Shown here: piece after piece, positions 1-61,849 of the stretch | Position numbering within the stretch: position 1 is the stretch's first letter | How the letters are laid out: every line of letters begins with the position of its first letter | Assembly: GCA_964605645.1 (NCBI GenBank) | Contig: CAZSDJ010000003.1 | Coordinates: forward strand, 1-61,849 | Source: an uncultured Planctomycetia bacterium | GTDB taxonomy: Bacteria > Omnitrophota > Gorgyraeia > Duberdicusellales > 4484-171 | Length of the DNA: 61,849 nt | Direction: 5' to 3' | Translations under genes and position numbers: made by a program | Notes under the pieces: model-generated | Databases searched by the model: none | Seen by the model: the letters and a program-made list of their open reading frames with translations, nothing else | Told to the model about the DNA's origin: nothing

Positions 1-766
1 CTTGTTCCATGGTAATTGCAATTTCTTTTAAAGCATCGGCAAAATTAGTCATATCGGAAAGTAAAACTAAAACATCTTTGTTGGCAAGAGCAAATTTTTC
101 AGCAACTGCTAAACAAAGATCCGAAATCATCAATCCTTCTACCACCGGATCCGATGCAGTATGCACAAAAAATATTGAACGTGAAAGGGCACCGCCCTCT
201 TCTAATTTATTTTTAAAAAATAAATATTGATCGTATTTTAAGCCAATCCCGCCTAAAATAATCATATCCGCTTCTGCTTGCAAAGCAATCCTAGCTAACA
301 ATTCATTATAAGGTTCGCCGGATATAGAAAATATCGGTAACTTCTGAGAAACAACTAACGAATTAAACACATCAATCATGGGAATATTGGTTCTAATCAT
401 CTTGTCGGGAATTGTTCTTTTAACAGGATTAACTGTAGGGCCGGAAATCTCGATTGTATTTTCAGCTAAACTTGAGCCTTTATCGCGAGGCTGCCCACTG
501 CCATCAAAAACTCTGCCTAACATATCTTCGGAAAAAGCAACTTTCATCGGATGCCCTAAAAATACTACCTGATCGTCAGTTGAAACCCCGCGGCTGCCGG
601 CAAAGACCTGTAAAGAAACTAGATCTTTATCAATTCTTATAACCTGAGCTAAAGATTTGCCCCTGCTGCTTCTAACCTCGGCTAACTCTTCATAAGCAAC
701 ATCTTTAGCCCTCACCGTAATTACATTTCCGGCAATGCTTAAAATTTTGCTATGAACCTTCCTCAT
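1..766 (-). CDS. atpB: V-type ATP synthase subunit B, N-terminal ~255 aa (C-terminus runs off the window edge)
   Basis: Missing from the ORF track because it is open at the edge. My minus-strand translation from ATG at 766 reads [31 protein letters not shown]...[12 protein letters not shown]...[25 protein letters not shown]...[16 protein letters not shown] overlap with the stop of the A subunit. Confidence 0.85.
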
Positions 767-2505
767 TTTTCTTCCTCTTTTTGTTTTTGTGAATTTAAGA
801 ATTTGTCAATTTCCTTTTCTTGGTTTTTATATTCATCTGAATCTTTTTCTGTATAATTCCAGTCAATAAACAGTGATCTTAACTTATGAAACATTTTCCT
901 GGCCTGGTCTTTATCAGCAAAACTAAACTTTTTCTCCAGTATAGAAGATATTTTATTGAACACGTACTCCTGCCTTTTAATACCTGTTGCCGCATCTACG
1001 GGATTGAATCCATTTTGCTGCAGATAAACTGCATCCAGGAATTCTGCTTTTAAATGAATTTGATAATCATCTATAGAAGTCCCTTCTTCTCCGACAACTT
1101 TCATCATTTGATCAACCTCATCGCCTTTTTTTAAAATGTCACGAGCTTTTTGCACTTTTGCTTTATCTAAAGGAGTTTTGTAACGAGACCAACTTTGTAG
1201 TGGATCAATTGAAGGGTACTTATGCGCATTGGCTCTATCCCTGGATAACCCGTGAAAAGCACCTACCACCTTCAGTGTAGATTGAGTAACCGGCTCATCA
1301 AAATTACCACCCGCCGGCGAAACAGTGCCGCCGATAGTCAAACTGCCTTCTGCATCAAATAGAAGCTGAATGTAGCCGGCGCGTTCATAGAACTCTGCAA
1401 TCCGTGATTCAAGATAAGCCGGGTAAGCTTCCTCACCGGGAATTTCTTCTAACCTTCCCGAAATTTCCCGCATCGCTTGCGCCCAACGCGAAGTTGAATC
1501 TGCTAAAAGTAATACATCAAGACCCATCTGACGATAATACTCACCTAGAGTTGCTGCAGTATAAACCGATGCGTCTCTGGCTGCAACCGGCATTGAACTG
1601 GTATTGCAAATAATAATCGTTCGCTCCATCAGGGAACGGCCGGTGCGCGGATCTTTTAATTTAGGAAATTTTTTCAAAGTTTCCACAACTTCACCGGCTC
1701 TCTCTCCGCAAGCAGCGATAATTACCACATCTACATCAGCATAACGGCTGATCAGCTGCTGCAAAACAGTTTTGCCCGAACCAAAGGGGCCGGGAACACA
1801 ATAGGTTCCCCCTTTTGCAACCGGAAAAAAAGTATCTAAAAGCCTCATCTTGGTAATTAATGGCTCCCGGGGGGTAAATTTTTGTTTATAAGCTGAAATC
1901 GGCACCTTTACCGGCCAGCTAATTTTCATATTTATTTTAACCTTATTGCCGGATTGATCTTCTAAAGTTGCTATTCTATCTTTGACGTTATAATCTCCTT
2001 CTGGAACAATATCATCAACAGTAAAATCACCTTTGAAAGAAAAGGGCACAAATATAAAATGTTTGAAAATCCCTTCTTCTACATGGCCCAACGGCTGGCC
2101 GGCTGAGATTTTCTTACCCTTTGTCTCCTTTTTCGGATGAAACTTCCACTTTTTCTCACTATCAATAGCTTCGAGCTGTTTACCCCGGGGTAAAAAAACA
2201 CCAAATTCTTTAGATAAATTATGAAGTGGATTTTGCAGGCCGTCATAAACTTGGCCGAGAAGGCCCGGGCCCAGCTCAACTGAAATCATTTCGCCGGAAA
2301 ATTCAATTTTATCGCCTGCCTTTATCCCCTTGGTATCTTCAAATACCTGCATGTAAGCTGTGTTTTGACTTATCCGAATCACTTCTGATTTAAGGCGTTG
2401 GTCATCAACCATCACATAACCTACCTCATTTTGTGATACGCTTTCAGGAAACTCAACTGTAATCATATTGCCGCGAATAGCTATTATTTTACCGTGTTTT
2501 TGCAT
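763..2505 (-). CDS. atpA: V-type ATP synthase catalytic subunit A
   Basis: 580 aa. Walker [14 protein letters not shown]-subunit-specific insert between the N-terminal barrel and the P-loop. Sits directly upstream of subunit B. Confidence 0.93.
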
Positions 2506-2995
2506 TTTCTACCTCTGTTAATGAATCAAATTTTTCAGTTCCTTTTTCTTTGTTAAAACTTAATACTTTTCCCAATATTTGTAATTTCAAAAAATATGCT
2601 ATTACAGCTTCTAAATTAAAAACATAATCTTTAGAAAGCTCTTCAACTTGATCCCACCTGTAAGAAAGTAATTTATTTTCAACTTCCAAAGGGTTTCCTT
2701 CTAATATTTTTTTTTCTAAAACCCCTTCTAATTGATATTCTTGTTTATCTTTTTTACCTTTGCGGTAAGCTGCTAATTCTTTTCGTAAACTTAATTCAAA
2801 TTTTTTGTATTTTTCTGAAAAAGAAGTTTTCCCTTTCTTGGCTAAATTTTCAATATCCGCTTCTTGCAGTTTTTTAAAATCTTTTTCAGCCAGCCATTTC
2901 TTTGCTTCCTCTAAAAATGAATTTTTATCTAAATAAGTTTTTTCGTTAAATTTAAGCAGAGGGAGCTGGGCAATAAGGTAATAATATTTATCCAT
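2489..2995 (-). CDS. DUF2764-like V-ATPase operon protein
   Basis: 168 aa, lysine/glutamate-rich helical protein. Lies between subunits E and A, the position DUF2764 occupies in Bacteroidota/PVC-type V-ATPase operons. Overlaps both neighbours. Confidence 0.5.
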   Translation of the reverse strand: MDKYYYLIAQLPLLKFNEKTYLDKNSFLEEAKKWLAEKDFKKLQEADIENLAKKGKTSFSEKYKKFELSLRKELAAYRKGKKDKQEYQLEGVLEKKILEGNPLEVENKLLSYRWDQVEELSKDYVFNLEAVIAYFLKLQILGKVLSFNKEKGTEKFDSLTEVENAKTR

Positions 2996-3599
2996 TCTTT
3001 TTGTCTGAAATTAAATTTGATATGGTAGGATTGAGAAAAACTGACAAACTTTCCGTTATCCCTTCATCAGAGAAATCATAATAAGTATCTTCTCCTTTTA
3101 TCCCCACCTGAAATCCCTTTTCGATTGATTTAGAACTTTTTATCTCTATTCTTTCTGCAGCTTTTTCTTTAAACTTTGACATTAAAATCTGCTCTACTTT
3201 TTCTTTATCTTTTTCACTTAATAAAACTTCAAGACTCTTATCTTTATCTTCGCTCCATTTATCAATAATGTTTTCTAATATCTGAGCCAGTACCTCCGGC
3301 CCCAGAGCCTCTCTCAGCTGCTGTTTCAGGATATTATCAAAGATAGCGGTTAACTTTTCCCGGACTGAAAGCACGACATTGCGGGCAGCTTGGCAAACAG
3401 AATTTTCTCCATTTTTCTGAAAATTTTCAGCTTCCTTTTTTGCTTCTTCTTTAATGTTTTCAGCTTCTTGTTTGGCTTTTTCTATTATCTCTTTTTTGGT
3501 GTTTTCTGCTTCTTTCAATATCTGATCGGCTTTTTGTTCTGCCTCCTGAACACCTTCTTTTTTAATTTTTTCAATTAAACTTTCTAATTTAACATCCAT
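2988..3599 (-). CDS. atpE: V-type ATP synthase subunit E (peripheral stalk)
   Basis: 203 aa. Long N-terminal charged coiled coil (KEAENTKKEIIEKAKQEAENIKEEAKKEAE) followed by a globular C-terminus. First gene of the operon. Confidence 0.65.
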   Translation of the reverse strand: MDVKLESLIEKIKKEGVQEAEQKADQILKEAENTKKEIIEKAKQEAENIKEEAKKEAENFQKNGENSVCQAARNVVLSVREKLTAIFDNILKQQLREALGPEVLAQILENIIDKWSEDKDKSLEVLLSEKDKEKVEQILMSKFKEKAAERIEIKSSKSIEKGFQVGIKGEDTYYDFSDEGITESLSVFLNPTISNLISDKKNG

Positions 3600-3677
3600 A
3601 TTCTTCCTCCGGGTTTTTATTTTAGATTAAGATTATAAAACCTAGGGCTAAAAATGCAAATTATTTTAAAAACTATT

Positions 3678-4349
3678 CTAAACCACGCTTTCTATCAATC
3701 TTTCTGCAGCCCCAAGAGGATTATCGCTTTTTATAATTGGCCTGCCAACTACAAAATAATCTGACCTTGCTTTTACAGCGTCGGCTAAAGTAGCAGTTCT
3801 TTTTTGGTCATCAACTGTTTGTTTTTGTCTTATCCCCGGGGTTATTGTAAGCAATCCTGTTTCCGCTTTAATTCGCTCTGCCTCCCATACACTACAAACT
3901 ATCCCCTGAACTTTTGCTTCTTTACCTATTTTAGCTAATTTTAAAATTTGGCTTAAAGAAACTTCTTTTGAGGTTAATTCTGTTACCCCAAAAATTAAAG
4001 GAGTTCTTTTATTGTTTTCTTTGGCATATTGTGCAATTTTATCAGTTAATATTGATAAACCTTGTCTGCCTGCTTTTAGGTGTACAGTAAAAGACCAGGC
4101 ATCTAGATCGACCAGGGCTTTGGCGGCCTCTACCATAGTGTTTGGAATGTCATAAAATTTAAAATCTAAGAAAATATCTGCCCCTTTATCTTTAGCCCAA
4201 TTAATGACTTGGGGCCCAAAACGCATAAAGGCAACTGGCCCTATTTTAAATTTGTTTACTTTGGGAGACAATTTATCTATTATTTCTTTAATTTTATTTT
4301 CTGAATCTAGGTCTAAGGCAACAATCAACCTGCTCCATAAATTAGACAT
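3678..4349 (-). CDS. pyrF: orotidine 5-phosphate decarboxylase
   Basis: 223 aa. Motifs LIVALDL, KIGP and DFKFYDIPNT. Overlaps pyrD. Confidence 0.9.
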   Translation of the reverse strand: MSNLWSRLIVALDLDSENKIKEIIDKLSPKVNKFKIGPVAFMRFGPQVINWAKDKGADIFLDFKFYDIPNTMVEAAKALVDLDAWSFTVHLKAGRQGLSILTDKIAQYAKENNKRTPLIFGVTELTSKEVSLSQILKLAKIGKEAKVQGIVCSVWEAERIKAETGLLTITPGIRQKQTVDDQKRTATLADAVKARSDYFVVGRPIIKSDNPLGAAERLIESVV

Positions 4350-5247
4350 GAAAGCTGCTCCTTATATCTTTTAAATTTTTCATTTTATTTTCTTTCATAT
4401 ATTTTTTAATCCCTTTTAAAATATCTTTAGCGGCGTTTGGATAAATTAAATTTATAGTCCCTAAACTTATCGCCTCTGCTCCTGCTAACAAAAATTCTAT
4501 CGTATCTTTATAGCTTGTTATCCCGCCCCCGCCAATTACAGGAATTTGAACGGCCTTGGCAACCTGCCAAACCCGATACAAACTCATTGGCTTGATCGCC
4601 GGCCCGGAATACCCTCCGGAAACATTACCTAAATACGGCCTTTTAGTTTCTATGTCAATCGCTAATGAAAAATATGTATTCACTAACGAGATGGCATCTG
4701 CGCCGGCCGCTTCTGCTTTTTTAGCTATTTTTACAATATCGGTTACCTCCGGAGTCAGCTTTGCAATTATAATTTTTTTAGTTAATTTCCTTAAACATTT
4801 AATTAACTTATAAGTTGCCTGCAGATCTTGTGAAATTAATTTTTTGTTTTTTAGGTTGGGACAGGATAAATTAAGTTCGAATCCATCTATCCCCTTTTCT
4901 TTATTTAATTTTTTTATTAATTCCTGATATTCATCAGTTGAATTGCCGCCTACACTGATTATATGTTTTGTTCTTAATTTTATCAAACCAGGTAATTTTT
5001 GTTTGGCAAAAACTTCCAGGCCGGGATTTTCCAAACCAATTGCATTGATAACGCCACAACCTGTTTCATAAATTCTGGGAGGGGGACTGCCTTGTTTTGG
5101 CTCAACTGTTATCGTTTTTGCTATAATTGCACCAATTGAGGAAAAATCAACCAATCCTTTTAGCTCATCCCCAAAGCCAAAAGTCCCGGAAGCACAAATA
5201 ATCGGGTTGTTTAATTTTAATTTACCAATATTAACTGTTAAATCCAT
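4342..5247 (-). CDS. pyrD: dihydroorotate dehydrogenase, class 1B catalytic subunit
   Basis: 301 aa. Motifs ASGTFG, NLSCPN and GGGGI. Adjacent to pyrK. Confidence 0.9.
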   Translation of the reverse strand: MDLTVNIGKLKLNNPIICASGTFGFGDELKGLVDFSSIGAIIAKTITVEPKQGSPPPRIYETGCGVINAIGLENPGLEVFAKQKLPGLIKLRTKHIISVGGNSTDEYQELIKKLNKEKGIDGFELNLSCPNLKNKKLISQDLQATYKLIKCLRKLTKKIIIAKLTPEVTDIVKIAKKAEAAGADAISLVNTYFSLAIDIETKRPYLGNVSGGYSGPAIKPMSLYRVWQVAKAVQIPVIGGGGITSYKDTIEFLLAGAEAISLGTINLIYPNAAKDILKGIKKYMKENKMKNLKDIRSSFHV

Positions 5248-5256
5248 ATTCTTATT

Positions 5257-6048
5257 CTATCCCCAAATATTATTTAAATCAAATACCGGCCCGTCCTGGC
5301 AGACTTTTTTATAGCCTGATTTGGTAGCAATTACACAGGCGCAGCAAACTCCCAGGCCGCAGCCCATAAATTGTTCAAAAGAAACTTGCGTATTTAAGTT
5401 TTTCTTCTTTTTTGTTGTCTTATGTATCTGGTAAAACATATCTTTGGGACCACAAGCGTAGATACTAGTCCTAAGTTCTAAGTCCAAAGTCCTAAGTTGG
5501 TCCTTTAGTAAATTGGTGACAAAGCCTTTCCGGCCTTTGGAACCATCTTCAGTTGCTACTTTTACCTTAAACCCTAAGTTTCTAAATTCTTTTTCACACA
5601 CTAATTCACGTTTATCCTTAGCCCCCAAGAGTATAATATTTCGGATTTCGGATTTCGGATTTCGGATTTCCTTTAGTTTTTTCGCCAGAAAAACTAAAGG
5701 GGCCACACCTATCCCCCCGGCCACTAAAACAGAGTTTGTATCCTCATCTAACCTGAATCCATTACCTAAGGGGCCGATAATATCCAGCTGGCTTTCTTTT
5801 CTTTTTTTGGATAAAGCTTCCGTGCCTTTGCCTCGTACTTTAAAAAGAATGTAAATTAAATTTTTATCTACTTTATGAATACTCAAAGGCCTGCGCAGAA
5901 TTATTGTTTCTATCTTAATGTGTAAAAAGTTGCCGGGTTGAGCAGTCTTTGCTAGGTGGATAGACTGAAAACTAATCAAAAAGATATCATCTTTTACCCT
6001 TTTAACCTCTTTAACTTTTACTCTAAATTGTTTTACCTTTTTCTGCAT
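5257..6048 (-). CDS. pyrK: dihydroorotate dehydrogenase electron transfer subunit
   Basis: 263 aa. FAD/NAD-binding fold (RRPLSIH, GGIGVAP) and a C-terminal Fe-S cysteine cluster CGLGVCCAC. Contains two internal nucleotide repeats (see findings). Confidence 0.85.
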   Translation of the reverse strand: MQKKVKQFRVKVKEVKRVKDDIFLISFQSIHLAKTAQPGNFLHIKIETIILRRPLSIHKVDKNLIYILFKVRGKGTEALSKKRKESQLDIIGPLGNGFRLDEDTNSVLVAGGIGVAPLVFLAKKLKEIRNPKSEIRNIILLGAKDKRELVCEKEFRNLGFKVKVATEDGSKGRKGFVTNLLKDQLRTLDLELRTSIYACGPKDMFYQIHKTTKKKKNLNTQVSFEQFMGCGLGVCCACVIATKSGYKKVCQDGPVFDLNNIWG

Positions 6049-6115
6049 CGCCTTATTCTACCAAAAATCCTCATTTTCTCAATCATTCTTATCACCCAAA
6101 AAGGGGACGCAAGAA

Positions 6116-6253
6116 GGGGACGTTCCCCTCGTTTGTAACTACTTCATTATCAATTGGTTACAGACAGGCATTTTCCGCAAAGTTTATACTGTGGAAATGG
6201 CCACCTCATAACTTTCTTTCGCCCAAAGAGTTATGGATGAGGGAAACGTCCCC
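6116..6253. repeat. ~140-bp element with 16-bp terminal inverted repeats (GGGGACGTTCCCCTC / GAGGGAAACGTCCCC), copy 1
   Basis: About 70% identical by eye to the reverse complement of 52836-52976. Fills the pyrK-pabBC intergenic space. A partial extra terminus AAAGGGGACGCAAG lies at 6100-6115. Confidence 0.7.
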
Positions 6254-6263
6254 TTTCTGTTGA

Positions 6264-8054
6264 TTAGCAAATCTTTGCTTCCAGCAAGCCTCTTACGGAA
6301 TTGCCCACATAAATCTTATCTGCTTTTTTTAAGTCCCGCAGATAAAGCACTTTTTCAACGGCTTTGTTCTTCTTTAATAAATGCTGCCTTAATACCCCCG
6401 GCAAAAGGCCGCAAGATAACGGCGGAGTATATAATTTCCCTTTTTTTTCTATAAAAATATTGGTGATTGTTCCTTCCGTTAACTCATTGTTTTTATTGAG
6501 AAAAATGCTCTCGAAAAAACCTTCGTTTTTCGTTTTTTTTCTTTCCTGATTGTAAAAATTTCTTTTTGTTGTCTTATGATAAAGATAAATATTAGAAGCG
6601 TCTACCCTTTTTTGATTAATCTTTACTTTAACCGGTAAATTAATTTTATCTACTCTCTTTGCGGAAATCGTCATCTTCCCTGATGAATTAACCAATAACC
6701 TTAATTTCGTATCTATTTTTCTTTTCTTGATTTTTTCTTCTAAATTTTTCTTGATTTTTTCCGGATAAAAAGGATAAGAAAAAAAATCACAACTTTTCTC
6801 CAGCCGCCTCAGATGCCACCCCAGCAACCAAAACCCTTTTTCTTTAGACCATAATATTGTCTCAATTAATTTTGGTGGTTTTTGTAATTTTGTAAAAAAG
6901 TCTGCTTTCAGCAGCGCTTCTTTATATTCGGCTTCCTTTTTTGAGTCATAAAGAATACCTCCTCCTACCCCTAATTGGCCTTTTTCTTTTTTAATCTCTA
7001 GCGTTCTTATTGCTACATTAAAACAAGCTTTCTTTTTAGGCGAAATATAACCTATGGCCCCTGTATAAATCCCGCGCGGTTCCTTTTCCAATTCTTTTAT
7101 TATTTTCATAGTTTTTATTTTCGGCGCACCAGTTACGGACCCGCAGGGGAAAAGAGAGGTAAATATATCTTTTAATTTCTTTCTTTTATCTATTTCTGCT
7201 TTAATAGTCGAGGTCATTTGGTAAAGAGTCCGATATTTCTCAATGCTAAAAAGCTTGGGAACTTCTACCTTTTTTGCAATTCTCCCTAAGTCATTTCTTA
7301 AAAGATCTGTAATCATTACATTTTCCGCTTTAATTTTTTTGCTTTGAGCAAGCTGCCTGGCTTTATTCTTGTCTCGATGGCTATCTTTATCACGAGAAGC
7401 GGTTCCTTTCATTGGTTTAGTTGTGATTTTATTTTCTCTTATCTTCATAAATAATTCCGGTGAAAAAGAAAGAAATGTATTCTCCTCATCAGGCTTGATT
7501 AAAGCTGCATAAGAAGTTGGTTGGCTTATACGTAAATAATTATAAAGGTTCAAAGGATTTCCTTTAAAATCAAAATTAATTTTAAAAGTAAAATTAGTTT
7601 GATAAGTGTCGCCTTCTTTTAAAAAATATTTAATTTTTTCAATTTTATTTTTATACTCCTTTTTAGTAATATTTGGTTTTATGTTTTTTATAAGAAAATC
7701 TTCTCGGAATTGATTTATATCATCTTTTATCTTAATTTCTTGGGGCGATTTTGTTACTAGAAACCAGGCAAGCGGTGCATTATTTTTTTCTTGTAGGTTT
7801 TTTAAGCTGTCCTCTAAAAAATAACCAAATTCATAACAGAAATATCCGGCTACCCACAACCCCTTGTCTAGATAATTTTCTATTTTTTTAAAAAAAGAAT
7901 CTACCGAATCTTGGGGCCCAAACTTTAGAACTTTAACTACATCCGAAAAAAGAAAAGATTTTTTATTTTCTTTATCTTTTCTAATAGTATCTAGAAGAAT
8001 ATAAGGAGGCTTTAATCGAGATAGTTCTTGCGGAAATAACTTTGAATCAAGCAT
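6264..8054 (-). CDS. pabBC: aminodeoxychorismate synthase component I fused to aminodeoxychorismate lyase / class IV aminotransferase
   Basis: 596 aa. The N-terminal two thirds have chorismate-utilising enzyme motifs (PCGSVTGAPK, GIYTGAIGY, GVGGGI). The C-terminal ~200 aa resemble the class IV aminotransferase/PabC fold. Confidence 0.75.
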   Translation of the reverse strand: MLDSKLFPQELSRLKPPYILLDTIRKDKENKKSFLFSDVVKVLKFGPQDSVDSFFKKIENYLDKGLWVAGYFCYEFGYFLEDSLKNLQEKNNAPLAWFLVTKSPQEIKIKDDINQFREDFLIKNIKPNITKKEYKNKIEKIKYFLKEGDTYQTNFTFKINFDFKGNPLNLYNYLRISQPTSYAALIKPDEENTFLSFSPELFMKIRENKITTKPMKGTASRDKDSHRDKNKARQLAQSKKIKAENVMITDLLRNDLGRIAKKVEVPKLFSIEKYRTLYQMTSTIKAEIDKRKKLKDIFTSLFPCGSVTGAPKIKTMKIIKELEKEPRGIYTGAIGYISPKKKACFNVAIRTLEIKKEKGQLGVGGGILYDSKKEAEYKEALLKADFFTKLQKPPKLIETILWSKEKGFWLLGWHLRRLEKSCDFFSYPFYPEKIKKNLEEKIKKRKIDTKLRLLVNSSGKMTISAKRVDKINLPVKVKINQKRVDASNIYLYHKTTKRNFYNQERKKTKNEGFFESIFLNKNNELTEGTITNIFIEKKGKLYTPPLSCGLLPGVLRQHLLKKNKAVEKVLYLRDLKKADKIYVGNSVRGLLEAKIC

Positions 8055-8228
8055 AGAAATCCAATTTTAAGAATATTTCTTTTTTATATTTTTTTTATCT
8101 GTGTCTTCTGTAAAACTAGCTATGGAGTGCATCCTGCCCAGTACCAGAACGAAGTTCGGTACCGGGCAGCCCTAAATCGTGATTTTGCAAAGCAAAAATC
8201 TCTGGTTTAGGGCTGCGTAATCTGTGAT

Positions 8229-9029
8229 TCATTTTTGACAATAAGAGCAAAAACAAGTTCCTCGGCCTGCCACATTTATTTTTGTGAGCGGTCTTTTACA
8301 AATTACGCAAGGTTGGTTTTTTCTCCCATACACTTTTAGTCTTTTTTCCATGCCGCCGGACTCTCCGCTTAAATCTCGATAAGAATCAACTGATGAACCA
8401 CGATGTTTTATGGCCTCTTCTAAGACAGCCTTTAGCTTTTCGTAAAGTTCTGCTGCTTCTTGGCCGGATAGAGTGTTGACAGCTCTGCGGGGATCAATTT
8501 TAGCTAAAAATAATGCTTCTTGAACATAGATATTGCCCACACCGGCAATAAAATTTTGATTCATAATTAATGCTTTAATATTACCTTTCTTTAGTTTTAT
8601 TTTTTCTTTAAACTCTTTACTGCTTATTTCAGATATTTCCGGGCCCAGTCTTTTTATAAAATCTAAATCTTTGTATTGGTTTCTCAGCCTCAACTGCCCA
8701 ATAAGCCTTGAGTCCATATAATTAAGTGCTTTGCCGTTAGAAAGATTGAAAATTACCCTGGCTCTTTCTTGACCTTTTCCATAGTAAAGCCAACCGGTCA
8801 TTCTTAAATGGATTATCAGAATTTTTTCTTTTGTTAATTGAATAATTAAAAGTTTACCTCGTCTTATTATCTTCTCAACTTTCCGGCCAATAATTTCTTT
8901 TTTAAACTGAACTGGTGTGGGTTCTTTTATTACTTCAGCTCTTTTAATTTTTACTGCAGTAATTTTTTTCCCTACAACTTTTTTTTCTAACTCTTTTTGT
9001 ATGGTTGCAACTTCCGGTAATTCAGGCAT
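8229..9029 (-). CDS. mutM: formamidopyrimidine-DNA glycosylase
   Basis: 266 aa. Begins MPELPEV and ends with the zinc finger CVICKRPL...GRGTCFCSYCQ. Confidence 0.9.
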   Translation of the reverse strand: MPELPEVATIQKELEKKVVGKKITAVKIKRAEVIKEPTPVQFKKEIIGRKVEKIIRRGKLLIIQLTKEKILIIHLRMTGWLYYGKGQERARVIFNLSNGKALNYMDSRLIGQLRLRNQYKDLDFIKRLGPEISEISSKEFKEKIKLKKGNIKALIMNQNFIAGVGNIYVQEALFLAKIDPRRAVNTLSGQEAAELYEKLKAVLEEAIKHRGSSVDSYRDLSGESGGMEKRLKVYGRKNQPCVICKRPLTKINVAGRGTCFCSYCQK

Positions 9030-9088
9030 AATTATATAATTTATAATCGATAATTGATAATTGAGATTTAATATTTAATTATCATTTA

Positions 9089-9487
9089 TCAGTTATCATT
9101 TATTAACTTCACATACACTTTCCGGCTGCGCGGGCCGTCAAACTCACAAAAATAAATCCCCTGCCAAGTTCCTAAAACAAGTTTGCCTTCTTTAATGATA
9201 ATTTGCAAAGTAGGGCCAATCAGGGAGCTTTTAATGTGCGCATCAGAATTCCCTTCTGAATGCTTGTAATTACCGTGAGCCGGAACTAATTTATTCAGGT
9301 AATTGATAATATCTTCACAAACTGCCGGATCGGCATTCTCATTAATAGTTAAGGCGGCGGTTGTATGTGCGCAGGAAAGAATACAAATCCCATTTGTTAT
9401 CCCTGATTTTTTTATTTTTTCTTCTACATCATCACCAATATCAATGAATTCATTTCTTTTACTAGTTGAAACATTAATTACTTCCAT
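9089..9487 (-). CDS. yjbQ: YjbQ/UPF0047 family protein (secondary thiamine-phosphate synthase-like)
   Basis: Track ORF 9089..9547. I prefer the start at MEVINVSTSKRNEF (9487), because the upstream 20 codons are encoded by the REP-like repeats. Conserved HTTAALTINENADP and GNSDAHIKSSL. Confidence 0.75.
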   Translation of the reverse strand: MEVINVSTSKRNEFIDIGDDVEEKIKKSGITNGICILSCAHTTAALTINENADPAVCEDIINYLNKLVPAHGNYKHSEGNSDAHIKSSLIGPTLQIIIKEGKLVLGTWQGIYFCEFDGPRSRKVYVKLINDN

Positions 9488-9494
9488 ATAGCCT

Positions 9495-10288
9495 CCCCTG
9501 AAACTAGGGACACATCCCATTTTAGCTTCCCCTGAAACTAGGAACATATCCCATTTTTAGTTATATGTTTCCTTGGGCGCCCTGGTGCCCTTGTACTTAT
9601 TGTTATATCATATTTTTCTTTTATATGAGCGATAAATTTTTTACTTCCAAAGGGTTTACCTGTAAAAACTGATCGGTTTATGTTTTTTATTTCATTCTCA
9701 TTATCTGACATACATAAAAACTTTATATATTCTTGTCTTTCTTTATCACTAGAGCAAATCGGTTTAAGCAAGCCTCCTGTTGTTTTTTTCGTGTTAATTT
9801 TGGCACTGGACCATTTATAGTTTAAGGGGCCACTGCTTATTTTTGCTCTGACAGGGTTTCTTTCTATATATCTGCATACAGTCCAAAAATAAGAATCCCT
9901 ATCTACAACTGTAGAATGAAATCGACACTCCCAGAGCCTTCCTGTTCTGTGATATTTTTTATTCACGTATTGCGTATAACACAAGCTTAACTTTTGCATC
10001 AACTTAGCCAAAGAATCATTATGGTTTGGCTCAACCAGCATATGAATATGATTATTCATCAGGCAATATGTTCTTACGCTACAACTACATTCGTTACTGT
10101 ATTTTTTTATTAAATTAAGATAGAAAAAGCGGTCTTTATCTTCAAAGAAAATTATTTGCCTATTATTGCCTCTTTGAACTATGTGGTGGGGATATCCTAC
10201 TACTATAATTCTGGGTATTCTTGGCATGAGCGTAATATATCACAACAGAGCATAATGTTCAAGAAAAATGGGATGTGTCCCTGGTTTT
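9495..10288 (-). mobile_element. RAYT-like unit 1: inverted repeat, promoter, Y1 gene, two tandem inverted repeats
   Basis: CCCCTGAAACTAGGGACACATCCCATTTT at 9495-9524 and a 34-bp-offset second copy at 9529-9558. The inverted partner AAAAATGGGATGTGTCCCTGGTTTT is at 10264-10288. Confidence 0.6.
9538..10227 (-). CDS. REP-associated tyrosine transposase-like protein (IS200/Y1_Tnp superfamily)
   Basis: 229 aa. YPHHIVQRGNNRQ, HUH motif NHIHMLV, and tyrosine helix YIERNPVRA. Confidence 0.8.
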   Translation of the reverse strand: MPRIPRIIVVGYPHHIVQRGNNRQIIFFEDKDRFFYLNLIKKYSNECSCSVRTYCLMNNHIHMLVEPNHNDSLAKLMQKLSLCYTQYVNKKYHRTGRLWECRFHSTVVDRDSYFWTVCRYIERNPVRAKISSGPLNYKWSSAKINTKKTTGGLLKPICSSDKERQEYIKFLCMSDNENEIKNINRSVFTGKPFGSKKFIAHIKEKYDITISTRAPGRPRKHITKNGICS

Positions 10289-10508
10289 AAAAAATCAAAT
10301 AACTTAATAGAATGATAATTATTAGAAAAACCGCCCAATAAAACCACTTTGATTTTTTATTTAAATCTACCGGCCTGCCACAATAGTAACAACTGACAGC
10401 ATCTTGAGGGATAGGTTTTTTACAATGAGAGCATTCAACTAAATGATCATAATCTAAATCATCCTTTGGTTCATCTACTTGTTTGAAATCAAAAAAATCT
10501 TCGGACAT
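10287..10508 (-). CDS. small zinc-ribbon membrane protein
   Basis: 73 aa. CSHCKK..(9)..CYYCG zinc ribbon followed by one hydrophobic helix WFYWAVFLIIIILLSYLIF. Confidence 0.45.
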   Translation of the reverse strand: MSEDFFDFKQVDEPKDDLDYDHLVECSHCKKPIPQDAVSCYYCGRPVDLNKKSKWFYWAVFLIIIILLSYLIF

Positions 10509-10532
10509 TTTGCTTGAGAATGAATACTGAAC

Positions 10533-11045
10533 TCACTTTAAATTTTTAAAAATTCCATCATAGTTATCAGTTTCTCCCACCTTATAAAAAACAAGTTGAG
10601 CGATGCGTGCATTTTGTTTTATGTTAACACCCTCGGGATTCTCTACTGACAGGCTAAATTCACCTCTGCCGGAAAATCCGGCGTCCCAAACACCGTGAGA
10701 GGTAAAACAACCCATCCGCAAGATTGAGGTACGGCTAAAAGCAAGAGCTATCAAGTTATTCGGTAAGTTAACTGCTTCATTGGTTTTTACCTTATAAATA
10801 CCGGCTGATAAATTCCACCAACCGTATTTATCTTCTTGCTTTTTTTTCTCCGGAATAATTTCTCTTGTTTCCGGGACTACTCTTTCTTTGTTCGAAAAAT
10901 CCAATGAGCCTGCTTTATTAAATTTTGATATTTTAGCTACCGTTAAATCAATTCCATTTGGAGTTAATTGCTTATCTAGGCTTATATAACCTTCTAATAA
11001 CTTTTCATCTTCAATTAATTTTTTAATTTCTTTTTTGTTTAACAT
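10533..11045 (-). CDS. dCTP deaminase/dUTPase family protein (archaeal-type dut/dcd)
   Basis: 170 aa. NGIDLTV, FSRTSILRMG, VWDAGFSGRGEFSL and IAQLVF match the trimeric dUTPase-like fold motifs. Confidence 0.7.
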   Translation of the reverse strand: MLNKKEIKKLIEDEKLLEGYISLDKQLTPNGIDLTVAKISKFNKAGSLDFSNKERVVPETREIIPEKKKQEDKYGWWNLSAGIYKVKTNEAVNLPNNLIALAFSRTSILRMGCFTSHGVWDAGFSGRGEFSLSVENPEGVNIKQNARIAQLVFYKVGETDNYDGIFKNLK

Positions 11046-11478
11046 ATTTTTTCACCTCACTTATCGCTTCTTGAGCAGTTTTTACTTTTATCACTCCCTT
11101 TATGTCCCAACTATTAATACCAATTACTTTTTTATTTCCCGATAAGGCAAATCCTATTTCGGAAAGAGTACCATATTTACCATCAACTGCTATGAGATAG
11201 TCTGCCGCCCTTACCACTAAAGTATTTCGAACATATCCTAAGCCGGTTGGTATTTTTACATCTAGATAATTATTTGCTTCTTTGCCAGCGTAAGAAGGCA
11301 GAATGCCCACAGTCAAACCGTTTTCTTTTTTTGCTCCGCGGCAAGCCGCTTCCATAACACCGGGCCCGCCGCCGCAAATTAAAACCCAGCTTTCTTTGGC
11401 AATCAGTTCTCCTAACTTTTTAGCTATTTTGTAATTTTTATTCGAACAACTTGACCCGCCAATAACTGCAATATTCAT
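11023..11478 (-). CDS. TIGR00725/LOG-like (SLOG) family protein
   Basis: 151 aa. IAVIGGS, CGGGPGVMEAACRGA and GKYGTLSEI are typical of the LOG/lysine-decarboxylase-like Rossmannoid family. Overlaps the dut/dcd-like gene by 23 nt. Confidence 0.65.
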   Translation of the reverse strand: MNIAVIGGSSCSNKNYKIAKKLGELIAKESWVLICGGGPGVMEAACRGAKKENGLTVGILPSYAGKEANNYLDVKIPTGLGYVRNTLVVRAADYLIAVDGKYGTLSEIGFALSGNKKVIGINSWDIKGVIKVKTAQEAISEVKKYVKQKRN

Positions 11479-11503
11479 GATTATAAATTCGTATATGGGT
11501 ATA

Positions 11504-11575
11504 TGTCCCTGGCAGGATTCGAACCTGCATCTTTGGCTCCGGAGGCCAACGCTCTGTCCATTGAACTACAGGGAC
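11504..11575 (-). tRNA. tRNA-Arg (anticodon CCG)
   Basis: Hand-folded cloverleaf. Acceptor GTCCCTG/CAGGGAC, anticodon arm TTGGC-CTCCGGA-GCCAA, T arm GCAGG-TTCGAAT-CCTGC. No encoded CCA. Confidence 0.85.
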
Positions 11576-12843
11576 TGATGCTCTTTCATACCAATAAAAA
11601 CATGTTCAATTTTTCCTTTTAGCTTTTTTCCGAGAAAACAAGAATTTTTTGATTTCGAAACAAAATGTTTTTTTGTTACTCTCCATTCTTGATTGGGGTT
11701 AAAAACAATTAAGTCTGCAACGGCCCCTTTTTCGATTAATCCCTTTTTTAAGCCTAAAATTTGCGCAGGATTGACTCTAAATTTATCAATTAAATCTTGC
11801 CAGCTTAAAAAGTTTTTTTCCACTAATTCTGTAAAAGCTACCGCTAATTCTGTTTCCAGCCCTATCGTGCCAAATTCTGCCCGCTCAAATTCAATGTCTT
11901 TCTCGTTTTCTGTGTGCGGTGCATGATCCGATGCGATTACATCAATCACTCCTTCGGTTAAAGCTTTTTTAATGCTCAAAATATCTTCTTCTTTGCGCAA
12001 GGGCGGATTGATTTTTTTATTCGTATCAAAATCCCAAAGATCTTTTTCCGATAAAGAAAAATAATGGGGCGCAGTTTCCGCTGTAACCCGTACTCCTCTG
12101 TTTTTAGCTTCAGCAATAATGTCAACTGATTCTTTGCAGCTTACATGGGCAATATGCACTCTCGCTTTAGCTTCTTCTGCCAATTTTATATCTCTAGCCA
12201 CTCGCTTAAATTCTGCTGACTTTGGTATTCCCCGTAAACCAAGGCAGGTTGAACTAAACCCTAAATTGAGAACGCCTTTCTTAGAAAGAGTTTTGTCTTC
12301 ACTGTGACAAATCACAATTACATTATTTTTAGTTGCTTGTTTAAGCGCTTGCAACATTAAATTGCTGTCATCTACAGAATCTCCATCGTCGGTTATCGCT
12401 TTTACCCCTTGCTGGGCTAATCCCTCAATATCAACTAATTTTTTTCCTCTTCTCCCCTTGGTTATTGCTGCAGCAAGTAATACTTCTACCCGGGCTTGAT
12501 CTTTAATTTTATCTTTTATAAATTTTACAACTTCCACAGAATCTATTGACGGTTCTGTATTGGGCATGGCCAAAACCGAGGTCACCCCTCCGGCTAAGGC
12601 TGCTTTTGTCCCGCTGGCAATCGTCTCTTTATCTTCTCTGCCAGGCTCCCGCAGGTGTACATGCATATCAATTAAACCCGGCATTATTATTTTTCCTTTA
12701 GCATCTATAACCTCATCCGCATCGCTAGATTCAATATCGACAGCAATTTTTATAATTTTTCCTTGTTCTATGAGAATATCAGATTCATTTAGTTGTTGTT
12801 TTGATCCAACTATTTTTCCTTTTTTAATTAATATTTTCATCAT
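11566..12843 (-). CDS. pyrC: dihydroorotase
   Basis: 425 aa. DMHVHLREPG, metal-binding HxH and DHAPH motifs. The last codons overlap the first 10 nt of tRNA-Arg. Confidence 0.9.
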   Translation of the reverse strand: MMKILIKKGKIVGSKQQLNESDILIEQGKIIKIAVDIESSDADEVIDAKGKIIMPGLIDMHVHLREPGREDKETIASGTKAALAGGVTSVLAMPNTEPSIDSVEVVKFIKDKIKDQARVEVLLAAAITKGRRGKKLVDIEGLAQQGVKAITDDGDSVDDSNLMLQALKQATKNNVIVICHSEDKTLSKKGVLNLGFSSTCLGLRGIPKSAEFKRVARDIKLAEEAKARVHIAHVSCKESVDIIAEAKNRGVRVTAETAPHYFSLSEKDLWDFDTNKKINPPLRKEEDILSIKKALTEGVIDVIASDHAPHTENEKDIEFERAEFGTIGLETELAVAFTELVEKNFLSWQDLIDKFRVNPAQILGLKKGLIEKGAVADLIVFNPNQEWRVTKKHFVSKSKNSCFLGKKLKGKIEHVFIGMKEHQSL

Positions 12844-12852
12844 TTAATCTCT

Positions 12853-13803
12853 TTAAACTTTTTTTACTCCGGAAATAAGATATAAAACAGCCATCCGAAC
12901 TGCAATCCCGTTTGTAACTTGGTCTAAAATAACTGAATTAGGCCCATCTGCTACTTCCGCTGCTATTTCAACTCCGCGGTTAATCGGCCCCGGATGCATT
13001 ACAACTATATTCTTATTTGTTTTTTCTATTCTCTCTTTGGTTATCCCAAATTTTTTAAAATACTCTATTTTTTCCGGAAAGGCCGATTTCTGATCTCTTT
13101 CAAACTGCATCCGCAAAACATTTACTGCATCCGATTCAGCTAACGCTTGCTCAATACCTGGCACAATGGAAACCCTCATTTTTTCAATTTCAGCCGGGAT
13201 TAAACTTTCCGGAGCACAAACTATGACTTTTGCCCCTAATTTCGTAAGCCCCCAAATATTTGAGCGAGCAACGCGTGAATGAGCAATATCACCTACAATA
13301 GTTACAGTCAGCCCTTCAATCTTGCCTTTTTTCTCGGCTAAAGTAAAAATATCAAGCAAAGCTTGGGTCGGGTGTTCATGCCAGCCATCGCCGGCATTAA
13401 CCACGCTGATCCCGACATGCCGCACCAGCATCGCCGCAGCTCCCGCTGCGCCATGCCTAATTACGATAATATCTGCCTTCAGTGCCTCAATATTTCTGCC
13501 TGTATCATTTAAAGTTTCTCCCTTTTTCACACTGGAATATTCAGTTGCGATATTAATCACATCTGCTGATAATCTTTTTGCAGCAACTTCAAATGAAACT
13601 CTGGTTCTAGTTGATGGTTCATAAAACAAGTTAACCACAGTTTTACCGCGTAAGGCAGGAACTTTTTTAATTTGACGTGTGGTTACTTCTTTAAATGAAG
13701 CAGCTGTGTGAAGCAGTGTTTCTATTTCTTCTTTGCTGAGATCTCTTAGGCCTAATAAATCTTTTTTCAGCCATTTCTTTGATTTTTCTTTACCTTCACT
13801 CAT
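12853..13803 (-). CDS. pyrB: aspartate carbamoyltransferase catalytic subunit
   Basis: 316 aa. Motifs STRTR, HPTQ and HPGP. Confidence 0.92.
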   Translation of the reverse strand: MSEGKEKSKKWLKKDLLGLRDLSKEEIETLLHTAASFKEVTTRQIKKVPALRGKTVVNLFYEPSTRTRVSFEVAAKRLSADVINIATEYSSVKKGETLNDTGRNIEALKADIIVIRHGAAGAAAMLVRHVGISVVNAGDGWHEHPTQALLDIFTLAEKKGKIEGLTVTIVGDIAHSRVARSNIWGLTKLGAKVIVCAPESLIPAEIEKMRVSIVPGIEQALAESDAVNVLRMQFERDQKSAFPEKIEYFKKFGITKERIEKTNKNIVVMHPGPINRGVEIAAEVADGPNSVILDQVTNGIAVRMAVLYLISGVKKV

Positions 13804-14368
13804 CTTTTCCCCGTAAAATTGCCTTATCTTCGTTGTCGGTTTCTTTTAATTTTATTTCCACAATTTGATGTTTTGCGGTAGGAATATTTTTTCCCACAAA
13901 ATCAGCTCGAAAAGGAAGCTCCCGATGCCCGCGATCAATCAAAATTAAAAGTTGAATTTTTTCCGGCCGGCCAAAATCCATTATTTGATCCAGGGCAGCC
14001 CTGATAGTTCTTCCCGTAAACAATACATCATCTATTAAAATAATTGTCTTTTGATTGATGTCAAAATTAATTACCGTTTCTTTAACTACCGGATTGGGGC
14101 CAACCGTAGTTAAGTCGTCCCTGTAAAGGGTAATATCAAGTTTTCCTAAAGGAAGTTCTGCGCCGTTTATCTTTTTAATTATTTTTTTTATTCTTTGAGC
14201 CAGAGGAATACCGCGAGTTTGGATACCGACTAAAGCTATTTGTTCTAAACTAGGGTTTTTTTCTGAAATCTGGTGGGAAAGCCTGAGCAAAGATTTTTCA
14301 ATCTCTGGGCCGGTTAAAATTATTTTTTCTTTACTTTTGTTTTCCATAATGATCCTTATTAGCCTCAC
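13796..14368 (-). CDS. pyrR: bifunctional pyr operon regulator / uracil phosphoribosyltransferase
   Basis: 190 aa. PRPP motif ILIDDVLFTGRT. The true start may be MENKSKE at 14347. Confidence 0.85.
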   Translation of the reverse strand: MRLIRIIMENKSKEKIILTGPEIEKSLLRLSHQISEKNPSLEQIALVGIQTRGIPLAQRIKKIIKKINGAELPLGKLDITLYRDDLTTVGPNPVVKETVINFDINQKTIILIDDVLFTGRTIRAALDQIMDFGRPEKIQLLILIDRGHRELPFRADFVGKNIPTAKHQIVEIKLKETDNEDKAILRGKDE

Positions 14369-14396
14369 CGGACTAATTTAAAGGTTATTTTTAATA

Positions 14397-15071
14397 TTAT
14401 TCTTTTTCTTGCTTTCTGTCAAGAATAATTACAAATTCTCCTTTCGGCTTTTGCTTGCCAAAATAATTTATTGCATTTTTAAGATCGGCTTCAAAAATAT
14501 CTTCGAATTTTTTAGTTAATTCTCGGCCAACTGCCACTTTTCTCTTTCCTAAAATAGCCATCATTTCTTCTAAGGTTCGCAAAACCCGGTAAGGTGATTC
14601 AAAAAAAATAAGCGTCATCGGTAAGTTTGCAATTTCTTTAATCAGGCGTAAGCGAGCTGTTTTTTTTCGTGGCAAATAACCAAAAAAAGCAAATTTATCG
14701 GTGCCAATACTGCTGGCAGAGAGTGCGGTGATAATGCTGGAAGCTCCCGGCACAGGGACCACTTTAATTTTTTCTTGTTTACATTTTCTTACTAATTTAA
14801 AGCCGGGATCAGAAATCAAAGGGGTGCCGGCATTTGATACCAAGGCAATGTTTTTGCCTTCTTGTAATTCTTTTATAATCCGTAAACTTTTCCGATCTTC
14901 ATTGTGTTCATGAAAACTTATTAATTTAGTTTTTATACTAAAATAATCCAACAACACTCCCGTTTTGCGCGTGTCTTCGGCTAAAATAAAATCAACTTCG
15001 CCTAAAATTCGTAAAGCGCGTAAGGTTATGTCTTCTCGATTCCCAATAGGGGTTGCAACTACATACAACAT
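14397..15071 (-). CDS. rsmI: 16S rRNA (cytidine1402-2-O)-methyltransferase
   Basis: 224 aa. N-terminus LYVVATPIGNREDITLRALRIL, tetrapyrrole-methylase fold. Confidence 0.85.
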   Translation of the reverse strand: MLYVVATPIGNREDITLRALRILGEVDFILAEDTRKTGVLLDYFSIKTKLISFHEHNEDRKSLRIIKELQEGKNIALVSNAGTPLISDPGFKLVRKCKQEKIKVVPVPGASSIITALSASSIGTDKFAFFGYLPRKKTARLRLIKEIANLPMTLIFFESPYRVLRTLEEMMAILGKRKVAVGRELTKKFEDIFEADLKNAINYFGKQKPKGEFVIILDRKQEKE

Positions 15072-15077
15072 AATTAA

Positions 15078-16907
15078 TTATTCAACAGTCACAGATTTAG
15101 CAAGATTGCGCGGTTGATCTATTTCAGCTCCTAAATTTTTTGCTACAAAGTAAGCAAATAATTGTAAAACGACCGCAATAACCAAGGGAGAAAATTCTTG
15201 AAATGCTAGTTTTGGCACAAAGATAACTTGGTCCGCAAAAGGCAGGATCTCTTGATCATCAGGATTAATTATTGCTAAAATTTTTCCGCGTCTAGCCTCT
15301 ATTTCTTGAAGATTGGAAGCCATTTTTTCATAAAGTGCATCTTGAGGGGCAATGCAAACCACCGCTCTGTACTCATCAATCAAGGCAATTGGCCCGTGTT
15401 TCATCTCACCGGCGGGATAACCTTCGGCAGGGATATAAGAAATTTCTTTTAGTTTAAGAGCCCCTTCTAAAGCAGAAGGAAAATTTATCCCTCTCCCTAA
15501 AAATAAGAAACATCCCATTTTTGAAAACTTTTTGGCAATCAGAGAAATTTTCTTGCTTTGTTTTAAAACTTCTTTTTGATAAGTGGGTATTTTTGATAAT
15601 TCCGCGAGAGCTTTATTTGTTTCTGCTTTGGTTATGGTTTTTTTTATGGCAGCCAGGTAAAGAGAAAACAGGTAAAGGCAGGTTAACTGTGTGGTATAGG
15701 CTTTGGTTGAGGCTACGCCAATTTCCGGGCCGGCCGGAGTGTAGATAAAACTGTCGCTGGCTCGCACCAAACTTGACCCGATCACATTACAAATTGATAA
15801 TACTTTGGCTTTTTTCTTTTTTGCTTTTGTTAAAGCAGCTAAAGTGTCGGCTGTTTCTCCCGATTGAGAAATTGCGATGAATAAATCATTCTTTCCTACA
15901 TTAAAATCACGATAACGGAATTCGGAAGAAGTATCAATTTCAACTTTAATCTGAGTATGCTTTTCTAAAAAATACCTGGCAACATAGGCAGCATGATAAG
16001 CTGTGCCGCAGGCTGCAATAAAAATGTTTTTAACACTTTTTAAATATTTCTTATCTAATTTAAGCTGGTTAAAAATAATGTTATTTTTTTTAGTGTAGAT
16101 ATTTAAAGTTTCTTCTATCGCTTTTGGCTGCTCGTAAATTTCTTTGAGCATAAAATGTTTAAAGCCTTGCTTCTTAGCTTCTTCTATTTTTATATTGATT
16201 TTCTCTTTTTTTGCTTTTAGATTCTTGCCTTGAAAATTATAAGTTTTTACTCCTTGTGAGCTGAGCACCGCCACTTGTTTTTCTTCTAAATAAATTACTT
16301 CTTTTGCCAACGGGATTATCGCCGGTAAGTCTGAGGCTAAAAATAGCCCTCTGTCTGCGACCCCGACCAAAAGAGGGCTCTTCTGGCGCACCCCAATAAT
16401 TTTATCGGGATTTTTTTTCGAAAATACACAAAGTGCAAAAGATCCTTTTAATTTATTAATTGCAGAAAACACTGCCTCTTCTATCGAATTTTTATAAAAA
16501 CTGGCAATTAAATTTGCCACTACTTCTGAATCTGTATCGCTCCTAAACCGATAACCTTTTTTCTTTAATTTATTTTTTAGGTCAAGATAATTTTCGATAA
16601 TCCCATTATGCACAATATAAATTTCTTTTTTATCGCTTTTGTGCGGATGAGCATTAACTTTAATCGGCCGGCCATGGGTAGCCCAGCGGGTATGGAGCAA
16701 GGCTGAGGAATAATTATTTTGTAATTGGGGCGTTAGTTTTTCTTTTAATTTTTTAATTTTTCCGGTTTCTTTCCGGTAGAGAAATTGTTTATTGCCGGAA
16801 GCCATAATTCCACAAGAGTCATAACCGCGATATTCCAGCCTCTGCAGCCCCGTTAAGAGGCGGGACAACTGTATACCTTCTCCTTTATATCCAAAAATAC
16901 CGCACAT
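15078..16907 (-). CDS. glmS: glutamine--fructose-6-phosphate aminotransferase
   Basis: 609 aa. Starts MCGIFGY, has two SIS domains and ends KSVTVE. Confidence 0.95.
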   Translation of the reverse strand: MCGIFGYKGEGIQLSRLLTGLQRLEYRGYDSCGIMASGNKQFLYRKETGKIKKLKEKLTPQLQNNYSSALLHTRWATHGRPIKVNAHPHKSDKKEIYIVHNGIIENYLDLKNKLKKKGYRFRSDTDSEVVANLIASFYKNSIEEAVFSAINKLKGSFALCVFSKKNPDKIIGVRQKSPLLVGVADRGLFLASDLPAIIPLAKEVIYLEEKQVAVLSSQGVKTYNFQGKNLKAKKEKINIKIEEAKKQGFKHFMLKEIYEQPKAIEETLNIYTKKNNIIFNQLKLDKKYLKSVKNIFIAACGTAYHAAYVARYFLEKHTQIKVEIDTSSEFRYRDFNVGKNDLFIAISQSGETADTLAALTKAKKKKAKVLSICNVIGSSLVRASDSFIYTPAGPEIGVASTKAYTTQLTCLYLFSLYLAAIKKTITKAETNKALAELSKIPTYQKEVLKQSKKISLIAKKFSKMGCFLFLGRGINFPSALEGALKLKEISYIPAEGYPAGEMKHGPIALIDEYRAVVCIAPQDALYEKMASNLQEIEARRGKILAIINPDDQEILPFADQVIFVPKLAFQEFSPLVIAVVLQLFAYFVAKNLGAEIDQPRNLAKSVTVE

Positions 16908-17362
16908 TATTGTTTTGGTTCTTTATTTTTTAAATTTTCTAAAAATAAATCTTTTATATTCTTTTTAGTAAAATACAAGGCAACTATCGAAAAAAAGAGA
17001 AATTGAGGAAAGGCAAGAATTATAGACCTTGGCTGGGCAATCGCTACTAAAATAAAAACGATAATAATAAATATGGAAAAATAGACCATTGCTTTCCTGG
17101 CTATTTCTTTTCGATAAAACAAACCTATCCCGGAAAGTAAAAGAAAAACTGATAAAATTAAAGAAACATTATTAATTATTTTTATCTGGTCTTGATTGAT
17201 GCCCGCTTGGATTCCAGCTTGCCCCATTCTTTGTAATGTATCTAAAAAGCGCCGGTAATCAAGAGTAAAATAATTTACCAAAGAAAATACCCCAAAAATA
17301 ATAACTAAAGCACTTAGTACTAAAATTCCTTTTGGTTTTTTTGTTGATTTGTGGTTTTGCAT
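16907..17362 (-). CDS. multi-pass membrane protein of unknown function
   Basis: Track ORF extends to 17425. I prefer MQNHKSTKK at 17362, because the upstream codons are encoded by the duplicated tRNA-Glu end and the hairpin module. Four predicted hydrophobic helices. Confidence 0.5.
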   Translation of the reverse strand: MQNHKSTKKPKGILVLSALVIIFGVFSLVNYFTLDYRRFLDTLQRMGQAGIQAGINQDQIKIINNVSLILSVFLLLSGIGLFYRKEIARKAMVYFSIFIIIVFILVAIAQPRSIILAFPQFLFFSIVALYFTKKNIKDLFLENLKNKEPKQ

Positions 17363-17373
17363 GGGTGAGCTTG

Positions 17374-17402
17374 AATAAAAACAACGTCCCCAGCCGGATT
17401 TG
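17374..17402. repeat. 29-nt duplicate of the tRNA-Glu 3-prime end plus its 11-nt trailer
   Basis: AATAAAAACAACGTCCCCAGCCGGATTTG is identical at 17374-17402 and 17530-17558. The second copy is part of the intact tRNA gene. Confidence 0.85.
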
Positions 17403-17540
17403 TATGCGCTTTTTGCCGAAGGCAAATTATTCTTTAATATGCTATTATAAAAATATTTAGCGCATCCAAATAAGACATTGATTGACGCTTTAAGCTTGTA
17501 TTTTATTTACAAATAGCATTTTTGAAATAAATAAAAACAA

Positions 17541-17615
17541 CGTCCCCAGCCGGATTTGAACCGGCGCCGCAGGCTCGAAAAGCCCGTGTCCTAGGCCAGA
17601 CTAGACGATGGGGAC
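17541..17615 (-). tRNA. tRNA-Glu (anticodon UUC)
   Basis: Hand-folded. Acceptor GTCCCCA/TGGGGAC, anticodon arm CGGGC-TTTTCGA-GCCTG, T arm GCCGG-TTCAAAT-CCGGC. Confidence 0.85.
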
Positions 17616-17677
17616 ATTTCCATAATTTTAAGTTTTTTCAAAAAAATGTCAAGAAATCATTTTTCCCCGGATAATTG

Positions 17678-22484
<4,807 letters not shown>

Positions 22485-22760
22485 TTATTTAACCTTTATT
22501 TTGATTTTCTTTAATTTTGGTATTTGTTGTTTTATTGTTTTAATTATTTTTCCTTCTTTCAACTTTACTTCGTAGGCTGCCGCTGATGAACTTACAAAAA
22601 TCACCGCTTCTTTTTTGTTTCTGAATTCTATTTGGATTTTTTCTGTTATTTTTTGGCTTAGTTCCGCTTCTAAAATGTTTTGTATATTTTGATATTGGTT
22701 CTGTTTTTTTTTATTTTTTTTTATGTATTTATCTATTATTGTTTTTATGTGTTCTGTCAT
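22485..22760 (-). CDS. DUF721 (DciA-like) protein
   Basis: 91 aa between dnaN and gyrB, the usual DUF721 position. C-terminal VIFVSSSAAAYEVKL resembles the family core. Confidence 0.55.
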   Translation of the reverse strand: MTEHIKTIIDKYIKKNKKKQNQYQNIQNILEAELSQKITEKIQIEFRNKKEAVIFVSSSAAAYEVKLKEGKIIKTIKQQIPKLKKIKIKVK

Positions 22761-22761
22761 C

Positions 22762-23859
22762 TTATGTTTTCATCGGTAATAAGAGGTAGATATGTTCTTC
22801 TCTTTTTAACACGGCCGGTTTTTCCGCTCCAAAAAAATCAATTGTTACTTTTTGTTCGCTTACTTGTTTTAAAATATCTATAAAATAATTAGGGTTAAAC
22901 TCTATATCCAGCGGGGTTCCCCGGTATTCTGCATCTATTTCTTCTTTGGCCTCCCCAAGTTGGGGGGTTGTTTTGTAAATTACCATTTTATTCTTTTTTA
23001 AGTTCAGCTTCACTCCTTGGTATTCTGTGGTGGTGAGCAATCCAATTCGTTTTAAAGAAGAAATAAATTCTTCTCTCTCTACAACCAATTGTTCTCCCTT
23101 TTTTTTGGGGATATATTGTGAATAGTTGGGAAACTCGCCCTCTATCGGCCGCGTTGTTATTTTTGTTTCACCAAAATCAAATTCTATTTGTTTGCCGGAA
23201 AAAGATAGATATAAGGGGTCATTTTTTTCTTTAGTTATTCTGGCAATTTCGCCAACTGCTTTATTCGGTAAGATGAAAGAAATTTTTTCTTTTATCGCAG
23301 CTTGATTGGCCGGTAAATCCCGAGCTACAAAAGAAAGTCTTTTCCCATCTGTGGCTATTAGTTTTATTTTATCTTCTTCGAGTTCAAACAACACCCCGCT
23401 TAAAACATAATTAACATCTTCAAAACCGGCACAAAATGCTGTAAGTTTAATCATCTCTTCTAGTGTCTCCGGTAATATCTTTATGGTTATTGCTTCCTGT
23501 TTCTCTTTTATTTTGGGAAATTCATCTTCTTTTAATGTGTTTATTTTGAATTCAACTTTTCCACACCTTATTAAGAGGATGTTCTTCATCTTTTCTAAGG
23601 CCGCGTTTTGGTTGGGTAACTCCCTGGCAATAGCCATAAGCCTCCGCATCGGCACTAACGCCTTTCCGGAAACTTCAACTATTGCTTTTGTTTGGGTGGT
23701 AATTGTTAAGTCAAGGTCGGTTGTTGTAAACTTAATTGTTTCTTTTTTCGCCTCAATTAAAACGCTGCTTAGAGAAAGAAAGTCTTGTTTGGTAGTTGTT
23801 GGGCCGACAACACTTCTTAAACACTCTACTAATTTTTTTTTATTAATTGTAATATTCAT
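22762..23859 (-). CDS. dnaN: DNA polymerase III beta sliding clamp
   Basis: 365 aa, three-domain clamp length, ending YLLLPMK. Sits next to dnaA. Confidence 0.9.
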   Translation of the reverse strand: MNITINKKKLVECLRSVVGPTTTKQDFLSLSSVLIEAKKETIKFTTTDLDLTITTQTKAIVEVSGKALVPMRRLMAIARELPNQNAALEKMKNILLIRCGKVEFKINTLKEDEFPKIKEKQEAITIKILPETLEEMIKLTAFCAGFEDVNYVLSGVLFELEEDKIKLIATDGKRLSFVARDLPANQAAIKEKISFILPNKAVGEIARITKEKNDPLYLSFSGKQIEFDFGETKITTRPIEGEFPNYSQYIPKKKGEQLVVEREEFISSLKRIGLLTTTEYQGVKLNLKKNKMVIYKTTPQLGEAKEEIDAEYRGTPLDIEFNPNYFIDILKQVSEQKVTIDFFGAEKPAVLKREEHIYLLLPMKT

Positions 23860-23955
23860 AGTCTTAGTACCAGTAGATACTGTGAAAACTGTTAACTTCC
23901 TTAATAGTATAACAATTATTTATAAAAAAATAAACAAACAAATAAAAAAAACTTT

Positions 23956-25290
23956 TCATAAGTTTTTAATTTCCTGTGTAAGGCTGTTAATTACTATTTT
24001 TAATTTTTCGTCTTTCTCTAACATTTTTTTTATTTTTTTACAAGCATATAAAATATTAGTGTGATGTTTGCCTCCAAAATACCCCCCAATTTCCGGCAAA
24101 GAACTTTCCGTTAATTCCCGGGTTAAATACATCGCTACCTGCCGCGGCAGAACCAAGGTTTTGCTTCTCTTACTTTTCTTTAAATCTTCTTTTTCAACAC
24201 CATAAAAATCACTAACTTTTGCTAAAATAATTTCCGGGGTAACCCGGGCACTTATTTCGCGAACCATATCTTTTAAAATCCCTCTTGCTAAGTCAACAGT
24301 TATGGTTTTATTTTCAATTAAAGAATAAGCAATGATCCGCACTAAAGCCCCTTCGAGTTCGCGAATATTAGATGAAATATTTTCAGCAATAAAACGAACA
24401 ACTTGGGGTTCTACCTGGACCGCTTCGTTTTCCAGTTTCTTTTCTAAAATTGCAACCCGTGTTTCATAGTCCGGAGTTTGGATATCCACTACCAGCCCCC
24501 AATTAAAACGAGACACTAACCGCTCTTCTAAATCCGGGATTTCTTTCGGCGGCCGGTCTGATGAAACAACGATTTGTTTATGATGGTCGTACAATACATT
24601 AAAGGTATGGAAAAATTCTTCTTGGGAAGCCTCTTTACCCGAAAGAAACTGGATATCATCAATAAGCAGCATATCTATATCCCGGTATTTTTTCCGAAAC
24701 TTATCAGTATTGCGCTGCCGAATTGAAAGAATAAGGTCGTTAGCAAAGCTTTCGGAAGAAAGATATTTTACTTTAGTTTGCGGATCTAAAGAAAGAAGCT
24801 GATTGGAAATAGCTTGCATTAAGTGAGTCTTGCCTAACCCAACCCCACCATAAATAAAAATAGGGTTATATGATTTACCCGGCGCTTTTGCTACAGCTAA
24901 AGAGGCCGCGTGAGCCATCCGGTTTGAAGAACCGACCACAAAATTATCAAATGTAAAACGGGGATTTAAACGCAGTGATGTCTGTGGTTTGTCGCCAAAA
25001 CTTTTGTTGAAAGAACGAAAAATCTTTGTAGTTTTACTTTTCAGTAAGTTGGGATTAACCTTAAAATCAACACTGACTGGTTTCCCGGAAACTTCTTGAG
25101 AGATTTCTTGGATAGAAGACAAGTAATTGCTTTCCACCCAACTTTTAAAGAAACTATCCGGAGCTTCTAAAACAATATTGTCTTTAGTAAATTCTTTTAG
25201 CTGTAAAGGAGAAATCCAAGTATCAAAGGAAGTTTCTCCCAGGCGGGTTTTTAGTTTTTGTTTGCAAGTTTCCCAAATATCTTGTTTCAT
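23956..25290 (-). CDS. dnaA: chromosomal replication initiator DnaA
   Basis: 444 aa. Walker A [10 protein letters not shown], box VII, and the domain IV [37 protein letters not shown]. Confidence 0.95.
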   Translation of the reverse strand: [444 protein letters not shown]

Positions 25291-25413
25291 TTATGTTTTC
25301 ACAAAGTTAACAACTTATTCACAATTTTAAGGAACCTAATTATACCTCAATAAATTATCTTTGCAACTTTTTTGTGGTTGACACTCAATAATTTTATGTT
25401 AAAATTTTTTGAT

Positions 25414-25551
25414 ATGAAAAAGAATCTAAAAACACCTACCAACTTAAAAGGTAAACGCAAGCACGGTTTTCGAAAAAGAATGAGTTCGAAAAACGGCACA
25501 AAAATTGTTAATAACCGCAGGAAAAAAGGCCGCAAACAGGTTTCCCGATGA
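25414..25551 (+). CDS. rpmH: 50S ribosomal protein L34
   Basis: Not in the ORF track. My translation is MKKNLKTPTNLKGKRKHGFRKRMSSKNGTKIVNNRRKKGRKQVSR. The TGA stop overlaps the yidD ATG (ATGA). Confidence 0.9.
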   Translation: MKKNLKTPTNLKGKRKHGFRKRMSSKNGTKIVNNRRKKGRKQVSR

Positions 25552-25754
25552 ATAACACTGTTATATCCTTGCTAAAAATATACCAATATTTTTCTCAATT
25601 TCTGCCGCGGTATTGTATTTATATCCCGACTTGTTCTGAGTATGCAATTCAAGCTTTTCGAAAATATTTTTTTCTGAAAGCCTTTATGTTGGCTGTTCTA
25701 CGAATTTTACGTTGTAATCCCTTTTCTCAAGGGGGATTCGATCCAGTAAGATAA
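25548..25754 (+). CDS. yidD: membrane protein insertion efficiency factor YidD
   Basis: 68 aa. Conserved CIYIPTCSEYAIQA and RCNPFSQGGFDPV. Confidence 0.88.
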   Translation: MNNTVISLLKIYQYFSQFLPRYCIYIPTCSEYAIQAFRKYFFLKAFMLAVLRILRCNPFSQGGFDPVR

Positions 25755-25756
25755 AC

Positions 25757-27202
25757 ATGGAAAAAAGATCAATTTTTGCTTTCTTGTTGCTAATCGGGTT
25801 CTTTGTAATCTGGTCTCAGTTTGCTCCAAAACAAGATACACAACCAGTTGATAGTCAAGAAGTTAGCCGCGAAACAATAAATGAAGCGCCAAAACGAGAA
25901 AAGCCGGGGACCGCAGAGCCGATTGACAAATTGTTGCCTGCAGAGGGAGCTCAGTTACAAGAAGTAAAAATAAACAATTATTACATCACTTATTCTAGCC
26001 GGGGCGGCTATCTTCATTCAGTTGCAGCGGGGAAGCCTACTAAAATATTACCTTTTCGCGATATCGGTTTTCAACCTGCTAATCAAAATCGAGAATATCA
26101 AGCGGAGATTAGTGACAATAGCCTTACCTTTGTTAAAGGGGATTCCGGGAAGAAGTTTGTGTTTGATGGTGATATCCTCGAAATTAGAAATGTACCAAAC
26201 TCCCCCATTCTGGCGTTTTCTTTTTCTTTAAATTCCGGAACTACTCAAATAAGTAAAAGATATTTTGAAGTTTTTTATCAGGAACAAGATTCTATCCAAC
26301 GGGCTCATCCTCAAAAAATTAAAGAAGAGAGATATCCCCAAACTAAATTTGCCGGGGCAAGAAGCCGTTATTACGCGTTTAGTTTATTGCCGGGCCGTTA
26401 TGACGTTGAATGGACTAAAAATAAAGAAAAAACAAACCTCTATTTAAACAATCCTCCCTCTACCGTTTCTTTTTATCTCGGCCCCCAGATTACTGACAAA
26501 ATGGATCTTTATGATTTAGGCGGGATAGTTTATTATGGCTTTTGGCACTTTTTGGCAATCGGGATTATCAAAGTCCTCTACTTTTTTTATAGTTTTCTTC
26601 ATAATTGGGGCTTAAGCGTTACATTTCTTTCCTTTTCCACCTATGCAGTATTATTTCCGTTTAGTTCAAAAAGCACCAAAGCCATGAAAAAAATGCAGGA
26701 AATCCAACCTTTAATGCAGGAATTAAAAGAAAAACACAAAGATAATCCGCAAAAAATGCAAAAAGAAACTGTAAAGCTTTACAAAGAACACAAAGTAAAT
26801 CCTTTGGGAGGCTGCTTGCCGCTTCTCTTTCAGTTTCCAATAATTATTGCCTTTTATCAGGTGGTTTTTCGATTTAGCCGCCTCGAAGGGGCTTCTTTCC
26901 TTTGGATTAAAGATTTATCGATGCCGGATCGGCTTTTTCAGCTCCCCTTCACAATCCCGGTTATTAATGTTCAATATTTTAATCTTCTTCCCATATTAGT
27001 AATGCTTTTAGGGATCATTCAGCAACACTTAACTGCATCATCTTCCAATCCTCAGCAAAAAAAGATTGGATTATTTATGGGGGTTTTTATCGGGATAATT
27101 TTCTACAAATTCCCCTCCGCATTAGTTCTCTACTGGTTTATCCAGAATTTACTCACTCTTCTATACCAGGTACGCCTAAAGAAAGCCCGCACCACCGCGT
27201 AA
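25757..27202 (+). CDS. yidC: membrane protein insertase YidC
   Basis: 481 aa. N-terminal TM, periplasmic domain, and conserved C-terminal core (NPLGGCLPLLFQFPI). Confidence 0.9.
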   Translation: MEKRSIFAFLLLIGFFVIWSQFAPKQDTQPVDSQEVSRETINEAPKREKPGTAEPIDKLLPAEGAQLQEVKINNYYITYSSRGGYLHSVAAGKPTKILPFRDIGFQPANQNREYQAEISDNSLTFVKGDSGKKFVFDGDILEIRNVPNSPILAFSFSLNSGTTQISKRYFEVFYQEQDSIQRAHPQKIKEERYPQTKFAGARSRYYAFSLLPGRYDVEWTKNKEKTNLYLNNPPSTVSFYLGPQITDKMDLYDLGGIVYYGFWHFLAIGIIKVLYFFYSFLHNWGLSVTFLSFSTYAVLFPFSSKSTKAMKKMQEIQPLMQELKEKHKDNPQKMQKETVKLYKEHKVNPLGGCLPLLFQFPIIIAFYQVVFRFSRLEGASFLWIKDLSMPDRLFQLPFTIPVINVQYFNLLPILVMLLGIIQQHLTASSSNPQQKKIGLFMGVFIGIIFYKFPSALVLYWFIQNLLTLLYQVRLKKARTTA

Positions 27203-27248
27203 AAAATCATCTAAAATTAAAAAGGCTTTATTTCGTAAAGGAAATTTA

Positions 27249-27266
27249 CGTTTTCACGTGAAAACG
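27249..27266. promoter_or_regulatory. parS-like perfect 18-bp palindrome CGTTTTCACGTGAAAACG
   Basis: The central 12 nt, TTTCACGTGAAA, equal the canonical parS core (TGTTTCACGTGAAACA). Lies 184 bp upstream of parA. Confidence 0.6.
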
Positions 27267-27288
27267 GTTTGCTGGTTTAAAAGAGGAC

Positions 27289-27306
27289 CGTTTTCACGTG
27301 AAAACG
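27289..27306. promoter_or_regulatory. second parS-like perfect 18-bp palindrome CGTTTTCACGTGAAAACG
   Basis: Identical to the first copy, 40 bp centre to centre. Confidence 0.6.
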
Positions 27307-27449
27307 CTATAAACCATTGATTCTATTACGTTTTTCCATTTCGACCGTTATTTTTTTAATAATAAACATAAAATTGGTTGCAATTTTATCTATATGGTAT
27401 TAAAATAAGAGAAATCATAAATATTTATATATTGTTGATAACAAAAGAT

Positions 27450-28250
27450 ATGGGTAAAATAATTGGTATTTGTAATCAGAAAGGCGGGACAGGTAAAACC
27501 ACAACCGCAATTAATTTTAGTTCTTTTTTAGGGCTGATGGATAAAAAGACTTTGCTCATTGATATGGATCCGCAAGGTAATGCTTCTTCCGGAGTTGGGT
27601 TGGATTTAGAAGGTAAAAATTCAGTTTATGGCTTGATGTCCGGCGATGTGTCAGCGGAGGAAGCAATTTATGCTACTAATTGGCCAAATCTTTTCATTAT
27701 GCCTTCGGATATTTCCTTAACGGGGGGAGAGGTTGAATTTGTTTCTATGGAAGAGAGGGAAGTTCTTCTAAGACAAAGACTTGGAAAGATAGCCGACAAT
27801 TATTCCTATATAGTCATTGATGCTCCGCCGTCGCTGGGGTTACTTACGGTCAACGTATTATCTGCTGCCGACAGCTTAATTATACCAATTCAATGTGAAT
27901 ATTATGCTTTGGAGGGGGTTTCAAAGTTAATCCATACTGTTGAATTAATAAGAGAAAGGCTAAATCCACACTTAGCGATAGAAGGTGTTTTGTTAACCAT
28001 GGCTGATTTTAGAACCCGGCTCACTTTGCAAGTAATAGAGGAAGTACGGAATTATTTTAAAAATAAAGCTTTTAGTATCGTGGTGCCGAGAAATGTAAAA
28101 TTAGCCGAGGCACCCAGCTTTGGCAAGCCGATTTATTTTTATGAACCTAATTGCGTCGGTTCAAAAGCTTATCTAAGCTTGACTAATGAGGTTACCGGGC
28201 AAGCTAAAAAAATTGAGAACTTTGTGAATAGCGAGGTAAATTATGGCTAA
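27450..28250 (+). CDS. parA: ParA/Soj chromosome partitioning ATPase
   Basis: Start chosen at MGKIIGICNQKGGTGKTT (deviant Walker A). The track ORF starts 72 nt upstream in AT-rich leader. Confidence 0.9.
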   Translation: MGKIIGICNQKGGTGKTTTAINFSSFLGLMDKKTLLIDMDPQGNASSGVGLDLEGKNSVYGLMSGDVSAEEAIYATNWPNLFIMPSDISLTGGEVEFVSMEEREVLLRQRLGKIADNYSYIVIDAPPSLGLLTVNVLSAADSLIIPIQCEYYALEGVSKLIHTVELIRERLNPHLAIEGVLLTMADFRTRLTLQVIEEVRNYFKNKAFSIVVPRNVKLAEAPSFGKPIYFYEPNCVGSKAYLSLTNEVTGQAKKIENFVNSEVNYG

Positions 28251-29064
28251 ACGAGTTTTAGGAAAGGGATTAGATGCTTTAATCCCAAAAAAGAAGATGC
28301 CAAATGGAGATCAATTTATTTATCTGCCAATTGAAAAAATTGAGCCTAACCAGTATCAGCCGCGTAAAGCTATGAACCAGAAGGACTTAGCTGAGTTAAC
28401 TCGTTCTATTCAGGAAAAAGGTTTTATCCAGCCAATTTTAGCACGGGAAATTAAAAATAATCGCTATGAAGTGGTGGCGGGCGGGAGAAGGCTGGAGGCT
28501 GCGAAGCTATTGAAGATCAAAGAGATACCGGCAATAGTTAGAGATTTAGACAATAAAGACTCATTTATTGCGGCGATAGTGGAAAATTTACAGCGAAAAA
28601 ATCTAAATCCGATTGAAGAAGCCGAGGCTCTTGTTCGCTTAAAGGAGGAATTTAATTTTTCCCTCGATGAAATTGCTCAATTTATCAGCAAAGACAAAAC
28701 GACCGTAACCAATACAATCAGGCTTTTGAAGTTACCGACTAAAATTAAAAAAGCCTTGGAAGAAAATTTAATTAATCGCAGCCAAGCCCGCACCATCCTT
28801 TCTTTTCAGAGCAAAGTGCAGCAAGAAAAAATATTTTATAAAATTTTACAAAAAGGATTAACCGTAAGAGATGTAGAAAAAGAAGCATCACAACAAAAAA
28901 AGACAACAAAAAAAGATCCCTTTATCGAGGAAGCTGAGGAAAAATTACAAAAAATCCTGGGGACAAAAGTTAAAATCACTACTTCAAAACAGAAAAAAGG
29001 AAAAATTATTTTAGATTATTATAACTTAACTGATTTTGAAAGAATCGTAAATAGAATTACCTAG
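28243..29064 (+). CDS. parB: ParB/Spo0J chromosome partitioning protein
   Basis: 273 aa. ParB box GGRRLEAAK and an HTH region. Overlaps parA. Confidence 0.9.
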   Translation: MAKRVLGKGLDALIPKKKMPNGDQFIYLPIEKIEPNQYQPRKAMNQKDLAELTRSIQEKGFIQPILAREIKNNRYEVVAGGRRLEAAKLLKIKEIPAIVRDLDNKDSFIAAIVENLQRKNLNPIEEAEALVRLKEEFNFSLDEIAQFISKDKTTVTNTIRLLKLPTKIKKALEENLINRSQARTILSFQSKVQQEKIFYKILQKGLTVRDVEKEASQQKKTTKKDPFIEEAEEKLQKILGTKVKITTSKQKKGKIILDYYNLTDFERIVNRIT

Positions 29065-29087
29065 CAATATTTTATTGAGGAGGAGTA

Positions 29088-29594
29088 ATGGAACAAGAGG
29101 CAACGTTAGTAATCGTAAAACCGGATGGTTTAAAAAAATCGTTAACCGGAAACATTTTAACTCGTCTCTCGGAAGCAAAATTAAAAATAATTGGGGCAAA
29201 AGTTGTAAAAGTAGATAATGATTTAGCCAATACTCACTATCAGTATTTAAAAGAACAGCCGTTTTTCCAAGAGCTTATTAAATATATAAGTGGGAAGTTA
29301 CATGGTGAAAACAGAGTGATGGCTCTGGTTTATTGGGGAGACGGAGCAATTGGCAAGGTTCGCCGTATTGCCGGCGCCACAAACCCGGAGGAAGCAGATC
29401 CCATCTCAATTCGCGGCGCCTACGGGAGAATTCTTACCAATGGCCTTTATGAAAATGTAATTCATGCATCAAGCGATCCTGCTGAAGCAGAGAGAGAAAT
29501 AAAACTTTGGTTTAATCCTGAAGAAATAGTTCAGGAACTTTATCCATCGAAAGAAGAAGCAAATCCTGATCATGTTTGGAGGGTTTGGCGATGA
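29088..29594 (+). CDS. ndk: nucleoside diphosphate kinase
   Basis: 168 aa. LVIVKPDG and NVIHASSD (active-site His). Confidence 0.88.
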   Translation: MEQEATLVIVKPDGLKKSLTGNILTRLSEAKLKIIGAKVVKVDNDLANTHYQYLKEQPFFQELIKYISGKLHGENRVMALVYWGDGAIGKVRRIAGATNPEEADPISIRGAYGRILTNGLYENVIHASSDPAEAEREIKLWFNPEEIVQELYPSKEEANPDHVWRVWR

Positions 29595-30373
29595 GATCGA
29601 TGACCGCCTACTCTGTTGCCGAAGCAAGCAATAAAACAGGTCAAACTAAAATTATATTAAGATCGTTAAATTATAAATATCTTGATATTTCAGTTTATAA
29701 TCTTCCTCAGCAGGCATTAGTTTTAGAAGAAAGCATTCAAGAAGAAATTAAGAAGAACATAACCAGAGGAAAAGTGGAAGTATATTTTTACCAAACCAAT
29801 AAAAGGAAAAATCAATTTTCTCTGGATAAAAATAAATTTAAAAATTATGTAAAACAAATTAAAGCTTTAGCTAAACAATTTCACTTGGATAAAAATATTC
29901 CACCCCTGGAAATATTAAATTTACCCGGGGTGATATCTAATCAGGGTACAAGCAGTATTTCAAAAACTCAAGTTGTGGCTGTTTTGAAAAAAGCTTTAAG
30001 TAGATTAATAAAATTTAAAAAAGAAAAAGGAAAAGCTATTGGAAAAGAGATGAGTGAAAATCTTCAATTATTAGATAATAATGTAATAAAAATAAATAAA
30101 AATAAGAAAAAACCAATGCAGGCGGTTGACGGGAAGGAAGACATAGATGAAGAATTGTCTTTAATTGAATTTTATTCAAAGAAATTAAAAAAAATAATAA
30201 AAGCTAATAAACAAATGCGAAAGGGTAAAGAAATCGATTTTCTTAGCCAGGAGATCCTGCGAGAATTAAATGCAGCCTCAAGCAAAACCCGGCAAAAAAA
30301 AATAGCAAGTTTGATAGTGGAGGCAAAAAATTACCTAGGCCGGATTAGAGAGCAGGCTCAAAACATAGAATGA
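29591..30373 (+). CDS. yicC: YicC-family protein
   Basis: Start at MRSMTAY (ATGA overlap with ndk). C-terminal EIDFLSQEILRELNA resembles the YicC C-terminal domain. Conserved yicC-gmk-rpoZ order. Confidence 0.7.
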   Translation: MRSMTAYSVAEASNKTGQTKIILRSLNYKYLDISVYNLPQQALVLEESIQEEIKKNITRGKVEVYFYQTNKRKNQFSLDKNKFKNYVKQIKALAKQFHLDKNIPPLEILNLPGVISNQGTSSISKTQVVAVLKKALSRLIKFKKEKGKAIGKEMSENLQLLDNNVIKINKNKKKPMQAVDGKEDIDEELSLIEFYSKKLKKIIKANKQMRKGKEIDFLSQEILRELNAASSKTRQKKIASLIVEAKNYLGRIREQAQNIE

Positions 30374-30936
30374 CAAAACCAAAAATCTTTATTTTATCGG
30401 GGCCGGGCGGGGTAGGTAAAACTACTTTGGTTAAGCATCTTTTTCGGAAAAAACCGATAAAAGAAGCATTACTAAAGACCATAACTGTGACAACGAGAGC
30501 AAAAAGGCCGCAAGAAAAAAATGGGAAGGATTATTTCTTTGTAGATAAGGATGAATTCTTATATATAAAGAAAAAGAAATTTTTCTTAGAAAATGAAAAA
30601 GTGCTGAATGATTATTACGGCACTCCAAAATTCTATTTAAACATTGCAAAAATAAAAAATAAAAACCTGCTTCTTTGTATCGACGTAAAAGGAGGGATAA
30701 AATTAAAAAAACGATATAAAAAAAATGCAGTAAGTATTTTTATTAGCGTTCCCAAAAAACGAGAGTTGTACAATAGAATGAAAAAGAGAGATGAATCAAA
30801 TGATATAATTGAGAAAAGAATTGAACTGGCAAAAAAAGAGTTGCAATTTTCCAAAAAATATGATTATTTAGTACAAAACAAAAATATAAATACAACAGCA
30901 AGAAAGATAAAAGATATAATACTAAAACAACAATAG
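30370..30936 (+). CDS. gmk: guanylate kinase
   Basis: 188 aa. P-loop LSGPGGVGKTTL and TTRAKRPQEKNGKDYFFV. Confidence 0.88.
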   Translation: MTKPKIFILSGPGGVGKTTLVKHLFRKKPIKEALLKTITVTTRAKRPQEKNGKDYFFVDKDEFLYIKKKKFFLENEKVLNDYYGTPKFYLNIAKIKNKNLLLCIDVKGGIKLKKRYKKNAVSIFISVPKKRELYNRMKKRDESNDIIEKRIELAKKELQFSKKYDYLVQNKNINTTARKIKDIILKQQ

Positions 30937-30987
30937 ACAACAGCACACAATCCAGCACAATTAAACAGAATAATAGGAGGAGGCAGG

Positions 30988-31233
30988 ATGGTAAATGATT
31001 ATATACCGAGAGAAAGGCTTTTAGCAGCAACTAGCGGCTCTATTTATAAACTAACTGTTTTAGCTGCAAAAAGAGCTATGATTTTGGCAGAAGGGGAGAA
31101 GCCTTTAGTTGAACAAAATACTGAAAAGTTATTAGATTTAGCTTTAAGAGAAATAGAGGAGAAAAAGGTAGAGGAGGCCAAAGGGAAAACAAAAAAGAAC
31201 AAAAAAGAAGAAAAGGAAACTAAAAAGAAGTAA
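30988..31233 (+). CDS. rpoZ: DNA-directed RNA polymerase subunit omega
   Basis: 81 aa. SIYKLTVLAAKRA core. Position after gmk. Confidence 0.8.
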   Translation: MVNDYIPRERLLAATSGSIYKLTVLAAKRAMILAEGEKPLVEQNTEKLLDLALREIEEKKVEEAKGKTKKNKKEEKETKKK

Positions 31234-31257
31234 TTGGTCTTTGGAAAAAACATAATC

Positions 31258-31329
31258 GGCGCGGTAGCCAAACGGCAAGGCGGTGGTTTGCAAAACCATT
31301 ATTTACCGGTTCAAATCCGGTCCGCGCCT
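31258..31329 (+). tRNA. tRNA-Cys (anticodon GCA)
   Basis: Hand-folded. Acceptor GGCGCGG/CCGCGCC, anticodon arm GTGGT-TTGCAAA-ACCAT, T arm ACCGG-TTCAAAT-CCGGT. Confidence 0.85.
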
Positions 31330-31335
31330 TGCACA

Positions 31336-31355
31336 AAAGGGGTCACACCTATTTT
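31336..31355. repeat. solo copy of the GGTCACACCT repeat that flanks RAYT unit 2
   Basis: AAAAGGGGTCACACCTATTTT, compared with 32346-32364 and the inverted copy at 33064-33079. Confidence 0.6.
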
Positions 31356-31367
31356 TTACATATATTT

Positions 31368-31440
31368 GCCGGGGTGTTGGTAAGAGCTTCTTGCCGAAGG
31401 CAAGTTAACTTGTTTAGACTTGGTTAGCTCTTCCCAAAAA
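31368..31440 (+). repeat. 13-nt duplicate of the tRNA-Leu 5-prime end followed by a conserved hairpin module
   Basis: GCCGGGGTGTTGG is identical to 31504-31516. It is followed by outer stem AAGAGCT/AGCTCTT and inner hairpin TTGCCGAAGGCAA, the same architecture as 17403-17470. Confidence 0.7.
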
Positions 31441-31503
31441 CTTTATAGATAGAATAAAACTATTGCTGATTTGATAAATCGGAAGATTAAATATAAATTT
31501 ATT

Positions 31504-31589
31504 GCCGGGGTGTTGGAATTGGCAGACAACTCGGACTTAAAATCCGGTGTTCCGAAAGGGACGTGCGGGTTCAAGTCCCGCCCCCGGCA
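31504..31589 (+). tRNA. tRNA-Leu (anticodon UAA)
   Basis: Hand-folded. Acceptor GCCGGGG/CCCCGGC, anticodon loop CTTAAAA, long variable arm, T arm GCGGG-TTCAAGT-CCCGC. Confidence 0.85.
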
Positions 31590-31660
31590 TTCTTTCGCAT
31601 AGTGCAAAGAGCATAGCATATAGTGAAAACATTTATGAACGCTGTGCGTTAGATGTTTTT

Positions 31661-31737
31661 GGGCGATTAGCTCAGTTGGTTAGAGTACTACCTTGACATG
31701 GTAGGGGTCACAGGTTCGAATCCTGTATCGCCCACCA
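31661..31737 (+). tRNA. tRNA-Val (anticodon GAC), CCA encoded
   Basis: Hand-folded. Acceptor GGGCGAT/ATCGCCC, anticodon arm CTACC-TTGACAT-GGTAG, T arm ACAGG-TTCGAAT-CCTGT. Confidence 0.88.
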
Positions 31738-31810
31738 GTAAAAATATTTCAAAAAGTTGGTTGACAACTAAATAGCTTAGGATACAATTATTATCCTTTC
31801 TAAAAAAATC

Positions 31811-31971
31811 GGGGTCGTCGATTTCCCGCCCAGAGTTAAGCTGATGGCGGGATCCCGCCCATGTGTTTAGTTGCTAGGCGGGAAGTCTGGCTTCCCCGCT
31901 CCTGATGGCAGGAGATGAAAGAGCGGGGCCCCGCCCGAGTGTTTAGGCTGCTATGCGGGGAAGTCCCCTGC
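31811..31971 (+). repeat. tRNA-Asp 5-prime-half pseudo-copy split into three pieces by GC-rich hairpin repeats
   Basis: GGGGTCGTCGATT (31811-31823), AGTCTGGCTT (31884-31893) and AAGTCCCCTGC (31961-31971) reproduce nt 1-45 of the tRNA-Asp at 32227 in order. They are separated by hairpins of the form CCCGCCC-N17-GGCGGG. Confidence 0.7.
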
Positions 31972-32169
31972 GGGGGGGGTTACGTTCTAGAAAACACTGT
32001 AACTAAGTTGCATTATGTTGGCTGCACGCACAATCTTGATGCAAGAATAAAAGAACATAATGTTAAGCGCAAGCGAAAATGGTTAGGCCGGCAAAGTGGG
32101 AAATGGGTGTTAGCCTACAAAGATCCTTTTTTGAAAAAGCAGGATGCTTTAGCTTGTGAAAAAAAATAA
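31915..32169 (+). CDS. small GIY-YIG nuclease family protein (possibly frameshifted at an A8 run)
   Basis: 84 aa. YVLENTVTKLHYVGCTHNLDARIKEHN matches the GIY..YIG..R..EHN core. The expected C-terminal helix (IKRKKSRKYIEHLIENY) is in the -1 frame after A8 at 32159-32166. Confidence 0.65.
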   Translation: MKERGPARVFRLLCGEVPCGGGYVLENTVTKLHYVGCTHNLDARIKEHNVKRKRKWLGRQSGKWVLAYKDPFLKKQDALACEKK

Positions 32170-32226
32170 AACGGAAGAAAAGTCGTAAATATATAGAACA
32201 TCTTATTGAAAATTATAAAAGCAATT

Positions 32227-32305
32227 CGGGGTCGTCGATTAGTCTGGCTTAAGTCCCCTGCCTGTCACGCAGGTGATCGTGGGTTCGAATCCCATCGACC
32301 CCGCC
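32227..32305 (+). tRNA. tRNA-Asp (anticodon GUC), CCA encoded
   Basis: Hand-folded. Acceptor GGGGTCG/CGACCCC, D stem GATT/AGTC, anticodon arm CCTGC-CTGTCAC-GCAGG, T arm GTGGG-TTCGAAT-CCCAT. Confidence 0.8.
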
Positions 32306-32370
32306 ATATTTCGTCCTTTGATTTTGACGTAATCACGTGAAGTAGAAAAGGGTCACACCTGTTTAATTTA

Positions 32371-32399
32371 TTGACAGATGCATTACCCAAGCATATAAT
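32371..32399 (+). promoter_or_regulatory. sigma70-type promoter of RAYT unit 2
   Basis: TTGACA (32371-32376), 17-nt spacer, TATAAT (32394-32399), 7 nt before the ATG at 32407. Confidence 0.55.
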
Positions 32400-32406
32400 A
32401 TTGAAC

Positions 32407-33069
32407 ATGTCTCGCCAGATTCGTTACATTGTCCCCAAAATCCCTCATCACGCTCTCCAGCGAGGCAATAATCGTCAGGTAATATTTTTTGATGAAAAAA
32501 ACAAAAAGTATTTCTGCGATAATCTTAAAAAATACAGCAGAGAACAAAAAGTCTCTATCGGCGCCTATTGCCTCATGACTAACCACCTGCATTTACTCAT
32601 ATACCCGGATACAGAGAAAGGTTTAATCAATTTTATGAAAGCTATCAGTCAAACTTATACTCAGTATATTAACCGGAAATATAAAAGAAGCGGTAAGTTG
32701 TGGGAGAATAGGTATAAGTTGCACTTGGTTGACCCTGATTATGAGCGGGTAGTATCCCGCTATATCGAATTAAATCCAGTCAGGGCTAATATGGTAAATA
32801 ATCCTTGCGATTATCAGTATTCAAGCGCGAGAAAAAACCTTAAAAATATATCAGATTGCATAGTAAACATAAATATAATTAAAGGAAAACATAAAGATTA
32901 TCAGGATTTCATAAAAGAAAAGATCCAAGAAAAGGAATTAAAGAAAATACGCGAGGCCTTACAACAAAACAAAGCCTTCGGCACAGAAAAGTTTATCAAA
33001 GGATTAGAGAAAAGATTCAATAAAACTTTTAAAGTAAGAAAAAGAGGCAGGCCTATAAGTGAAAAATAG
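32407..33069 (+). CDS. REP-associated tyrosine transposase-like protein (Y1_Tnp superfamily)
   Basis: Start moved to MSRQIRY, because the track start is the TTG of the -35 box. IPHHALQRGNNRQ, HUH NHLHLLI, YIELNPVRA. Confidence 0.8.
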   Translation: MSRQIRYIVPKIPHHALQRGNNRQVIFFDEKNKKYFCDNLKKYSREQKVSIGAYCLMTNHLHLLIYPDTEKGLINFMKAISQTYTQYINRKYKRSGKLWENRYKLHLVDPDYERVVSRYIELNPVRANMVNNPCDYQYSSARKNLKNISDCIVNINIIKGKHKDYQDFIKEKIQEKELKKIREALQQNKAFGTEKFIKGLEKRFNKTFKVRKRGRPISEK

Positions 33070-33071
33070 GT

Positions 33072-33224
33072 GTGACCACTTTTGCTCTTTTGCTCACTCT
33101 CTACCGGTTAATTAAACAAGGCAAACTTCCTAATTTTAAAGTTGGCGGCCAGTGGCGGGTTAAAAAAGAGCTGCTTGATTCGTGGATCAGAAAAAAGCCG
33201 GAAGAAAATAAAAAAGAGGAGTAA
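33072..33224 (+). pseudogene. truncated excisionase-type (HTH_17-like) DNA-binding gene fragment
   Basis: My translation is ...LYRLIKQGKLPNFKVGGQWRVKKELLDSWIRKKPEENKKEE, which matches the recognition helix and wing of excisionase-family HTH proteins. The first helix is missing and the fragment starts inside the right repeat of RAYT unit 2. Confidence 0.45.
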
Positions 33225-33240
33225 TAAAAAGAGAGAAGTT

Positions 33241-33747
33241 ATGGAGCAGAAAAGCAGGCATAATTGGTATGCTTTATATACAAAGTCCCGCCATGAGAAG
33301 TTTGTTGAGGCAGAACTTCTCAAAAAAGGCATAGCGGCCTTTACTCCCAAAGTAACTTACCGCCGGAGATGGTCAGACCGGATAAAATATATCAAAGAGC
33401 CTTTATTTAAAAGCTATTGTTTTGCCAAATTCCCCTTAAAAGATAAACCTAAAGTTGTTTCCCAGGCCGGGGTGGTTACGGTGGTCCATTTTAGAAGCCA
33501 GTATATTCCTATCTCTGAGAAAACCATTGATTCTTTAAAGATTATTACCACTACTAATTACCAAGCAAATCCCTGTCCTTACCTAAAGACAGGTGATTAT
33601 GTATATATAAAGAAAGGCCCCCTAAAAGGGGTAGAAGGGTTTATTTTAGAAAAGAGAAACAAAAACACAAGCGTTGTTATCTCAGTTGATGCTTTGGCAT
33701 CAGCGGTTAGTTGTGTTGTAGGGATAGATTGCGTCGAGCTCTCGTAG
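33241..33747 (+). CDS. UpxY-like NusG-family transcription antiterminator
   Basis: Start at MEQKSRHNWYALYTKSRHEK (NGN domain). KOW motif GDYVYIKKGPLKGVEGFILEK. Sits upstream of a polysaccharide locus. Confidence 0.75.
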   Translation: MEQKSRHNWYALYTKSRHEKFVEAELLKKGIAAFTPKVTYRRRWSDRIKYIKEPLFKSYCFAKFPLKDKPKVVSQAGVVTVVHFRSQYIPISEKTIDSLKIITTTNYQANPCPYLKTGDYVYIKKGPLKGVEGFILEKRNKNTSVVISVDALASAVSCVVGIDCVELS

Positions 33748-34047
33748 TTAGTTCTTAGCTCATTGCTTTTAATTTATAGCCTTGTTTCGACAGATGATGG
33801 ATGATCGCTTCGCTAAGACGACAGACGAAAAATATTTCATCCCTGCCTGCCGCCTGCCTATCGGCAGACAGGGCAGGCAGGCTTTCGTCCCTCGTTCGTC
33901 GGTATCTTCTTTAGCCACAAGCCAATCTGGGAGTGAGGCGGCGGAGCTGTAGCTGGAGGAGTTGTGAACGGGGTCTAAGGGGTCAGGTCTTTACACTTGA
34001 CATAATCTTGTTTATCCGCTAAAGTGTTAATAAACAAAGAGGTAAAT

Positions 34048-35004
34048 GTGGCCAGGCCATTACGAATTGAATATCAAGATGCATTTTATCATATAATCCA
34101 GCGCGGATTCGAAAAAAGAAATATTTTAAAAAAAAATCAAAATAAAACAAAGTTTCTTCAATACCTGTCTCAGAGTTACCAAAAATACCAATCAATCTGC
34201 CATAGCTATTGTTTGATGGATAATCACTACCATTTGATTATCCAAACCCCCAAAGCAAACCTTACCAAAGTAATGCATTATGTAAATGCTAGCTATGCAA
34301 TCTACTACAACAAAAGAAATAAAAGAACCGGCCCTTTATATCAAGGCAGGTATAAATCTATACTAATTGAAGCTGACCAATACTTAGATCATCTAAGCCG
34401 GTATATCCACTTAAACCCCGTACGGGCAAAAATTGTTAAAAATCCCCAAGATTATCCTTGGTCCAGTTATCAATATTTTCTTAGGAAGAAAGCGCCGGAA
34501 AAATGGCTGGAACCCCTTTTTATATTATCTAACTTTGGCAAAAAAGCCAAAGAAGCTAGCAGTGCTTACCGGGATTTTGTGCTGGAAGGCAGAGGTAGGG
34601 AAAAGGAAATACAAAGCTACATAAAAGAAAATACCCATCACGGTTTAATTTTAGGAAGCAATAACTTTTCTCAAAACATATACGATAAATATATAAAAAG
34701 AAAAAAAGATACAGAAATACCAGTAACCAGATGTTTCCAAAAAGACAACGGCCTGACTAAAGAAAGGGTAGAGAGTATTGTTAGGAACATAGTAAAAGAT
34801 GAGGCAAAAATAAGAAAGTTTACAATATACACACTAAAGCGATATACCCAAAAAACCCTCAAAGAAATTTCAGCTAGTTACAAAGGGATTGGGTATACCG
34901 GGGTCAGTATATTATGCAAGCGGCTGGAAGAAAAAAGAAAGAAAGATAAAAATACCGGCCGGGCGATTGCCAAGATAGAAAGTATGTGTAATGTGAAGAC
35001 CTGA
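34048..35004 (+). CDS. Y1/HUH transposase-like protein with C-terminal DnaA-domain-IV-like HTH
   Basis: GTG start chosen by alignment to MARPLRIEY of the 41544 paralog. FYHIIQRG, HUH NHYHLII, YIHLNPVRA. C-terminal tail YTQKTLKEISASYKGIGYTGVSILCKRLEE. Confidence 0.75.
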   Translation: MARPLRIEYQDAFYHIIQRGFEKRNILKKNQNKTKFLQYLSQSYQKYQSICHSYCLMDNHYHLIIQTPKANLTKVMHYVNASYAIYYNKRNKRTGPLYQGRYKSILIEADQYLDHLSRYIHLNPVRAKIVKNPQDYPWSSYQYFLRKKAPEKWLEPLFILSNFGKKAKEASSAYRDFVLEGRGREKEIQSYIKENTHHGLILGSNNFSQNIYDKYIKRKKDTEIPVTRCFQKDNGLTKERVESIVRNIVKDEAKIRKFTIYTLKRYTQKTLKEISASYKGIGYTGVSILCKRLEEKRKKDKNTGRAIAKIESMCNVKT

Positions 35005-35133
35005 CCCCCATAGGTGGCTTCATTATGCAAGCGGCTGGAAGAAAAAAGAAAGAAAGATAAAAATACCGGCCGGGCGATTGCCAAGATAGAAAGTATGTGT
35101 AATGTGAAGACCTGACCCCCATAGGTGGCTTCA
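34912..35133. repeat. perfect 111-bp tandem duplication (x2) covering the 3-prime end of the Y1 gene plus its right inverted repeat
   Basis: Unit 34912-35022 reads identically by eye to 35023-35133. Confidence 0.85.
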
Positions 35134-35282
35134 AATACTCCAGTGCCAAAAAACACCTTAAAAATACAAAAGACGATATAGTAAATATAGATATAATTAA
35201 AGGAAAACAAAAAGGCTATCAGGATTTCATAAATGAAAAGATAGCAGAAAAAGCCGGTAAAGATAAAATAGGTGTAGACCAC
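35134..35282 (+). pseudogene. C-terminal remnant of a unit-2-type RAYT gene with its right repeat
   Basis: Translates to YSSAKKHLKNTKDDIVNIDIIKGKQKGYQDFINEKIAEK, parallel to YSSARKNLKNISDCIVNINIIKGKHKDYQDFIKEKIQEK of 32407-33069. Ends in AAAATAGGTGTAGACCAC. Confidence 0.7.
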
Positions 35283-35363
35283 GCCGGGTTTGACGGAAAA
35301 AACTTGTATAATTCGAAAAACAGTGTATACTTACTGCAATAGACATTTAACATTTAGCGCTAT

Positions 35364-35957
35364 ATGGAGCGAAAACTTAAACCAATATATGTTCAGCAGT
35401 TTCTACTGGAAAAAGGTGTGCGGCTTTTTTCACCGTCTGACTTCCGGCGTATCTTCGCCGTATCCTTACGGGCGGCCCAAGAATTCATCAAGGACCACAG
35501 CCAGGACCTTTTCTTGAAAATAAGAAACGGTCTTTATGCTCTGCGTGCCGAGTTGCCCCAAGAAGAAGCCATAGCTAATCGGCTATATGCGCCAAGCTAC
35601 ATCTCTTTTGAGTATGCCCTGACTCGATACGGCATTATACCCGAATCCGTCTATGCCGTAACATCGGCGACAACCCGAATAACCCGTGAATTTACAGTCA
35701 ATAATAAATCTTTTACTTATTCTCACATCAAAAAACAGGCTTTTCAGGGCTATAAAACAGAGAAAAAAAACGGTACTACTCTCCTTATTGCCGAACCGGA
35801 AAAGGCCTTCGTAGATTATCTTTATTTTGTAGATCTGAAACGTAAACCCTTGAACGAGCGCCTCGATACCCGCAGAATAAAGAAAAAAACCGTCACGGAA
35901 TATATCAAGTTTTTTGGCAGGAAAAGTTTAACAAGGCTGGTTAAAGAAATTTTATGA
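35364..35957 (+). CDS. AbiEi-family type IV antitoxin / transcriptional regulator
   Basis: 197 aa. SYISFEYALTRYGIIPE and IAEPEKAFVDYLYF resemble AbiEi. 4-nt ATGA overlap with the downstream nucleotidyltransferase. Confidence 0.65.
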   Translation: MERKLKPIYVQQFLLEKGVRLFSPSDFRRIFAVSLRAAQEFIKDHSQDLFLKIRNGLYALRAELPQEEAIANRLYAPSYISFEYALTRYGIIPESVYAVTSATTRITREFTVNNKSFTYSHIKKQAFQGYKTEKKNGTTLLIAEPEKAFVDYLYFVDLKRKPLNERLDTRRIKKKTVTEYIKFFGRKSLTRLVKEIL

Positions 35958-36694
35958 TTGGAAAAAGGCAAATTCAGAAACTAGCCGGGCTTTGGCAGAC
36001 AACTCTTGATAACGTTGTGCGGGAGTATTTTCAGCAATTATTTCTTTCATGGCTTTATCAGGGAAAGGGATCCGATAAACTACTTTTTAAGGGAGGGACA
36101 GCCCTGCGGGTTATCTGGCAGAATCCGCGGTTTTCGGAGGATTTGGACTTTACCGGAGTGACTGTGTCAGTAAAAAAGATTGAAACATTGATGGAAGAGA
36201 CGCTTGCCAAAATGGAGATGGAGGGCATTCAGACCGAAATCGTTGAGTCGAAAAGCACTCCCGGCGGTTATCTTGCTATATTTCAGTTTAAAACCAACGA
36301 ATATAACAGCCGGATTCAGATCGAGGTATCTCTGCGAAACGGCAAAAAAGAAGGAGGGACAGCAGTTCTTATTCGGTCCGAGCTTGTTATGCCATATACA
36401 CTCGTTCATCTCAAAGAAGAGGTTCTTGTTTCCGAAAAAATACAGGCCTGTCTTACGCGCGGTAAGGCACGGGATTTTTACGATCTTTATTTTATTCTCC
36501 GAAGCCGTATGGCATTCAAAGACATATTTCTTAGAGATAAGCAATTAAAATCAAAAATCATTAAAGTCATTAAGGCAGGGAAATTGGATTTTAGGCGTGA
36601 GCTTAAGATGTTTCTTCCCGTCAGCCAACACATGGTTATCAAGGGTTTTCCAACGACACTTTTATCGGAAATTGAACGAAATGTGGCAGGATAA
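35954..36694 (+). CDS. AbiEii/DUF1814 nucleotidyltransferase toxin
   Basis: 246 aa. LLFKGGTALRVIW..RFSEDLDFT is the family signature. Confidence 0.75.
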   Translation: MIGKRQIQKLAGLWQTTLDNVVREYFQQLFLSWLYQGKGSDKLLFKGGTALRVIWQNPRFSEDLDFTGVTVSVKKIETLMEETLAKMEMEGIQTEIVESKSTPGGYLAIFQFKTNEYNSRIQIEVSLRNGKKEGGTAVLIRSELVMPYTLVHLKEEVLVSEKIQACLTRGKARDFYDLYFILRSRMAFKDIFLRDKQLKSKIIKVIKAGKLDFRRELKMFLPVSQHMVIKGFPTTLLSEIERNVAG

Positions 36695-36825
36695 GGTAGA
36701 GAGAAGATTGTAAATTAGGGGATACATTGGGCCACCCCGAGTTTGACGGACACTAAAAAAGAGAATTTCCCGAACCCAAGTATTGTGCCCTCCGAACCTG
36801 CCCGTTGCGTCGAGCTCTCCTGAAA

Positions 36826-36873
36826 CACAGATGATATCTGTGTCAATCTGTTGTTCATCTGTGTATATCTGTG
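36826..36873 (+). promoter_or_regulatory. phased ATCTGTG repeats (one inverted plus four direct copies at 10-11 bp spacing)
   Basis: CACAGAT at 36826-36832. ATCTGTG, ATCTGTT, ATCTGTG, ATCTGTG at 36836, 36846, 36857 and 36867. Lies 41 bp upstream of the first polysaccharide-locus gene. Confidence 0.45.
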
Positions 36874-36913
36874 ATTAACATGGGAGTGAGGCGGCGGAGC
36901 TGTCCCCTGTTGT

Positions 36914-37687
36914 ATGAAATTTTGGATTACCGAAAAGGAAGTTAATAATTGGTTTAAAGAAAAGAATGTATTTTTTATTTTGGGCATGGGAAGGTCTGGA
37001 ACAAAATTGTTAGCTGACTTATTGAATAAAGAGAAAAAAAGTGCCGTTTTTCATGAACCGGTCAATGAAGATTTTCGCGCTGTAGTTGAGGCTCATAAAT
37101 CAGAAACTTTAGCCGACAAGTATATAAAAAAATTTAGAAAAAAAAGAAGTTATAGTTTACTGAAAAATAAAGATATTAAAACTTATGGGGAGGTAAATTC
37201 TGCATTAAGATTTCACGCTAAGGCTTTGAAAAAAAATTTTCCTCAGTCAAATTTGTTACATTTGGTACGTAATGGTAAAGATGTGGTTAGGTCATTAATG
37301 AGTAGAGGCCATTACACTAAAGACGGAGTAGGCCATCACTTATTGAAACCTAACAAGGATGATCCACTTAGAAAAAAATGGGATAACTTGAACCGATTTG
37401 AAAAAATTTGTTGGTTATGGAAAGATGCCAATGAACGTATAAGCAGAGAAATTGATACATTTATAAAAATTGAAGAAATATCAAGTGACTATAATTATTT
37501 TAAAAAACATGTTTTGTCTCCAATTAATTTTAATATTTCTAAAGACGTATGGAGAAAGTCCGTTAAAAATCCTAAAAATGCGACAAAAAAATATGAGATT
37601 GAACACTGGACAAAGTGGGATATATCTCTCTTAAATTCTTTTAATAAAATTTGCGGAAAAGAAAATGAAAAATATGGGTATATGTAG
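36914..37687 (+). CDS. sulfotransferase family protein
   Basis: 257 aa. PAPS-binding loop FILGMGRSGTKLLADLL and LVRNGKDVVRS. Confidence 0.7.
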   Translation: MKFWITEKEVNNWFKEKNVFFILGMGRSGTKLLADLLNKEKKSAVFHEPVNEDFRAVVEAHKSETLADKYIKKFRKKRSYSLLKNKDIKTYGEVNSALRFHAKALKKNFPQSNLLHLVRNGKDVVRSLMSRGHYTKDGVGHHLLKPNKDDPLRKKWDNLNRFEKICWLWKDANERISREIDTFIKIEEISSDYNYFKKHVLSPINFNISKDVWRKSVKNPKNATKKYEIEHWTKWDISLLNSFNKICGKENEKYGYM

Positions 37688-37699
37688 GTAATTATTCTT

Positions 37700-38383
37700 A
37701 TGAAAAGTAAAATATTCAATCCATCATACACTGGTTTTAGAGATGATATTTTTAATTTTATTACTTATGATATCACGAGGGTTTTAGATATTGGTTGTAG
37801 TATTGGTGTGCTCGGGGAAAAAATTAAGCGGAGGTATAACTCCGAAGTTACTGGGATAGAGAAAGATGAAAAAATGGCCAAAGTTGCTAAAAAAAAGTTG
37901 AATTATTTAATAAGAGGAGACATTGAAAATATCAACCTTCATAAATATTTTTCAGAAAATTATTTTGATTGTGTGATTTTTGCAGATATACTTGAACATC
38001 TAAAAAACCCTTGGGAAGTTTTAAGAAATAGTATGGATTTTTTAAGTAATGACGGTGTTGTGATTATAAGTATACCAAATGTTAGGCATTGGAATACAAT
38101 TTTTAATTTAGTCTTTAAAGGATATTGGCCTTATAGGAGGAGGGGGATACATGACACATCTCACTTACGGTTTTTTACTTATAAAAATATAATGGAAATG
38201 CTTAAATATGCAGAGTTAGAAGTAACTACGTTAAAGAGAAAATACAGATTATTAGAAAACCCTTATCGAAAAATGAGTTTTGTAAATAGATTTTTGAAAT
38301 ATGTACCAATTCCTATTTTAAGAGAATTTTTAGTGTTTCAGTATATAATAGTTGCCCGGAAAATTAGGAGGCAGAAATTATAA
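37700..38383 (+). CDS. class I SAM-dependent methyltransferase
   Basis: 227 aa. Motif I VLDIGCSIGVLG and post-I/II CVIFADILEHL. Confidence 0.75.
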   Translation: MKSKIFNPSYTGFRDDIFNFITYDITRVLDIGCSIGVLGEKIKRRYNSEVTGIEKDEKMAKVAKKKLNYLIRGDIENINLHKYFSENYFDCVIFADILEHLKNPWEVLRNSMDFLSNDGVVIISIPNVRHWNTIFNLVFKGYWPYRRRGIHDTSHLRFFTYKNIMEMLKYAELEVTTLKRKYRLLENPYRKMSFVNRFLKYVPIPILREFLVFQYIIVARKIRRQKL

Positions 38384-38390
38384 AGGCTAA

Positions 38391-39090
38391 CAAAAAATTC
38401 TGTTAACCGGTGGAATGGAACAAGGAAAATGCGAATACAAATGCTCTGATTGCCAAGCGGTATTAGAACCTAAACCTACTCCAGAAAATAAACCGCTTGT
38501 CTCTACAAGTATTTATGCTCAAACTAAGAAAGACCAGGAAGAGATGGCTTTAATAATAGGAAAAACTTATGATATACCTACAGTAGCTTTGAGATACTTT
38601 AATGTGTACGGCCCCAGACAGAGTTTAAATAATCCCTATACTGGAGTTTGCGCAATTTTTAGTAGTAGGATAAAGAATAATAATCCTCCTCTTATCTTTG
38701 AAGATGGTAATCAGAGTAGAGATTTTGTACACGTTGAAGATATCGCAAGAGTCAATCAACTAGTGCTAGAAAAAGAAGAAGCTAACATGAAAGTTTTTAA
38801 TGTAGGAACAGGGGTGGCAAGGACTATAAAAGAAATCGCTGAATTACTAATAAACTTATATGACAAACAAGGCAAATTAGATTATAAAGTTGTAGAAAAG
38901 TTCAGAAAGGGAGACATAAGACACTGTTACTCTGATATTTCTCATCTTAAAAAGATTCTCAATTATGAACCAAAAAAAGCTTTAAACAGGGGATGAAGGA
39001 ACTGATAGACTGGGGCAAGGAACAAAACGCCATTGATAAATTTAAAAAAGCTTCAAGTGAGTTAGAAAAAAAAGTTAAAAGTGCAGAGTA
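38391..39090 (+). pseudogene. NAD-dependent sugar epimerase/dehydratase with internal deletion and 3-prime frameshift
   Basis: In frame upstream of the track ORF, QKILLTGG (the start of the Rossmann motif) joins directly to the mid-protein segment CEYKCSDC...YAQTK (catalytic YxxxK region). The usual C-terminal GMKELIDW... continues in the +1 frame after 38990 and ends in a RAYT right-end fragment. Confidence 0.7.
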
Positions 39091-39156
39091 GAGACCTGAT
39101 TCCTGATACTAGAGCGGAAATATCTTATAAAGAAAGAGAAGAAAGAATTTAAGCAA

Positions 39157-40116
39157 ATGATTTCTCCACAAATCAAAACTATAACAATACAGATACTTAA
39201 GGCTTTAAAGCTGTATGAGTTTGTGAGAAATGTAGCCAAAAACTGCCGTTTCTTTAGAGTTATTTTGAAAAGCAGATTTGCTACACTTGAATACCGTTAT
39301 ACTAACTTTCAAACAAAACCCAACAAGAAAATAGTTTGTGTTATTGTATCCTGCTGCAATTATTTGGAATACACAAAACAAGCGCTCAATTCATATTATG
39401 CTGCGCTAGATAGTGATTATAACTATATATTAATCGTCATGGATGATCATTCAACAGGTCAGACAAAATCATTTTTTTCGGAAGATTTAAAAAAGCTCAC
39501 GAATATATGTTATTTCCGTTACAGAAAAAATAGGGGTTTAACCCAAACCTGGAACGATGGTGTTTTGTTTGTGTTAAAAAAAATTAAGGCTGATTATGTA
39601 TTTCTTATTAACAATGATACTATCATACCTAAAAATACCTTTCATAAAATGCTAGCTCATCTTGAGAGTCACAAAGAAGCGGGTGCTATTGGCCCCTTGA
39701 CAAATTGCCCCGGCTTTCAACCACGTCAGGATATAAGAGAATTTTATCCAGCTTATGCAGCATCTGATTTACAACTAGATATCCAGGCAGCCGCTGATAT
39801 AATAAAAGAAAATAAACCTGTTGAGGTGGGATATATCAATGGGTTTTTCATGGGTTTTTCGAGGGAGGCTTTTGAGAAAAACGTGCATTCTTATTTTTTA
39901 TCTAAGCCTTATTATTTCAATCCCCTAAATAGAAATACGGGCAACGAAGACGAATTCTTGCTACGGCTTAAACAGGCTGGATTTAAAATTCTCATGGCAA
40001 CGGATGTGTTTGTTTTTCATTATAAGGATATTAGTCAACATAGATTTACAAAAGGAGAAATGGTGCTTTTCAGAAAAGGGAAAGATACTCTGAAAAGAAA
40101 TCTTAAAGGCGAATAA
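39157..40116 (+). CDS. family 2 glycosyltransferase
   Basis: 319 aa. GT-A fold hints (IVCVIVSCCN, VMDDHSTG, INNDT). Confidence 0.6.
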   Translation: MISPQIKTITIQILKALKLYEFVRNVAKNCRFFRVILKSRFATLEYRYTNFQTKPNKKIVCVIVSCCNYLEYTKQALNSYYAALDSDYNYILIVMDDHSTGQTKSFFSEDLKKLTNICYFRYRKNRGLTQTWNDGVLFVLKKIKADYVFLINNDTIIPKNTFHKMLAHLESHKEAGAIGPLTNCPGFQPRQDIREFYPAYAASDLQLDIQAAADIIKENKPVEVGYINGFFMGFSREAFEKNVHSYFLSKPYYFNPLNRNTGNEDEFLLRLKQAGFKILMATDVFVFHYKDISQHRFTKGEMVLFRKGKDTLKRNLKGE

Positions 40117-40152
40117 TCAAAGACCGGGTATTTTGAAGAATAGCAGAAACTA

Positions 40153-40237
40153 AGAAAAAAGATAAGAAGCTTGATAAGCTTTTAGCGAAATTAGAAAAAA
40201 AAGTTAAAAGTGCAGAGTGGAGACCTGACCCCTAAGG
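40153..40237 (+). repeat. 85-bp orphan copy of the 3-prime end and right repeat of RAYT unit 4
   Basis: Near-identical by eye to 42426-42510 (..GATAAGAAGCTTGATAAGCTTTTAGCGAAATTAGAAAAAAAAGTTAAAAGTGCAGAGTGGAGACCTGACCCCTAAGG). A shorter, more diverged copy is at 39062-39104. Confidence 0.8.
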
Positions 40238-40438
40238 GTGCAAAGACCAATATAGCTACAAAGCGATGGCGGAGAAATTAGTTAATATTTTCAAAAAATA
40301 TGAAAATTGATTTCATTTCCTAGGTTGAATAAATTAAAATTCGGGGGATACGTTTAAGTAAACTTTGATGATTTATATAGATAAAAAAAAGGTTTATCAA
40401 AAATAAAACAATTTAGGTATGGAGAGGAGGGATAAGCG

Positions 40439-41437
40439 ATGAGCCAGAAAAAAGCTCTAGTTTGCGGAGCAGGAGGTTTTATCGGAGGATTTTTGGTCAA
40501 GAGGTTAAAAAAAGAAGGATATTGGGTCCGGGGCGTTGACCTAAAGCGCCACGAATTTGAAGAATCAAAAGCCGATGATTTCATTATTGGTGACCTGCGC
40601 GGCCAGCAGGTTTGTAAGAAAATTACCCAAGATGTGCAATTTGATGAATTGTATCAGTTAGCCGCTGATATGGGAGGAGCCGGATTTGTTTTTACCGGAG
40701 ATAATGATGCAGCAATTTTACATAATTCAGCCTCAATTAACTTGAACATGTTAGAACAGGCAAAAGAAACCGGTATAAAGAAAGTATTCTATTCTTCTTC
40801 AGCCTGTATTTATCCGGAATACAATCAAATGGAACCTGATAATCCCGGTTTGCCGGAAGATTGCGCTTACCCGGCTAATCCGGATTCAGAATACGGCTGG
40901 GAGAAACTGTTCGGTGAGCGCCTATATTTGGCCTATAACCGGAATTACGGCAGGGAAGTCCATATTGCAAGGTACCACAATATCTTTGGCCCTTTGGGGA
41001 CTTGGCAGGGGGGCAGAGAGAAGGCTCCGGCTGCTTTCTGCCGCAAGATTGCCCAGGCTAAAGACGGTGCAGAGATTAAGATGTGGGGTGACGGCAAACA
41101 AACCCGTTCTTTTCTCTATATTGACGCCTGCATAGAAGCTACCTGGAGGTTGATGCACTCTGATTTTACCGGCCCGGTAAACATAGGCTCCGATGAAAAG
41201 GTCAGCATAAATGGCTTAGCTTATATGATTGCCGGTATTGCCGGTAAAAAAATCAGCATAAAACATATAGAAGGCCCTTTGGGGGTAAGAGGCAGAAGTT
41301 CAGACAACAAATTAATTAAAGAGAAGCTGGGCTGGGCTCCTGATTATCCTCTAAAGGAAGGCTTAGAAAAAACCTACCCCTGGATTGCCGAAAGCACAGA
41401 CAACAAACTGGATAAGGGGTCAGGTCTCCACTCTTGA
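40439..41437 (+). CDS. NAD-dependent epimerase/dehydratase (GDP-mannose 3,5-epimerase-like)
   Basis: 332 aa. GAGGFIGGFLVKRL and SSACIYP..YGWEK. The last ~9 codons (DKGSGLHS) are encoded by the left repeat of RAYT unit 4. Confidence 0.75.
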   Translation: MSQKKALVCGAGGFIGGFLVKRLKKEGYWVRGVDLKRHEFEESKADDFIIGDLRGQQVCKKITQDVQFDELYQLAADMGGAGFVFTGDNDAAILHNSASINLNMLEQAKETGIKKVFYSSSACIYPEYNQMEPDNPGLPEDCAYPANPDSEYGWEKLFGERLYLAYNRNYGREVHIARYHNIFGPLGTWQGGREKAPAAFCRKIAQAKDGAEIKMWGDGKQTRSFLYIDACIEATWRLMHSDFTGPVNIGSDEKVSINGLAYMIAGIAGKKISIKHIEGPLGVRGRSSDNKLIKEKLGWAPDYPLKEGLEKTYPWIAESTDNKLDKGSGLHS

Positions 41438-42537
41438 CAAATATTATCCCCATGATATTATTGTTTTATGGCTCGTCCGTTAAGTGGATAAGGGGTCAGG
41501 TCTCCACTCTTGACAAATATTATCCCCATGATATTATTGTTTTATGGCTCGTCCGTTAAGAATAGAATATGAAAATGCTTTCTACCATGTAATCCAAAGG
41601 GGAACAGAAAGAAAAAATATCTTCTTACAAGATGCAGATAAAGATAGGTTTCTTTCTTATCTAGGCCAGGCATATCTTGGATATAAAGCGTTTATTCATA
41701 GCTATGTGATGATGGATAATCATTATCATTTAATTTTACAAACTCCCAAGGCTAATCTCAGTAAAATAATGCATTATCTTAATACCAGTTATGCCATATA
41801 CTTCAATAGCAAAAGAAAACGGGTAGGCCCTTTATATCAAGGCAGATATAAGGCCATACTAATCCAACAAGATGAGTATCTACATCATCTTTCCCGCTAT
41901 ATTCATCTGAATCCGGTTAGAGTAAAAAAAGTAAGGGATCCTATAAAATACCCCTGGAGTAGCTATAAATATTTTGTTTCAAAAGCATCACCGCCTCTTT
42001 GGCTGCAAACAGCATTTATTCTTTCTATGTTTGGTAAAACAGTTGTAAAGGCTAAAAAGCTTTATAAAGAATTCGTTTTGGGCGCAATCGGCAAGGAAAA
42101 AGATATCATTTCAAAAAACACAATAAAAGGATTTATTCTCGGCAACAGTGACTTTGCTGATAAGATAATAAAGAAATTTGTTATGAGCAAACAAGATCCA
42201 GAAATTCCCACTATAGATAAACTAAAGCGGGAAAAACAACTTCCTTTGGAGAAAATTAAAACACTTGTAGAAAAAAATACAGCAGATAACAGGAGGCTGA
42301 AAAGGAGAATTATCTTCTACCTGGCCCGTAAATATACCCAACAAACCTTAAAAGATATAGCTGTTTTTTGTGGTAAAATAAAAGATACAGGAGTAAGTCA
42401 GGCATTTCGAAGAGTAGAAGAGGCCAGAAAAAAAGATAAAAAGCTTGATAAGCTTTTAGCGAAACTAGAAAAAAAAGTTAAAAGTGCAGAGTGGAGACCT
42501 GACCCCTAAAGGCAGAGTGGAGACCTGACCCCTAAAG
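41409..42537 (+). mobile_element. RAYT-like unit 4 (DnaA_C-like subclass) with duplicated left and right ends
   Basis: A 76-bp tandem duplication (41409-41484, 41485-41560) contains GGGGTCAGGTCTCCACTCT, TTGACA, a -10 element and the first 6 codons. The right end GCAGAGTGGAGACCTGACCCCTAAAG is duplicated at 42486-42511 and 42512-42537. Confidence 0.65.
41544..42509 (+). CDS. Y1/HUH transposase-like protein with C-terminal DnaA-domain-IV-like HTH
   Basis: 321 aa. MARPLRIEYENAFYHVIQRG, HUH NHYHLIL, YIHLNPVRV. C-terminal tail YTQQTLKDIAVFCGKIKDTGVSQAFRRVEE. Confidence 0.78.
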   Translation: MARPLRIEYENAFYHVIQRGTERKNIFLQDADKDRFLSYLGQAYLGYKAFIHSYVMMDNHYHLILQTPKANLSKIMHYLNTSYAIYFNSKRKRVGPLYQGRYKAILIQQDEYLHHLSRYIHLNPVRVKKVRDPIKYPWSSYKYFVSKASPPLWLQTAFILSMFGKTVVKAKKLYKEFVLGAIGKEKDIISKNTIKGFILGNSDFADKIIKKFVMSKQDPEIPTIDKLKREKQLPLEKIKTLVEKNTADNRRLKRRIIFYLARKYTQQTLKDIAVFCGKIKDTGVSQAFRRVEEARKKDKKLDKLLAKLEKKVKSAEWRPDP

Positions 42538-42544
42538 GGGGACT

Positions 42545-43228
42545 ATGCATAATTATTACGAGCTTTACAACAAGCTAAAACCCAAGTATTTTTTGGATAG
42601 AATTTTGGCTTATCCTGTTTTTTTTCTGATTTCGCCTTTGATTTTATTAGGTGCCTGGGCGGTAAAGGCAGACAGCTGGTTTAATTCCAAAGATCAGGGT
42701 TCAGTTTTTTATTGGGAACCCAGAGTTTCAGCCGGCAGGATATTTAAAATTATTAAATTCAGGACAGTAACCCAAGAAATTGTAGAGTGGGTAAAAAAAG
42801 CACCCGGGCAAAGGAGCATAACTGCTGCCGGGCCAAAAACTATTGCAGGAAGGCTTATTCTTAAAATGTATCTGGATGAACTGCCGCAAATTATAAATAT
42901 TATAAAAGGCGATATGTCTTTTGTCGGGCCCAGGCCCCATATCTATAAGCAGCACAAACAGGAAATCAATGCCGGCTTAATTTATCGTAATTTTATAAAG
43001 GCGGGTTTTTTTGGTGTGCCGCAGGCCTGCAAAAGGCATCCTCGCTACCGGAAGATGATGGAAGAGATGGCAAAAACCCACGAACCCAATATAGAACTGC
43101 TCAATAGTTTAGACGGCTTATATATTAAAAAGTGTTTTGCTGAGAGTGCCGGCAAATTAATATTATTTGATTTGTGGATAATTGCCCGCTGCACCATAGT
43201 TGTGTTGCGCGGGGGAGCAGAATTATGA
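42545..43228 (+). CDS. sugar transferase (Bac_transf family, initiating phosphoglycosyl transferase)
   Basis: 227 aa. KFRTV and LDELPQIINIIKGDMSFVGPRPH. Confidence 0.8.
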   Translation: MHNYYELYNKLKPKYFLDRILAYPVFFLISPLILLGAWAVKADSWFNSKDQGSVFYWEPRVSAGRIFKIIKFRTVTQEIVEWVKKAPGQRSITAAGPKTIAGRLILKMYLDELPQIINIIKGDMSFVGPRPHIYKQHKQEINAGLIYRNFIKAGFFGVPQACKRHPRYRKMMEEMAKTHEPNIELLNSLDGLYIKKCFAESAGKLILFDLWIIARCTIVVLRGGAEL

Positions 43229-45060
43229 GAAACAAAATATCGCAATTTAAAAATAAACTAGATACGTTAGGTAATTTTTTCAAAGTAATGCAGGTTAAAC
43301 CTCATCATTTGATAATTCCTATGGCGCTTTCTTTTTTAGCTGTTACCTCAGGCGGCATAGGGCTGGGGCTTCTTGTTCCCTTAGCCAAAGGGGTTGTATC
43401 CGGTGATTATTCCTTTATCAATAATATCCCGCTGCTTAGCCGGGTGGTAAGTTTTGTCCAGAAGCCAGATTGGGATTTTCTTACTACCAACCGGGCTATG
43501 TTTTTATTTTTAGCGGTGTTGATTTTTCTGGCCACTATTTTTAAATACGGGCTTCAGTACCTATCCGGGGTTGTTTCTGCCTATTGGAACGGCAAGTTTT
43601 CTCAAAGAATAAATGTTTTTGTGTTTAGAAGGTTCTTAAGCTTTGGCAAAGCATACTTTGACCGCAAAGGCCAGGGCTATGTACTGTCGGTTGTAGATTA
43701 TTCACAGGAAATCCTGCGCCTGCTTAATTTCGCCAGAGATTTTATTTCTAATTTTCTTGATATTGTAATCCATTTTGTAATTTTATTGATTATATCTTGG
43801 CGGTTAACTATATTTTTGATTTTACTTGCGCCAATACTGCATTTTTTACTTCGAAAAATTATTGGTTTGATTTCGTATTTATCCAGAAAAACTACCCGGC
43901 AAGAGATATCACTGAAGCGGCAGATTATAAATATACTTTCCTGTATGCCTTTGATAAAAGCATACTCTAAAGAAGGCAAAATGGGCAGGGTATATGAAAA
44001 CTCTACAGAAAAATTAAGAAGGTTAATTTTCAGAAGGGCGAAAGTATCAAATTTAATCGGCCCTGTTCAGGGTACCATAGTATTAACTTCTATTTTATTT
44101 TTGGTTGCTGTTGTGGCATTCATATTAGCTAGAGATAAATCTGCTGATTTGGCAGCTTTTGCTGTATTTTTCTACATAGCCAGAGATATGTTCCCTAAGT
44201 TTGAAATTTTTAGCCGGGCCAGAGAAAAAATAGCTGTTTTAAAACCTCCCCTAAAAGAAGTGCATAAAGTTTTCTCAAGCCACGGCAAAGGTATGGTGGG
44301 CCAAGGGGATAGGGAGTTTACCGGTTTAAATAATTCTATAGAGCTAAACAACCTCTCTTTTTCCTATAATTCTGATATGATGGTTTTAAGGAATATCAGT
44401 ACTGCTTTTAAAAAGGGCCAGATGACTGCTATAGTAGGGCCGACCGGAGCCGGTAAAACCACCTTGGTTAATCTCTTAATCCGTTTTTACGATTGCCCCT
44501 CCGGTTCCATAAAAATAGACGGAATAGATATCAGGGAGTTTACCGTAGACTCTCTGAGGAAACATATTTCAGTGGTTACCCAGGATGATTTTCTGTTTAA
44601 TGACACCTTAAGGAATAATATTATTTTTGCCTGCGATTGTGAGCCTTCGGAAGAGAAGCTGATAAATGTTTTAAAGCAAACCTGCCTGTACGATTTTGTT
44701 ACCAGCCTGCCCCAGGGGATTGAAACTCAGATAGGAGACAGGGGGGTTAAATTATCCGGGGGGCAGAAGCAAAGAATTTCGATTGCCCGGGCGCTTCTGA
44801 GAGAAACAGAAGTATTGATTTTAGATGAGGCGACCAGTTCCCTAGATACTACCACAGAAAGGCTTATCCAAAGATCCATTGAAGAAGCAGTAAAGGGCAG
44901 GACTACCATTGTTATTGCCCACCGGCTTTCTACCATAAAAAATGCTGATAAGATTATAGTTATAGAAGACGGCAGCCTCAAGGAAGAAGGTTCTTTGGGT
45001 ATGCTTTTGGAGAAAAAAGGAAAGTTTTATCAGTACTGGCAGCAGCAGAAATTTTTCTAA
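43225..45060 (+). CDS. ABC transporter, fused permease/ATPase (MsbA-like exporter)
   Basis: Start at MRNKISQF (ATGA overlap with the preceding gene). Six-TM domain, Walker A GPTGAGKTT, LSGGQKQR, and ILDEATSSLD. Confidence 0.85.
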   Translation: MRNKISQFKNKLDTLGNFFKVMQVKPHHLIIPMALSFLAVTSGGIGLGLLVPLAKGVVSGDYSFINNIPLLSRVVSFVQKPDWDFLTTNRAMFLFLAVLIFLATIFKYGLQYLSGVVSAYWNGKFSQRINVFVFRRFLSFGKAYFDRKGQGYVLSVVDYSQEILRLLNFARDFISNFLDIVIHFVILLIISWRLTIFLILLAPILHFLLRKIIGLISYLSRKTTRQEISLKRQIINILSCMPLIKAYSKEGKMGRVYENSTEKLRRLIFRRAKVSNLIGPVQGTIVLTSILFLVAVVAFILARDKSADLAAFAVFFYIARDMFPKFEIFSRAREKIAVLKPPLKEVHKVFSSHGKGMVGQGDREFTGLNNSIELNNLSFSYNSDMMVLRNISTAFKKGQMTAIVGPTGAGKTTLVNLLIRFYDCPSGSIKIDGIDIREFTVDSLRKHISVVTQDDFLFNDTLRNNIIFACDCEPSEEKLINVLKQTCLYDFVTSLPQGIETQIGDRGVKLSGGQKQRISIARALLRETEVLILDEATSSLDTTTERLIQRSIEEAVKGRTTIVIAHRLSTIKNADKIIVIEDGSLKEEGSLGMLLEKKGKFYQYWQQQKFF

Positions 45061-45085
45061 TTTCTAGATAAATTGTTTTCTTTTC

Positions 45086-46048
45086 ATGGATAATGAAATT
45101 CAAGATAATCCGCTAGTTTCAATTATAATTCCCAACTATAATTATCAGGATTGGGTAGGAGAAGCGATTAAAAGCTGCCTAAACCAGACTTACAAAAATA
45201 TAGAAATTATTGTAATTGATGATTGTTCTGCTGATGACAGCAGGAAATCTATTGGAAAATTACAAAAAGTAAATTCAGGCATTATTAAATTCTTTACTAC
45301 TCCGCATCAAAGCGGAGCAACATGTGCCAGGAATTTAGGCGTTGAGAAGAGCAAAGGGGGTTATTTTCTTTTTTTGGATGCTGACGACCTTCTTTTACCG
45401 AATGCGGTTATGTCTTTATTGAATACTATTAAAAAGAACAATACAGATGCTGCAGTAGGAGGATGGATTAATTTCTGTCAGGGCTCAGGCCGATGCGAGT
45501 ACGTGAATAACGAACCCTTCTTTCCCGATGATCTATTAGCCAGTTTAATTAAACGGCCTATAGTTGGGCCGGCAGTATTAGTTAAAAGAAATAAAAGAAG
45601 ATGGAACGAAAATCTTTATGTGAGTCAACTTTTTGATTATTTTTTCTGGCTTTTTGGACAAGATTATTCTATAAGCTATATTAACCAGGCTGTGGCCAAG
45701 ATAAGGCAACATTCAATGCCCCACCGAGTTACAGTAAAACATGAACATTATTGGCCGCCCGACAGGCTAAAATTAATTACCGAGTATAAAAATTTCCTAA
45801 AACAAAAAGGAAATTTGAATTTCAAAAGGGAAGCGGCATTGGATGAAAAAATTATTTCTTTGGTTTATTTGGCTAAAAGGCGTCAGGTATCGGGCTGCAA
45901 AAAGTATTTAGATTATGTAAATATTAAAAAATTACCAGATTATTTTTGGTATAAATTTTGGGGCTTATCCGGATTTATCTATCATCTTGGGCCAAAATTG
46001 GGATTGAATCTTTTTTACTTTGCTAATAAATTATTAGGAAGAGTTTAA
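45086..46048 (+). CDS. family 2 glycosyltransferase
   Basis: 320 aa. VSIIIPNYNY, IIVIDDCSADDS and LDADD. Confidence 0.8.
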   Translation: MDNEIQDNPLVSIIIPNYNYQDWVGEAIKSCLNQTYKNIEIIVIDDCSADDSRKSIGKLQKVNSGIIKFFTTPHQSGATCARNLGVEKSKGGYFLFLDADDLLLPNAVMSLLNTIKKNNTDAAVGGWINFCQGSGRCEYVNNEPFFPDDLLASLIKRPIVGPAVLVKRNKRRWNENLYVSQLFDYFFWLFGQDYSISYINQAVAKIRQHSMPHRVTVKHEHYWPPDRLKLITEYKNFLKQKGNLNFKREAALDEKIISLVYLAKRRQVSGCKKYLDYVNIKKLPDYFWYKFWGLSGFIYHLGPKLGLNLFYFANKLLGRV

Positions 46049-47287
46049 ATGGATAAAATATTGATAATCGGTTCTTATAATGGACAGGAATCTTTCGGGG
46101 ATAAATGCTTGTTGTCATCTGTAGCTAGTAATTTACGATATTTTTTCGGTCAAAAGGTAGAGTTGGTGTCTCATATCCACGATCAATCCAGATTAGATAA
46201 AACTAAGTTTTCCGATATTATTTTTCATCAAGGGCTATCTTGTCTTTATTGGCGCTGGCATAATAAATTACGCTATTTAAAAATTCCGCTATTATTGCAT
46301 AATTTTATCTACTTTTTTTTATTCCCTATTTTCTTTATAGTTGCAAAAACGATATCTTCTTCCCTAAATATTATCACAAAAGATATAAAAGACTCATCTT
46401 TTTTATATTTTTATGGCGGTACCCAGCTATCCTCTCCCTGGTTTTACTTTAATTTTTTACCCCTTTTTTATAGTTTGTTTATATGCCGCATATATAAAAT
46501 ACCTGTTTTTTTTGGGCCGCAGCAGTACGGCCCACAAACCAAACAACAGAGGTTGTTATTTCGCCTAATGCTAAATTTTTTGGTAACTGATATGCGGGCA
46601 AGAAATCAAAATTGCCTTAAATTGGCAGAAGTAACCCCGGCTGAATTAGCCTACGATGAAGCCTTTAGCTGTCAGAATTTTTATCCTAACCCGAATAAAG
46701 GCAAAAAGCAGAAAAGCTATATTATGGTTAATATTAGGGAAGTAGATTTTACAAACCAGAATACCAACTTTAATAAAAAATATAAAATATTTTCAGATTT
46801 TTTATTTTCTTTGCAGCAGCAAACAAACCTGCCTTTTAAATTATTTCAAATGAGCGGTATTGGGTTTTGTGATGATACCAAATTTTTCAAATACCTACAG
46901 CAAAATTTTAATAAACATTTAGATATAAAAATATTACCTTTTTTTAAAACAGGAAAAGAATTATTAACTATTATGAATGCAGCCTACGGGACAGTATCTA
47001 TGTCTTTTCACGGTTGCCTTTTTTCTCTGATTGCCGGTGCAGCCCCGGTACCAGTGATATCCGGTGAGTATTATAAGTATAAGTATTCGGATTTTCAAAA
47101 GTATACGGGAGGCCAAAGCATTCCATTTCTTTATTTAGGGGATTTTTCGAGTGTGGGGGAAGAAGCAGGCAGGGTTTGTTATTATTTCAAAAATTATTCA
47201 TCTTTTTTAACCAAAAAGGCAAGGCAAGAGGCAGAGAAGTTATCGGATAAATGGTACAATTCCATAAAAAGAAGGATAAATAAGTAG
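46049..47287 (+). CDS. polysaccharide pyruvyl transferase family protein
   Basis: 412 aa. N-terminal ILIIGSYNGQESFGDK and C-terminal SMSFHGCLFSLIAGAAPVPV resemble PS_pyruv_trans. Confidence 0.55.
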   Translation: MDKILIIGSYNGQESFGDKCLLSSVASNLRYFFGQKVELVSHIHDQSRLDKTKFSDIIFHQGLSCLYWRWHNKLRYLKIPLLLHNFIYFFLFPIFFIVAKTISSSLNIITKDIKDSSFLYFYGGTQLSSPWFYFNFLPLFYSLFICRIYKIPVFFGPQQYGPQTKQQRLLFRLMLNFLVTDMRARNQNCLKLAEVTPAELAYDEAFSCQNFYPNPNKGKKQKSYIMVNIREVDFTNQNTNFNKKYKIFSDFLFSLQQQTNLPFKLFQMSGIGFCDDTKFFKYLQQNFNKHLDIKILPFFKTGKELLTIMNAAYGTVSMSFHGCLFSLIAGAAPVPVISGEYYKYKYSDFQKYTGGQSIPFLYLGDFSSVGEEAGRVCYYFKNYSSFLTKKARQEAEKLSDKWYNSIKRRINK

Positions 47288-47300
47288 TTTGGAGATTTGA

Positions 47301-48236
47301 TTGATTATATCAGTTGTTATCCCATGTTCTAATTCAGAAAAGTGGATAAAAAATACGCTTGAGAGTGTGGTTGAACAGCAAGTTGAGGGAGAGGTTGTTG
47401 TTGTAGATGACGGGTCAACAGATAGTTCAGCAAAGATTATCCAAGAAAAATTCCCCTTTGTTAAATTAATAAGGACAAAAAACCAGGGAGCGGCAAAAGC
47501 AAGAAATACCGGCATAGAAGAGTCAAAGGGAGAGTTTATCCAGTTTTTAGATGCCGATGACCTTCTGGCAAAAGGCAAAATTAAAAAACAGCTAAAACTA
47601 CTTAAACAATCCGAAGCTGATGTTGCTTATGGTAATTGGCAAAGGCTGGTAAAGGATAAAAACAGCAGTTTTAAAAAAGGAGAAAAAGTTCAAAGGAAGC
47701 TAAAAAATCCGGAAGTTGATTTATTTACTCAATTTTGGTGCCCGCCGGCAGTGTATTTATTCAGGCGTTCTATAGTAGAGAAGGCCGGCGGTTTTAAAGA
47801 AAGATTCCCGGTTATCCAGGATGCAAGATTTGTTTTGGATTGTGCCCTGGCAGGAGCAAAATTTATCTATTGCCCGCAGGCAATGGCTTATTATCGGCAG
47901 CATAACCTGAATTCTTTATCTAAAAAAAGCTGGTTTGCTTTTCACCGGGACATCTATAATAATGCGAAAGAGATAAAGCAAATCTGGCAAAAAGAGGGCG
48001 GTATAACCAAAGAGCGCAACGATGCTTTGTTAACTGTTTACGGGTATCTGGGCCGGGCAGCTTTTAAGAAAAATATGAAAATGTTTAATTTTGCCCTTAG
48101 GGAGCTAGAAAGCCTTAATCATCGGTATATTCCTAAACGGCCAAAACATTTAAAGCTAGTTTCGCAGCTGGTAGGCTATAAAAATGCAGAATATATTGCC
48201 TGGTGGTACCGAAAGCTGAGGAAAATCAGATGCTAG
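47301..48236 (+). CDS. family 2 glycosyltransferase
   Basis: 311 aa, TTG start. ISVVIPCSNSEKW, VVVDDGSTDSS and LDADD. Confidence 0.8.
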   Translation: MIISVVIPCSNSEKWIKNTLESVVEQQVEGEVVVVDDGSTDSSAKIIQEKFPFVKLIRTKNQGAAKARNTGIEESKGEFIQFLDADDLLAKGKIKKQLKLLKQSEADVAYGNWQRLVKDKNSSFKKGEKVQRKLKNPEVDLFTQFWCPPAVYLFRRSIVEKAGGFKERFPVIQDARFVLDCALAGAKFIYCPQAMAYYRQHNLNSLSKKSWFAFHRDIYNNAKEIKQIWQKEGGITKERNDALLTVYGYLGRAAFKKNMKMFNFALRELESLNHRYIPKRPKHLKLVSQLVGYKNAEYIAWWYRKLRKIRC

Positions 48237-49165
48237 CTTCAATTATTATATCTACCCTAAATAGAGAACAAGAAATCAATGAACTTTTATTTCATTTTTT
48301 AAATAATGAAAATTATAGGCCGTTTGAAATTATAGTCATTGATCAAAGCAGTAAAATTAATGCGAATATATCAAAAATAAAAAAGAGATTTAGTTTAAAG
48401 AAAATACACCTTGCATACTTAATCAAAAAATTTAAAAACCAATATGCAGCTATCAATTATGGCGTTAAATTGTCTCAGGGAGAAATCGTTGTATTTATAG
48501 ATGATGATGTAAAACCAAAAAGCGGTTTTCTTAAAAGCCATATTTTACCATATTCTAACCCCCAAATAATTGCGGTTACCGGCCCTATTCTTAATCCCGG
48601 GCAATCCTTAGTTAGCAGGAATAGTTTTAGCAAAGAAAAGTATGAAAAAATAATTGACGAGAGGAAATTAGCCAGAAACGCTGGTTTTATACATTTTCCC
48701 AAGTGGGCGCCTGGCGGCAATTTATCTTTCCGGAAAGAATTTTTTAAGTCTATTGGCGGTTATAATGAAAACTTCTACGGCGGAGTTGCCGTAGGTTCTG
48801 ATTCTGAAATTTGGGTAAGGGCAAAGAAAGCAGGAGGGTTACTGTATTATTCTCCCCGGGCTGCTTTAATTCATAAGAGCACACCTTATGGCGGGTGCAG
48901 GGATATTGCCAGCGAGAAAGAACGTTCTTTTAAAATAGCCTATAACCGGAATTATTTATTTTATAAATGGGGAGAGGGAAACAGTTATAAAAGGTACAAA
49001 GGAATGGGGGAGGTTTTCCGGAGATTAATATTGAATAAGAAAGCAATAGCTAAGGGGCCGCTTTATCTAATCACAAATTCATTTGAGTTTTTCAAAGGTA
49101 TTCTAAAGTGCAATTTTGATCATATCTATAAAAAGAGCAAACAAATAAAATATCCAAAATTTTAA
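48230..49165 (+). CDS. family 2 glycosyltransferase
   Basis: Start at MLASIIISTLNRE. IIVIDQSS and FIDDDV. Confidence 0.7.
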   Translation: MLASIIISTLNREQEINELLFHFLNNENYRPFEIIVIDQSSKINANISKIKKRFSLKKIHLAYLIKKFKNQYAAINYGVKLSQGEIVVFIDDDVKPKSGFLKSHILPYSNPQIIAVTGPILNPGQSLVSRNSFSKEKYEKIIDERKLARNAGFIHFPKWAPGGNLSFRKEFFKSIGGYNENFYGGVAVGSDSEIWVRAKKAGGLLYYSPRAALIHKSTPYGGCRDIASEKERSFKIAYNRNYLFYKWGEGNSYKRYKGMGEVFRRLILNKKAIAKGPLYLITNSFEFFKGILKCNFDHIYKKSKQIKYPKF

Positions 49166-49284
49166 TCCTATGAGGCCGGTTTTATCCAAACTCAGAAAAA
49201 TGGGCAGGCCGGCGTTGATAAAAGCAGATACAAGATATATTCTTTAAGAGTTGCCGATAGAGTTAAAATTTACAGCCAACAATT

Positions 49285-50277
49285 ATGGCATATTTATCTG
49301 TAGTAGTCCCAACCCATAATAGCCAGCCTACGATAGGAAAATGCCTCAGGGCAATAAGAAACTCTTCTTACCTTGACTATGAACTTTTGATAGTTGATGA
49401 TGCCAGCAAGGATGCTACTGTCCCGGTTGCCAGAAAATATGCCGATAAGATTATAGAATTAAAGCACCATCTGGGCAGGGCCAAAGCACGCAGCAGGGGG
49501 ATAAGGCCTGCAAAGGGCCAAATCATAGTCAATATAGATTCCGATGTTTTGATAAAGCCTGATACTTTATCCAGGATAGCCGAATATCTGGCTGGGAACC
49601 CCAAGATAGATGCAGTAACGGGAATACTTTCCAAAGAACACCCTAATAAAGATTTTTTCAGCCAGTATAAAAATCTTTATATGCACTATATTTTCCGGAG
49701 ATTACCCCAAAAGGTAACCTTCTTGTACGGTTCGATATATGCTATAAAGCGCAAGGTTTTCCAGGCGCCCGATCCCGATGTGAGCATTGCGACTGATACC
49801 GCTTTGGGGCAGAAACTTATATCTATAGGCAGAAGGATTGTTTTCCTGAAAAGTTTAGAGGTGGTTCATCTTAAAAAATATAATCTCTCTTCATTTATCA
49901 AAAACGATTTTCAAATTTCTTTTGAATGGGCGCATATTTTTATTAGGTACAGAGGATGGAGGCAGCTGGGAAGGTATAAGACAGGCTATGCCCATGCTCC
50001 CAAAAGCCAGCTGATAAGTATTATTTTAGCCGCAGGTGTTTTTTTGTGGGGGGGGTTGCAGTTCAGCGGCCCAGAGAAAGGAGTTTGGCTGCTGCTTTTT
50101 TTAATTCTATGGCTGTGTTTCAATCTGGGTTTTATAAATTTTCTCAGAAAAGAGAAAGGTTTTAGTTTTGGAGCTACAGGGCTTGCAATTACTTTCTTTG
50201 ATAATATAATTATGGGTTACGGCATATTATTCGGTTCTTGCAATTATGCATGGCGGCATTTTTTGCTCCGCAAATAA
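49285..50277 (+). CDS. family 2 glycosyltransferase with C-terminal membrane segments
   Basis: 330 aa. LSVVVPTHNS, LLIVDDASKDAT and NIDSD, plus hydrophobic C-terminal helices. Confidence 0.78.
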   Translation: MAYLSVVVPTHNSQPTIGKCLRAIRNSSYLDYELLIVDDASKDATVPVARKYADKIIELKHHLGRAKARSRGIRPAKGQIIVNIDSDVLIKPDTLSRIAEYLAGNPKIDAVTGILSKEHPNKDFFSQYKNLYMHYIFRRLPQKVTFLYGSIYAIKRKVFQAPDPDVSIATDTALGQKLISIGRRIVFLKSLEVVHLKKYNLSSFIKNDFQISFEWAHIFIRYRGWRQLGRYKTGYAHAPKSQLISIILAAGVFLWGGLQFSGPEKGVWLLLFLILWLCFNLGFINFLRKEKGFSFGATGLAITFFDNIIMGYGILFGSCNYAWRHFLLRK

Positions 50278-50281
50278 TAAG

Positions 50282-51055
50282 ATGAGAGAGAGAAATATAT
50301 TTACCAAAAACAACTGGCATACCTTCCTGGAACTGGCCCGTGCTAACTTTAAAGTTAATGACCGTAACTGTGTATTAGGAATTTTCTGGAGCCTTCTTGG
50401 GCCGGCAACACTTTTAGCTATTACGTATGTTATTTTCAGGATTCGTTTTGGCCAAGAGATTCGCGCCTACCCTTTGTATCTTTTAATAGGTATCATAACC
50501 GTTAGTTTCTTTATTACCGCAACCACATATTTGATAAAAATTTTTTTTCTAAACAGAGAATTAATTTTAAACTCAACCGTACCAAGAGAGATTATTATTT
50601 TATCTAACCTTTCGGTTCATACTTATAAATTTGTTATTGAACTGTTTATCTGTTTGGCAATAGCCGCCGTTTATAAAACGGTGGCATGGAAATATTTAAT
50701 TTTACTTGTGCCTTTATTTTTAGCTTTTCTTGGGTTTGTGTTAGGGGTAGGGATAATTCTCTCTTTACTTTTTTGTTTTGCCAGAGATATAGAACACATA
50801 TGGATGATTATTTCCCGGCTGTTGTTTTTTGCCACCCCTGTTTTTTACCGTATCCAAGAATTATCTTCCGGGGTAAAAAATTTAATATACTGGGGCAACC
50901 CCTTGACGCCATTTATGGTTTCTTTCCGCCAGATATTGATGACAAGCATAAATTTCGCTAACTATTTTTACAGCCTGGCTTTAGGCTTTCTATTTTTTAT
51001 TATTGGCTACCGGCTGTTTATTGCCTTTGAAGGGCCTGCAGCAGAAAGAGCATGA
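50282..51055 (+). CDS. ABC-2 type polysaccharide export permease (Wzm/TagG-like)
   Basis: Start at MRERNIF. Six hydrophobic segments. Followed by an overlapping ATPase gene. Confidence 0.7.
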   Translation: MRERNIFTKNNWHTFLELARANFKVNDRNCVLGIFWSLLGPATLLAITYVIFRIRFGQEIRAYPLYLLIGIITVSFFITATTYLIKIFFLNRELILNSTVPREIIILSNLSVHTYKFVIELFICLAIAAVYKTVAWKYLILLVPLFLAFLGFVLGVGIILSLLFCFARDIEHIWMIISRLLFFATPVFYRIQELSSGVKNLIYWGNPLTPFMVSFRQILMTSINFANYFYSLALGFLFFIIGYRLFIAFEGPAAERA

Positions 51056-51780
51056 GTGAAATTTTAATCAAAGCAGAAAAACTTTCCAAGCGTTTTTTGA
51101 CCTTTAGAAGAGAAAGGACTGCATTTCAATTGATAAATTCATTAATAAAGAGAAATCCGCTTCAAAAAGAATTGTGGGTACTGAAAGGCCTTTCTTTTTA
51201 TGTCAAAAAAGGGGAAAAATTAGCTATTGTAGGTAAAAACGGTTCAGGCAAAACAACTTTACTTAGAATACTGGCCGGTATCTACAGTAAAACTTCCGGT
51301 TTTCTTGAGGTAAAAGATAATCCGGAAGCTTTATTTAACTTTTGGACAGGGTTCAACGGTGAGCTTTCGGTGCAGGATAACGTCTATTTGTTCGGAGCAA
51401 TTCACGGGATTGGCCGCAAGGCCATGTCCGGGAAAATGGATAAAATACTAGAAACAGCAGGGCTTTGCCAGCAAAGGTTTTCCTTGCTGAAAGAACTTTC
51501 CGAGGGCCAGATTCAGAAAACAGCATTAAGTGTGTTTTTTCAGGTAGACAGCGATTTTTTAATTTTTGACGAAAATTTAGCTTTTATTGACAGGGATTTT
51601 GAAAAAAGATGCGAAAAGCACTTCCAAGGTTTATTTTCCCCTGATAAGACTGTAATTATGGCTTCGCACCGCAGCTGGTTTTTAAAAAAATACTGCCAAA
51701 AGGCTATCTGGCTTAATGAGGGCAGTATTCGCATGGAAGGTAAGACAGAGGATGTCTTGGCCGAATACCAATTAAGATGA
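51052..51780 (+). CDS. ABC transporter ATP-binding protein (Wzt/TagH-like)
   Basis: 242 aa. Walker A GKNGSGKTTLL, signature variant LSEGQ, Walker B LIFDE. Confidence 0.78.
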   Translation: MSEILIKAEKLSKRFLTFRRERTAFQLINSLIKRNPLQKELWVLKGLSFYVKKGEKLAIVGKNGSGKTTLLRILAGIYSKTSGFLEVKDNPEALFNFWTGFNGELSVQDNVYLFGAIHGIGRKAMSGKMDKILETAGLCQQRFSLLKELSEGQIQKTALSVFFQVDSDFLIFDENLAFIDRDFEKRCEKHFQGLFSPDKTVIMASHRSWFLKKYCQKAIWLNEGSIRMEGKTEDVLAEYQLR

Positions 51781-51864
51781 TTGGAGCTAAGCTCCAATCA
51801 ATTAGCTCCAATCAATACTGAGCGGCAAAGGGCCGAAGAAACGGATTCGCGGTAAGGGATTTCT

Positions 51865-52833
51865 ATGGAAACCAACCTCTCGATTATAATCGTCAATTAC
51901 AAGACCCGCGCTGTTCTCAGAGAATGCCTTGAGAGGCTTCGCGCCTCCGAAGGCAGTATCAAGAAGGAAACCATCGTGGTCGATAGCGCCTCATCTGACG
52001 GCTCGGCAAAGATGGTAAGGCGGGATTTTCCGGAAGTAATTCTTATCGAGAGCAAAAACAACAATGGCTTCGCCGCAGCAAATGCCGAGGGATTTAAAAG
52101 GGCGGCCGGAAAATACATATTACTTCTTAATCCGGATGTCTTCGTAAAAGAGGATACGATTCAAAAGGCGACGGAGTTTATTGACAAGAATTCCGAATGC
52201 GGTATCTTGGGGATAAAATTGTTTGAGAGAGACGCAAGCCCGCATATTTCCGGCGGGTATTTCCCGACCCCCGCAAGGCAGTTTTTCACTTATACCGGGC
52301 TTTCGCGCAGGTTTTCTTTTTTGAAAGGAATTGACTGCGTCAGGGATAAACGCGATGCTGTTTGCGAAGTTGACTGGGTGCCGGGGTGTTTTCTCCTTAC
52401 CAGAAGAAGCGTTATAGATGAGGCAGGGTTCCTGGATACCGCTTATTTTCTCTATCGGGAGGATATAGACTTTTGCCTGCGCGCGAAAAGGAAAGGCTGG
52501 AAGGTATTGTTTTTCCCTCGTGCCGAAGCAACGCATCTGCACGGCGAAAGCGCCAAAAACATAGGAAAGATTACGCCCGAGAGCAGAATGGCCGAGGATG
52601 TGAAGTTATCCAGCGAATTCTTCTATTACAGAAAAAACTACGGCGTTTTCTGCGTATTGGCGGATTTGTTTTTTGTCCTGTTGTTTGACGCGTCCGAGAT
52701 AATAAAAAAGATAATCTTACGCAAGGAAAGAATTAATATCGTAGAAAAAACTGAACATATAAAATTAGCGGTTAAGGTTCTGGCGCGGACAGGGCTAGGG
52801 AGGCGCTCGCTTGGCAGAAAAATATGGACGTAA
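51865..52833 (+). CDS. family 2 glycosyltransferase (rhamnosyltransferase-like)
   Basis: 322 aa. LSIIIVNYKT, VVDSASSDGS and NPDV. First gene of the GC-richer segment. Confidence 0.8.
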   Translation: METNLSIIIVNYKTRAVLRECLERLRASEGSIKKETIVVDSASSDGSAKMVRRDFPEVILIESKNNNGFAAANAEGFKRAAGKYILLLNPDVFVKEDTIQKATEFIDKNSECGILGIKLFERDASPHISGGYFPTPARQFFTYTGLSRRFSFLKGIDCVRDKRDAVCEVDWVPGCFLLTRRSVIDEAGFLDTAYFLYREDIDFCLRAKRKGWKVLFFPRAEATHLHGESAKNIGKITPESRMAEDVKLSSEFFYYRKNYGVFCVLADLFFVLLFDASEIIKKIILRKERINIVEKTEHIKLAVKVLARTGLGRRSLGRKIWT

Positions 52834-52835
52834 AC

Positions 52836-52976
52836 GAGGGGACGTTTCCCTCTGTTATAAGCCTTTGGGGGCCAAGGTGTTATAAAGTGGTGATTTCCAG
52901 ATAGTTGGTTTACCGGAAAACACCTGTTTGTAACTTATTGATAATGAGTGTGTTATAAACGAGGGAAATGTCCCCT
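52836..52976. repeat. ~140-bp element with terminal inverted repeats, copy 2 (inverted relative to copy 1)
   Basis: GAGGGGACGTTTCCCTC ... GAGGGAAATGTCCCCT. Its reverse complement aligns along the full length with 6116-6253. Confidence 0.7.
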
Positions 52977-52993
52977 TTGATGATTATATGTAA

Positions 52994-53608
52994 ATGAAAA
53001 TCGTAATGCGTAACTTTTTTAAAAAAATGATTGATATTACCGGTTCTGTTGTTTTGGCTTTTTTGAACCTGCCCTTATTGTTACTTTGCGCTTTGATTAT
53101 CAAGGCAACTTCTCCCGGGCCGGTTATCTTTAAACAAGAAAGAGCAGGGCTAAATGGCAAAAAATTTACTCTCTATAAGTTCCGTTCTATGATTTCCGGT
53201 GCGGAACAGAAACGGCAGGAGTTAATTGACCACAATATTATGGCCGGCCCGGCGTTTAAGATGGAGAACGACCCGCGAATTACGCCTTTCGGCAGGTTTC
53301 TCCGGCGTTCCAGTTTAGATGAATTTCCCCAGCTCTTAAACGTTATTAAAGGCCGGATGAGTTTGGTTGGGCCGCGCCCGCCCCTGCCGGAAGAGGTGGC
53401 GCGATATACTGACCGCGAAATGAGGCGCCTTTCGGTAAAACCGGGCTTAACCTGCCTCTGGCAGATAGAAGGAAGAAGCAATATAGGGAGTTTTGAAAGG
53501 TGGCTGGAACTCGACTTGCAATACATCGAGAACCAATCGCTTCGGCTCGATTTATTAATCCTTATTAAAACCATCCCTGTGGTGTTATTTAGAGTTGGCG
53601 CGCGATGA
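52994..53608 (+). CDS. sugar transferase (Bac_transf family, second initiating phosphoglycosyl transferase)
   Basis: 204 aa. PGPVIFKQERAGLNGKKFTLYKFRSM and LDEFPQLLNVIKGRMSLVGPRP. Confidence 0.85.
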   Translation: MKIVMRNFFKKMIDITGSVVLAFLNLPLLLLCALIIKATSPGPVIFKQERAGLNGKKFTLYKFRSMISGAEQKRQELIDHNIMAGPAFKMENDPRITPFGRFLRRSSLDEFPQLLNVIKGRMSLVGPRPPLPEEVARYTDREMRRLSVKPGLTCLWQIEGRSNIGSFERWLELDLQYIENQSLRLDLLILIKTIPVVLFRVGAR

Positions 53609-53628
53609 TATACCGGCAAAAGTAAAAG

Positions 53629-54405
53629 ATGAATAAAATAACAGAAACACTCATGGGATTACTGCGTTTTTCTAAGGATATGGACGAGGTAATAAGCTTT
53701 GTGGACGGGACATGCCGGGCCGAAGAAGGGCCTCCAAAATATCTTGTTACGGTGAATATGGATTATATAGCCAAATCTCTTAAGGATGCTTCCTTTAGGA
53801 AGACAGTGCTGGAAGCCGATTTGCGCTGCGCCGATGGCATACCGGCTCTTTGGCTTAGTAATTTTTTGAGAGCATCCCGTTGCGAGAAAGTGTCCGGCTC
53901 TGACCTGCTTCCGGAACTAGTGAACAGAAAGATGCCCGCAAAATACAAGGCGTGTATATTTGGGACGGTTGCCGAATCGGCGTTCGAGGCGCAGCGCCGT
54001 ATGAATGAAAACGGCGCCGGTTTAGAAATAGCGGAATATATTTCTCCCCCCTTTGCTTCCGTGGAGGAGTTGAGCGATGACAGGTATATAGACGGGATAA
54101 ATGGCTCAGGTGTGGATATATTGTTTTTGAGCCTAAGCGCCGAAAAGGCGATGTGGTGGATAAGCCTGAACCGGCGGAGGCTAAAAGTAAAACTCATCTG
54201 CCAAATAGGGGCAGCAATAGATTTCTTAAGCGGCAAAATAAAAAGAGCTCCTCGCTGGATGCAACGGGTAGGGCTTGAATGGCTTTGGCGCACTATGCAG
54301 GAACCCAGGTTATGGAGAAGATATTTGCACGATGGAATACTACTGGTATATCTTTTCTTCCGCTATATTTTATTATACAGGATTTCTCTGGCGAGAAACA
54401 AATGA
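53629..54405 (+). CDS. WecB/TagA/CpsF family (GT26) glycosyltransferase
   Basis: 258 aa. NMDYIA, ADGIPALW, and LEWLWRTMQEPRLWRRY at the C-terminus. Confidence 0.8.
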   Translation: MNKITETLMGLLRFSKDMDEVISFVDGTCRAEEGPPKYLVTVNMDYIAKSLKDASFRKTVLEADLRCADGIPALWLSNFLRASRCEKVSGSDLLPELVNRKMPAKYKACIFGTVAESAFEAQRRMNENGAGLEIAEYISPPFASVEELSDDRYIDGINGSGVDILFLSLSAEKAMWWISLNRRRLKVKLICQIGAAIDFLSGKIKRAPRWMQRVGLEWLWRTMQEPRLWRRYLHDGILLVYLFFRYILLYRISLARNK

Positions 54406-55628
54406 AAAAAATTGCATATATAACAACCAGTTTCGGCGTTCTCTCCCATACTTTTATACGCCGCGAAGTAAAGGAATTGAGGAAATTGGGGGTAGATATA
54501 TCCTTATTTGGGGTTCGCCCTAAGACAGCAATAGAGCTCTCCGAAGAAGATAGGGGTTTGGCGGGGGAAACTTTGTATCTTTACCCATTAAACATAGGCA
54601 AAATATTCTGCGCGCATCTAGTGTTTATGATAAAGAAGCCGCGTAATTATTTTAATACTTTTAAAAAGGCGTTGTTCAATGAAGAAAAAAACATATTCCG
54701 GCATCTTAAGTTAATTTATCATTTTTTTATATGCGCTTCCCATGCGCTGGATATGCAAAGAAAGAACATAGCGCATATCCACGCCCATTTTATTAATGTC
54801 CCGGCTACGATAGCGATGTATGCCGCCGGCTTCCTTGGGATACCATACAGTATAACCTTACACGCCGCAGGGACGAAAGGCCTTTCTTCGGTAGCCGCCC
54901 CGAGAGAGAAGATTAAAAGCGCAAAATTTTTATGTTCCGTCTCCAATTATAATATTGCTTATTATGATTCGGTATATCCCTGCAGGGATAAGATATTTTT
55001 GGCCCATTGCGGCGTTGGCCCGGATGATTACAGGTTTACCCCTAAGCGCAATCTGCCCGCGGAAGACGGTAAAATACGCTTAATTGGCGTCGGCCGGCTT
55101 GTAGAAAAAAAAGGTTTTATTTATCTAATAAAGGCGTGCAAAAATCTAACTGACGAAGGGGCAAATTTTGAATTAACCATTATAGGCGGCGGCCCCTTAA
55201 GAAAATTTCTTAAAGCAAGGACAAAGGAGTATAATTTAGAAGATAATATTGTGTTTAGGGGCAGTTGTTCCGAAGCGGAAGTTAAAAACGCACTGACAGA
55301 AAGCGATATTTGCATAGCCCCCTCCTGCGAGGCGGCGGACGGGGAGAAAGAAGGCATACCCGTGGTTATTATGGAGGCAATGGCTGCAGGGGTTGCGGTT
55401 ATCGCAACAGAACATTCTGGAATTCCCGAGATAGTAAAAAATAGAAAGACAGGAGTGCTTGTCTCCGAAAGAAATCCACAAGTAATTGCTGAGGCAGTTA
55501 AGATGCTGGCCAGAGACGAAAATTTGCGAAAAAGTTGCGCTGAAAATGCCCGCAAAATTGTAACCCAGAAATTTAATATAAAAGATATAGCGAAGTTAAA
55601 GAAAAGAATATTTGAGGAAAACATCTAA
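54402..55628 (+). CDS. family 4 glycosyltransferase
   Basis: Start at MKKIAYITTSFG (ATGA overlap). C-terminal EGIPVVIMEAMAAGVAVIAT motif. Confidence 0.8.
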   Translation: MKKIAYITTSFGVLSHTFIRREVKELRKLGVDISLFGVRPKTAIELSEEDRGLAGETLYLYPLNIGKIFCAHLVFMIKKPRNYFNTFKKALFNEEKNIFRHLKLIYHFFICASHALDMQRKNIAHIHAHFINVPATIAMYAAGFLGIPYSITLHAAGTKGLSSVAAPREKIKSAKFLCSVSNYNIAYYDSVYPCRDKIFLAHCGVGPDDYRFTPKRNLPAEDGKIRLIGVGRLVEKKGFIYLIKACKNLTDEGANFELTIIGGGPLRKFLKARTKEYNLEDNIVFRGSCSEAEVKNALTESDICIAPSCEAADGEKEGIPVVIMEAMAAGVAVIATEHSGIPEIVKNRKTGVLVSERNPQVIAEAVKMLARDENLRKSCAENARKIVTQKFNIKDIAKLKKRIFEENI

Positions 55629-56296
55629 ATGAACGAAAGAAAATTAAAAGTATTATTGATTATAGAGCAGTGTAACCCGGAATGGCCGTCCGTTCCCTTG
55701 GTAGGTTATAATTATCTTAATGAGATTAGTAAACGCACCGAGGCGACGCTGATAACGCATGAAAGGAACAAGCCCGCTTTAGAAAAAGTAAGATTAGGCC
55801 GCAAGTTTATTTATATACCAGAAAGCAGATTAAGCAAAAAATATTATCGGTTCGCTGCCTTTCTGGCAATAAGAAAGAGTACCAATTGGCCGCTATTGCA
55901 TACTTCAACTTTACAGGATGGACAGAACAATCCGAGACGATAAAATATTACAAAAAAGCGGATATTTTTTGTTTTCCCTCCGTGAGAGAATTCGGCGGAG
56001 CGGTGGTATTGGAAGCAATGGCGAGCGGGCTTCCTTGTATCATTGTAGATAACGGAGGAATCGGTGAGTATGTTACCGAGGGTATAGGTTTTAAGATAAA
56101 ACCCATATCCAGAGAACATGTGATAGGCGAATTGGCCGAAAAGATAAGCATATTGATTAATAATAAAGAGTTAAGAAGAAAAATGTCGGATAATGCCGTC
56201 AAAAAGGCGGAAGAATTCGAATGGGGTAGAAAGGCGGACAAAATTCTCGATGTATATGAGGAAATCCTGAAGGCAAAGCATGCCGAAAGCCGTTGA
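55629..56296 (+). pseudogene. family 4 glycosyltransferase broken by an internal deletion/frameshift
   Basis: A 104-aa N-terminal piece (55629-55943) and a 136-aa C-terminal piece (55886-56296, ADIFCFPSVREFGGAVVLEAMASGLPCI) lie in different frames. About 130 central residues of a normal GT4 are missing. Confidence 0.7.
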
Positions 56297-56397
56297 TATT
56301 TCAGTTATCATTCCATCGCACAATTCCGAACACACTATAGATTCATGCCTCAAGGCGCTTTCGGAAATAGAACATTTGTAAATGAAATCGATCAAAA

Positions 56398-57507
56398 ATG
56401 GAAAAACAGCTTAAAATATTTTTGGTTTCAAATATGTATCCAAGTGAAGGTTTTCCTTCGTACGGAATATTTGTTAAAAATGTTGAAACAGGATTGCAAG
56501 AGACAGGTGTTGAATTTCCATGCAAGGCTTTAATTAGAGGAAGGAGTAAAAATATTTGTATTAAGTTATTAAATTATTTCTGTTTTTATTTTCAAATTAT
56601 ATGGCGTGGCTTATTCTGTGAATATGATTTAATTTACATTCATTATCCGACTCATTCTATAATACCTGTTTATTTAATTAGCAGATTGAGAAAGAAAAAG
56701 ATTGTTGCAAATGTACACGGAAGCGATCTTTTAGAGGGAAAACTTATTACTCGGATTTTAAGAAAAATAACTAAACCGCTTTTTAGGGGGGTTTCTTTAT
56801 TTATTGTGCCGTCTGAATATTTTTTAGAGGTTATAATTAAAGTGCTTAACGCGCCCAAGCATAAAGTGCATATATCGCCCTCTGGCGGGATAGACGGAAA
56901 TACTTTTTTTAGGAAAGACAAAAAGACAGTAAGAGCTAAAATAGGAATGCAAGAGAGTGGTTTAATAATAGGTTATGTTTCCCGTATTGTTCAAGGGAAA
57001 GGATGGGATGTTTTAATAAGAGCCTTAGATCTTTTGAAGAAAAACAATACAGATTTTATTTGCATGATGCTCGGCGGTGGTGAGCAGGCAAATGAATTAA
57101 AAAAAATGATAAAGGAGCGTCATTTAAATAATCAGATTATTTATTTTGGTGAACAAACCCAGAGTAAACTTCCGGATTTTTATAATAGTTTCGATTTGTT
57201 TGTTTTTCCTACTAGAAGAAATGCAGAGAGTCTCGGTTTAGTAGGTATAGAGGCGATGATGTGCGGGATTCCGGTTATTGCTTCAAGAATGGCCGGGCCA
57301 GAAGGGTATATAGATGATCAAAATAATGGTTTTTTATTTGCACCCGGCGACCATATAGATCTTTATAAAAAAATAATTCACTATATTCAACTTGATGACA
57401 AGGAAAAACAAAGGCTGGAAAGTAATTGTATTCTTATGTCTCAAGAATTTAGAAAAGATAAGACCATCAGGAGCTTAACAAACAAATTAAGAGAAATTAA
57501 AAATTAG
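56398..57507 (+). CDS. family 4 glycosyltransferase
   Basis: 369 aa. ESLGLVGIEAMMCGIPVIAS. AT-rich, unlike its flanks. Confidence 0.8.
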   Translation: MEKQLKIFLVSNMYPSEGFPSYGIFVKNVETGLQETGVEFPCKALIRGRSKNICIKLLNYFCFYFQIIWRGLFCEYDLIYIHYPTHSIIPVYLISRLRKKKIVANVHGSDLLEGKLITRILRKITKPLFRGVSLFIVPSEYFLEVIIKVLNAPKHKVHISPSGGIDGNTFFRKDKKTVRAKIGMQESGLIIGYVSRIVQGKGWDVLIRALDLLKKNNTDFICMMLGGGEQANELKKMIKERHLNNQIIYFGEQTQSKLPDFYNSFDLFVFPTRRNAESLGLVGIEAMMCGIPVIASRMAGPEGYIDDQNNGFLFAPGDHIDLYKKIIHYIQLDDKEKQRLESNCILMSQEFRKDKTIRSLTNKLREIKN

Positions 57508-57769
57508 ATGAAATATAAAACTAAAATAATAAACGTAGCCGGTACGCGGCCGAATTTGGTTTTAGTAGCAGGCTTAAATTCTTCAGGAGCCTTAACCGGT
57601 TGCCTCAATGCTGTAAAAATGTTGATTATCCCAAAAAGATCAAGGTTATTTATGCCGAAAGGATGCGCGGCGGCCATTCTTTTGAGCCCGTTTATAGTTT
57701 GTTTGGGATTCCGGCGGGCGTTTATGAGTATATTTCTTAGAGCAGGCGTAAGCAGGAAGGGAGTATGCG

Positions 57770-58795
57770 GTGGAATTATTAAAACATCTGTTAAACCCTG
57801 AAAAAACATTCAGGCAAAAAATAAATCTTATAATTGCTTTAATTCAATTCAAATTGAAGATGCCGTATCTTTTGAGTTATCCGATTAAGTTGACAATAGA
57901 CCCGTCCAATTATTGCAATCTGGGCTGTGTGCTGTGTCCCGTAGGAACAAAAAGAGGGGGGCGGCAGCAATCCTTCATGAGTTTTGGCCTTTTTAAGAAA
58001 ATTATTGATGAATGCGGGCCGTATCTATGGGATATACACTTATTTAATTGAGGGGAACCCTTGCTCAATAAGGATATCTTCAGAATGATAGGGTACGCAA
58101 GCGGACGAAAAATTAATGTTATGCTCAATACCACACTAAGCCGCTTCGATGAACATATAGGCAATAGTTTAATAACATCCGGATTGGATACGTTGCTTAT
58201 TTCTTTAGACGGCGCTTCGCAGGAATCGGTGGAGAGATACCAAAAAGGAAATAACTTTACGCAAATTATTGATAACATAAAAGAGATGGTCGGCATAAGG
58301 GAAAGTCTAAAAAGCGGTTCCCCAAAAATCTATTGGCTTTTTTTGGTTAACAGACATAACGAAAGCGAGATAAAAAAAGCGAAGAAACTCGCCGGCGCCC
58401 TGAAAATAGACGGGTTAATAGTGGGTAAATTCAGGTGCGACATGGCTAAAGAGATTTTATTTGATAATAAAACGCAGTACGAAAATGTAAAATCATGGTT
58501 ACCCGAAGACGAAGAGTTATCGATGTATAACTATCGCGGGAAAAGAAAGAAAAATATTAAAAATTTCTGCAAAATACCATGGACGGAATCGGTAATAAAC
58601 CCGAACGGTTCCGTATCTCCTTGTTGTGCCGTATGGGAGGAAAAATTTGATTTCGGCAATATAAACGATTATTCATTTCGAGAGATATGGAATAGCGAAA
58701 AATATATAACTGCCCGCCGCATAAACAAAAACAATAATATGGTTACCAAAGGCCATATCTGTTACATCTGTAAGCAGAATAAGGCAGCTATATAG
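57770..58795 (+). pseudogene. radical SAM/SPASM-domain gene interrupted by one in-frame TGA
   Basis: CNLGCVLCP (CX3CX2C) in 57770-58051, TGA at 58049-58051, then GEPLLNKD and a Cys-rich C-terminus (CCAVWEE..., CYICKQ) in the same frame. Confidence 0.7.
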
Positions 58796-58927
58796 CCCTT
58801 TTTGATATTATTGAAATACTCAAAAGGCCGGCATTACGGAAGAGGCGCGTCAATATGATGGGTAAGTTCCGGCACATAGAACCGGCTTTCAGGGCTATGC
58901 CGATAACAGAATTCGGGAAAAAGTCAA

Positions 58928-59902
58928 ATGACCGATAAAAAATACCCTTCCATATCCTGCGTCATCATAGGCTTGAATTCCGGGCGGACGCTCGCAGGCT
59001 GTCTAAATGCAATAAAAAAAGCTGATTATCCGAATATTATCGAGATAATTTACGTTGACGGCGGCTCAAGCGACGACAGCGTATCCATTGCCCGAAACAC
59101 AGGAAGCGTTACAGTAATTGAATTAAATCTTGAGCGCCCCACCCCCGGCAGGCAGCGCAATGCCGGCTGGCAGGCAGCAAGAAGCGAATGGGCGCAGTTC
59201 TTAGACAGCGATACCCGGGTTGATCCGGCGTGGTTTCAACAAGCGGTTCAGGGTATTAATGATAGAACAGCCGCTGTTTACGGATACCGCAAAGAATTAT
59301 ACCCGGATAAAAACCGGTATCATTTTGTGGCGGACCTGGAATGGAATCTGGATAAGCGCAATTTCGGCGGCGATGTTCTCATAAGAAGAGAGGTGCTGGA
59401 AGAGACCTGTGGCTACAGGGAAGACTTGCGCAGGGGGGAAGACCCCGAGCTGGCCGTGAGGATAAGGGGAGAAGGCCATGTAATAAAAAGACTGCCGGTT
59501 CTCATGTGTCTGCACGACATTAACATGACAAGATTCACGCAATACCTCAGGCGTTGTTTCTTAAGCGGCTATGCGTATGCCGGGGCGTGCTTTCCGATGG
59601 CGAAAAACGGCTATTACAACTGGCTGAAGAGAGCCGCGAAAATAACCATTAAAACCGCAGGCGCGGTATTTTTTCTGGCAGCAGCCGTTATTTATAAGAA
59701 TATAAATTTCTTTTTCGCCGCTGTTATCCTTAATATTATGCCTATACTTAAAATACCTTTATTTAGAAAGCGCTATAAGCTGACGTTCAGAAAAAGCGCG
59801 CTTTATGCCCTGCATACTATCCTCTGGGCTTATCCGGCAGCGGCCGGGATTTTCAGGTATTATTTCGGGCGTTTGCTTAACAGGCCCTGGGGTGAAAATT
59901 GA
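58928..59902 (+). CDS. family 2 glycosyltransferase with C-terminal membrane segments
   Basis: 324 aa. ISCVIIGLNS, YVDGGSSDDS and LDSD. Confidence 0.78.
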   Translation: MTDKKYPSISCVIIGLNSGRTLAGCLNAIKKADYPNIIEIIYVDGGSSDDSVSIARNTGSVTVIELNLERPTPGRQRNAGWQAARSEWAQFLDSDTRVDPAWFQQAVQGINDRTAAVYGYRKELYPDKNRYHFVADLEWNLDKRNFGGDVLIRREVLEETCGYREDLRRGEDPELAVRIRGEGHVIKRLPVLMCLHDINMTRFTQYLRRCFLSGYAYAGACFPMAKNGYYNWLKRAAKITIKTAGAVFFLAAAVIYKNINFFFAAVILNIMPILKIPLFRKRYKLTFRKSALYALHTILWAYPAAAGIFRYYFGRLLNRPWGEN

Positions 59903-60002
59903 CGTTATGAAAACGGCAGTCATTGACTGAAGTATCAAGTTAAGCAAGAATTAAATAACATTTTTCAGCAGGTATTCTTAAAAACAAAAAGTACTATGCG
60001 GT

Positions 60003-60935
60003 ATGAATAAAAGACCGGTATTTATTGTCGGCCTTTCACGTTCGGGCACCACCCTGTTGGCTAATATACTAAACAGGCATCCAAGGATAGCAATATATCC
60101 AGAAACCCACTTTTTCTCCTCTGTTTGGGCCTGCCGCAAAACCCCTTTTTTAAAGAGGGAAAAAGATGTTGATGAGGCGATAGGGAGAGTCGGAAATTTA
60201 AAAAACACAGGCATACGGGCCGAAGATATAAAGGCCAGGTTTTTTAATACAGACAAGAGCCTTTTGCGCCTGTTCGATATAGTTTTAGCCCTGTATAGGG
60301 AAAAACAAGGAAAGGCCAGGCCGGGCGAAAAAACACCCGGCCACTTCCTTTACCTGCCGTTACTACTCAAGCTGTATCCGGATGCGAAGGTACTATGCAT
60401 ATACCGCGACCCCAGAAATACCTATAGCTCGTTTAAACACAGGCCCGAATTTAAGAAATTAAGCCCCATTGATAGGTGTTTAATCGGAAGGTCTTTGTTA
60501 TGGAACCTCTGCCTTAGGCGGGTATCGGAATACAGGCGAAAAGAACATGCCGGCTGGTTCAAGGCTGTAAAATTCGAAGAGCTTATTACAAGGCCGCAGG
60601 AAGTTGCAAAATCAATCTGTGGATTCTTAAATGAACCCTACTGCCAACGGATGCTTTATGTAAAACATACAAATAGTAGTTTTACCGCTTCGCAAAAATT
60701 CGGTATGAGCAAAAAACCGCTTGACAGGACCGGGCATTTAGCCAGAATGGAGATATTTTTCATTGAACTTATCTGCGGAGGGTATATGCTGGAGGAGTAT
60801 AATTCTTTTTTAGTGGTTTCTGTGTCGCTGTTGCGGTTTTTTAAAAAAATGAAACTTTATCTATTATTGGAAGGAATTCATATATCCTGGCGGAAAATAA
60901 GGATGTTGTGGGGATTGCTGCGGGAAAAATTATAA
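60003..60935 (+). CDS. sulfotransferase family protein
   Basis: 310 aa. PAPS loop FIVGLSRSGTTLLANIL and IYRDPRNTYSS. Confidence 0.72.
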   Translation: MNKRPVFIVGLSRSGTTLLANILNRHPRIAIYPETHFFSSVWACRKTPFLKREKDVDEAIGRVGNLKNTGIRAEDIKARFFNTDKSLLRLFDIVLALYREKQGKARPGEKTPGHFLYLPLLLKLYPDAKVLCIYRDPRNTYSSFKHRPEFKKLSPIDRCLIGRSLLWNLCLRRVSEYRRKEHAGWFKAVKFEELITRPQEVAKSICGFLNEPYCQRMLYVKHTNSSFTASQKFGMSKKPLDRTGHLARMEIFFIELICGGYMLEEYNSFLVVSVSLLRFFKKMKLYLLLEGIHISWRKIRMLWGLLREKL

Positions 60936-60942
60936 GAGGGGT

Positions 60943-61699
60943 AAAAGGGGACAGCGCCCTTTTATATTGCATAAATATCCAACTTTTGTTATTATGTTTC
61001 TATGCCGCGTAGAGCACGAATAGCAGCAATCGATTATCCCCATCACATTACCCAGAGAGGCAATTTCCAGCAGAATATTTTCAAGAATGATATAGATAGA
61101 AAAAACTACCTCGCCTGGATAGGGGAGTATAGCTATAAATACGGCCTCACCATGCTATGTTATTGTTTAATGCCGAATCATGTGCACTTTATTGCGATTC
61201 CTCATAAAGAAGATTCGCTTGCCAGAACCTTCAATACGGCACACATGCGTTATTCTCAGTATATGAATAAAAAAATGCAAAGAAATGGCCATCTTTGGCA
61301 GGGACGATTTTTTTCATGCGTATTAGATGAAACACACTTAACGATGGCTGCTCGTTATGTCGAACGGAATCCTGTACGGGCAAAATTAGTGAATAAGCCG
61401 TGCCAATGGCAATGGTCAAGCGCTCGGGAACATACAAACAAGAGAAAACCGTTAATTCCCCTCGGAGGCCTTTTTAGTTTTATCGAAATAAACTCTGCTG
61501 AATGGGAAGAGTATATTGAAACCAAGGAAGAAAGCGAAACTATAAATACTATAAAAAAACACACGTTTGTTGGAAGACCTTTAGGAAATGATCATTTTAT
61601 AGAAAAGTTAAGCAAAAAAATAGGACGAAAGATACCTATGCTTACGAGGGGTAGGCCCAAGAATAAGACGAATAAATAAAAAGGGCGCTGTCCCCTTTT
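60943..61699 (+). mobile_element. RAYT-like unit 5: inverted repeat, promoter, Y1 gene, inverted repeat
   Basis: AAAAGGGGACAGCGCCCTTTT (60943-60964) and the inverted AAAAGGGCGCTGTCCCCTTTT (61678-61699). TTGCAT-17-TATTAT lies before the ATG. Confidence 0.6.
61002..61679 (+). CDS. REP-associated tyrosine transposase-like protein (Y1_Tnp superfamily)
   Basis: 225 aa. YPHHITQRGNFQQ, HUH NHVHFIA, YVERNPVRA. Confidence 0.8.
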   Translation: MPRRARIAAIDYPHHITQRGNFQQNIFKNDIDRKNYLAWIGEYSYKYGLTMLCYCLMPNHVHFIAIPHKEDSLARTFNTAHMRYSQYMNKKMQRNGHLWQGRFFSCVLDETHLTMAARYVERNPVRAKLVNKPCQWQWSSAREHTNKRKPLIPLGGLFSFIEINSAEWEEYIETKEESETINTIKKHTFVGRPLGNDHFIEKLSKKIGRKIPMLTRGRPKNKTNK

Positions 61700-61743
61700 A
61701 TTTATATTCACAAAACGCTTATGATTTTAAAAGTGAAAACGAT

Positions 61744-61849
61744 ATGATATTAAAAGCAGTAGATAAAGTAAATGCTTATGCCAAGGGCAGGGGAGTGTAT
61801 GTTATCGACCGGGGCGGAGACCGAAAAAAGCTAATAAAACCAATGCTTT
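61744..61849 (+). CDS. partial ORF running off the window end, function unknown (VIDRGGD faintly resembles the first-Asp region of DDE transposases)
   Basis: My translation is MILKAVDKVNAYAKGRGVYVIDRGGDRKKLIKPML. Only 35 codons are visible. Confidence 0.2.
   Translation, partial: MILKAVDKVNAYAKGRGVYVIDRGGDRKKLIKPML

Follow-up and report, generated by a model that had tools for sequence, protein, structure and literature searches.

Five probable TIRtrons with divergent RAYT-like Y1/HUH genes around dnaA/oriC in a Candidatus Omnitrophota genome

RAYT-like Y1/HUH genes lying between terminal inverted repeats (TIRs) were defined as TIRtrons encoding TIRYT proteins, with a GGGGWSAS motif, by Di Nocera, De Gregorio & Rocco (2013, BMC Genomics 14:522, PMC3733652). 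They correspond to TnpA_REP subclass 2.1 of Quentin, Siguier, Chandler & Fichant (2018, PMC6006769), which has no REP, is marked by the signatures NHVH or NH[YF]H, W[EQ] or FQ, YIELNP or Y[IV]HLNP, and SS, and includes a subclass 2.1.2 with a Bac_DnaA_C/HTH tail; the same proteins form RAYT group 1 of Bertels, Gallie & Rainey (2017, PMC5581495). A genome can hold more than one gene of this kind, every one with a repeat of its own; K. versatilis has three and S. maltophilia two (PMC6006769, PMC3733652). The published mean for subclass 2.1 is 1.9 copies per genome, with a mean identity of 49% between paralogues, and IS200 intragenomic identity is 99% (PMC6006769). TIRtrons are a known, little-studied relative of REP/RAYT systems, and the arrangement described below, which the initial annotation set apart from classical IS200/IS605 elements and single-copy RAYTs, is already covered by these publications.

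The window analysed here, a contig of 61.8 kb from a Candidatus Omnitrophota MAG, runs across dnaA/oriC. It contains five ORFs, present where the initial annotation had placed them and read there as RAYT-like Y1/HUH genes; the Pfam search it had proposed bears this reading out, as all five match Y1_Tnp (45.9-59.2 bits against a cutoff of 23, E 1e-12 to 1e-16). All five proteins keep complete HUH and Tyr motifs, and H15, Q18-R19-G20, N59-H60-x-H62 and R119-Y120...N124-P125-V126-R127 (numbering of unit 1, U1) are invariant. Beyond these positions the proteins are divergent: the other units share 29-41% amino acid identity with U1, U3 and U4 share 51%, and the pairwise range of 29-51% includes no like pair in the window. 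The short forms U1, U2 and U5 end in a helical extension followed by a disordered basic RGRP tail, in which no HTH was detectable, and the long forms U3 and U4 carry a C-terminal HTH resembling DnaA domain IV. In U4 this region scores 24.6 bits with Pfam DnaA_C, under the gathering score of 31.5, and E 1.4e-5 in a profile search against DnaA domain IV; in the AF2 model (pLDDT 87) it matches the DnaA DNA-binding domain 3pvp (TM 0.78). The best PDB match of the whole model is 4ER8, TnpA_REP (E 3.7e-6, TM 0.75), and the model is also similar to IS608 and ISDra2 TnpA. The predicted fold is closest to E. coli TnpA_REP.

Of two NCBIfam models, REP_Tyr_transpos fits the five proteins by far the better, at 64-77 bits (under the model cutoff of 80); the IS200 model gives them 18-27 bits, where its cutoff is 55. 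Their motifs are NHIH/WE/YIERNP in U1, NHLH/WE/YIELNP in U2, NHYH/YQ/YIHLNP in U3 and U4, and NHVH/WQ/YVERNP in U5, and an SS motif is found in all five (WSS, or YSS in U2). Judged by motif signatures, tail and TIR motif, they probably belong to subclass 2.1, which they also resemble in the C-terminal extension, the DnaA_C-like HTH of the long forms, the lack of REP hairpins and the divergence of paralogues within one genome; they differ from it in the YQ of the long forms, where the published table has FQ, and in the short forms, whose helical extension and RGRP tail take the place of an HTH. We consider it probable that all five units represent TIRtrons and that their genes specify TIRYT proteins (TnpA_REP subclass 2.1, Bertels group 1), each within a cognate TIR pair with a GGGGWSAS-type outer end at which, by analogy, single-stranded DNA would be cleaved and rejoined.

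Each unit had been described by the initial annotation as repeat, promoter, gene and repeat, and this order stands. The inverted repeat of every unit was verified, the observed number of matches being reached by 0/100 shuffles, and in 5/5 units a near-consensus sigma-70-like promoter lies just inside the left repeat, with its -35 box abutting the left TIR; the -10 box lies 6 nt from the ATG. Overlooked in that layout were tandem end duplications (35, 112, 76 and 26 nt) and solo or partial copies at 31334-31364, 35135-35290, 39062-39099 and 40130-40235. The repeats had further been called private; each unit does have its own, but U3 and U4 repeats share a 12-nt core and GGG(G)[AT]CA is common to all five, with outer TIR ends in the window reading GGGGTCAG, GGGGACAG, aGGGACAC and aGGGTCAC. 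A complete TIR pair is not universal, since protein P0070 is accompanied by a right TIR only.

U1 (9489..10281, minus strand) encodes 229 aa at 9538-10227 (-). Its left TIR, GGGACACATCCCATTTT, lies at 10265-10281 (-), a perfect outer right TIR at 9507-9523 and a degenerate inner one with 2 mismatches at 9541-9557; the promoter, taken directly from the letters, is TTGAAC-17-TATATT (-35 at 10257-10262, -10 at 10234-10239). The UPF0047 gene downstream has its ribosome-binding region within a tandem duplication of 35 nt (9489-9523 and 9523-9557). U1 recurs with 100% identity in Logan assembly L216 and at the same site with 92-95% nucleotide identity and a dN/dS of 0.23 in L217, which indicates vertical inheritance at this site under purifying selection. 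At least 10 relatives have dcd-UPF0047-fpg without a Y1 gene, U1 being missing between dcd and UPF0047.

U2 (32346..33082, plus strand) lies directly 3' of tRNA-Asp, and next to it is an HTH_17 gene whose 5' end is missing. The gene (32407-33069, 220 aa) follows a promoter with a 12/12 consensus match, TTGACA-17-TATAAT (32371-32399), and the TIR core GGTCACACCT is found on the left at 32351-32360 and on the right at 33068-33077. After tRNA-Asp, L133 and L135 have no Y1 gene, and L131 has a different, REP-type RAYT flanked by GTAG-type REPs. The comparison with relatives suggested by the initial annotation thus finds both U1 and U2 missing from orthologous sites. A solo U2-type TIR of 31 nt (31334..31364, unstranded), 90% complementary to 33054-33084, directly follows tRNA-Cys, and the remnant of a second U2-type gene (35135..35290, plus strand) begins immediately past the right end of U3; it keeps about 40% of the gene at the 3' side, where its amino acids are 54% identical to residues 121-179 of U2, and its right TIR, AGGTGTAGACC, is degenerate.

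U3 (33979..35133, plus strand) has a gene with a GTG start (34048-35004, 318 aa), a left TIR GGGGTCAGGTCT from 33979, a promoter at 33997-34025 (consensus 10/12) and right TIRs at 34997-35008 and 35108-35119; 112 nt comprising the 3' end and 14 nt of flank are perfectly duplicated in tandem (34911-35022 = 35022-35133). In U4 (41409..42535, plus strand; gene 41544-42509, 321 aa) a perfect tandem duplication of 76 nt of the left end (41409-41484 = 41485-41560) yields two left TIRs, the 18-nt GGGGTCAGGTCTCCACTC at 41416-41433 and 41492-41509, and two promoters of the form TTGACA-16-TATTAT with TG (consensus 11/12); the right TIRs at 42489-42506 and 42515-42532 form a 26-nt tandem unit. Two right-end-anchored U4-type fragments lie upstream on the plus strand, one of 38 nt (39062..39099) downstream of a truncated epimerase gene and one of 106 nt (40130..40235) that ends in a TIR and is 90.6% identical to the final 106 nt of U4. 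U5 (60942..61700, plus strand; gene 61002-61679, 225 aa) is bounded by a perfect 22-nt repeat (left 60942-60963, right 61679-61700), and its promoter, likewise taken from the letters, is TTGCAT-17-TATTAT (-35 at 60967-60972, -10 at 60990-60995).

In other species the TIR sequence is conserved alongside its protein, and homology begins and ends exactly at the TIRs. L004 2947-3955, for example, is 77% identical to window positions 41492-42506 between unrelated flanks, and the same holds in L230, L219 and L228. A given protein occupies one fixed locus across many samples: the context is constant on the 24 contigs with P0035, on the 24 with P0257 (which the collection lists in 55 blocks) and on the 11 with P0002. 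Support is mixed for a dispersed REP/REPIN population belonging to every gene: extra solo copies within the window are of the U2 and U4 types only, and a U4-type 16-mer occurs in at least 120 stretches of other genomes, 118 of them without a Y1 gene nearby. Thermoanaerobaculia MAGs have 12-15 or more loci each. Within the window, the repeats of U1, U3 and U5 have local tandem copies and no dispersed ones.

The most serious competitor, though still unlikely, is that the units are active autonomous insertion sequences, that is, Y1-transposase elements with TIRs that spread selfishly, not domesticated single-copy RAYT-like genes. The TIR-exact limits between unrelated contexts, the lineage-specific insertion of U1 and U2, the truncated HTH_17 gene at U2, the U2-type remnant beside U3, the partial copies, the end duplications, which are recent by their 100% identity, and the presence of five units within 62 kb would all agree with it. 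Active insertion sequences, however, normally show near-identical copies. The window copies, at 29-51% amino acid identity, include no two alike, in contrast to the 99% of IS200 (PMC6006769); contigs that carry an identical protein, 11 to 24 or more of them and drawn from many samples, always have it at the same locus, and U1 is vertical at its site.

Considerably less probable is a classical REP/RAYT system, or REPtron, in which a RAYT gene flanked by GTAG-tagged REP hairpins seeds a large REP/REPIN population throughout the genome. Such systems (E. coli yafM, PDB 4ER8; Pseudomonas RAYTs) provide the best structural match and the best-matching model, and they share with the window a single-copy, vertically inherited gene between its own inverted repeats, hairpin-forming repeat doublets, here including MITE/REPIN-like dimers, and the ability of several systems to co-reside, each with its own repeat family; L131 even has a GTAG-type REP-flanked RAYT at the site of U2. 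REP or IS608 ends form hairpins by themselves. In DNA folding, a single U2 or U4 TIR does not, and no GTAG tag is present in the flanking repeats of the five units, which are not individually palindromic REPs, are low in copy number within the window and bracket longer proteins with extra C-terminal parts. The repeats here carry GGGGWSAS and serve as TIRs of the whole gene, a case which the literature separates as TIRtrons or subclass 2.1 'no REP' (PMC6006769, PMC3733652).

Ordinary IS200/IS605 insertion sequences are a highly improbable identity, refuted by the features tested. The Pfam match, the HUH/Y1 fold shared with IS608 and ISDra2 TnpA, a presumed single-strand cleavage chemistry and the lack of a visible target-site duplication at the unit ends are common ground, but the IS200 model score is low, the Tyr motif is YI(E/H)xNP and not Y...Q, the HUH motif is NHxH and not DH[VI]H (PMC6006769), the proteins have 220-321 aa against about 150 aa in IS200, the ends are inverted repeats and not two different subterminal hairpins (LE and RE), and neither a tnpB gene nor identical multi-copy elements were found. 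It is equally hard to credit that the repeats are purely regulatory, an operator at the promoter and a terminator at the 3' end with no role in DNA cleavage or mobility: the -35 box directly adjoins a left repeat in all five units and the U5 repeat forms a small GC hairpin with a run of T after it, but these repeats are also found, both here and in other genomes, as solo copies, in tandem arrays and in dimers that enclose no gene, cross-genome homology stops exactly at them, and those of U2 and U4 have no hairpin alone.

Returning to the TIRtron reading, the units share with the TIRtrons of PMC3733652 a RAYT-like gene between TIRs and not REP hairpins, a roughly fixed TIR-gene distance, a right TIR that reaches into the ORF at its 3' end ('3'ov'), the outer GGGGWSAS, several TIRYT genes per genome with their own TIRs, and TIRs also as singles, dimers and clusters. 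Omnitrophota is not a host phylum of the examples described, and five types in 62 kb around oriC are a further difference. The passages of that paper covered by the comparison do not mention perfect 76- and 112-nt whole-end tandem duplications, right-end-anchored partial copies or a near-consensus promoter with only 6 nt between it and the ATG. The initial annotation rightly saw several distinct systems residing together and found their number unusual: five types in 62 kb is a high local density against the mean of 1.9 per genome and against 1 Y1 match in 556 kb of related DNA. The unusual point is that five different TIRtrons are packed around one replication origin. To the published record the window adds this cluster, the absence of U1 and U2 in relatives, the TIR-exact limits of homology, identical proteins at fixed loci, end duplications, right-end partial copies and two MITE-like TIR dimers.

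A literature search yielded no biochemical study of a TIRYT, so the following account of cleavage, of the strand chosen and of the substrate is proposed purely by analogy with IS608 TnpA and TnpA_REP. A TIRYT would bind its own TIR, with the GGGGWSAS foot and a type-specific part together giving type specificity, and might cut and rejoin one strand through a 5'-phosphotyrosine link on single-stranded DNA, for instance at a replication fork. Within one strand, the TIRs at both ends of a unit or of a short dimer could pair into a stem, the likely substrate. The whole unit would be moved occasionally and TIR-only derivatives (solo ends, tandem ends, MITE-like dimers) more often. From the spacing of the -35 box to the left TIR and of the -10 box to the ATG, expression may be leaderless, self-repressed and low-level, with one copy of each type per genome.

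As single-stranded DNA, TIR dimers fold strongly (z -6 to -11). The window contains two copies of one MITE/REPIN-like dimer of about 140 nt with ends AAGGGGACGTTCCCCTCGTTTGTAAC, at 6112..6258 (DNA fold z -6.3) and, in inverted orientation, at 52834..52980 (z -6.2), and no cognate Y1 gene for them. A solo right-end-like motif, ...GGAGCTGTCCCC, lies at 36881..36909 on the plus strand; its reverse complement, GGGGACAGCTCC, is related to the U5 core. The first 23 nt of this motif recur at 33928-33950.

Each of the five units U1 (9489-10281, minus strand), U2 (32346-33082), U3 (33979-35133), U4 (41409-42535) and U5 (60942-61700, all plus strand) contains one of the open reading frames named in the initial annotation, which had read them as mutually divergent RAYT-like Y1/HUH genes. 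The Pfam Y1_Tnp model matches all five proteins with 46-59 bits (E 7e-12 to 6e-16), well over its cutoff of 23 bits, and the HH..QRG N-terminus, the N-H-x-H motif and the R-Y-I/V-x-x-N-P-V-R tyrosine helix are indeed common to all of them. Their divergence is likewise borne out, with 29-41% identity to U1 and 51% between U3 and U4. The short forms (U1, U2 and U5; 220-229 aa) carry NH[ILV]H, WE or WQ, and YIE[RL]NP or YVERNP, and the long forms (U3 and U4; 318-321 aa) carry NHYH, YQ and YIHLNP; an SS motif is present in all five (WSS; YSS in U2). The best-scoring model for every protein is NCBIfam REP_Tyr_transpos, with 64-77 bits slightly under its 80-bit cutoff. An AlphaFold model of U4 (pLDDT 87) finds its best structural match in E. 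coli TnpA_REP (4ER8; E 3.7e-6, TM 0.75), followed by the TnpA proteins of IS608 and ISDra2, and its C-terminal domain resembles the DNA-binding domain of DnaA (3pvp, TM 0.78). Furthermore, a profile of 30 long-form homologues compared with DnaA structures hits domain IV (E 1.4e-5), and Pfam Bac_DnaA_C scores 24.6 bits on U4, under its gathering score. A Pfam search of the U1, U2 and U5 tails detected no HTH family; the U5 model (pLDDT 90) consists of a single domain, a helical extension and a disordered RGRP tail, of which G-R-P is invariant in the family. More than 7,900 protein clusters (90% identity) match the short forms alone. Long-form homologues were sought in viral contigs and none was found.

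Inverted repeats with cores of 10-22 nt bracket all five genes at the places first described, and for each repeat none of 100 shuffles equalled the match count. The outer ends match the consensus GGGGWSAS at eight of eight positions in U3 and U4 (GGGGTCAG) and in U5 (GGGGACAG), and at seven of eight in U1 (aGGGACAC) and U2 (aGGGTCAC). There are 20 GGGGWSAS matches in the window, 12 of them in the non-coding 13% of the sequence. The repeats had been regarded as private to each gene and non-cross-matching: the terminal inverted repeats (TIRs) are type-specific, but U3 and U4 share 12 nt, and GGG(G)[AT]CA is common to all ends. No consistent target-site duplication was observed at any of the ends compared. 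A promoter-like site lies directly inside the left repeat of all five units, as had been proposed, scored for U2 (TTGACA-17-TATAAT, 12/12), U4 (TTGACA-16-TATTAT with TG, 11/12) and U3 (10/12) and recognised by sequence reading in U1 (TTGAAC-17-TATATT) and U5 (TTGCAT-17-TATTAT). Only 6 nt separate the -10 hexamer from the ATG in U1, U2, U4 and U5, so that their mRNAs may be leaderless; U3 starts with GTG and has a Shine-Dalgarno sequence. We also considered a DnaA-box-like operator, as the U4 promoter spacer contains TTATCCCCA (8/9 to TTATCCACA) and U3 has TTATCCGC, and rejected it because the close U4 homologues at loci L004 and L230 have no such motif in their promoters.

The five units match a published class and are new members of it. 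In Di Nocera et al. (2013, PMC3733652), RAYT-like genes flanked by long terminal inverted repeats rather than REPs are termed TIRtrons and their proteins TIRYTs; the majority of the described TIRs contain GGGGWSAS, the right TIR may overlap the end of the ORF, TIRYT genes with distinct TIRs can co-occur in a genome (K. versatilis has three, S. maltophilia two), and certain TIRs occur as singles, dimers or clusters in families of moderate abundance. U1-U5 share with them the Y1/HUH and catalytic tyrosine motifs, the flanking TIRs and the outer GGGGWSAS. TIRYTs correspond to TnpA_REP subclass 2.1, which is group 1 of Bertels (Quentin et al. 2018, PMC6006769). Subclass 2.1 comprises long proteins with a conserved C-terminal extension, for which Bac_DnaA_C, HTH_23 or HTH_28 are listed as C-terminal HTH domains (a Bac_DnaA_C/HTH-like domain in 2.1.2), lacks associated REPs, and averages 1.9 copies per genome at 49% identity; its motifs are NHVH or NH[YF]H, W[EQ] or FQ, YIELNP or Y[IV]HLNP, and SS (PMC6006769). 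The key motifs (HuH, W[EQ]/FQ, Y and SS) are found in the window proteins, with YQ in U3 and U4 in place of the tabulated FQ, and a C-terminal HTH was detected in U3 and U4 only. The initial annotation was therefore right in kind in seeing RAYT-like systems here but overstated their novelty, the TIRtron/TIRYT class being already published. The host phylum, Omnitrophota, is not among the TIRtron examples that have been described.

One alternative, a classical REPtron, shares the RAYT-like gene; its repeats, however, are individually palindromic REPs with a 5' GTAG-like foot, whereas none of the repeats flanking U1-U5 carries a GTAG tag, an isolated U2 or U4 TIR does not fold, and those of U1 and U5 form only weak hairpins (-3.1 and -5.8 kcal/mol). 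An IS200/IS605 element, with its TnpA of about 150 aa, DH[VI]H and Y...Q motifs, different subterminal LE/RE hairpins and near-identical multiple copies, is dismissed, since the NCBIfam IS200 model reaches only 18-27 bits against a cutoff of 55, the motifs differ, the proteins measure 220-321 aa and the copies are 29-51% identical. Annotations as 'IS200-like transposase' in Omnitrophota MAGs thus do not denote IS200 elements.

Comparison with relatives delimits the units. TIR and protein travel together: U4 homologues at L004 (76% identical), L230 (73%) and L001 (62%) share the same GGGGTCAGGTCTCCAC end, and U5 homologues, 68% and 63% identical, carry AAAAGGGGACAGCGCCCTTTT (L228) or ATAGGGACAGCGACC (L219). 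At these U4- and U5-type loci, nucleotide homology with the window starts at the first G of the left TIR and, wherever the right TIR is adjacent, stops at its last base; L004 2947-3955, for example, corresponds to window 41492-42506 at 77% with unrelated flanks. The TIR-bounded unit has therefore been relocated or transferred over evolutionary time. A presence/absence comparison with relatives, as the initial annotation had advised, found neither U1 nor U2 at the corresponding sites. U1 lies between dcd and UPF0047 in the window, and the order dcd-UPF0047-fpg is kept without a Y1 gene in at least 10 related contigs. U2 sits downstream of tRNA-Asp, adjoining an HTH_17 gene that lacks its first ~50 nt, and the conserved block of rpoZ and tRNA Cys-Leu-Val-Asp has no Y1 gene downstream in the related contigs L133 and L135. 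In the closest relative (L131; GCA_021736105.1, 6680-7520; ~77-80% nucleotide identity) the U2 site is taken by another Y1 gene, which is encoded on the opposite strand, has 38% identity to U2 and, unlike the window units, is flanked by true, classical GTAG-type REP hairpins (TTGCACTTCGTAGGTGCAAG); the tRNA-Asp spot has therefore been occupied independently by two RAYT-like kinds. The units are stable. In L217, which is collinear with the window over 13.5 kb at 92-95% nucleotide identity, U1 occupies the same site, and a 57-nt stretch spanning left TIR to ATG reads by eye as identical. The dN/dS of U1 between the two is 0.23, against 0.06-0.13 for neighbouring genes. Identical proteins always keep one context (P0035 in 24 contigs, P0257 in 24 and P0002 in 11, with P0257 listed in 55 blocks of the collection). 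Each type is one stable copy under purifying selection.

Around the units lie duplicated ends, partial copies and gene-less elements that the initial annotation had overlooked. Four ends are tandemly duplicated in the window: the right end of U1 (35-nt unit, copies 91% identical), the right end of U3 (112-nt unit, perfect), the left end of U4 (76-nt unit, perfect, spanning the TIR, the promoter and the initial 17 nt of coding sequence) and the right end of U4 (26-nt unit). Each tandem unit joins the TIR to 7-17 nt of sequence outside it, an arrangement seen also in L004, where a 14-nt tandem unit spans the right end. The U1 duplication is also present in an independent assembly from Logan, which matches the window at 100% over 4.1 kb. 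A solo U2-type TIR follows tRNA-Cys (31334-31364), and directly after U3 (35135-35290) lies a remnant of another, diverged U2-type gene, consisting of its 3' ~40% and a degenerate right TIR. Two U4-type fragments, of 38 nt (39062-39099) and 106 nt (40130-40235), end in the right TIR. Dispersal within the window thus comprises solo and tandem copies for the U2 and U4 types and only local copies for U1, U3 and U5. In the same stretch, a U4-type TIR fragment follows an epimerase gene truncated to its C-terminal half (38415-38996), and an intact paralogue 2 kb downstream (40439-41437) runs into the first U4 left TIR, so that its last codons are repeat-encoded. Two gene-less elements of ~140 nt with inverted ends AAGGGGACGTT(T/C)CCCTC (6112-6258 and 52834-52980) fold as single-stranded DNA much more stably than shuffled sequences do (z about -6). 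They resemble MITE/REPIN-type derivatives of a sixth type, one that has no gene in the window.

Five units in 62 kb had been called unusual, and the local density is unusually high compared with a single Y1 match in 556 kb from 85 related loci; because this sample is centred on dcd and oriC neighbourhoods, the contrast is indicative and gives no genome-wide rate. An exact scan for the U4-type 16-mer GGGGTCAGGTCTCCAC, with one genome per species, returned at least 120 stretches, and among the matches listed 118 of 120 have no Y1 gene in the surrounding 8 kb. By our arithmetic, chance alone predicts ~280 matches in 596 Gb, and some single matches in unrelated phyla will be of this kind. Several Thermoanaerobaculia MAGs contain at least 12-15 loci each, mostly with no Y1 gene nearby and often in tandem arrays with a 27-nt period (GGGGTCAGGTCTCCACTTGCCACWTCG; e.g., L035 5075-5171 and L059 1423-1534). 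At another locus with the repeat, L034, an inverted pair encloses a non-Y1 ORF. Omnitrophota matches such as L045 retain the TIR together with TTGACA. The solo left TIR of L045 was considered as an orthologous site of U4 and discarded, its neighbouring genes being unrelated.

Remnants and duplications are skewed to the right end, although the sample is small: every one of the stretches, measuring 26, 38, 106 and 112 nt and ~40% of a gene, terminates at a right TIR, whereas one clear solo left end was seen (L045). The homologous protein gene P0070 retains the right TIR only, and the divergence of L236 from L232 85 nt beyond the P0070 stop codon is counted among rearrangements beginning at a right TIR. 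L217 lacks the UPF0047 (YjbQ) gene together with the outer TIR copy, and the missing segment extends exactly from the U1 right TIR to the fpg start codon (window 9032-9534 versus L217 10356-10362); this is an adjacent deletion or an insertion starting at the TIR. Extra right TIRs lie past a passenger gene in L004 and L228. The L228 locus (2398-3825; GCA_041643055.1) carries a U5 homologue whose promoter is preceded by a perfect 25-bp TIR hairpin dimer; a further TIR copy, the third, follows a 193-aa passenger ORF, and the TIR pair thus encloses two genes. We think it possible but improbable that the TIRtrons of this lineage are currently active and move or copy by a one-ended process anchored at the right end, a mode unlike the symmetric 'peel and paste' by which IS200/IS605 elements move. 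Slippage at stalled forks could also produce the right-end bias, as could simple decay. If the one-ended reading were true, the window would preserve natural intermediates of a transposition pathway for which we found no experiments in the literature.

A more general mechanism can be sketched by analogy with IS608 TnpA and TnpA_REP. The analysis shows the modelled TnpA_REP-like Y1/HUH fold with intact catalytic motifs, TIR-bounded units and TIR-only derivatives, type-specific TIRs with the common foot GGGG[AT][CG]A[CG], and a DNA-binding HTH in the long forms. The protein would recognise its own TIR and, on single-stranded DNA, cut and rejoin one strand via a phosphotyrosine link. Its probable substrate would be a stem whose base carries the conserved GGGG foot, formed on one strand when the left TIR pairs with the right one or when a short dimer pairs its two arms. 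Whole units would be moved rarely and TIR-only derivatives made or moved more often, as proposed for REPINs. Binding to the TIR may also repress the unit's own gene, as suggested by the -35 box touching the left TIR, and one quiet copy per type would fit such repression. TIRYT/subclass 2.1 proteins rank among the most frequent bacterial Y1 'transposase' annotations, and we found no experimental work on them in the literature searched. The five units of the contig are intact and mutually divergent, have clean ends and promoters, and come with natural derivatives; for them, unit-free orthologous sites (U1 and U2) and a same-site copy with an altered right flank (U1 in L217) serve as comparators. 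It thereby provides a compact test set for the purpose of the TIRs, for the reading of the TIR by the DnaA-like HTH, and for telling RAYT-like domestication of these genes from continued mobility.

The window, a complete contig of 61,849 nt with ~37% G+C whose proteins have their closest relatives in Candidatus Omnitrophota MAGs, includes the replication origin region, with dnaA (23956-25290, minus strand), yidC (25757-27202) and parA and parB (from 27378). As a weaker addition to the one-ended process, the DnaA-like HTH might bias units towards this region. Targeting of oriC by the DnaA-like domain finds no support: L133 and L135 have no Y1 gene within ±10 kb of oriC, and the ±3 kb around the L001 and L004 homologues contain no dnaA. 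The sign of the GC skew switches close to 25 kb. The five units all point in the direction of fork movement, which is uninformative as a replication-orientation signal because every credible gene of the window is directed away from that point as well. A 58-nt imperfect palindrome (83%) lies between yidC and parA (27249-27306).

Several smaller features were noted along the contig. A perfect 29-nt direct repeat (17374-17402 and 17530-17558) overlaps the 3' end of tRNA-Glu, and the ~130 nt between its copies are absent from the 92-95% identical L217; it could be an att-like scar or a small duplication. The spacer between tRNA-Val and tRNA-Asp measures 490 nt, against 115 nt in L131. In 31761-31990, a strong promoter-like TTGACA-16-TACAAT (11/12) precedes a stretch whose beginning resembles the 5' end of tRNA-Asp (cggggtcgtcgatt...agtctggctt...aagtcccctgc), which is broken up by four GC-rich hairpins (TCCCGCC...GGCGGGA twice and CCCCGC...GCGGGG twice). 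An Rfam search of the window returned tRNAs only, with no match to this stretch. Following an HTH_17 (excisionase-type) remnant (33085-33230), a NusG-like paralogue (33142-33747) heads a ~28-kb cluster of glycosyltransferase, sulfotransferase and epimerase genes, and this HTH_17 and NusG head is intact in L131. Within the polysaccharide-synthesis cluster, between U3 and U4, lies a gene pair (35364-36694) made up of an AbiEii-type nucleotidyltransferase toxin gene (35954-36694) and, overlapping it on the upstream side, a 197-aa ORF that has no Pfam match and is possibly its antitoxin.

Follow-up and report, generated by a model that had tools for sequence, protein, structure and literature searches.

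A split copy of tRNA-Asp, palindromic hairpins and a minimal GIY-YIG gene: a probable selfish nuclease cassette with counterparts beside tRNA genes in many bacterial phyla

The tRNA-Asp locus analysed here probably holds a small selfish GIY-YIG nuclease cassette, which sits within the transcription unit of the tRNA gene, is driven by recombination, and keeps one copy of the tRNA intact. Judged by sequence, a member of this family is an 80-95-aa GIY-YIG gene combined with a partial duplication of a tRNA and one to four hairpins. Because this three-part layout recurs beside tRNA genes in many phyla, it looks like a widespread mobile cassette. The whole stretch of DNA that was analysed, hereafter the window, is 61,849 nucleotides long. 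The elements of the locus are the following:

31761 to 31788, plus strand: sigma-70-type promoter TTGACA-16-TACAAT, matching 11 of 12 consensus positions
31806 to 31823, plus strand: piece a of the left direct repeat, GGGGTCGTCGATT, i.e., a 5-nt flank and tRNA-Asp positions 1-13
31824 to 31883, no strand assigned: insertion 1, hairpins hp1 (31824-31852) and hp2 (31853-31883), TCCCGCC...GGCGGGA
31884 to 31893, plus strand: piece b of the left direct repeat, D-loop AGTCTGGCTT, an exact match to 32241-32250
31894 to 31960, no strand assigned: insertion 2, hairpins hp3 and hp4, where the D-loop meets the D-stem 3' strand
31894 to 31928: hp3, CCCCGCTC..GAGCGGGG
31929 to 31960: hp4, CCCCGC..GCGGGG
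31961 to 31971, plus strand: piece c of the left direct repeat, AAGTCCCCTGC, an exact match to 32251-32261
31981 to 32252, plus strand: degenerate GIY-YIG (UPF0213/Slx1-like) nuclease gene, from PF01541, a three-frame translation and an alignment of homologues
32228 to 32306, plus strand: intact tRNA-Asp(GTC), from ARAGORN and Rfam, 54 bits

The three pieces of the left direct repeat are colinear with the 5' end of tRNA-Asp. A local alignment with cheap gap extension, which the split copy needs (MAFFT with default gap costs missed it), gives a score of 64, and the same alignment on 500 shuffles gives 25 +/- 4.5 with a maximum of 43; a chance origin is thereby ruled out. The first-pass annotation, which had described an interrupted copy of the tRNA's own 5' half and had left room for the segments not being colinear, is upheld on this point, in that proper alignment yields three exact colinear blocks and the shuffles score far lower. 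Its claim that the copy reproduces tRNA positions 1-45 holds for the order of the pieces and for the 5' start, but the copy covers only 34 nt, i.e., positions 1-31, and its 3' end lies at the boundary of the anticodon stem and loop, not at position 45. Piece c consists of the D-stem 3' strand and the anticodon-stem 5' strand, and the repeat stops at tRNA position 31/32. The right direct repeat comprises the first 34 nt of tRNA-Asp and the 5-nt flank at 32223-32227. The upstream flank had been reported as repeated as well; 31806-31823 indeed corresponds to 32223-32240, with 17 of 18 positions matching and all 13 tRNA positions identical, but the sole mismatch falls within the 5-nt flank. With the hairpins ignored, the direct repeat around the window ORF amounts to 36 nt, namely 34 identical tRNA nucleotides and 2 identical flank nucleotides.

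A check with ARAGORN and Rfam called tRNA-Asp(GTC) at 32228-32306, in agreement with the first reading of this gene. No second promoter-like site was found between the promoter at 31761-31788 and tRNA-Asp. This promoter is probably the original tRNA-Asp promoter, with the remnant, the ORF and tRNA-Asp now probably joined in one transcript; equivalent promoters precede the remnant in three related loci (L002, L084, L165). The region is reproduced base for base in an independent assembly of sequencing run X1, which rules out an assembly artefact, and a sequencing-run search found the window sequence in DNA runs only.

Both gaps in the tRNA copy are filled exactly, with zero leftover bases, by four palindromic hairpins of the form (T/C)CCCG...CGGG(A/G). 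The insertion lengths first given, 60 and 67 bp, are correct (31824-31883, 60 nt; 31894-31960, 67 nt); hairpins had been recognized too, but it is four of them that tile the gaps, and the one placed at 31939-31960 should read 31929-31960. Insertion 1 lies where the D-stem 5' strand meets the D-loop, and both insertions are flanked by T on one side and A on the other. Hairpins hp1, hp2 and hp4 are same-orientation paralogues, identical at 25 of 29-31 nt. At the insertion 1 junction, L084 and L165 carry two hairpins and L164 and L167 none; at the insertion 2 junction, one or two are present in all probable Omnitrophota relatives examined (L002, L004, L084, L164, L165, L167). The strict motif has two matches in the 62-kb window, against 0.02 expected, and none outside the cassette. 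It had been considered that the hairpins might be ubiquitous intergenic repeats; this is refuted, since among the loci listed they keep to the cassette context, with a density of 2.2 per kb near GIY-YIG ORFs and 0.18 per kb elsewhere, a 12-fold difference.

Across the family the hairpins measure about 18-40 nt and always lie in the non-functional tRNA copy. The base of the stem is conserved in at least seven phyla, and the loops and inner pairs vary. Among 147 distinct hairpins, the commonest form is a 7-bp perfect stem with a 4-nt loop; the inner pairs covary, all stems are perfect Watson-Crick helices, and internal G.T pairs are absent. A strand bias of G.T over A.C was sought in these stems, which hold zero internal mismatches and hence no strand information. 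The lack of internal mismatches argues for DNA-level palindromes. The place of the hairpin in the dead copy differs by lineage: in Ala, Met, Val, Lys and Arg types it stands in for the anticodon arm, in Asp types (L029, Ignavibacteria) it takes the place of the T arm or intrudes into it, and it lies in the D-loop in the lineages of the window, L084, L164 and L165 and in L043 (Bacteroidota, tRNA-Gly). We infer that the hairpins are DNA-level elements carried by the cassette.

The GIY-YIG ORF of the first-pass annotation does contain the PF01541 domain (mechanical ORF 31915-32169, E = 2.9e-8, 34.3 bits against a cutoff of 22.6), but only from the Tyr at 31981 onward. The MxxY start of the homologues is absent (L002 ATGTGGTGGGTGTAT, window GGGGGGGGTTAC), and a -1 frameshift in a run of eight A (A8, 32159-32166) removes the near-invariant KSRKYIE helix of the conserved C-terminus. 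With the frame corrected, the ORF stops at the TAA at 32250-32252, inside the tRNA D-loop; that is, the 5' part of tRNA-Asp encodes its last eight codons and its stop. With no canonical start and a -1 frameshift, the window copy is to all appearances a decaying relic, although slippage on the A run may rescue low-level translation of the ORF. In a related copy from run X2 this stretch is A9 and the frame stays open. The window gene is 49-60% identical to its homologues and retains the catalytic positions Y, Y, G, R, H, N and E; in 40 family sequences, Y5, Y16, G18, R26, H30, N31 and E64 are invariant.

All listed homologues, which were reached by a two-sequence profile search, carry PF01541. 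The family protein, at 80-95 aa, is the catalytic domain alone, with no separate DNA-binding domain. Among PDB sequences, the family profile matches UPF0213 protein BH0048 (E = 1.5e-8) and SLX1 (3.7e-3). The AlphaFold model of homologue P0052 (pLDDT 81) has a beta-beta-alpha-beta-alpha-alpha topology, and in Foldseek it matches 1zg2 and Slx1 (6seh) with probability 1.0 and I-TevI with 0.5. NCBIfam, PADLOC and PHROGs yielded nothing beyond weak, generic matches owed to the GIY-YIG motif. By profile and model, the protein is thus a minimal UPF0213/Slx1-like predicted nuclease. The homologues end in ...GSSISLA or ...GVVD, which are two reading frames of one and the same tRNA 5' sequence; across the family, it is tRNA sequence that supplies the final codons and the stop of the ORF.

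Five further probable Omnitrophota lineages (L002-L004; L084; L164; L165/L166; L167/L168) show the same order of promoter, hairpin-bearing 5' remnant of tRNA-Asp, GIY-YIG ORF of about 90 aa, and tRNA-Asp, so that filled sites are seen in six lineages, the window included. In these five lineages the last codons and the stop of the ORF fall within the intact tRNA-Asp, and the hairpins occupy the same D-loop junctions. L002-L004 are also syntenic with the window (YicC-Gmk-RpoZ-tRNA-Cys/Leu/Val). These close relatives were retrieved individually, by contigs encoding homologues; contig scans listed mostly FCB-group loci, and among the matches listed there L084 alone resembles the window type. In four haplotypes, the D-loop variant of the remnant is the same as that of the genome's own tRNA.

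An empty site was found in a relative. Contig 14 of X2 reads tRNA-Val, promoter, tRNA-Asp, with remnant, hairpins and ORF all absent, and joins 31769 to 32226 via 36 nt of diverged promoter; the same sample also holds the open-frame A9 copy of the ORF. Thus, a presence/absence polymorphism exists at the tRNA-Asp site among relatives. The empty site could equally be an uninvaded allele or the product of a precise deletion between the repeats, and, by sequence, either repeat may be the original and the other the replacement. The suggestion at first pass that the locus is the relic of a homing-type element is largely sustained, by this empty site, by the cassette at tRNA-Asp in five lineages, and by the decay of the gene.

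Beyond these relatives, the protein family comprises 6100 clusters at 50% identity. Among the matches listed, 143 loci were surveyed: in 98, a tRNA on the same strand lies up to 400 nt upstream or up to 100 nt downstream of the ORF, and in another 39 the ORF lies less than 400 nt from a contig edge. In the tRNA-adjacent loci listed, the neighbouring tRNA is duplicated and the duplicate carries a TCCCG...CGGGA hairpin; the remnant starts upstream of the ORF stop codon in 68 of 72 listed loci, and the homology between intact tRNA and remnant spans the whole spacer. The hairpin-bearing copy lies downstream of the ORF in most phyla and upstream of it in the window lineage. In FCB-group loci, the direct repeat is about 70-140 nt long and the hairpin begins no more than about 20 nt from the stop codon. 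Hosts include Bacteroidota, Ignavibacteriota, Cloacimonadota, Fidelibacterota, Marinimicrobia, Planctomycetota, Thermodesulfovibrionales and probable Omnitrophota. Tandem arrays occur in L001, L019 (five units), L020, L029, L061 and L164; every unit has a hairpin, and the terminal tRNA copy alone is intact. L167 and L168 are isolated 372-nt cyclic contigs from two independent assemblies. Some copies are decayed (the window; L165 tRNA-Val), and some remnants, as in L029 and L069, are full-length tRNA-like genes that possess a promoter and a terminator. A search of 50,697 phage records gave no match to P0052, and plasmids gave a single distant one (35%) to P0003. RNA runs matched the Cloacimonadota cassette L016 over only about 15% of its sequence words, which we take to be the tRNA part.

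We infer that homing of the cassette is driven by its endonuclease. The nuclease would cut at or near the DNA of the tRNA gene, and the break would be repaired by homologous recombination via the tRNA-derived repeat of the cassette. Repair would copy the hairpin-bearing remnant and the ORF into an empty allele or add a tandem unit, and through recurrent recombination the remnant would stay the same in sequence as the resident tRNA. The hairpins would disrupt the nuclease target in the spare copy and so confer immunity; alternatively, they may be the structured substrate of a Slx1-like, structure-specific nuclease. Transcription of the host tRNA-Asp probably starts at the captured promoter and runs across the cassette, and RNase P probably frees the tRNA by a cut that would also strip off the stop codon of the ORF.

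Several observations weigh against such a selfish homing cassette. The specificity of classical GIY-YIG homing endonucleases (I-TevI, Seg proteins) comes from a separate DNA-binding domain, whereas the cassette protein is a single catalytic domain. The intact tRNA stays in the filled allele, so that a nuclease recognizing the tRNA gene would cleave the locus that hosts it as well. Classical homing involves no target duplication, yet a direct repeat (34-36 nt in the window, up to about 100 nt in the FCB group) flanks the gene. Lastly, the members searched for among phages and plasmids gave no match and the single 35% match, respectively.

More tentatively, the family may constitute a new class of bacterial mobile element, i.e., a cassette of about 330-420 bp, parasitic on tRNA transcription units in at least seven phyla, with a minimal Slx1-like GIY-YIG protein as its sole product, a TCCCG...CGGGA palindrome in a disabled tRNA copy as its cis site, cleavage directed by hairpin or cruciform followed by homologous recombination, possibly a circular unit, and a stop codon borrowed from the tRNA.

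A related but doubtful proposal is that the tRNA gene is not the target at all. Here, much as in an integron cassette or an IS200/IS605-type element, TCCCG...CGGGA would be a recombination or cleavage site, read as single-stranded DNA or cruciform by the Slx1-like nuclease. The ORF and the hairpin-bearing piece of tRNA would be excised together as a circle of about 330-420 bp, which would re-integrate into a cognate tRNA gene by single crossover in the shared tRNA sequence. The constant stem base in at least seven phyla, with loops and inner pairs that vary under strict complementarity, would fit such a site, as would the finding that the closest solved relatives of the protein are structure-specific nucleases. 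The 372-nt cycles of L167 and L168 would be the circle itself, but a high-copy tandem array would give the same assembly cycle. A hairpin in every array unit, with the terminal tRNA alone intact, also speaks for this proposal, and a single crossover of the circle yields both polarities, with the remnant upstream (window lineage) or downstream (FCB). However, the hairpin position in the tRNA copy differs by lineage, and we know of no GIY-YIG enzyme with a recombinase or transposase role.

It is improbable that remnant and hairpins act as a structured RNA, i.e., as a tRNA-like leader or trailer of the GIY-YIG mRNA that controls its processing, stability or translation, for example as an autoregulatory binding site. 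The remnant does sit between promoter and ORF in the window and its relatives, its region folds at -91.4 kcal/mol (z = -3.7 against shuffles), the stems covary, and in FCB loci the hairpin starts close to the stop codon. Nevertheless, the remnant lies 5' or 3' of the ORF depending on lineage, there are one to four hairpins at differing tRNA positions with loops that are not conserved, the 147 distinct stems lack G.U pairs and strand bias, and Rfam matches the tRNA only. The first-pass alternative of a tRNA-like structured leader is accordingly disfavoured, since the hairpin copy is mostly downstream of the ORF, hairpin number and position vary, and the stems are free of G.T.

Just as improbable is a module of benefit to the host, in which the nuclease aids amplification or repair of tRNA genes (e.g., against tRNA-targeting toxins), or in which the nuclease is coupled with a tRNA-like RNA bearing the hairpins as a toxin-antitoxin or defence pair. 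Amplification of tRNA genes driven by SegB is adaptive for phage T6 (PMC13096335), the full-length tRNA-like remnants of L029 and L069 come with a promoter and a terminator, and the family is retained very widely. Against this, the arrays multiply the dead copy and the ORF but never the intact tRNA, decayed copies and empty sites exist, and PADLOC is weak, with E of at least 1.7e-4 to candidate PDC-S14/UzuA over 21-33 residues and a generic homing-endonuclease model on top.

A group I intron was rejected, as Rfam finds no ribozyme; searches of 30900-33300 (E up to 1) and of 15 loci (gathering threshold) returned tRNAs only, plus two sub-threshold chance matches. Least probable by far, and rejected as close to refuted, is the view that REP/REPIN-type hairpins, mobilised by the RAYT (IS200-like Y1 transposase) at 32407-33069, landed by chance in a dead tRNA fragment: a Y1_Tnp gene does lie 100 nt past the tRNA (PF01797, E = 1.7e-15), hp1 and hp2 can be folded as a single long REPIN-like hairpin, and T/A flanks occur at both insertions, but the inverted motif on either side of the RAYT is a different one, AAAGGGTCACACCT, the TCCCG hairpins are confined to the cassette within 62 kb, and they are also present with the GIY-YIG gene in L002, L084, L164, L165 and loci of other phyla, with no Y1_Tnp found in the called genes of L002, L164 and L165 or on reading the sequence of L084.

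If the preferred reading of a selfish nuclease cassette is true, tRNA genes have a successful genomic parasite in one of the smallest known nuclease genes, which is made harmless without splicing by duplication of the displaced piece of tRNA. It would account for several oddities of annotation, namely ORFs overlapping tRNAs, peptide tails such as ...LISSVG, ...GSSISLA and ...GGRPD, pseudo-tRNAs with a 4-nt 'anticodon', and contigs that break off next to tRNAs. It would also give rise to duplicated tRNA genes and tandem arrays in bacterial chromosomes, parallel to SegB amplification in phages. A minimal GIY-YIG domain and a defined small DNA hairpin make a testable pair that bears on the function of bacterial UPF0213/Slx1-like proteins, and the cassette protein could give a compact structure- or sequence-specific nuclease.

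The first-pass annotation knew of no described element with this layout, and our search of the open-access literature agrees, in that no description of the three-part layout or of the tRNA linkage was found there. The closest analogue is SegB, a free-standing GIY-YIG homing endonuclease of phages T4 and T6 that sits in a tRNA gene cluster, cleaves within tRNA-containing DNA, and favours its own inheritance (PMC2330249; PMC13096335). It gives rise to recombination-dependent tandem amplification of the tRNA together with a C-terminally truncated segB, by way of microhomology that the 5' end of the tRNA shares with the 3' end of segB (PMC13096335). The likeness lies in a GIY-YIG gene among tRNA genes, and the amplification matches the fusion of ORF 3' end and tRNA 5' end, and the arrays, of the cassette. 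SegB differs in being phage-borne, and a hairpin-interrupted tRNA remnant is not described for it. It is also larger and has a DNA-binding region, whereas the cassette proteins are chromosomal catalytic domains of 80-95 aa from the UPF0213/Slx1 branch.

UPF0213 proteins (BH0048 = 1zg2; EF2693 = 1ywl), of which E. coli YhbQ is a member, and eukaryotic Slx1 have the minimal GIY-YIG fold and its motifs in common with the cassette protein. The DNA that Slx1 cuts is branched or forms stem-loops, and a hairpin substrate for the cassette protein would be in keeping with this. To our knowledge, no tRNA linkage, hairpin partner or mobility has been reported for UPF0213/Slx1, and we found no mention of tRNA linkage in a 2006 phylogenomic survey of GIY-YIG proteins.

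In integrative elements that target tRNA genes (tyrosine-integrase islands and prophages, with attL/attR), a partial tRNA repeat likewise regenerates a functional tRNA. The cassette, however, has no tyrosine or serine integrase, its GIY-YIG gene is the only ORF between the repeats, it totals about 0.4 kb, and palindromic hairpins always lie in one repeat; the Y1_Tnp gene next to the window cassette lies beyond the repeats, within inverted-repeat boundaries of its own. Moreover, what is duplicated in the window is the 5' portion of the tRNA, along with a captured promoter, and not the 3' end. Group I introns with homing-endonuclease genes occur in the anticodon loops of bacterial tRNAs (PMC3984707). 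They too are selfish, nuclease-bearing and phenotypically neutral insertions in tRNA genes, but the cassette has no ribozyme and owes its neutrality to duplication of a tRNA segment, not to RNA splicing. REP/RAYT systems and integron attC cassettes, finally, resemble it in their short hairpins, apparently acting at the DNA level, and in small units that accumulate in tandem. They rely on an HUH Y1 transposase or a tyrosine recombinase instead of a GIY-YIG protein, whereas each unit of the present cassette codes for the enzyme itself and is linked to a tRNA gene.

The intact tRNA-Asp(GTC) was confirmed at 32228-32306 by both ARAGORN and Rfam. About 417 nt upstream, a local alignment run with cheap gap extension recovers the first 34 nt of this gene as three exact, colinear blocks, with a score of 64 compared with 25 +/- 4.5 for shuffles (maximum 43). 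In the first-pass annotation, three upstream segments were said to copy tRNA positions 1-45 in order; the order and exactness hold, but the copy ends precisely where the anticodon stem meets its loop, position 31/32. In this partial, non-functional copy (the remnant), four GC-stemmed palindromic hairpins fill the two gaps, of 60 and 67 nt, with zero leftover bases. The elements are as follows.

31761-31788, near-consensus sigma-70 promoter, upstream of the remnant
31811-31823, tRNA-Asp copy, block 1, exact; the preceding 5-nt flank (31806-31810) matches at 4/5 positions
31824-31852, palindromic hairpin hp1
31853-31883, palindromic hairpin hp2
31884-31893, tRNA-Asp copy, block 2, exact
31894-31928, palindromic hairpin hp3
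31929-31960, palindromic hairpin hp4
31961-31971, tRNA-Asp copy, block 3, exact
32228-32306, intact tRNA-Asp(GTC)

The hairpins are placed at both D-loop edges, each between T and A. Hairpins hp1, hp2 and hp4 are paralogues in the same orientation, and a motif search of the 62-kb window found no further copy outside the cassette. No second promoter-like site was found between the sigma-70 promoter and tRNA-Asp. The whole region was reproduced by an independent assembly of the source run.

The DNA between the repeats codes for a GIY-YIG domain (PF01541). The protein consists of this one domain, which sequence and predicted fold group with UPF0213 proteins (1zg2, 1ywl) and with the nuclease part of the structure-specific endonuclease Slx1. 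The family conserves the catalytic positions Tyr, Tyr, Arg, His/Asn and Glu. Relative to its homologues, the window gene is without the canonical MxxY start, where a G8 run adjoins the remnant, and its reading frame shifts by -1 within a run of eight A (A8, 32159-32166); its conserved C-terminus (KKIKRKKSRKYIEHLIENYKSNSGSSISLA-stop) goes on in another frame, up to a TAA at 32250-32252, within the tRNA D-loop. The A8 run is directly followed by TAA (GAA AAA AAA TAA, 32159-32169) and resembles a slippery site of the kind used in -1 ribosomal frameshifting or transcriptional slippage. In relatives, however, the frame is uninterrupted, and we therefore read the frameshift as a probable mutation. 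The start is also lost, and in another metagenome a copy 96% identical to this one keeps its frame open, with A9 at this site; we conclude that the window copy is decaying; slippage on the A run could restore some product.

Homologues sharing 49-60% identity have GSSISLA or GVVD as their last residues, two reading frames of one tRNA-Asp 5' sequence. The order in all close-relative loci is promoter, tRNA-Asp 5' remnant with hairpins, ORF and intact tRNA-Asp. Loci L002-L004 share synteny with the window (YicC, Gmk, RpoZ, tRNA-Cys/Leu/Val), and the layout recurs in L084, L164, L165/L166 and L167/L168. The protein of L002-L004, P0052, is attributed to a Candidatus Omnitrophota MAG, and on this ground the window is taken as probably Omnitrophota. 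One or two hairpins occupy the junction of the D-loop with the 3' strand of the D-stem in every lineage; at the junction of the D-stem 5' strand with the D-loop, the window, L084 and L165 have two each, and L164 and L167 lack hairpins. The D-loop sequence varies from genome to genome (AGTCTGGCTT, AGCCTGGTTT, AGCCCGGTTT, AGCCTGGCTT), yet in each genome that of the remnant is identical to that of the resident tRNA, a pattern implying that the two are probably kept equal by continuing gene conversion or by repeated re-creation.

Run X2, from another metagenome, contains one contig in which window position 31769 is joined to 32226 via 36 nt of diverged promoter; its order is tRNA-Val, promoter, tRNA-Asp, and remnant, hairpins and ORF are all absent. 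A cassette-bearing relative occurs in the same sample. The contig could be an uninvaded site or, equally, a precise deletion between repeats. L164 is a tandem array. L167 and L168, from different samples, are 513-nt MEGAHIT k141 contigs (positions 1-513), each a 372-nt unit of remnant, hairpins and ORF plus a 141-nt terminal overlap, and differ in circular permutation; they represent an isolated assembly-graph cycle, whose source would be either a tandem array present in high copy number or a free circle of 372 bp.

A second, divergent GIY-YIG subfamily (tail containing KSFKRKDIVERII) is found at tRNA-Val with the same design (L166 95-505; L165 651-1045; L002 3372-3644), i.e., upstream tRNA-Val copy, ORF, intact tRNA-Val. 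In the copy, TCCCGACGTTGCGTCGGGA stands in place of the anticodon arm, and the sequence ends within the T loop. L166 has an intact ORF, L165 a decayed one, and L002 has lost it. Next to tRNA fragments lie short pieces in which a hairpin is set between AATTCGAC and GTCTCATTGA (L002 3463-3805; L084 767-905, 1673-1690), and in these two loci the 3' ends of tRNA-Val (from the T loop) and tRNA-Asp are duplicated downstream of the intact genes, without an intervening ORF. Such pieces and duplicates may have been left behind by lost cassettes or by another small element. In L005 (Planctomycetota; 2975-3040), hairpin TCCCGACTTGTGTCGGGA occurs three times in tandem, with GTTA spacers, between a 5' remnant of tRNA-Lys and the start of the GIY-YIG gene; these tandem copies argue that hairpin units multiply by themselves.

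With an E-value limit of 1e-3, a family profile search gave 6100 clusters (50% identity); a limit of 1e-10 leaves 534. Through genome and metagenome scans, we surveyed 143 loci among the matches listed, from Bacteroidota, Ignavibacteriota, Cloacimonadota, Fidelibacterota, Marinimicrobia, Planctomycetota and Thermodesulfovibrionales. Among these, 98 have a same-strand tRNA at most 400 nt upstream or 100 nt downstream of the ORF, namely Ala(GGC), Asp, Met, Val, Arg, Lys, Asn or Gly, and in 39 a contig edge lies within 400 nt of the ORF. The usual polarity in the FCB group is opposite to that of the window: intact tRNA, 15-70-nt spacer, ORF, and then that tRNA again, from about position 8 on, plus spacer, with homology spanning the whole spacer. 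The remnant begins upstream of the ORF stop codon in 68 of 72 loci; thus, the protein tail is tRNA-encoded. Arrays of 2-5 units are common, and in those examined every unit has a hairpin and only the terminal tRNA is intact. Phage records gave no match to the one member searched (P0052, from L002-L004), and plasmids one distant match to the one member searched there (P0003).

A TCCCG...CGGGA hairpin takes the place of the remnant's anticodon arm in Ala, Met, Val, Lys and Arg types, replaces or invades its T arm in Asp types (L029, L069), and lies within its D-loop in L043 and L061. Hairpin density near the ORFs is 12 times that elsewhere in the same loci. Among 147 distinct hairpins, a 4-nt loop on a perfect 7-bp stem is the most frequent form; the two inner pairs covary, and no stem has internal G.T or A.C pairs. 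This pairing pattern suggests that selection, or templating, acts on the DNA and not on one RNA strand. A purely RNA-leader role of the hairpin-bearing remnant is disfavoured: the remnant lies 5' of the ORF in some lineages and 3' of it in others, hairpins number one to four at differing tRNA positions, and their loops vary.

Also disfavoured is a RAYT/REP origin of the hairpins: the RAYT of the window is flanked by a different inverted motif, and such hairpins accompany the GIY-YIG gene in L002, L164 and L165, where the called genes include no Y1_Tnp hit. An IS200-like Y1 transposase gene of the RAYT type (32407-33069), with a perfect sigma-70 promoter (32371-32399), lies downstream of tRNA-Asp, bracketed by inverted copies of AAAGGGTCACACCT at 32346-32360 (+) and 33068-33082 (-). 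Further copies at 31336-31350 (after tRNA-Cys) and 5696-5710 bring the total to 4, versus 0.09 expected. Because 32304-33098 is absent from a relative's contig in X2, the RAYT stretch is a second, independent insertion beside tRNA-Asp. Replication and partition-type landmarks of the window are as follows.

23956-25290, minus strand, dnaA
25757-27202, yidC
27378-28250, parA
28243-29064, parB

Together with a cumulative GC skew minimum near 26-27 kb, these genes place the tRNA cluster and cassette about 6 kb from the probable replication origin.

Three conserved parts make up the cassette: a nuclease gene, a direct repeat of tRNA sequence and, in the dead repeat, a palindromic hairpin. The unit is bound to tRNA genes, and is polymorphic, amplifying and sometimes decayed. 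We infer that the nuclease would break DNA at or near the tRNA gene, and that homologous recombination via the tRNA-derived repeat would put the unit into empty alleles or add tandem units, and would also homogenise the remnant with the resident tRNA, whose transcription probably starts at the captured promoter and runs through the cassette. Candidate roles for the hairpins are to break up the nuclease target in the spare copy, conferring immunity; to act as a structured substrate of the enzyme or a recombination site; and to reduce deletion between repeats. The window hairpins shorten the longest unbroken repeat to 15 nt; FCB-group loci keep about 70 nt.

The closest experimental precedent is SegB of phage T6, a GIY-YIG nuclease often linked to tRNA genes, which drives recombination-dependent tandem amplification of a segment with tRNA genes and a 3'-truncated segB, via microhomology of the tRNA 5' end with the segB 3' end (PMC13096335). 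The first-pass annotation knew of no described element with this layout, and indeed we found no description of the tRNA/GIY-YIG/hairpin linkage in open-access full text or in the GIY-YIG phylogenomic survey. We rate the cassette as a variant, itself new, of free-standing, homing-type nuclease genes at tRNA loci, with a real chance that the unit of hairpin and minimal nuclease is a mobile-element class of its own.

What the first reader, a model, noticed from the sequence alone, without database searches (positions are those of the whole stretch)
33979..42537. Y1/HUH nuclease fused to a DnaA-domain-IV-like helix-turn-helix, two paralogs
The 34048 and 41544 proteins are about 100 aa longer than the other three. 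Their tails (RKFTIYTLKRYTQKTLKEISASYKGIGYTGVSILCKRLEEKRKKDKN and RRIIFYLARKYTQQTLKDIAVFCGKIKDTGVSQAFRRVEEARKKDKKL) align by eye with the DNA-binding domain IV of the DnaA encoded in this same window ([50 protein letters not shown]). An ssDNA-cleaving HUH enzyme coupled to a duplex DnaA-box-type reader has no characterised function that I know of. It could tether the enzyme to its own inverted repeats or to origin-like DNA. Both copies lie 9-17 kb from the dnaA/oriC region.
Basis: inference. Interest (0 to 1): 0.7.

Follow-up and report, generated by a model that had tools for sequence, protein, structure and literature searches.

The report
Known transposase with DnaA-like DNA-binding tail
Two small mobile-element genes in this window encode a single-strand DNA-cutting transposase that really does carry a diverged copy of the DNA-binding domain of the replication initiator DnaA, but this fusion is widespread and was described in 2013 and 2018, so these are new members of a known but biochemically untested family.

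Summary
The proteins at 34048-35004 (318 aa) and 41544-42509 (321 aa) have an N-terminal Y1/HUH core. Their last ~90 residues are homologous to the whole of DnaA domain IV, not just a generic helix-turn-helix. Support comes from Pfam, NCBIfam, BLASTP against the window's own DnaA, a family profile against PDB DnaA structures (E 1.7e-8), a confident AlphaFold model (TM 0.78 to the M. tuberculosis DnaA DNA-binding domain), and a tail-only search of 1.84 billion proteins that reaches genuine DnaA.

The novelty claim does not hold. Each gene sits in a ~1 kb unit bounded by 20-26 bp terminal inverted repeats that start GGGGTCAG. That matches the GGGGWSAS signature of TIRYT/"TIRtron" elements (Di Nocera 2013). 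Quentin et al. 2018 already described the Bac_DnaA_C-like C-terminus in TnpAREP subclass 2.1.2.

Thousands of homologs exist across many phyla. One gammaproteobacterial chromosome holds at least four 98-99% identical copies with sharp boundaries at the repeats.

The tail has lost DnaA's basic loop (Arg399) and most base-contact residues. The repeats hold no DnaA box. Tail-less paralogs carry the same repeat tips. Nearness to dnaA is not a family trait. What the tail does is untested; binding the element's own duplex ends is my best guess.

The parts
33979..34004 (+). Left terminal inverted repeat of element 1 (tip GGGGTCAGGTCT)
   Evidence: 26 nt, 85% complementary to 34983-35008 (I1). The tip matches the TIRYT consensus GGGGWSAS (PMC3733652).
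33997..34025 (+). Promoter-like site whose -35 TTGACA lies at the inner edge of the left repeat
   Evidence: TTGACA-17-TAAAGT, 10/12 matches. This is a consensus match only.
34048..35004 (+). Long Y1/HUH gene 1 (318 aa). Y1 core is about residues 1-140 (34048-34467). The DnaA-domain-IV-like tail is about residues 232-318 (34741-35001).
   Evidence: Pfam Y1_Tnp E 6.9e-12; Bac_DnaA_C E 0.053. BLASTP to window DnaA E 3e-4. 51% identical to gene 2. HUH (NHYH) and Tyr (SRYIHLNP) motifs are intact.
34983..35008 (-). Right terminal inverted repeat of element 1, overlapping the stop codon
35022..35132 (+). Exact 111-nt tandem duplicate of the 3' end of gene 1 plus right repeat (second repeat copy 35094-35119) plus 13 nt of flank
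   Evidence: D3, 100% identity
39063..39103 (+). Degenerate right-end fragment of an element-2-type unit (last coding nucleotides plus repeat)
   Evidence: D5
40127..40233 (+). Right-end fragment of an element-2-type unit (about 90 nt of 3' coding sequence plus a perfect 20-nt repeat)
   Evidence: 112 nt, 89% identical to 42401-42512 (D4)
41415..41434 (+). Extra copy of the left repeat of element 2, part of a 76-nt tandem duplication (41406-41481 / 41482-41557). It also supplies the last codons and stop of the epimerase gene 40439-41437.
   Evidence: D7, 99% identity
41491..41510 (+). Left terminal inverted repeat of element 2 (AGGGGTCAGGTCTCCACTCT)
   Evidence: 20 nt, 100% complementary to 42488-42507 (I5)
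41510..41537 (+). Promoter-like site abutting the left repeat
   Evidence: TTGACA-16-TG-TATTAT, 11/12 matches. This is a consensus match only.
41544..42509 (+). Long Y1/HUH gene 2 (321 aa). Y1 core is about residues 1-140 (41544-41963). A conserved middle region runs to about residue 230. The DnaA-domain-IV-like tail is about residues 232-315 (42237-42488).
   Evidence: Pfam Y1_Tnp E 2.9e-13; Bac_DnaA_C E 2.5e-5. TIGR00362 E 3.9e-8. AF2 pLDDT 89.3. Foldseek 4ER8 E 4e-7 and 3PVP TM 0.78. BLASTP to window DnaA E 2e-6.
42488..42507 (-). Right terminal inverted repeat of element 2, encoding the last residues (SAEWRPDP) and overlapping the stop codon
42514..42533 (-). Second copy of the right repeat (26-nt tandem duplication 42486-42511 / 42512-42537)
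   Evidence: D2
23956..25290 (-). Comparator, not part of the elements: the window's genuine dnaA (domain IV is about residues 353-444)
   Evidence: Pfam DnaA_N, Bac_DnaA and Bac_DnaA_C (98 bits)

Best explanation
The two genes are the transposase genes of two diverged copies (51% protein identity) of a TIRYT / 'TIRtron' element. This corresponds to TnpAREP subclass 2.1.2, equated with RAYT Group 1 in a 2022 preprint. Each element is a ~1 kb unit bounded by 20-26 bp terminal inverted repeats. The outer 12 nt (GGGGTCAGGTCT) are conserved across phyla. A promoter-like site sits at the inner edge of the left repeat.

Shown here:
- The N-terminal domain is a RAYT-like Y1/HUH single-strand nuclease with intact HUH and Tyr motifs.
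- The last ~90 residues are a true but diverged DnaA domain IV.
- The tail has lost the Arg399 basic loop and most DnaA-box contact residues. It has its own conserved recognition-helix signature, (Y/D)-(T/A/S)-G-V-S-Q.
- Relatives behave as discrete mobile units in at least one genome.

Inferred, about 45% likely: the tail no longer reads DnaA boxes. Instead it is an accessory duplex-DNA binding module that holds the enzyme on its own ends. The ends could be double-stranded, or a panhandle formed when the two repeats of one single strand pair. This would position the HUH/Tyr site to cut at the conserved tip. Because the -35 box abuts the repeat, the same binding would also throttle the element's own promoter.
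For: Identity of the two domains.

Repeats around both genes.

Same gene-plus-repeat layout in more than 25 loci. These come from Omnitrophota, Planctomycetia, Nitrospirales, Clostridia, Chrysiogenales, Aminicenantes, Lentisphaerae, Pseudoalteromonas, Legionella and other gammaproteobacteria. Positions 1-7 are nearly invariant and positions 8-12 are strongly conserved.

Mobility: at least four copies in chromosome OZ255836.1 are 98-99% identical. Similarity starts and stops at the repeats, and there is no target duplication. Homologs on 26 plasmid records are annotated 'transposase'.

Loss of DnaA-box reading: the basic loop is deleted; P423 becomes K/N, D433 K/H/G, H434 Y/D, H439 Q; R407, V437 and K/R443 are kept; L438 is Ser in 38/42 members (residue roles from PMC5742627).

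Promoter-like sites abut the repeat.

Literature: PMC6006769, PMC3733652, PMC5581495, bioRxiv 10.1101/2020.03.09.984088.
Against: No binding or cleavage experiment exists for any member.

The three tail-less Y1 paralogs in this window are also flanked by 19-23 bp inverted repeats with GGGGWSAS-like tips, and so are about 25 metagenomic relatives of one of them. The tail is therefore not needed for having or recognising such ends.

The inner repeat sequence looks lineage-specific rather than tail-specific. Long-form L036 GGGGTCAGGCTAGTT resembles short-form L157 GGGGACAGGCTACTT.

Assignment to subclass 2.1.2 rests on shared features, not on a phylogeny with the published reference sequences.

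The NCBIfam REP_Tyr_transpos scores (77.4 and 69.7) fall just below the 80-bit cut-off.
Confidence: 0.5

Rival explanations
1. The DnaA-like tail targets the enzyme to DnaA boxes, oriC or the replication apparatus, coupling cutting or insertion to replication. 2018.
For: The domain is homologous to DnaA domain IV. Both genes, and three more Y1 genes, lie within 36 kb of dnaA in this window. One close relative (P0059) lies 6-10 kb from gidA and a ParA-like gene. Quentin et al. raise the idea (PMC6006769).
Against: The basic loop with Arg399, which reads TTA, is deleted. The TnCACA-reading helix has changed at H434 and H439, and P423 and D433 are also replaced.

No DnaA gene was found in 517 kb of flanks of 85 related loci, although most flanks were only 0.6-3 kb. 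The P0096 and P0070 contexts show no origin markers within 10 kb either side.

The tail-less paralogs are equally origin-proximal here.

Copies in OZ255836.1 are spread over about 1 Mb.
Confidence: 0.1
2. The tail is mainly a transcriptional autoregulator. It would bind an operator in or near the left end and repress the transposase promoter, and would play no part in the DNA chemistry.
For: Strong promoter-like sites have their -35 box at repeat positions 19-24 in both elements. TTGAC(A) sits in the same place in many relatives. Tail-less relatives manage with the same kind of ends.
Against: No conserved operator-like motif was found between the repeat and the start codon across loci. The TTATCC motif seen in both window copies is absent from most relatives. 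This reading overlaps with the best explanation and cannot be separated from it by sequence alone.
Confidence: 0.15
3. These are domesticated, no longer mobile genes kept for a host function, as argued for classical REP-associated RAYTs. The repeats would be substrates maintained in the chromosome rather than transposon ends.
For: The two window copies are only 51% identical, so they are not recent duplicates. Bertels et al. 2017 find most RAYT groups single-copy and vertically inherited (PMC5581495). Solo repeat fragments sit next to other genes.
Against: Near-identical multi-copy units with sharp boundaries exist in OZ255836.1. Homologs occur on plasmids. Group 1 has the highest duplication rate of the true RAYT groups and is the only one of them found on plasmids. 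Exact tandem duplications of the ends here (100% and 99% identity) point to recent activity.
Confidence: 0.15
4. The resemblance to DnaA is only that of a generic helix-turn-helix, or is due to chance.
For: Pfam Bac_DnaA_C scores are below the gathering threshold (24.6 and 14 bits against 31.5).
Against: The family profile finds only DnaA among 177,635 PDB sequences for this region, with E down to 1.7e-8 over the full ~90-residue domain. Structural TM is 0.78. The tail alone finds genuine DnaA among 1.84e9 proteins.
Confidence: 0.02

Closest known systems
TIRYT / TIRtron elements (Di Nocera, De Gregorio & Rocco 2013, BMC Genomics 14:522, PMC3733652)
   Same: A RAYT-like Y1 gene flanked at a short, fixed distance by terminal inverted repeats rather than REP hairpins. 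The repeats share the motif GGGGWSAS (here GGGGTCAG). Repeats can overlap the 5' or 3' end of the gene and occur as dimers or clusters.
   Different: The hosts here are Omnitrophota-type, which were not in that survey. No dispersed family of solo repeats is visible in this 62-kb window beyond the immediate neighbourhood.
TnpAREP subclass 2.1.2 (Quentin et al. 2018, BMC Genomics 19:475, PMC6006769); equated with RAYT Group 1 of Bertels et al. 2017 in bioRxiv 10.1101/2020.03.09.984088
   Same: A long Y1 protein with a C-terminal extension similar to Pfam Bac_DnaA_C. No REP sequences nearby. The flanking-repeat consensus does not resemble a DnaA box.
   Different: In the window proteins and their Omnitrophota relatives, the ~13-residue DnaA basic loop is deleted. 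Other clades of the family keep a basic stretch there. Placement in the published tree was not tested.
E. coli TnpAREP / RAYT (PDB 4ER8)
   Same: Best structural match of the N-terminal domain (Foldseek E 4e-7, TM 0.76). HUH and catalytic Tyr motifs are shared.
   Different: The E. coli protein is 165 aa with no DNA-binding tail. It recognises GTAG-tagged REP hairpins in single-stranded DNA, not long terminal inverted repeats.
IS200/IS605 TnpA (IS608, ISDra2)
   Same: Same Y1/HUH fold (Foldseek E 3e-5 to 4e-4). Insertion leaves no target-site duplication.
   Different: NCBIfam transpos_IS200 scores 18-19 bits against a cut-off of 55. The ends here are inverted repeats, not asymmetric subterminal hairpins. 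There is no tnpB. The protein is twice as long.
DnaA domain IV (PDB 1J1V, 3PVP, 2HCB)
   Same: Homologous over the whole domain. R407, V437 and K/R443 equivalents are conserved.
   Different: The Arg399 loop is missing. P423, D433, H434 and H439 are replaced. Family-specific Ser replaces L438. The domain is fused to a nuclease rather than to an AAA+ ATPase.

Membership tests
Y1/HUH transposase superfamily (Pfam PF01797 Y1_Tnp) | Profile match above the gathering score | tested here: met
   46 and 50.5 bits against a cut-off of 23
Y1/HUH transposase superfamily (Pfam PF01797 Y1_Tnp) | HUH motif and a single catalytic Tyr, both conserved | tested here: met
   H60, H62 and Y119 are invariant in 42 family members, including both window proteins
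REP-associated tyrosine transposase (NCBIfam NF047646, equivalog) | Score at or above the curated cut-off of 80 bits | tested here: not met
   77.4 and 69.7 bits. It is the best-scoring family, but below the equivalog threshold.
REP-associated tyrosine transposase (RAYT sensu stricto) | Gene flanked by REP palindromes that are dispersed in many copies | tested here: not met
   The flanks are inverted repeats of each other. The 12-nt tip occurs only 8 times (<=1 mismatch), and the 19-mer 9 times (<=3 mismatches), all within 33.9-42.6 kb. Only one 62-kb contig was available.
TIRYT / TIRtron (Di Nocera 2013) | RAYT-like gene bracketed by terminal inverted repeats | tested here: met
   26 nt at 85% and 20 nt at 100% complementarity
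TIRYT / TIRtron (Di Nocera 2013) | Repeat carries the GGGGWSAS motif | tested here: met
   GGGGTCAG at every arm. The same tip occurs in more than 20 related loci.
TnpAREP subclass 2.1.2 (Quentin 2018) | C-terminal extension similar to Bac_DnaA_C (or HTH_23/28) | tested here: met
TnpAREP subclass 2.1.2 (Quentin 2018) | Placement within the 2.1.2 clade of the published tree | not tested
DnaA domain IV (Pfam PF08299 Bac_DnaA_C) | Profile match above the gathering score of 31.5 bits | tested here: not met
   24.6 and 14 bits. Homology is nevertheless supported.
DnaA domain IV (functional DnaA-box reader) | Arg399 basic loop and the base-contacting residues of helix 434-451 are conserved | tested here: not met
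   The loop is deleted. H434 becomes D or Y, H439 becomes Q or I, and P423 becomes K. T435 is kept (residue roles from PMC5742627).
DnaA domain IV (functional DnaA-box reader) | DnaA boxes present in the presumed target (the element's repeats) | tested here: not met
   The best match to TTWTNCACA in 40 repeat arms averages 2.55 mismatches, against 2.82 for random 26-mers. None has 1 mismatch or fewer.
IS200/IS605 | NCBIfam transpos_IS200 at or above 55 bits; asymmetric subterminal hairpins | tested here: not met
   17.8 and 18.9 bits. The ends are inverted repeats.
Autonomous insertion sequence (general) | Several near-identical copies with sharp common boundaries | tested here: inconclusive
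   Met for relatives in OZ255836.1. In this window the two copies are only 51% identical as proteins, and the rest of the genome is not available.

The most novel reading that the evidence does not exclude
The DnaA-derived tail has been re-tuned to read a new duplex site in the element's own inverted repeats. That would let an enzyme built for single-stranded hairpins work on double-stranded or panhandle ends. On this reading, the tandem re-iterations of ends plus a few flanking bases, seen here and in unrelated phyla, are footprints of a replicative, rolling-circle-like processing of those ends. This would be a mechanistic bridge between ssDNA HUH transposition and classical inverted-repeat transposition, and no member of it has been studied biochemically.
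Probability: 0.15. Interest if true: 0.55.

Novelty: new member of a known kind. Interest (0 to 1): 0.25.

Why it matters
The work confirms with independent sequence, profile and structure evidence that a very large, cross-phylum group of Y1/HUH transposase-like genes carries a captured copy of the DnaA DNA-binding domain. More than 7,000 database clusters matched. It also adds three details:
- Loss of the Arg399 loop in the Omnitrophota-type clade.
- A family-specific recognition-helix signature.
- The same repeat tip in tail-less paralogs.

These details narrow what the tail can be doing. No member has been tested in vitro, so the family is a reasonable target for anyone studying how HUH enzymes choose their DNA. 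As a discovery it is not new, and the link to the nearby origin looks coincidental.

Tried and rejected
1. DnaA box inside the repeats. By eye, GTCT(C/T)CACA looked like the TnCACA half of a DnaA box. A scan of 40 repeat arms against TTWTNCACA gave no enrichment over random 26-mers from the same loci. Rejected.

2. DnaA-box-like TTATCCCCA / TTATCCGCT in the promoter spacer of both window copies. Most relatives lack it. About 2 of 28 left ends have a match with 1 mismatch or fewer, which is what chance predicts from the control. Rejected as a conserved operator.

3. The idea that positions 8-12 of the repeat (RRTCT) are specific to tail-bearing forms. Tail-less relatives do differ there. However, long-form L036 and short-form L157 share GGCTA-type inner sequence. 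Left as unproven.

4. Origin proximity as a family trait. Not supported.

5. REP-type hairpins in the long-form repeats. The left ends can pair GTCAGG with CTTGAC, but the right ends of element 2 cannot. Not a conserved feature.

6. Tail-only search for other architectures. Only 92 hits were found, mostly fragments of the same family, plus DnaA and arrays of DnaA domain IV. This had little power as a survey.

Full report
**What is there**

The window has five ORFs with a Y1/HUH (Pfam Y1_Tnp) core. Two are long: 34048-35004 (318 aa, "W1") and 41544-42509 (321 aa, "W2"). Three are short: 9538-10227 on the minus strand, 32371-33069 and 61002-61679, at 229, 232 and 225 aa. Homology fixes the start of W1 at GTG 34048, because every relative begins M-[AS]-R-P-L-R-I-E-Y. 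W1 and W2 share 51% identity. Both keep the residues that are invariant across 42 family members, including the HUH histidines (H60, H62) and the tyrosine of SRYIHLNP (Y119). The window's genuine dnaA is at 23956-25290 on the minus strand, next to dnaN and facing yidC.

**Is the tail a DnaA domain IV?**

Yes. Six independent lines agree.

1. Pfam Bac_DnaA_C is the only C-terminal family that both tails match: E 2.5e-5 for W2 and 0.053 for W1. Both scores are below the gathering threshold. NCBIfam TIGR00362 (DnaA) matches the C-terminus at E 3.9e-8 and 1.1e-3.
2. BLASTP against the window's own DnaA reproduces the by-eye register. W2 residues 252-314 align to DnaA 381-443 (E 2e-6). W1 256-301 aligns to DnaA 383-428 (E 3e-4). 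A phmmer search of W2 against all window ORFs also picks out DnaA.
3. A profile of 42 family members searched against all PDB sequences finds only DnaA for this region. Hits are 2HCB/1L8Q at 1.7e-8, 8BTG at 5e-7, E. coli domain IV 1J1V at 7.4e-7 and M. tuberculosis 3PVP at 4e-5. The alignment spans residues 2-92 of the 94-residue 1J1V chain, so it covers the whole domain and not only the helix-turn-helix.
4. An AlphaFold2 model built from 40 sequences is confident, with mean pLDDT 89.3. The tail forms five helices: 235-245, 250-264, 269-276, 281-297 and 299-315.
5. Foldseek puts E. coli TnpAREP (4ER8) first for the N-terminal domain (E 4e-7, TM 0.76). It finds the M. tuberculosis DnaA DNA-binding domain with TM 0.78 and rmsd 3.0 over 97 columns.
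6. The 91-residue tail alone, searched against 1.84 billion representative proteins, reaches proteins that Pfam confirms as full DnaA (P0166, P0178) at library-wide E 2.5e-5 and 9e-5.

**What the genes sit in**

Each long gene is bracketed by inverted repeats.
- W1: 33979-34004 and 34983-35008 (26 nt, 85% complementary).
- W2: 41491-41510 and 42488-42507 (20 nt, 100% complementary).

The outer tip is GGGGTCAGGTCT. The right repeat overlaps the stop codon. A promoter-like site has its -35 TTGACA at repeat positions 19-24.

The same layout appears in more than 25 loci from a scan of one genome per species. Hosts include Omnitrophota, Planctomycetia, Nitrospirales, Clostridia, Chrysiogenales, Aminicenantes, Lentisphaerae, Legionella, Pseudoalteromonas and many other gammaproteobacteria. 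In 44 repeat arms, positions 1-7 (GGGGTCA) are nearly invariant and positions 8-12 (R-G-T-C-T) are strongly conserved. Further in, the sequence is lineage-specific.

In the complete gammaproteobacterial chromosome OZ255836.1, at least four copies are 98-99% identical. Their similarity begins and ends at the repeats, and no target-site duplication is seen. So at least some members are discrete mobile units. Twenty-six plasmid records carry homologs annotated simply as 'transposase'.

**Already described**

Di Nocera et al. 2013 (PMC3733652) named RAYT-like genes flanked by terminal inverted repeats 'TIRYT' and their units 'TIRtrons'. They noted the shared repeat motif GGGGWSAS. The repeats here, GGGGTCAG, fit it exactly.

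Quentin et al. 2018 (PMC6006769) made four relevant points:
- They defined TnpAREP subclass 2.1, the second largest subclass.
- They reported that subgroup 2.1.2 carries a C-terminal region similar to Pfam Bac_DnaA_C.
- They equated subclass 2.1 with the TIRYTs and remarked that the repeat consensus does not resemble a DnaA box.
- They speculated that the domain might target the replication fork.

A 2022 preprint repeats this and equates subclass 2.1 with RAYT Group 1. Bertels et al. 2017 describe Group 1 as the largest and most widely distributed group, with the highest duplication rate among true RAYT groups (PMC5581495).

The database search here returned at least 7,450 clusters at E <= 1e-3. 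The best 120 are nearly all 303-332 aa (three exceptions of 249, 252 and 405 aa), and many already carry precomputed PF08299 plus PF01797. The fusion is therefore real but not new.

**What the tail can and cannot be doing**

In E. coli DnaA, helix 434-451 reads TnCACA in the major groove. Arg399, in the preceding basic loop, reads TTA in the minor groove. T435M and R399A abolish box binding (PMC5742627).

I aligned the family tails with E. coli and window DnaA.
- Conserved: R407 (Arg in 38/42), V437 (38/42) and K443 (Arg in 31/42).
- Replaced: P423 becomes K or N, D433 becomes K/H/G, H434 becomes Y or D, and H439 becomes mostly Q.
- Family-specific: L438 is Ser in 38/42.
- T435 is Thr in only 15/42 members, though both window proteins keep it.

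In the window proteins and their Omnitrophota-type relatives, the ~13-residue basic loop is deleted outright. Other clades keep a basic stretch there. The repeats contain no DnaA box. The best match to TTWTNCACA in 40 arms averages 2.55 mismatches, against 2.82 for random 26-mers, and none has 1 mismatch or fewer. A TTATCC motif in the promoter spacer of both window copies is not conserved in relatives. A canonical DnaA-box reader is therefore unlikely.

**Is the tail what recognises the ends?**

Only partly testable. All three tail-less paralogs in the window are also flanked by 19-23 bp inverted repeats with GGGGWSAS-like tips: AGGGACAC, GGGTCAC and GGGGACAG. About 25 metagenomic relatives of the 61002 protein show the same, with tips such as GGGGACAC and CGGTGACAG. 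The conserved tip is therefore most simply read by the Y1 core, which all forms share. The tail is an accessory.

My preferred reading, at about 45%, is that the tail binds duplex repeat DNA inward of the tip, or the stem formed when the two repeats of one strand pair. That would add affinity and positioning, and it would incidentally occlude the abutting -35 box. The evidence is indirect:
- The general habit of transposase helix-turn-helix domains.
- Conservation of repeat positions 8-12 in tail-bearing forms.
- The promoter geometry.

Against it, the inner repeat sequence of one tail-bearing lineage (L036) resembles that of a tail-less one (L157).

**Origin proximity**

The distances are as stated, 8.8 and 16.3 kb from dnaA. 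They do not appear meaningful.
- The tail-less paralogs are in the same neighbourhood.
- No DnaA was found in 517 kb of flanks around 85 related loci. This is a weak test, since most flanks were only 0.6-3 kb.
- Of three close relatives examined with 10-kb flanks, two lie among ordinary housekeeping genes. One lies 6-10 kb from gidA and a ParA-like gene.
- The window is a whole contig, so the genome-wide distribution cannot be assessed.

**Verdict**

The elements are new (Omnitrophota-type) members of the known TIRYT / TnpAREP subclass 2.1.2 kind. The modest added value lies in three points:
- Structural confirmation of the DnaA domain IV homology.
- The residue-level argument that DnaA-box specificity has been lost.
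- The finding that tail-less relatives share the same repeat tip.

Noticed in passing
window 34911-35132; 41406-41557; 42486-42537; also L002, L010, L014, L036, L042, L043, L045: The ends of the elements are tandemly re-iterated together with 5-13 nt of outside flank. In the window the units are 111 nt (100% identity), 76 nt (99%) and 26 nt. Relatives from unrelated phyla show the same habit, including short re-iterations of just flank plus GGGGTCA. This may be a footprint of how the ends are processed. Di Nocera 2013 mentions repeat 'dimers or clusters'.
   Followed up: partly
window 39063-39103 and 40127-40233: These are right-end fragments of the W2-type element: 3' coding sequence plus repeat. 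The second is 89% identical to W2 over 112 nt. Each lies just downstream of another gene in a polysaccharide-synthesis cluster, in the same orientation as W2.
   Followed up: partly
window 33928-33950 and 36881-36903: An exact 23-nt direct repeat, TGGGAGTGAGGCGGCGGAGCTGT, occurs only twice in the window. It brackets a 2.95-kb segment holding element W1 and an AbiEii toxin gene (35954-36694) with its upstream partner ORF (35364-35957, no Pfam match). These may be the junctions of an inserted cassette.
   Followed up: partly
window 9501-10287 (-), 32346-33082 (+), 60942-61700 (+): The three short Y1 paralogs have no DnaA-like tail. Each is also bracketed by 19-23 bp inverted repeats with GGGGWSAS-like tips. 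The 60942-60963 repeat (TAAAAGGGGACAGCGCCCTTTT) is itself palindromic. The 9538 gene has a second arm copy at 9535-9558.
   Followed up: partly
window 38415-38996 and 40439-41437: ORF 38415-38996 is only the C-terminal half of an NAD-dependent epimerase (Pfam positions 130-240 of 240). It appears to run, after a frame change, into the right-end fragment. The intact epimerase 40439-41437 takes its last codons and its stop from the duplicated left repeat of W2.
   Followed up: no
whole window: 9-mers within one mismatch of TTATCCACA number 35, against 14.9 expected. There is no tight cluster in the dnaA-yidC intergenic region; only 25315 lies there. The origin's DnaA boxes in this organism may differ from the E. 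coli consensus.
   Followed up: no
P0167 (552 aa) and P0170 (232 aa): These proteins consist of four and two tandem Bac_DnaA_C domains with no ATPase or nuclease part. So DnaA domain IV also circulates as a stand-alone repeated module.
   Followed up: no
OZ255836.1 (loci L036, L042, L045, L048, L056, L059, L066, L068, L074): All of the matched copies or fragments in this 4.29-Mb chromosome (at least nine loci) lie between 2.42 and 3.38 Mb. This is a clustering that chance placement would rarely give. The scan only finds copies that match its peptide patterns, and the origin position in that record is unknown.
   Followed up: no
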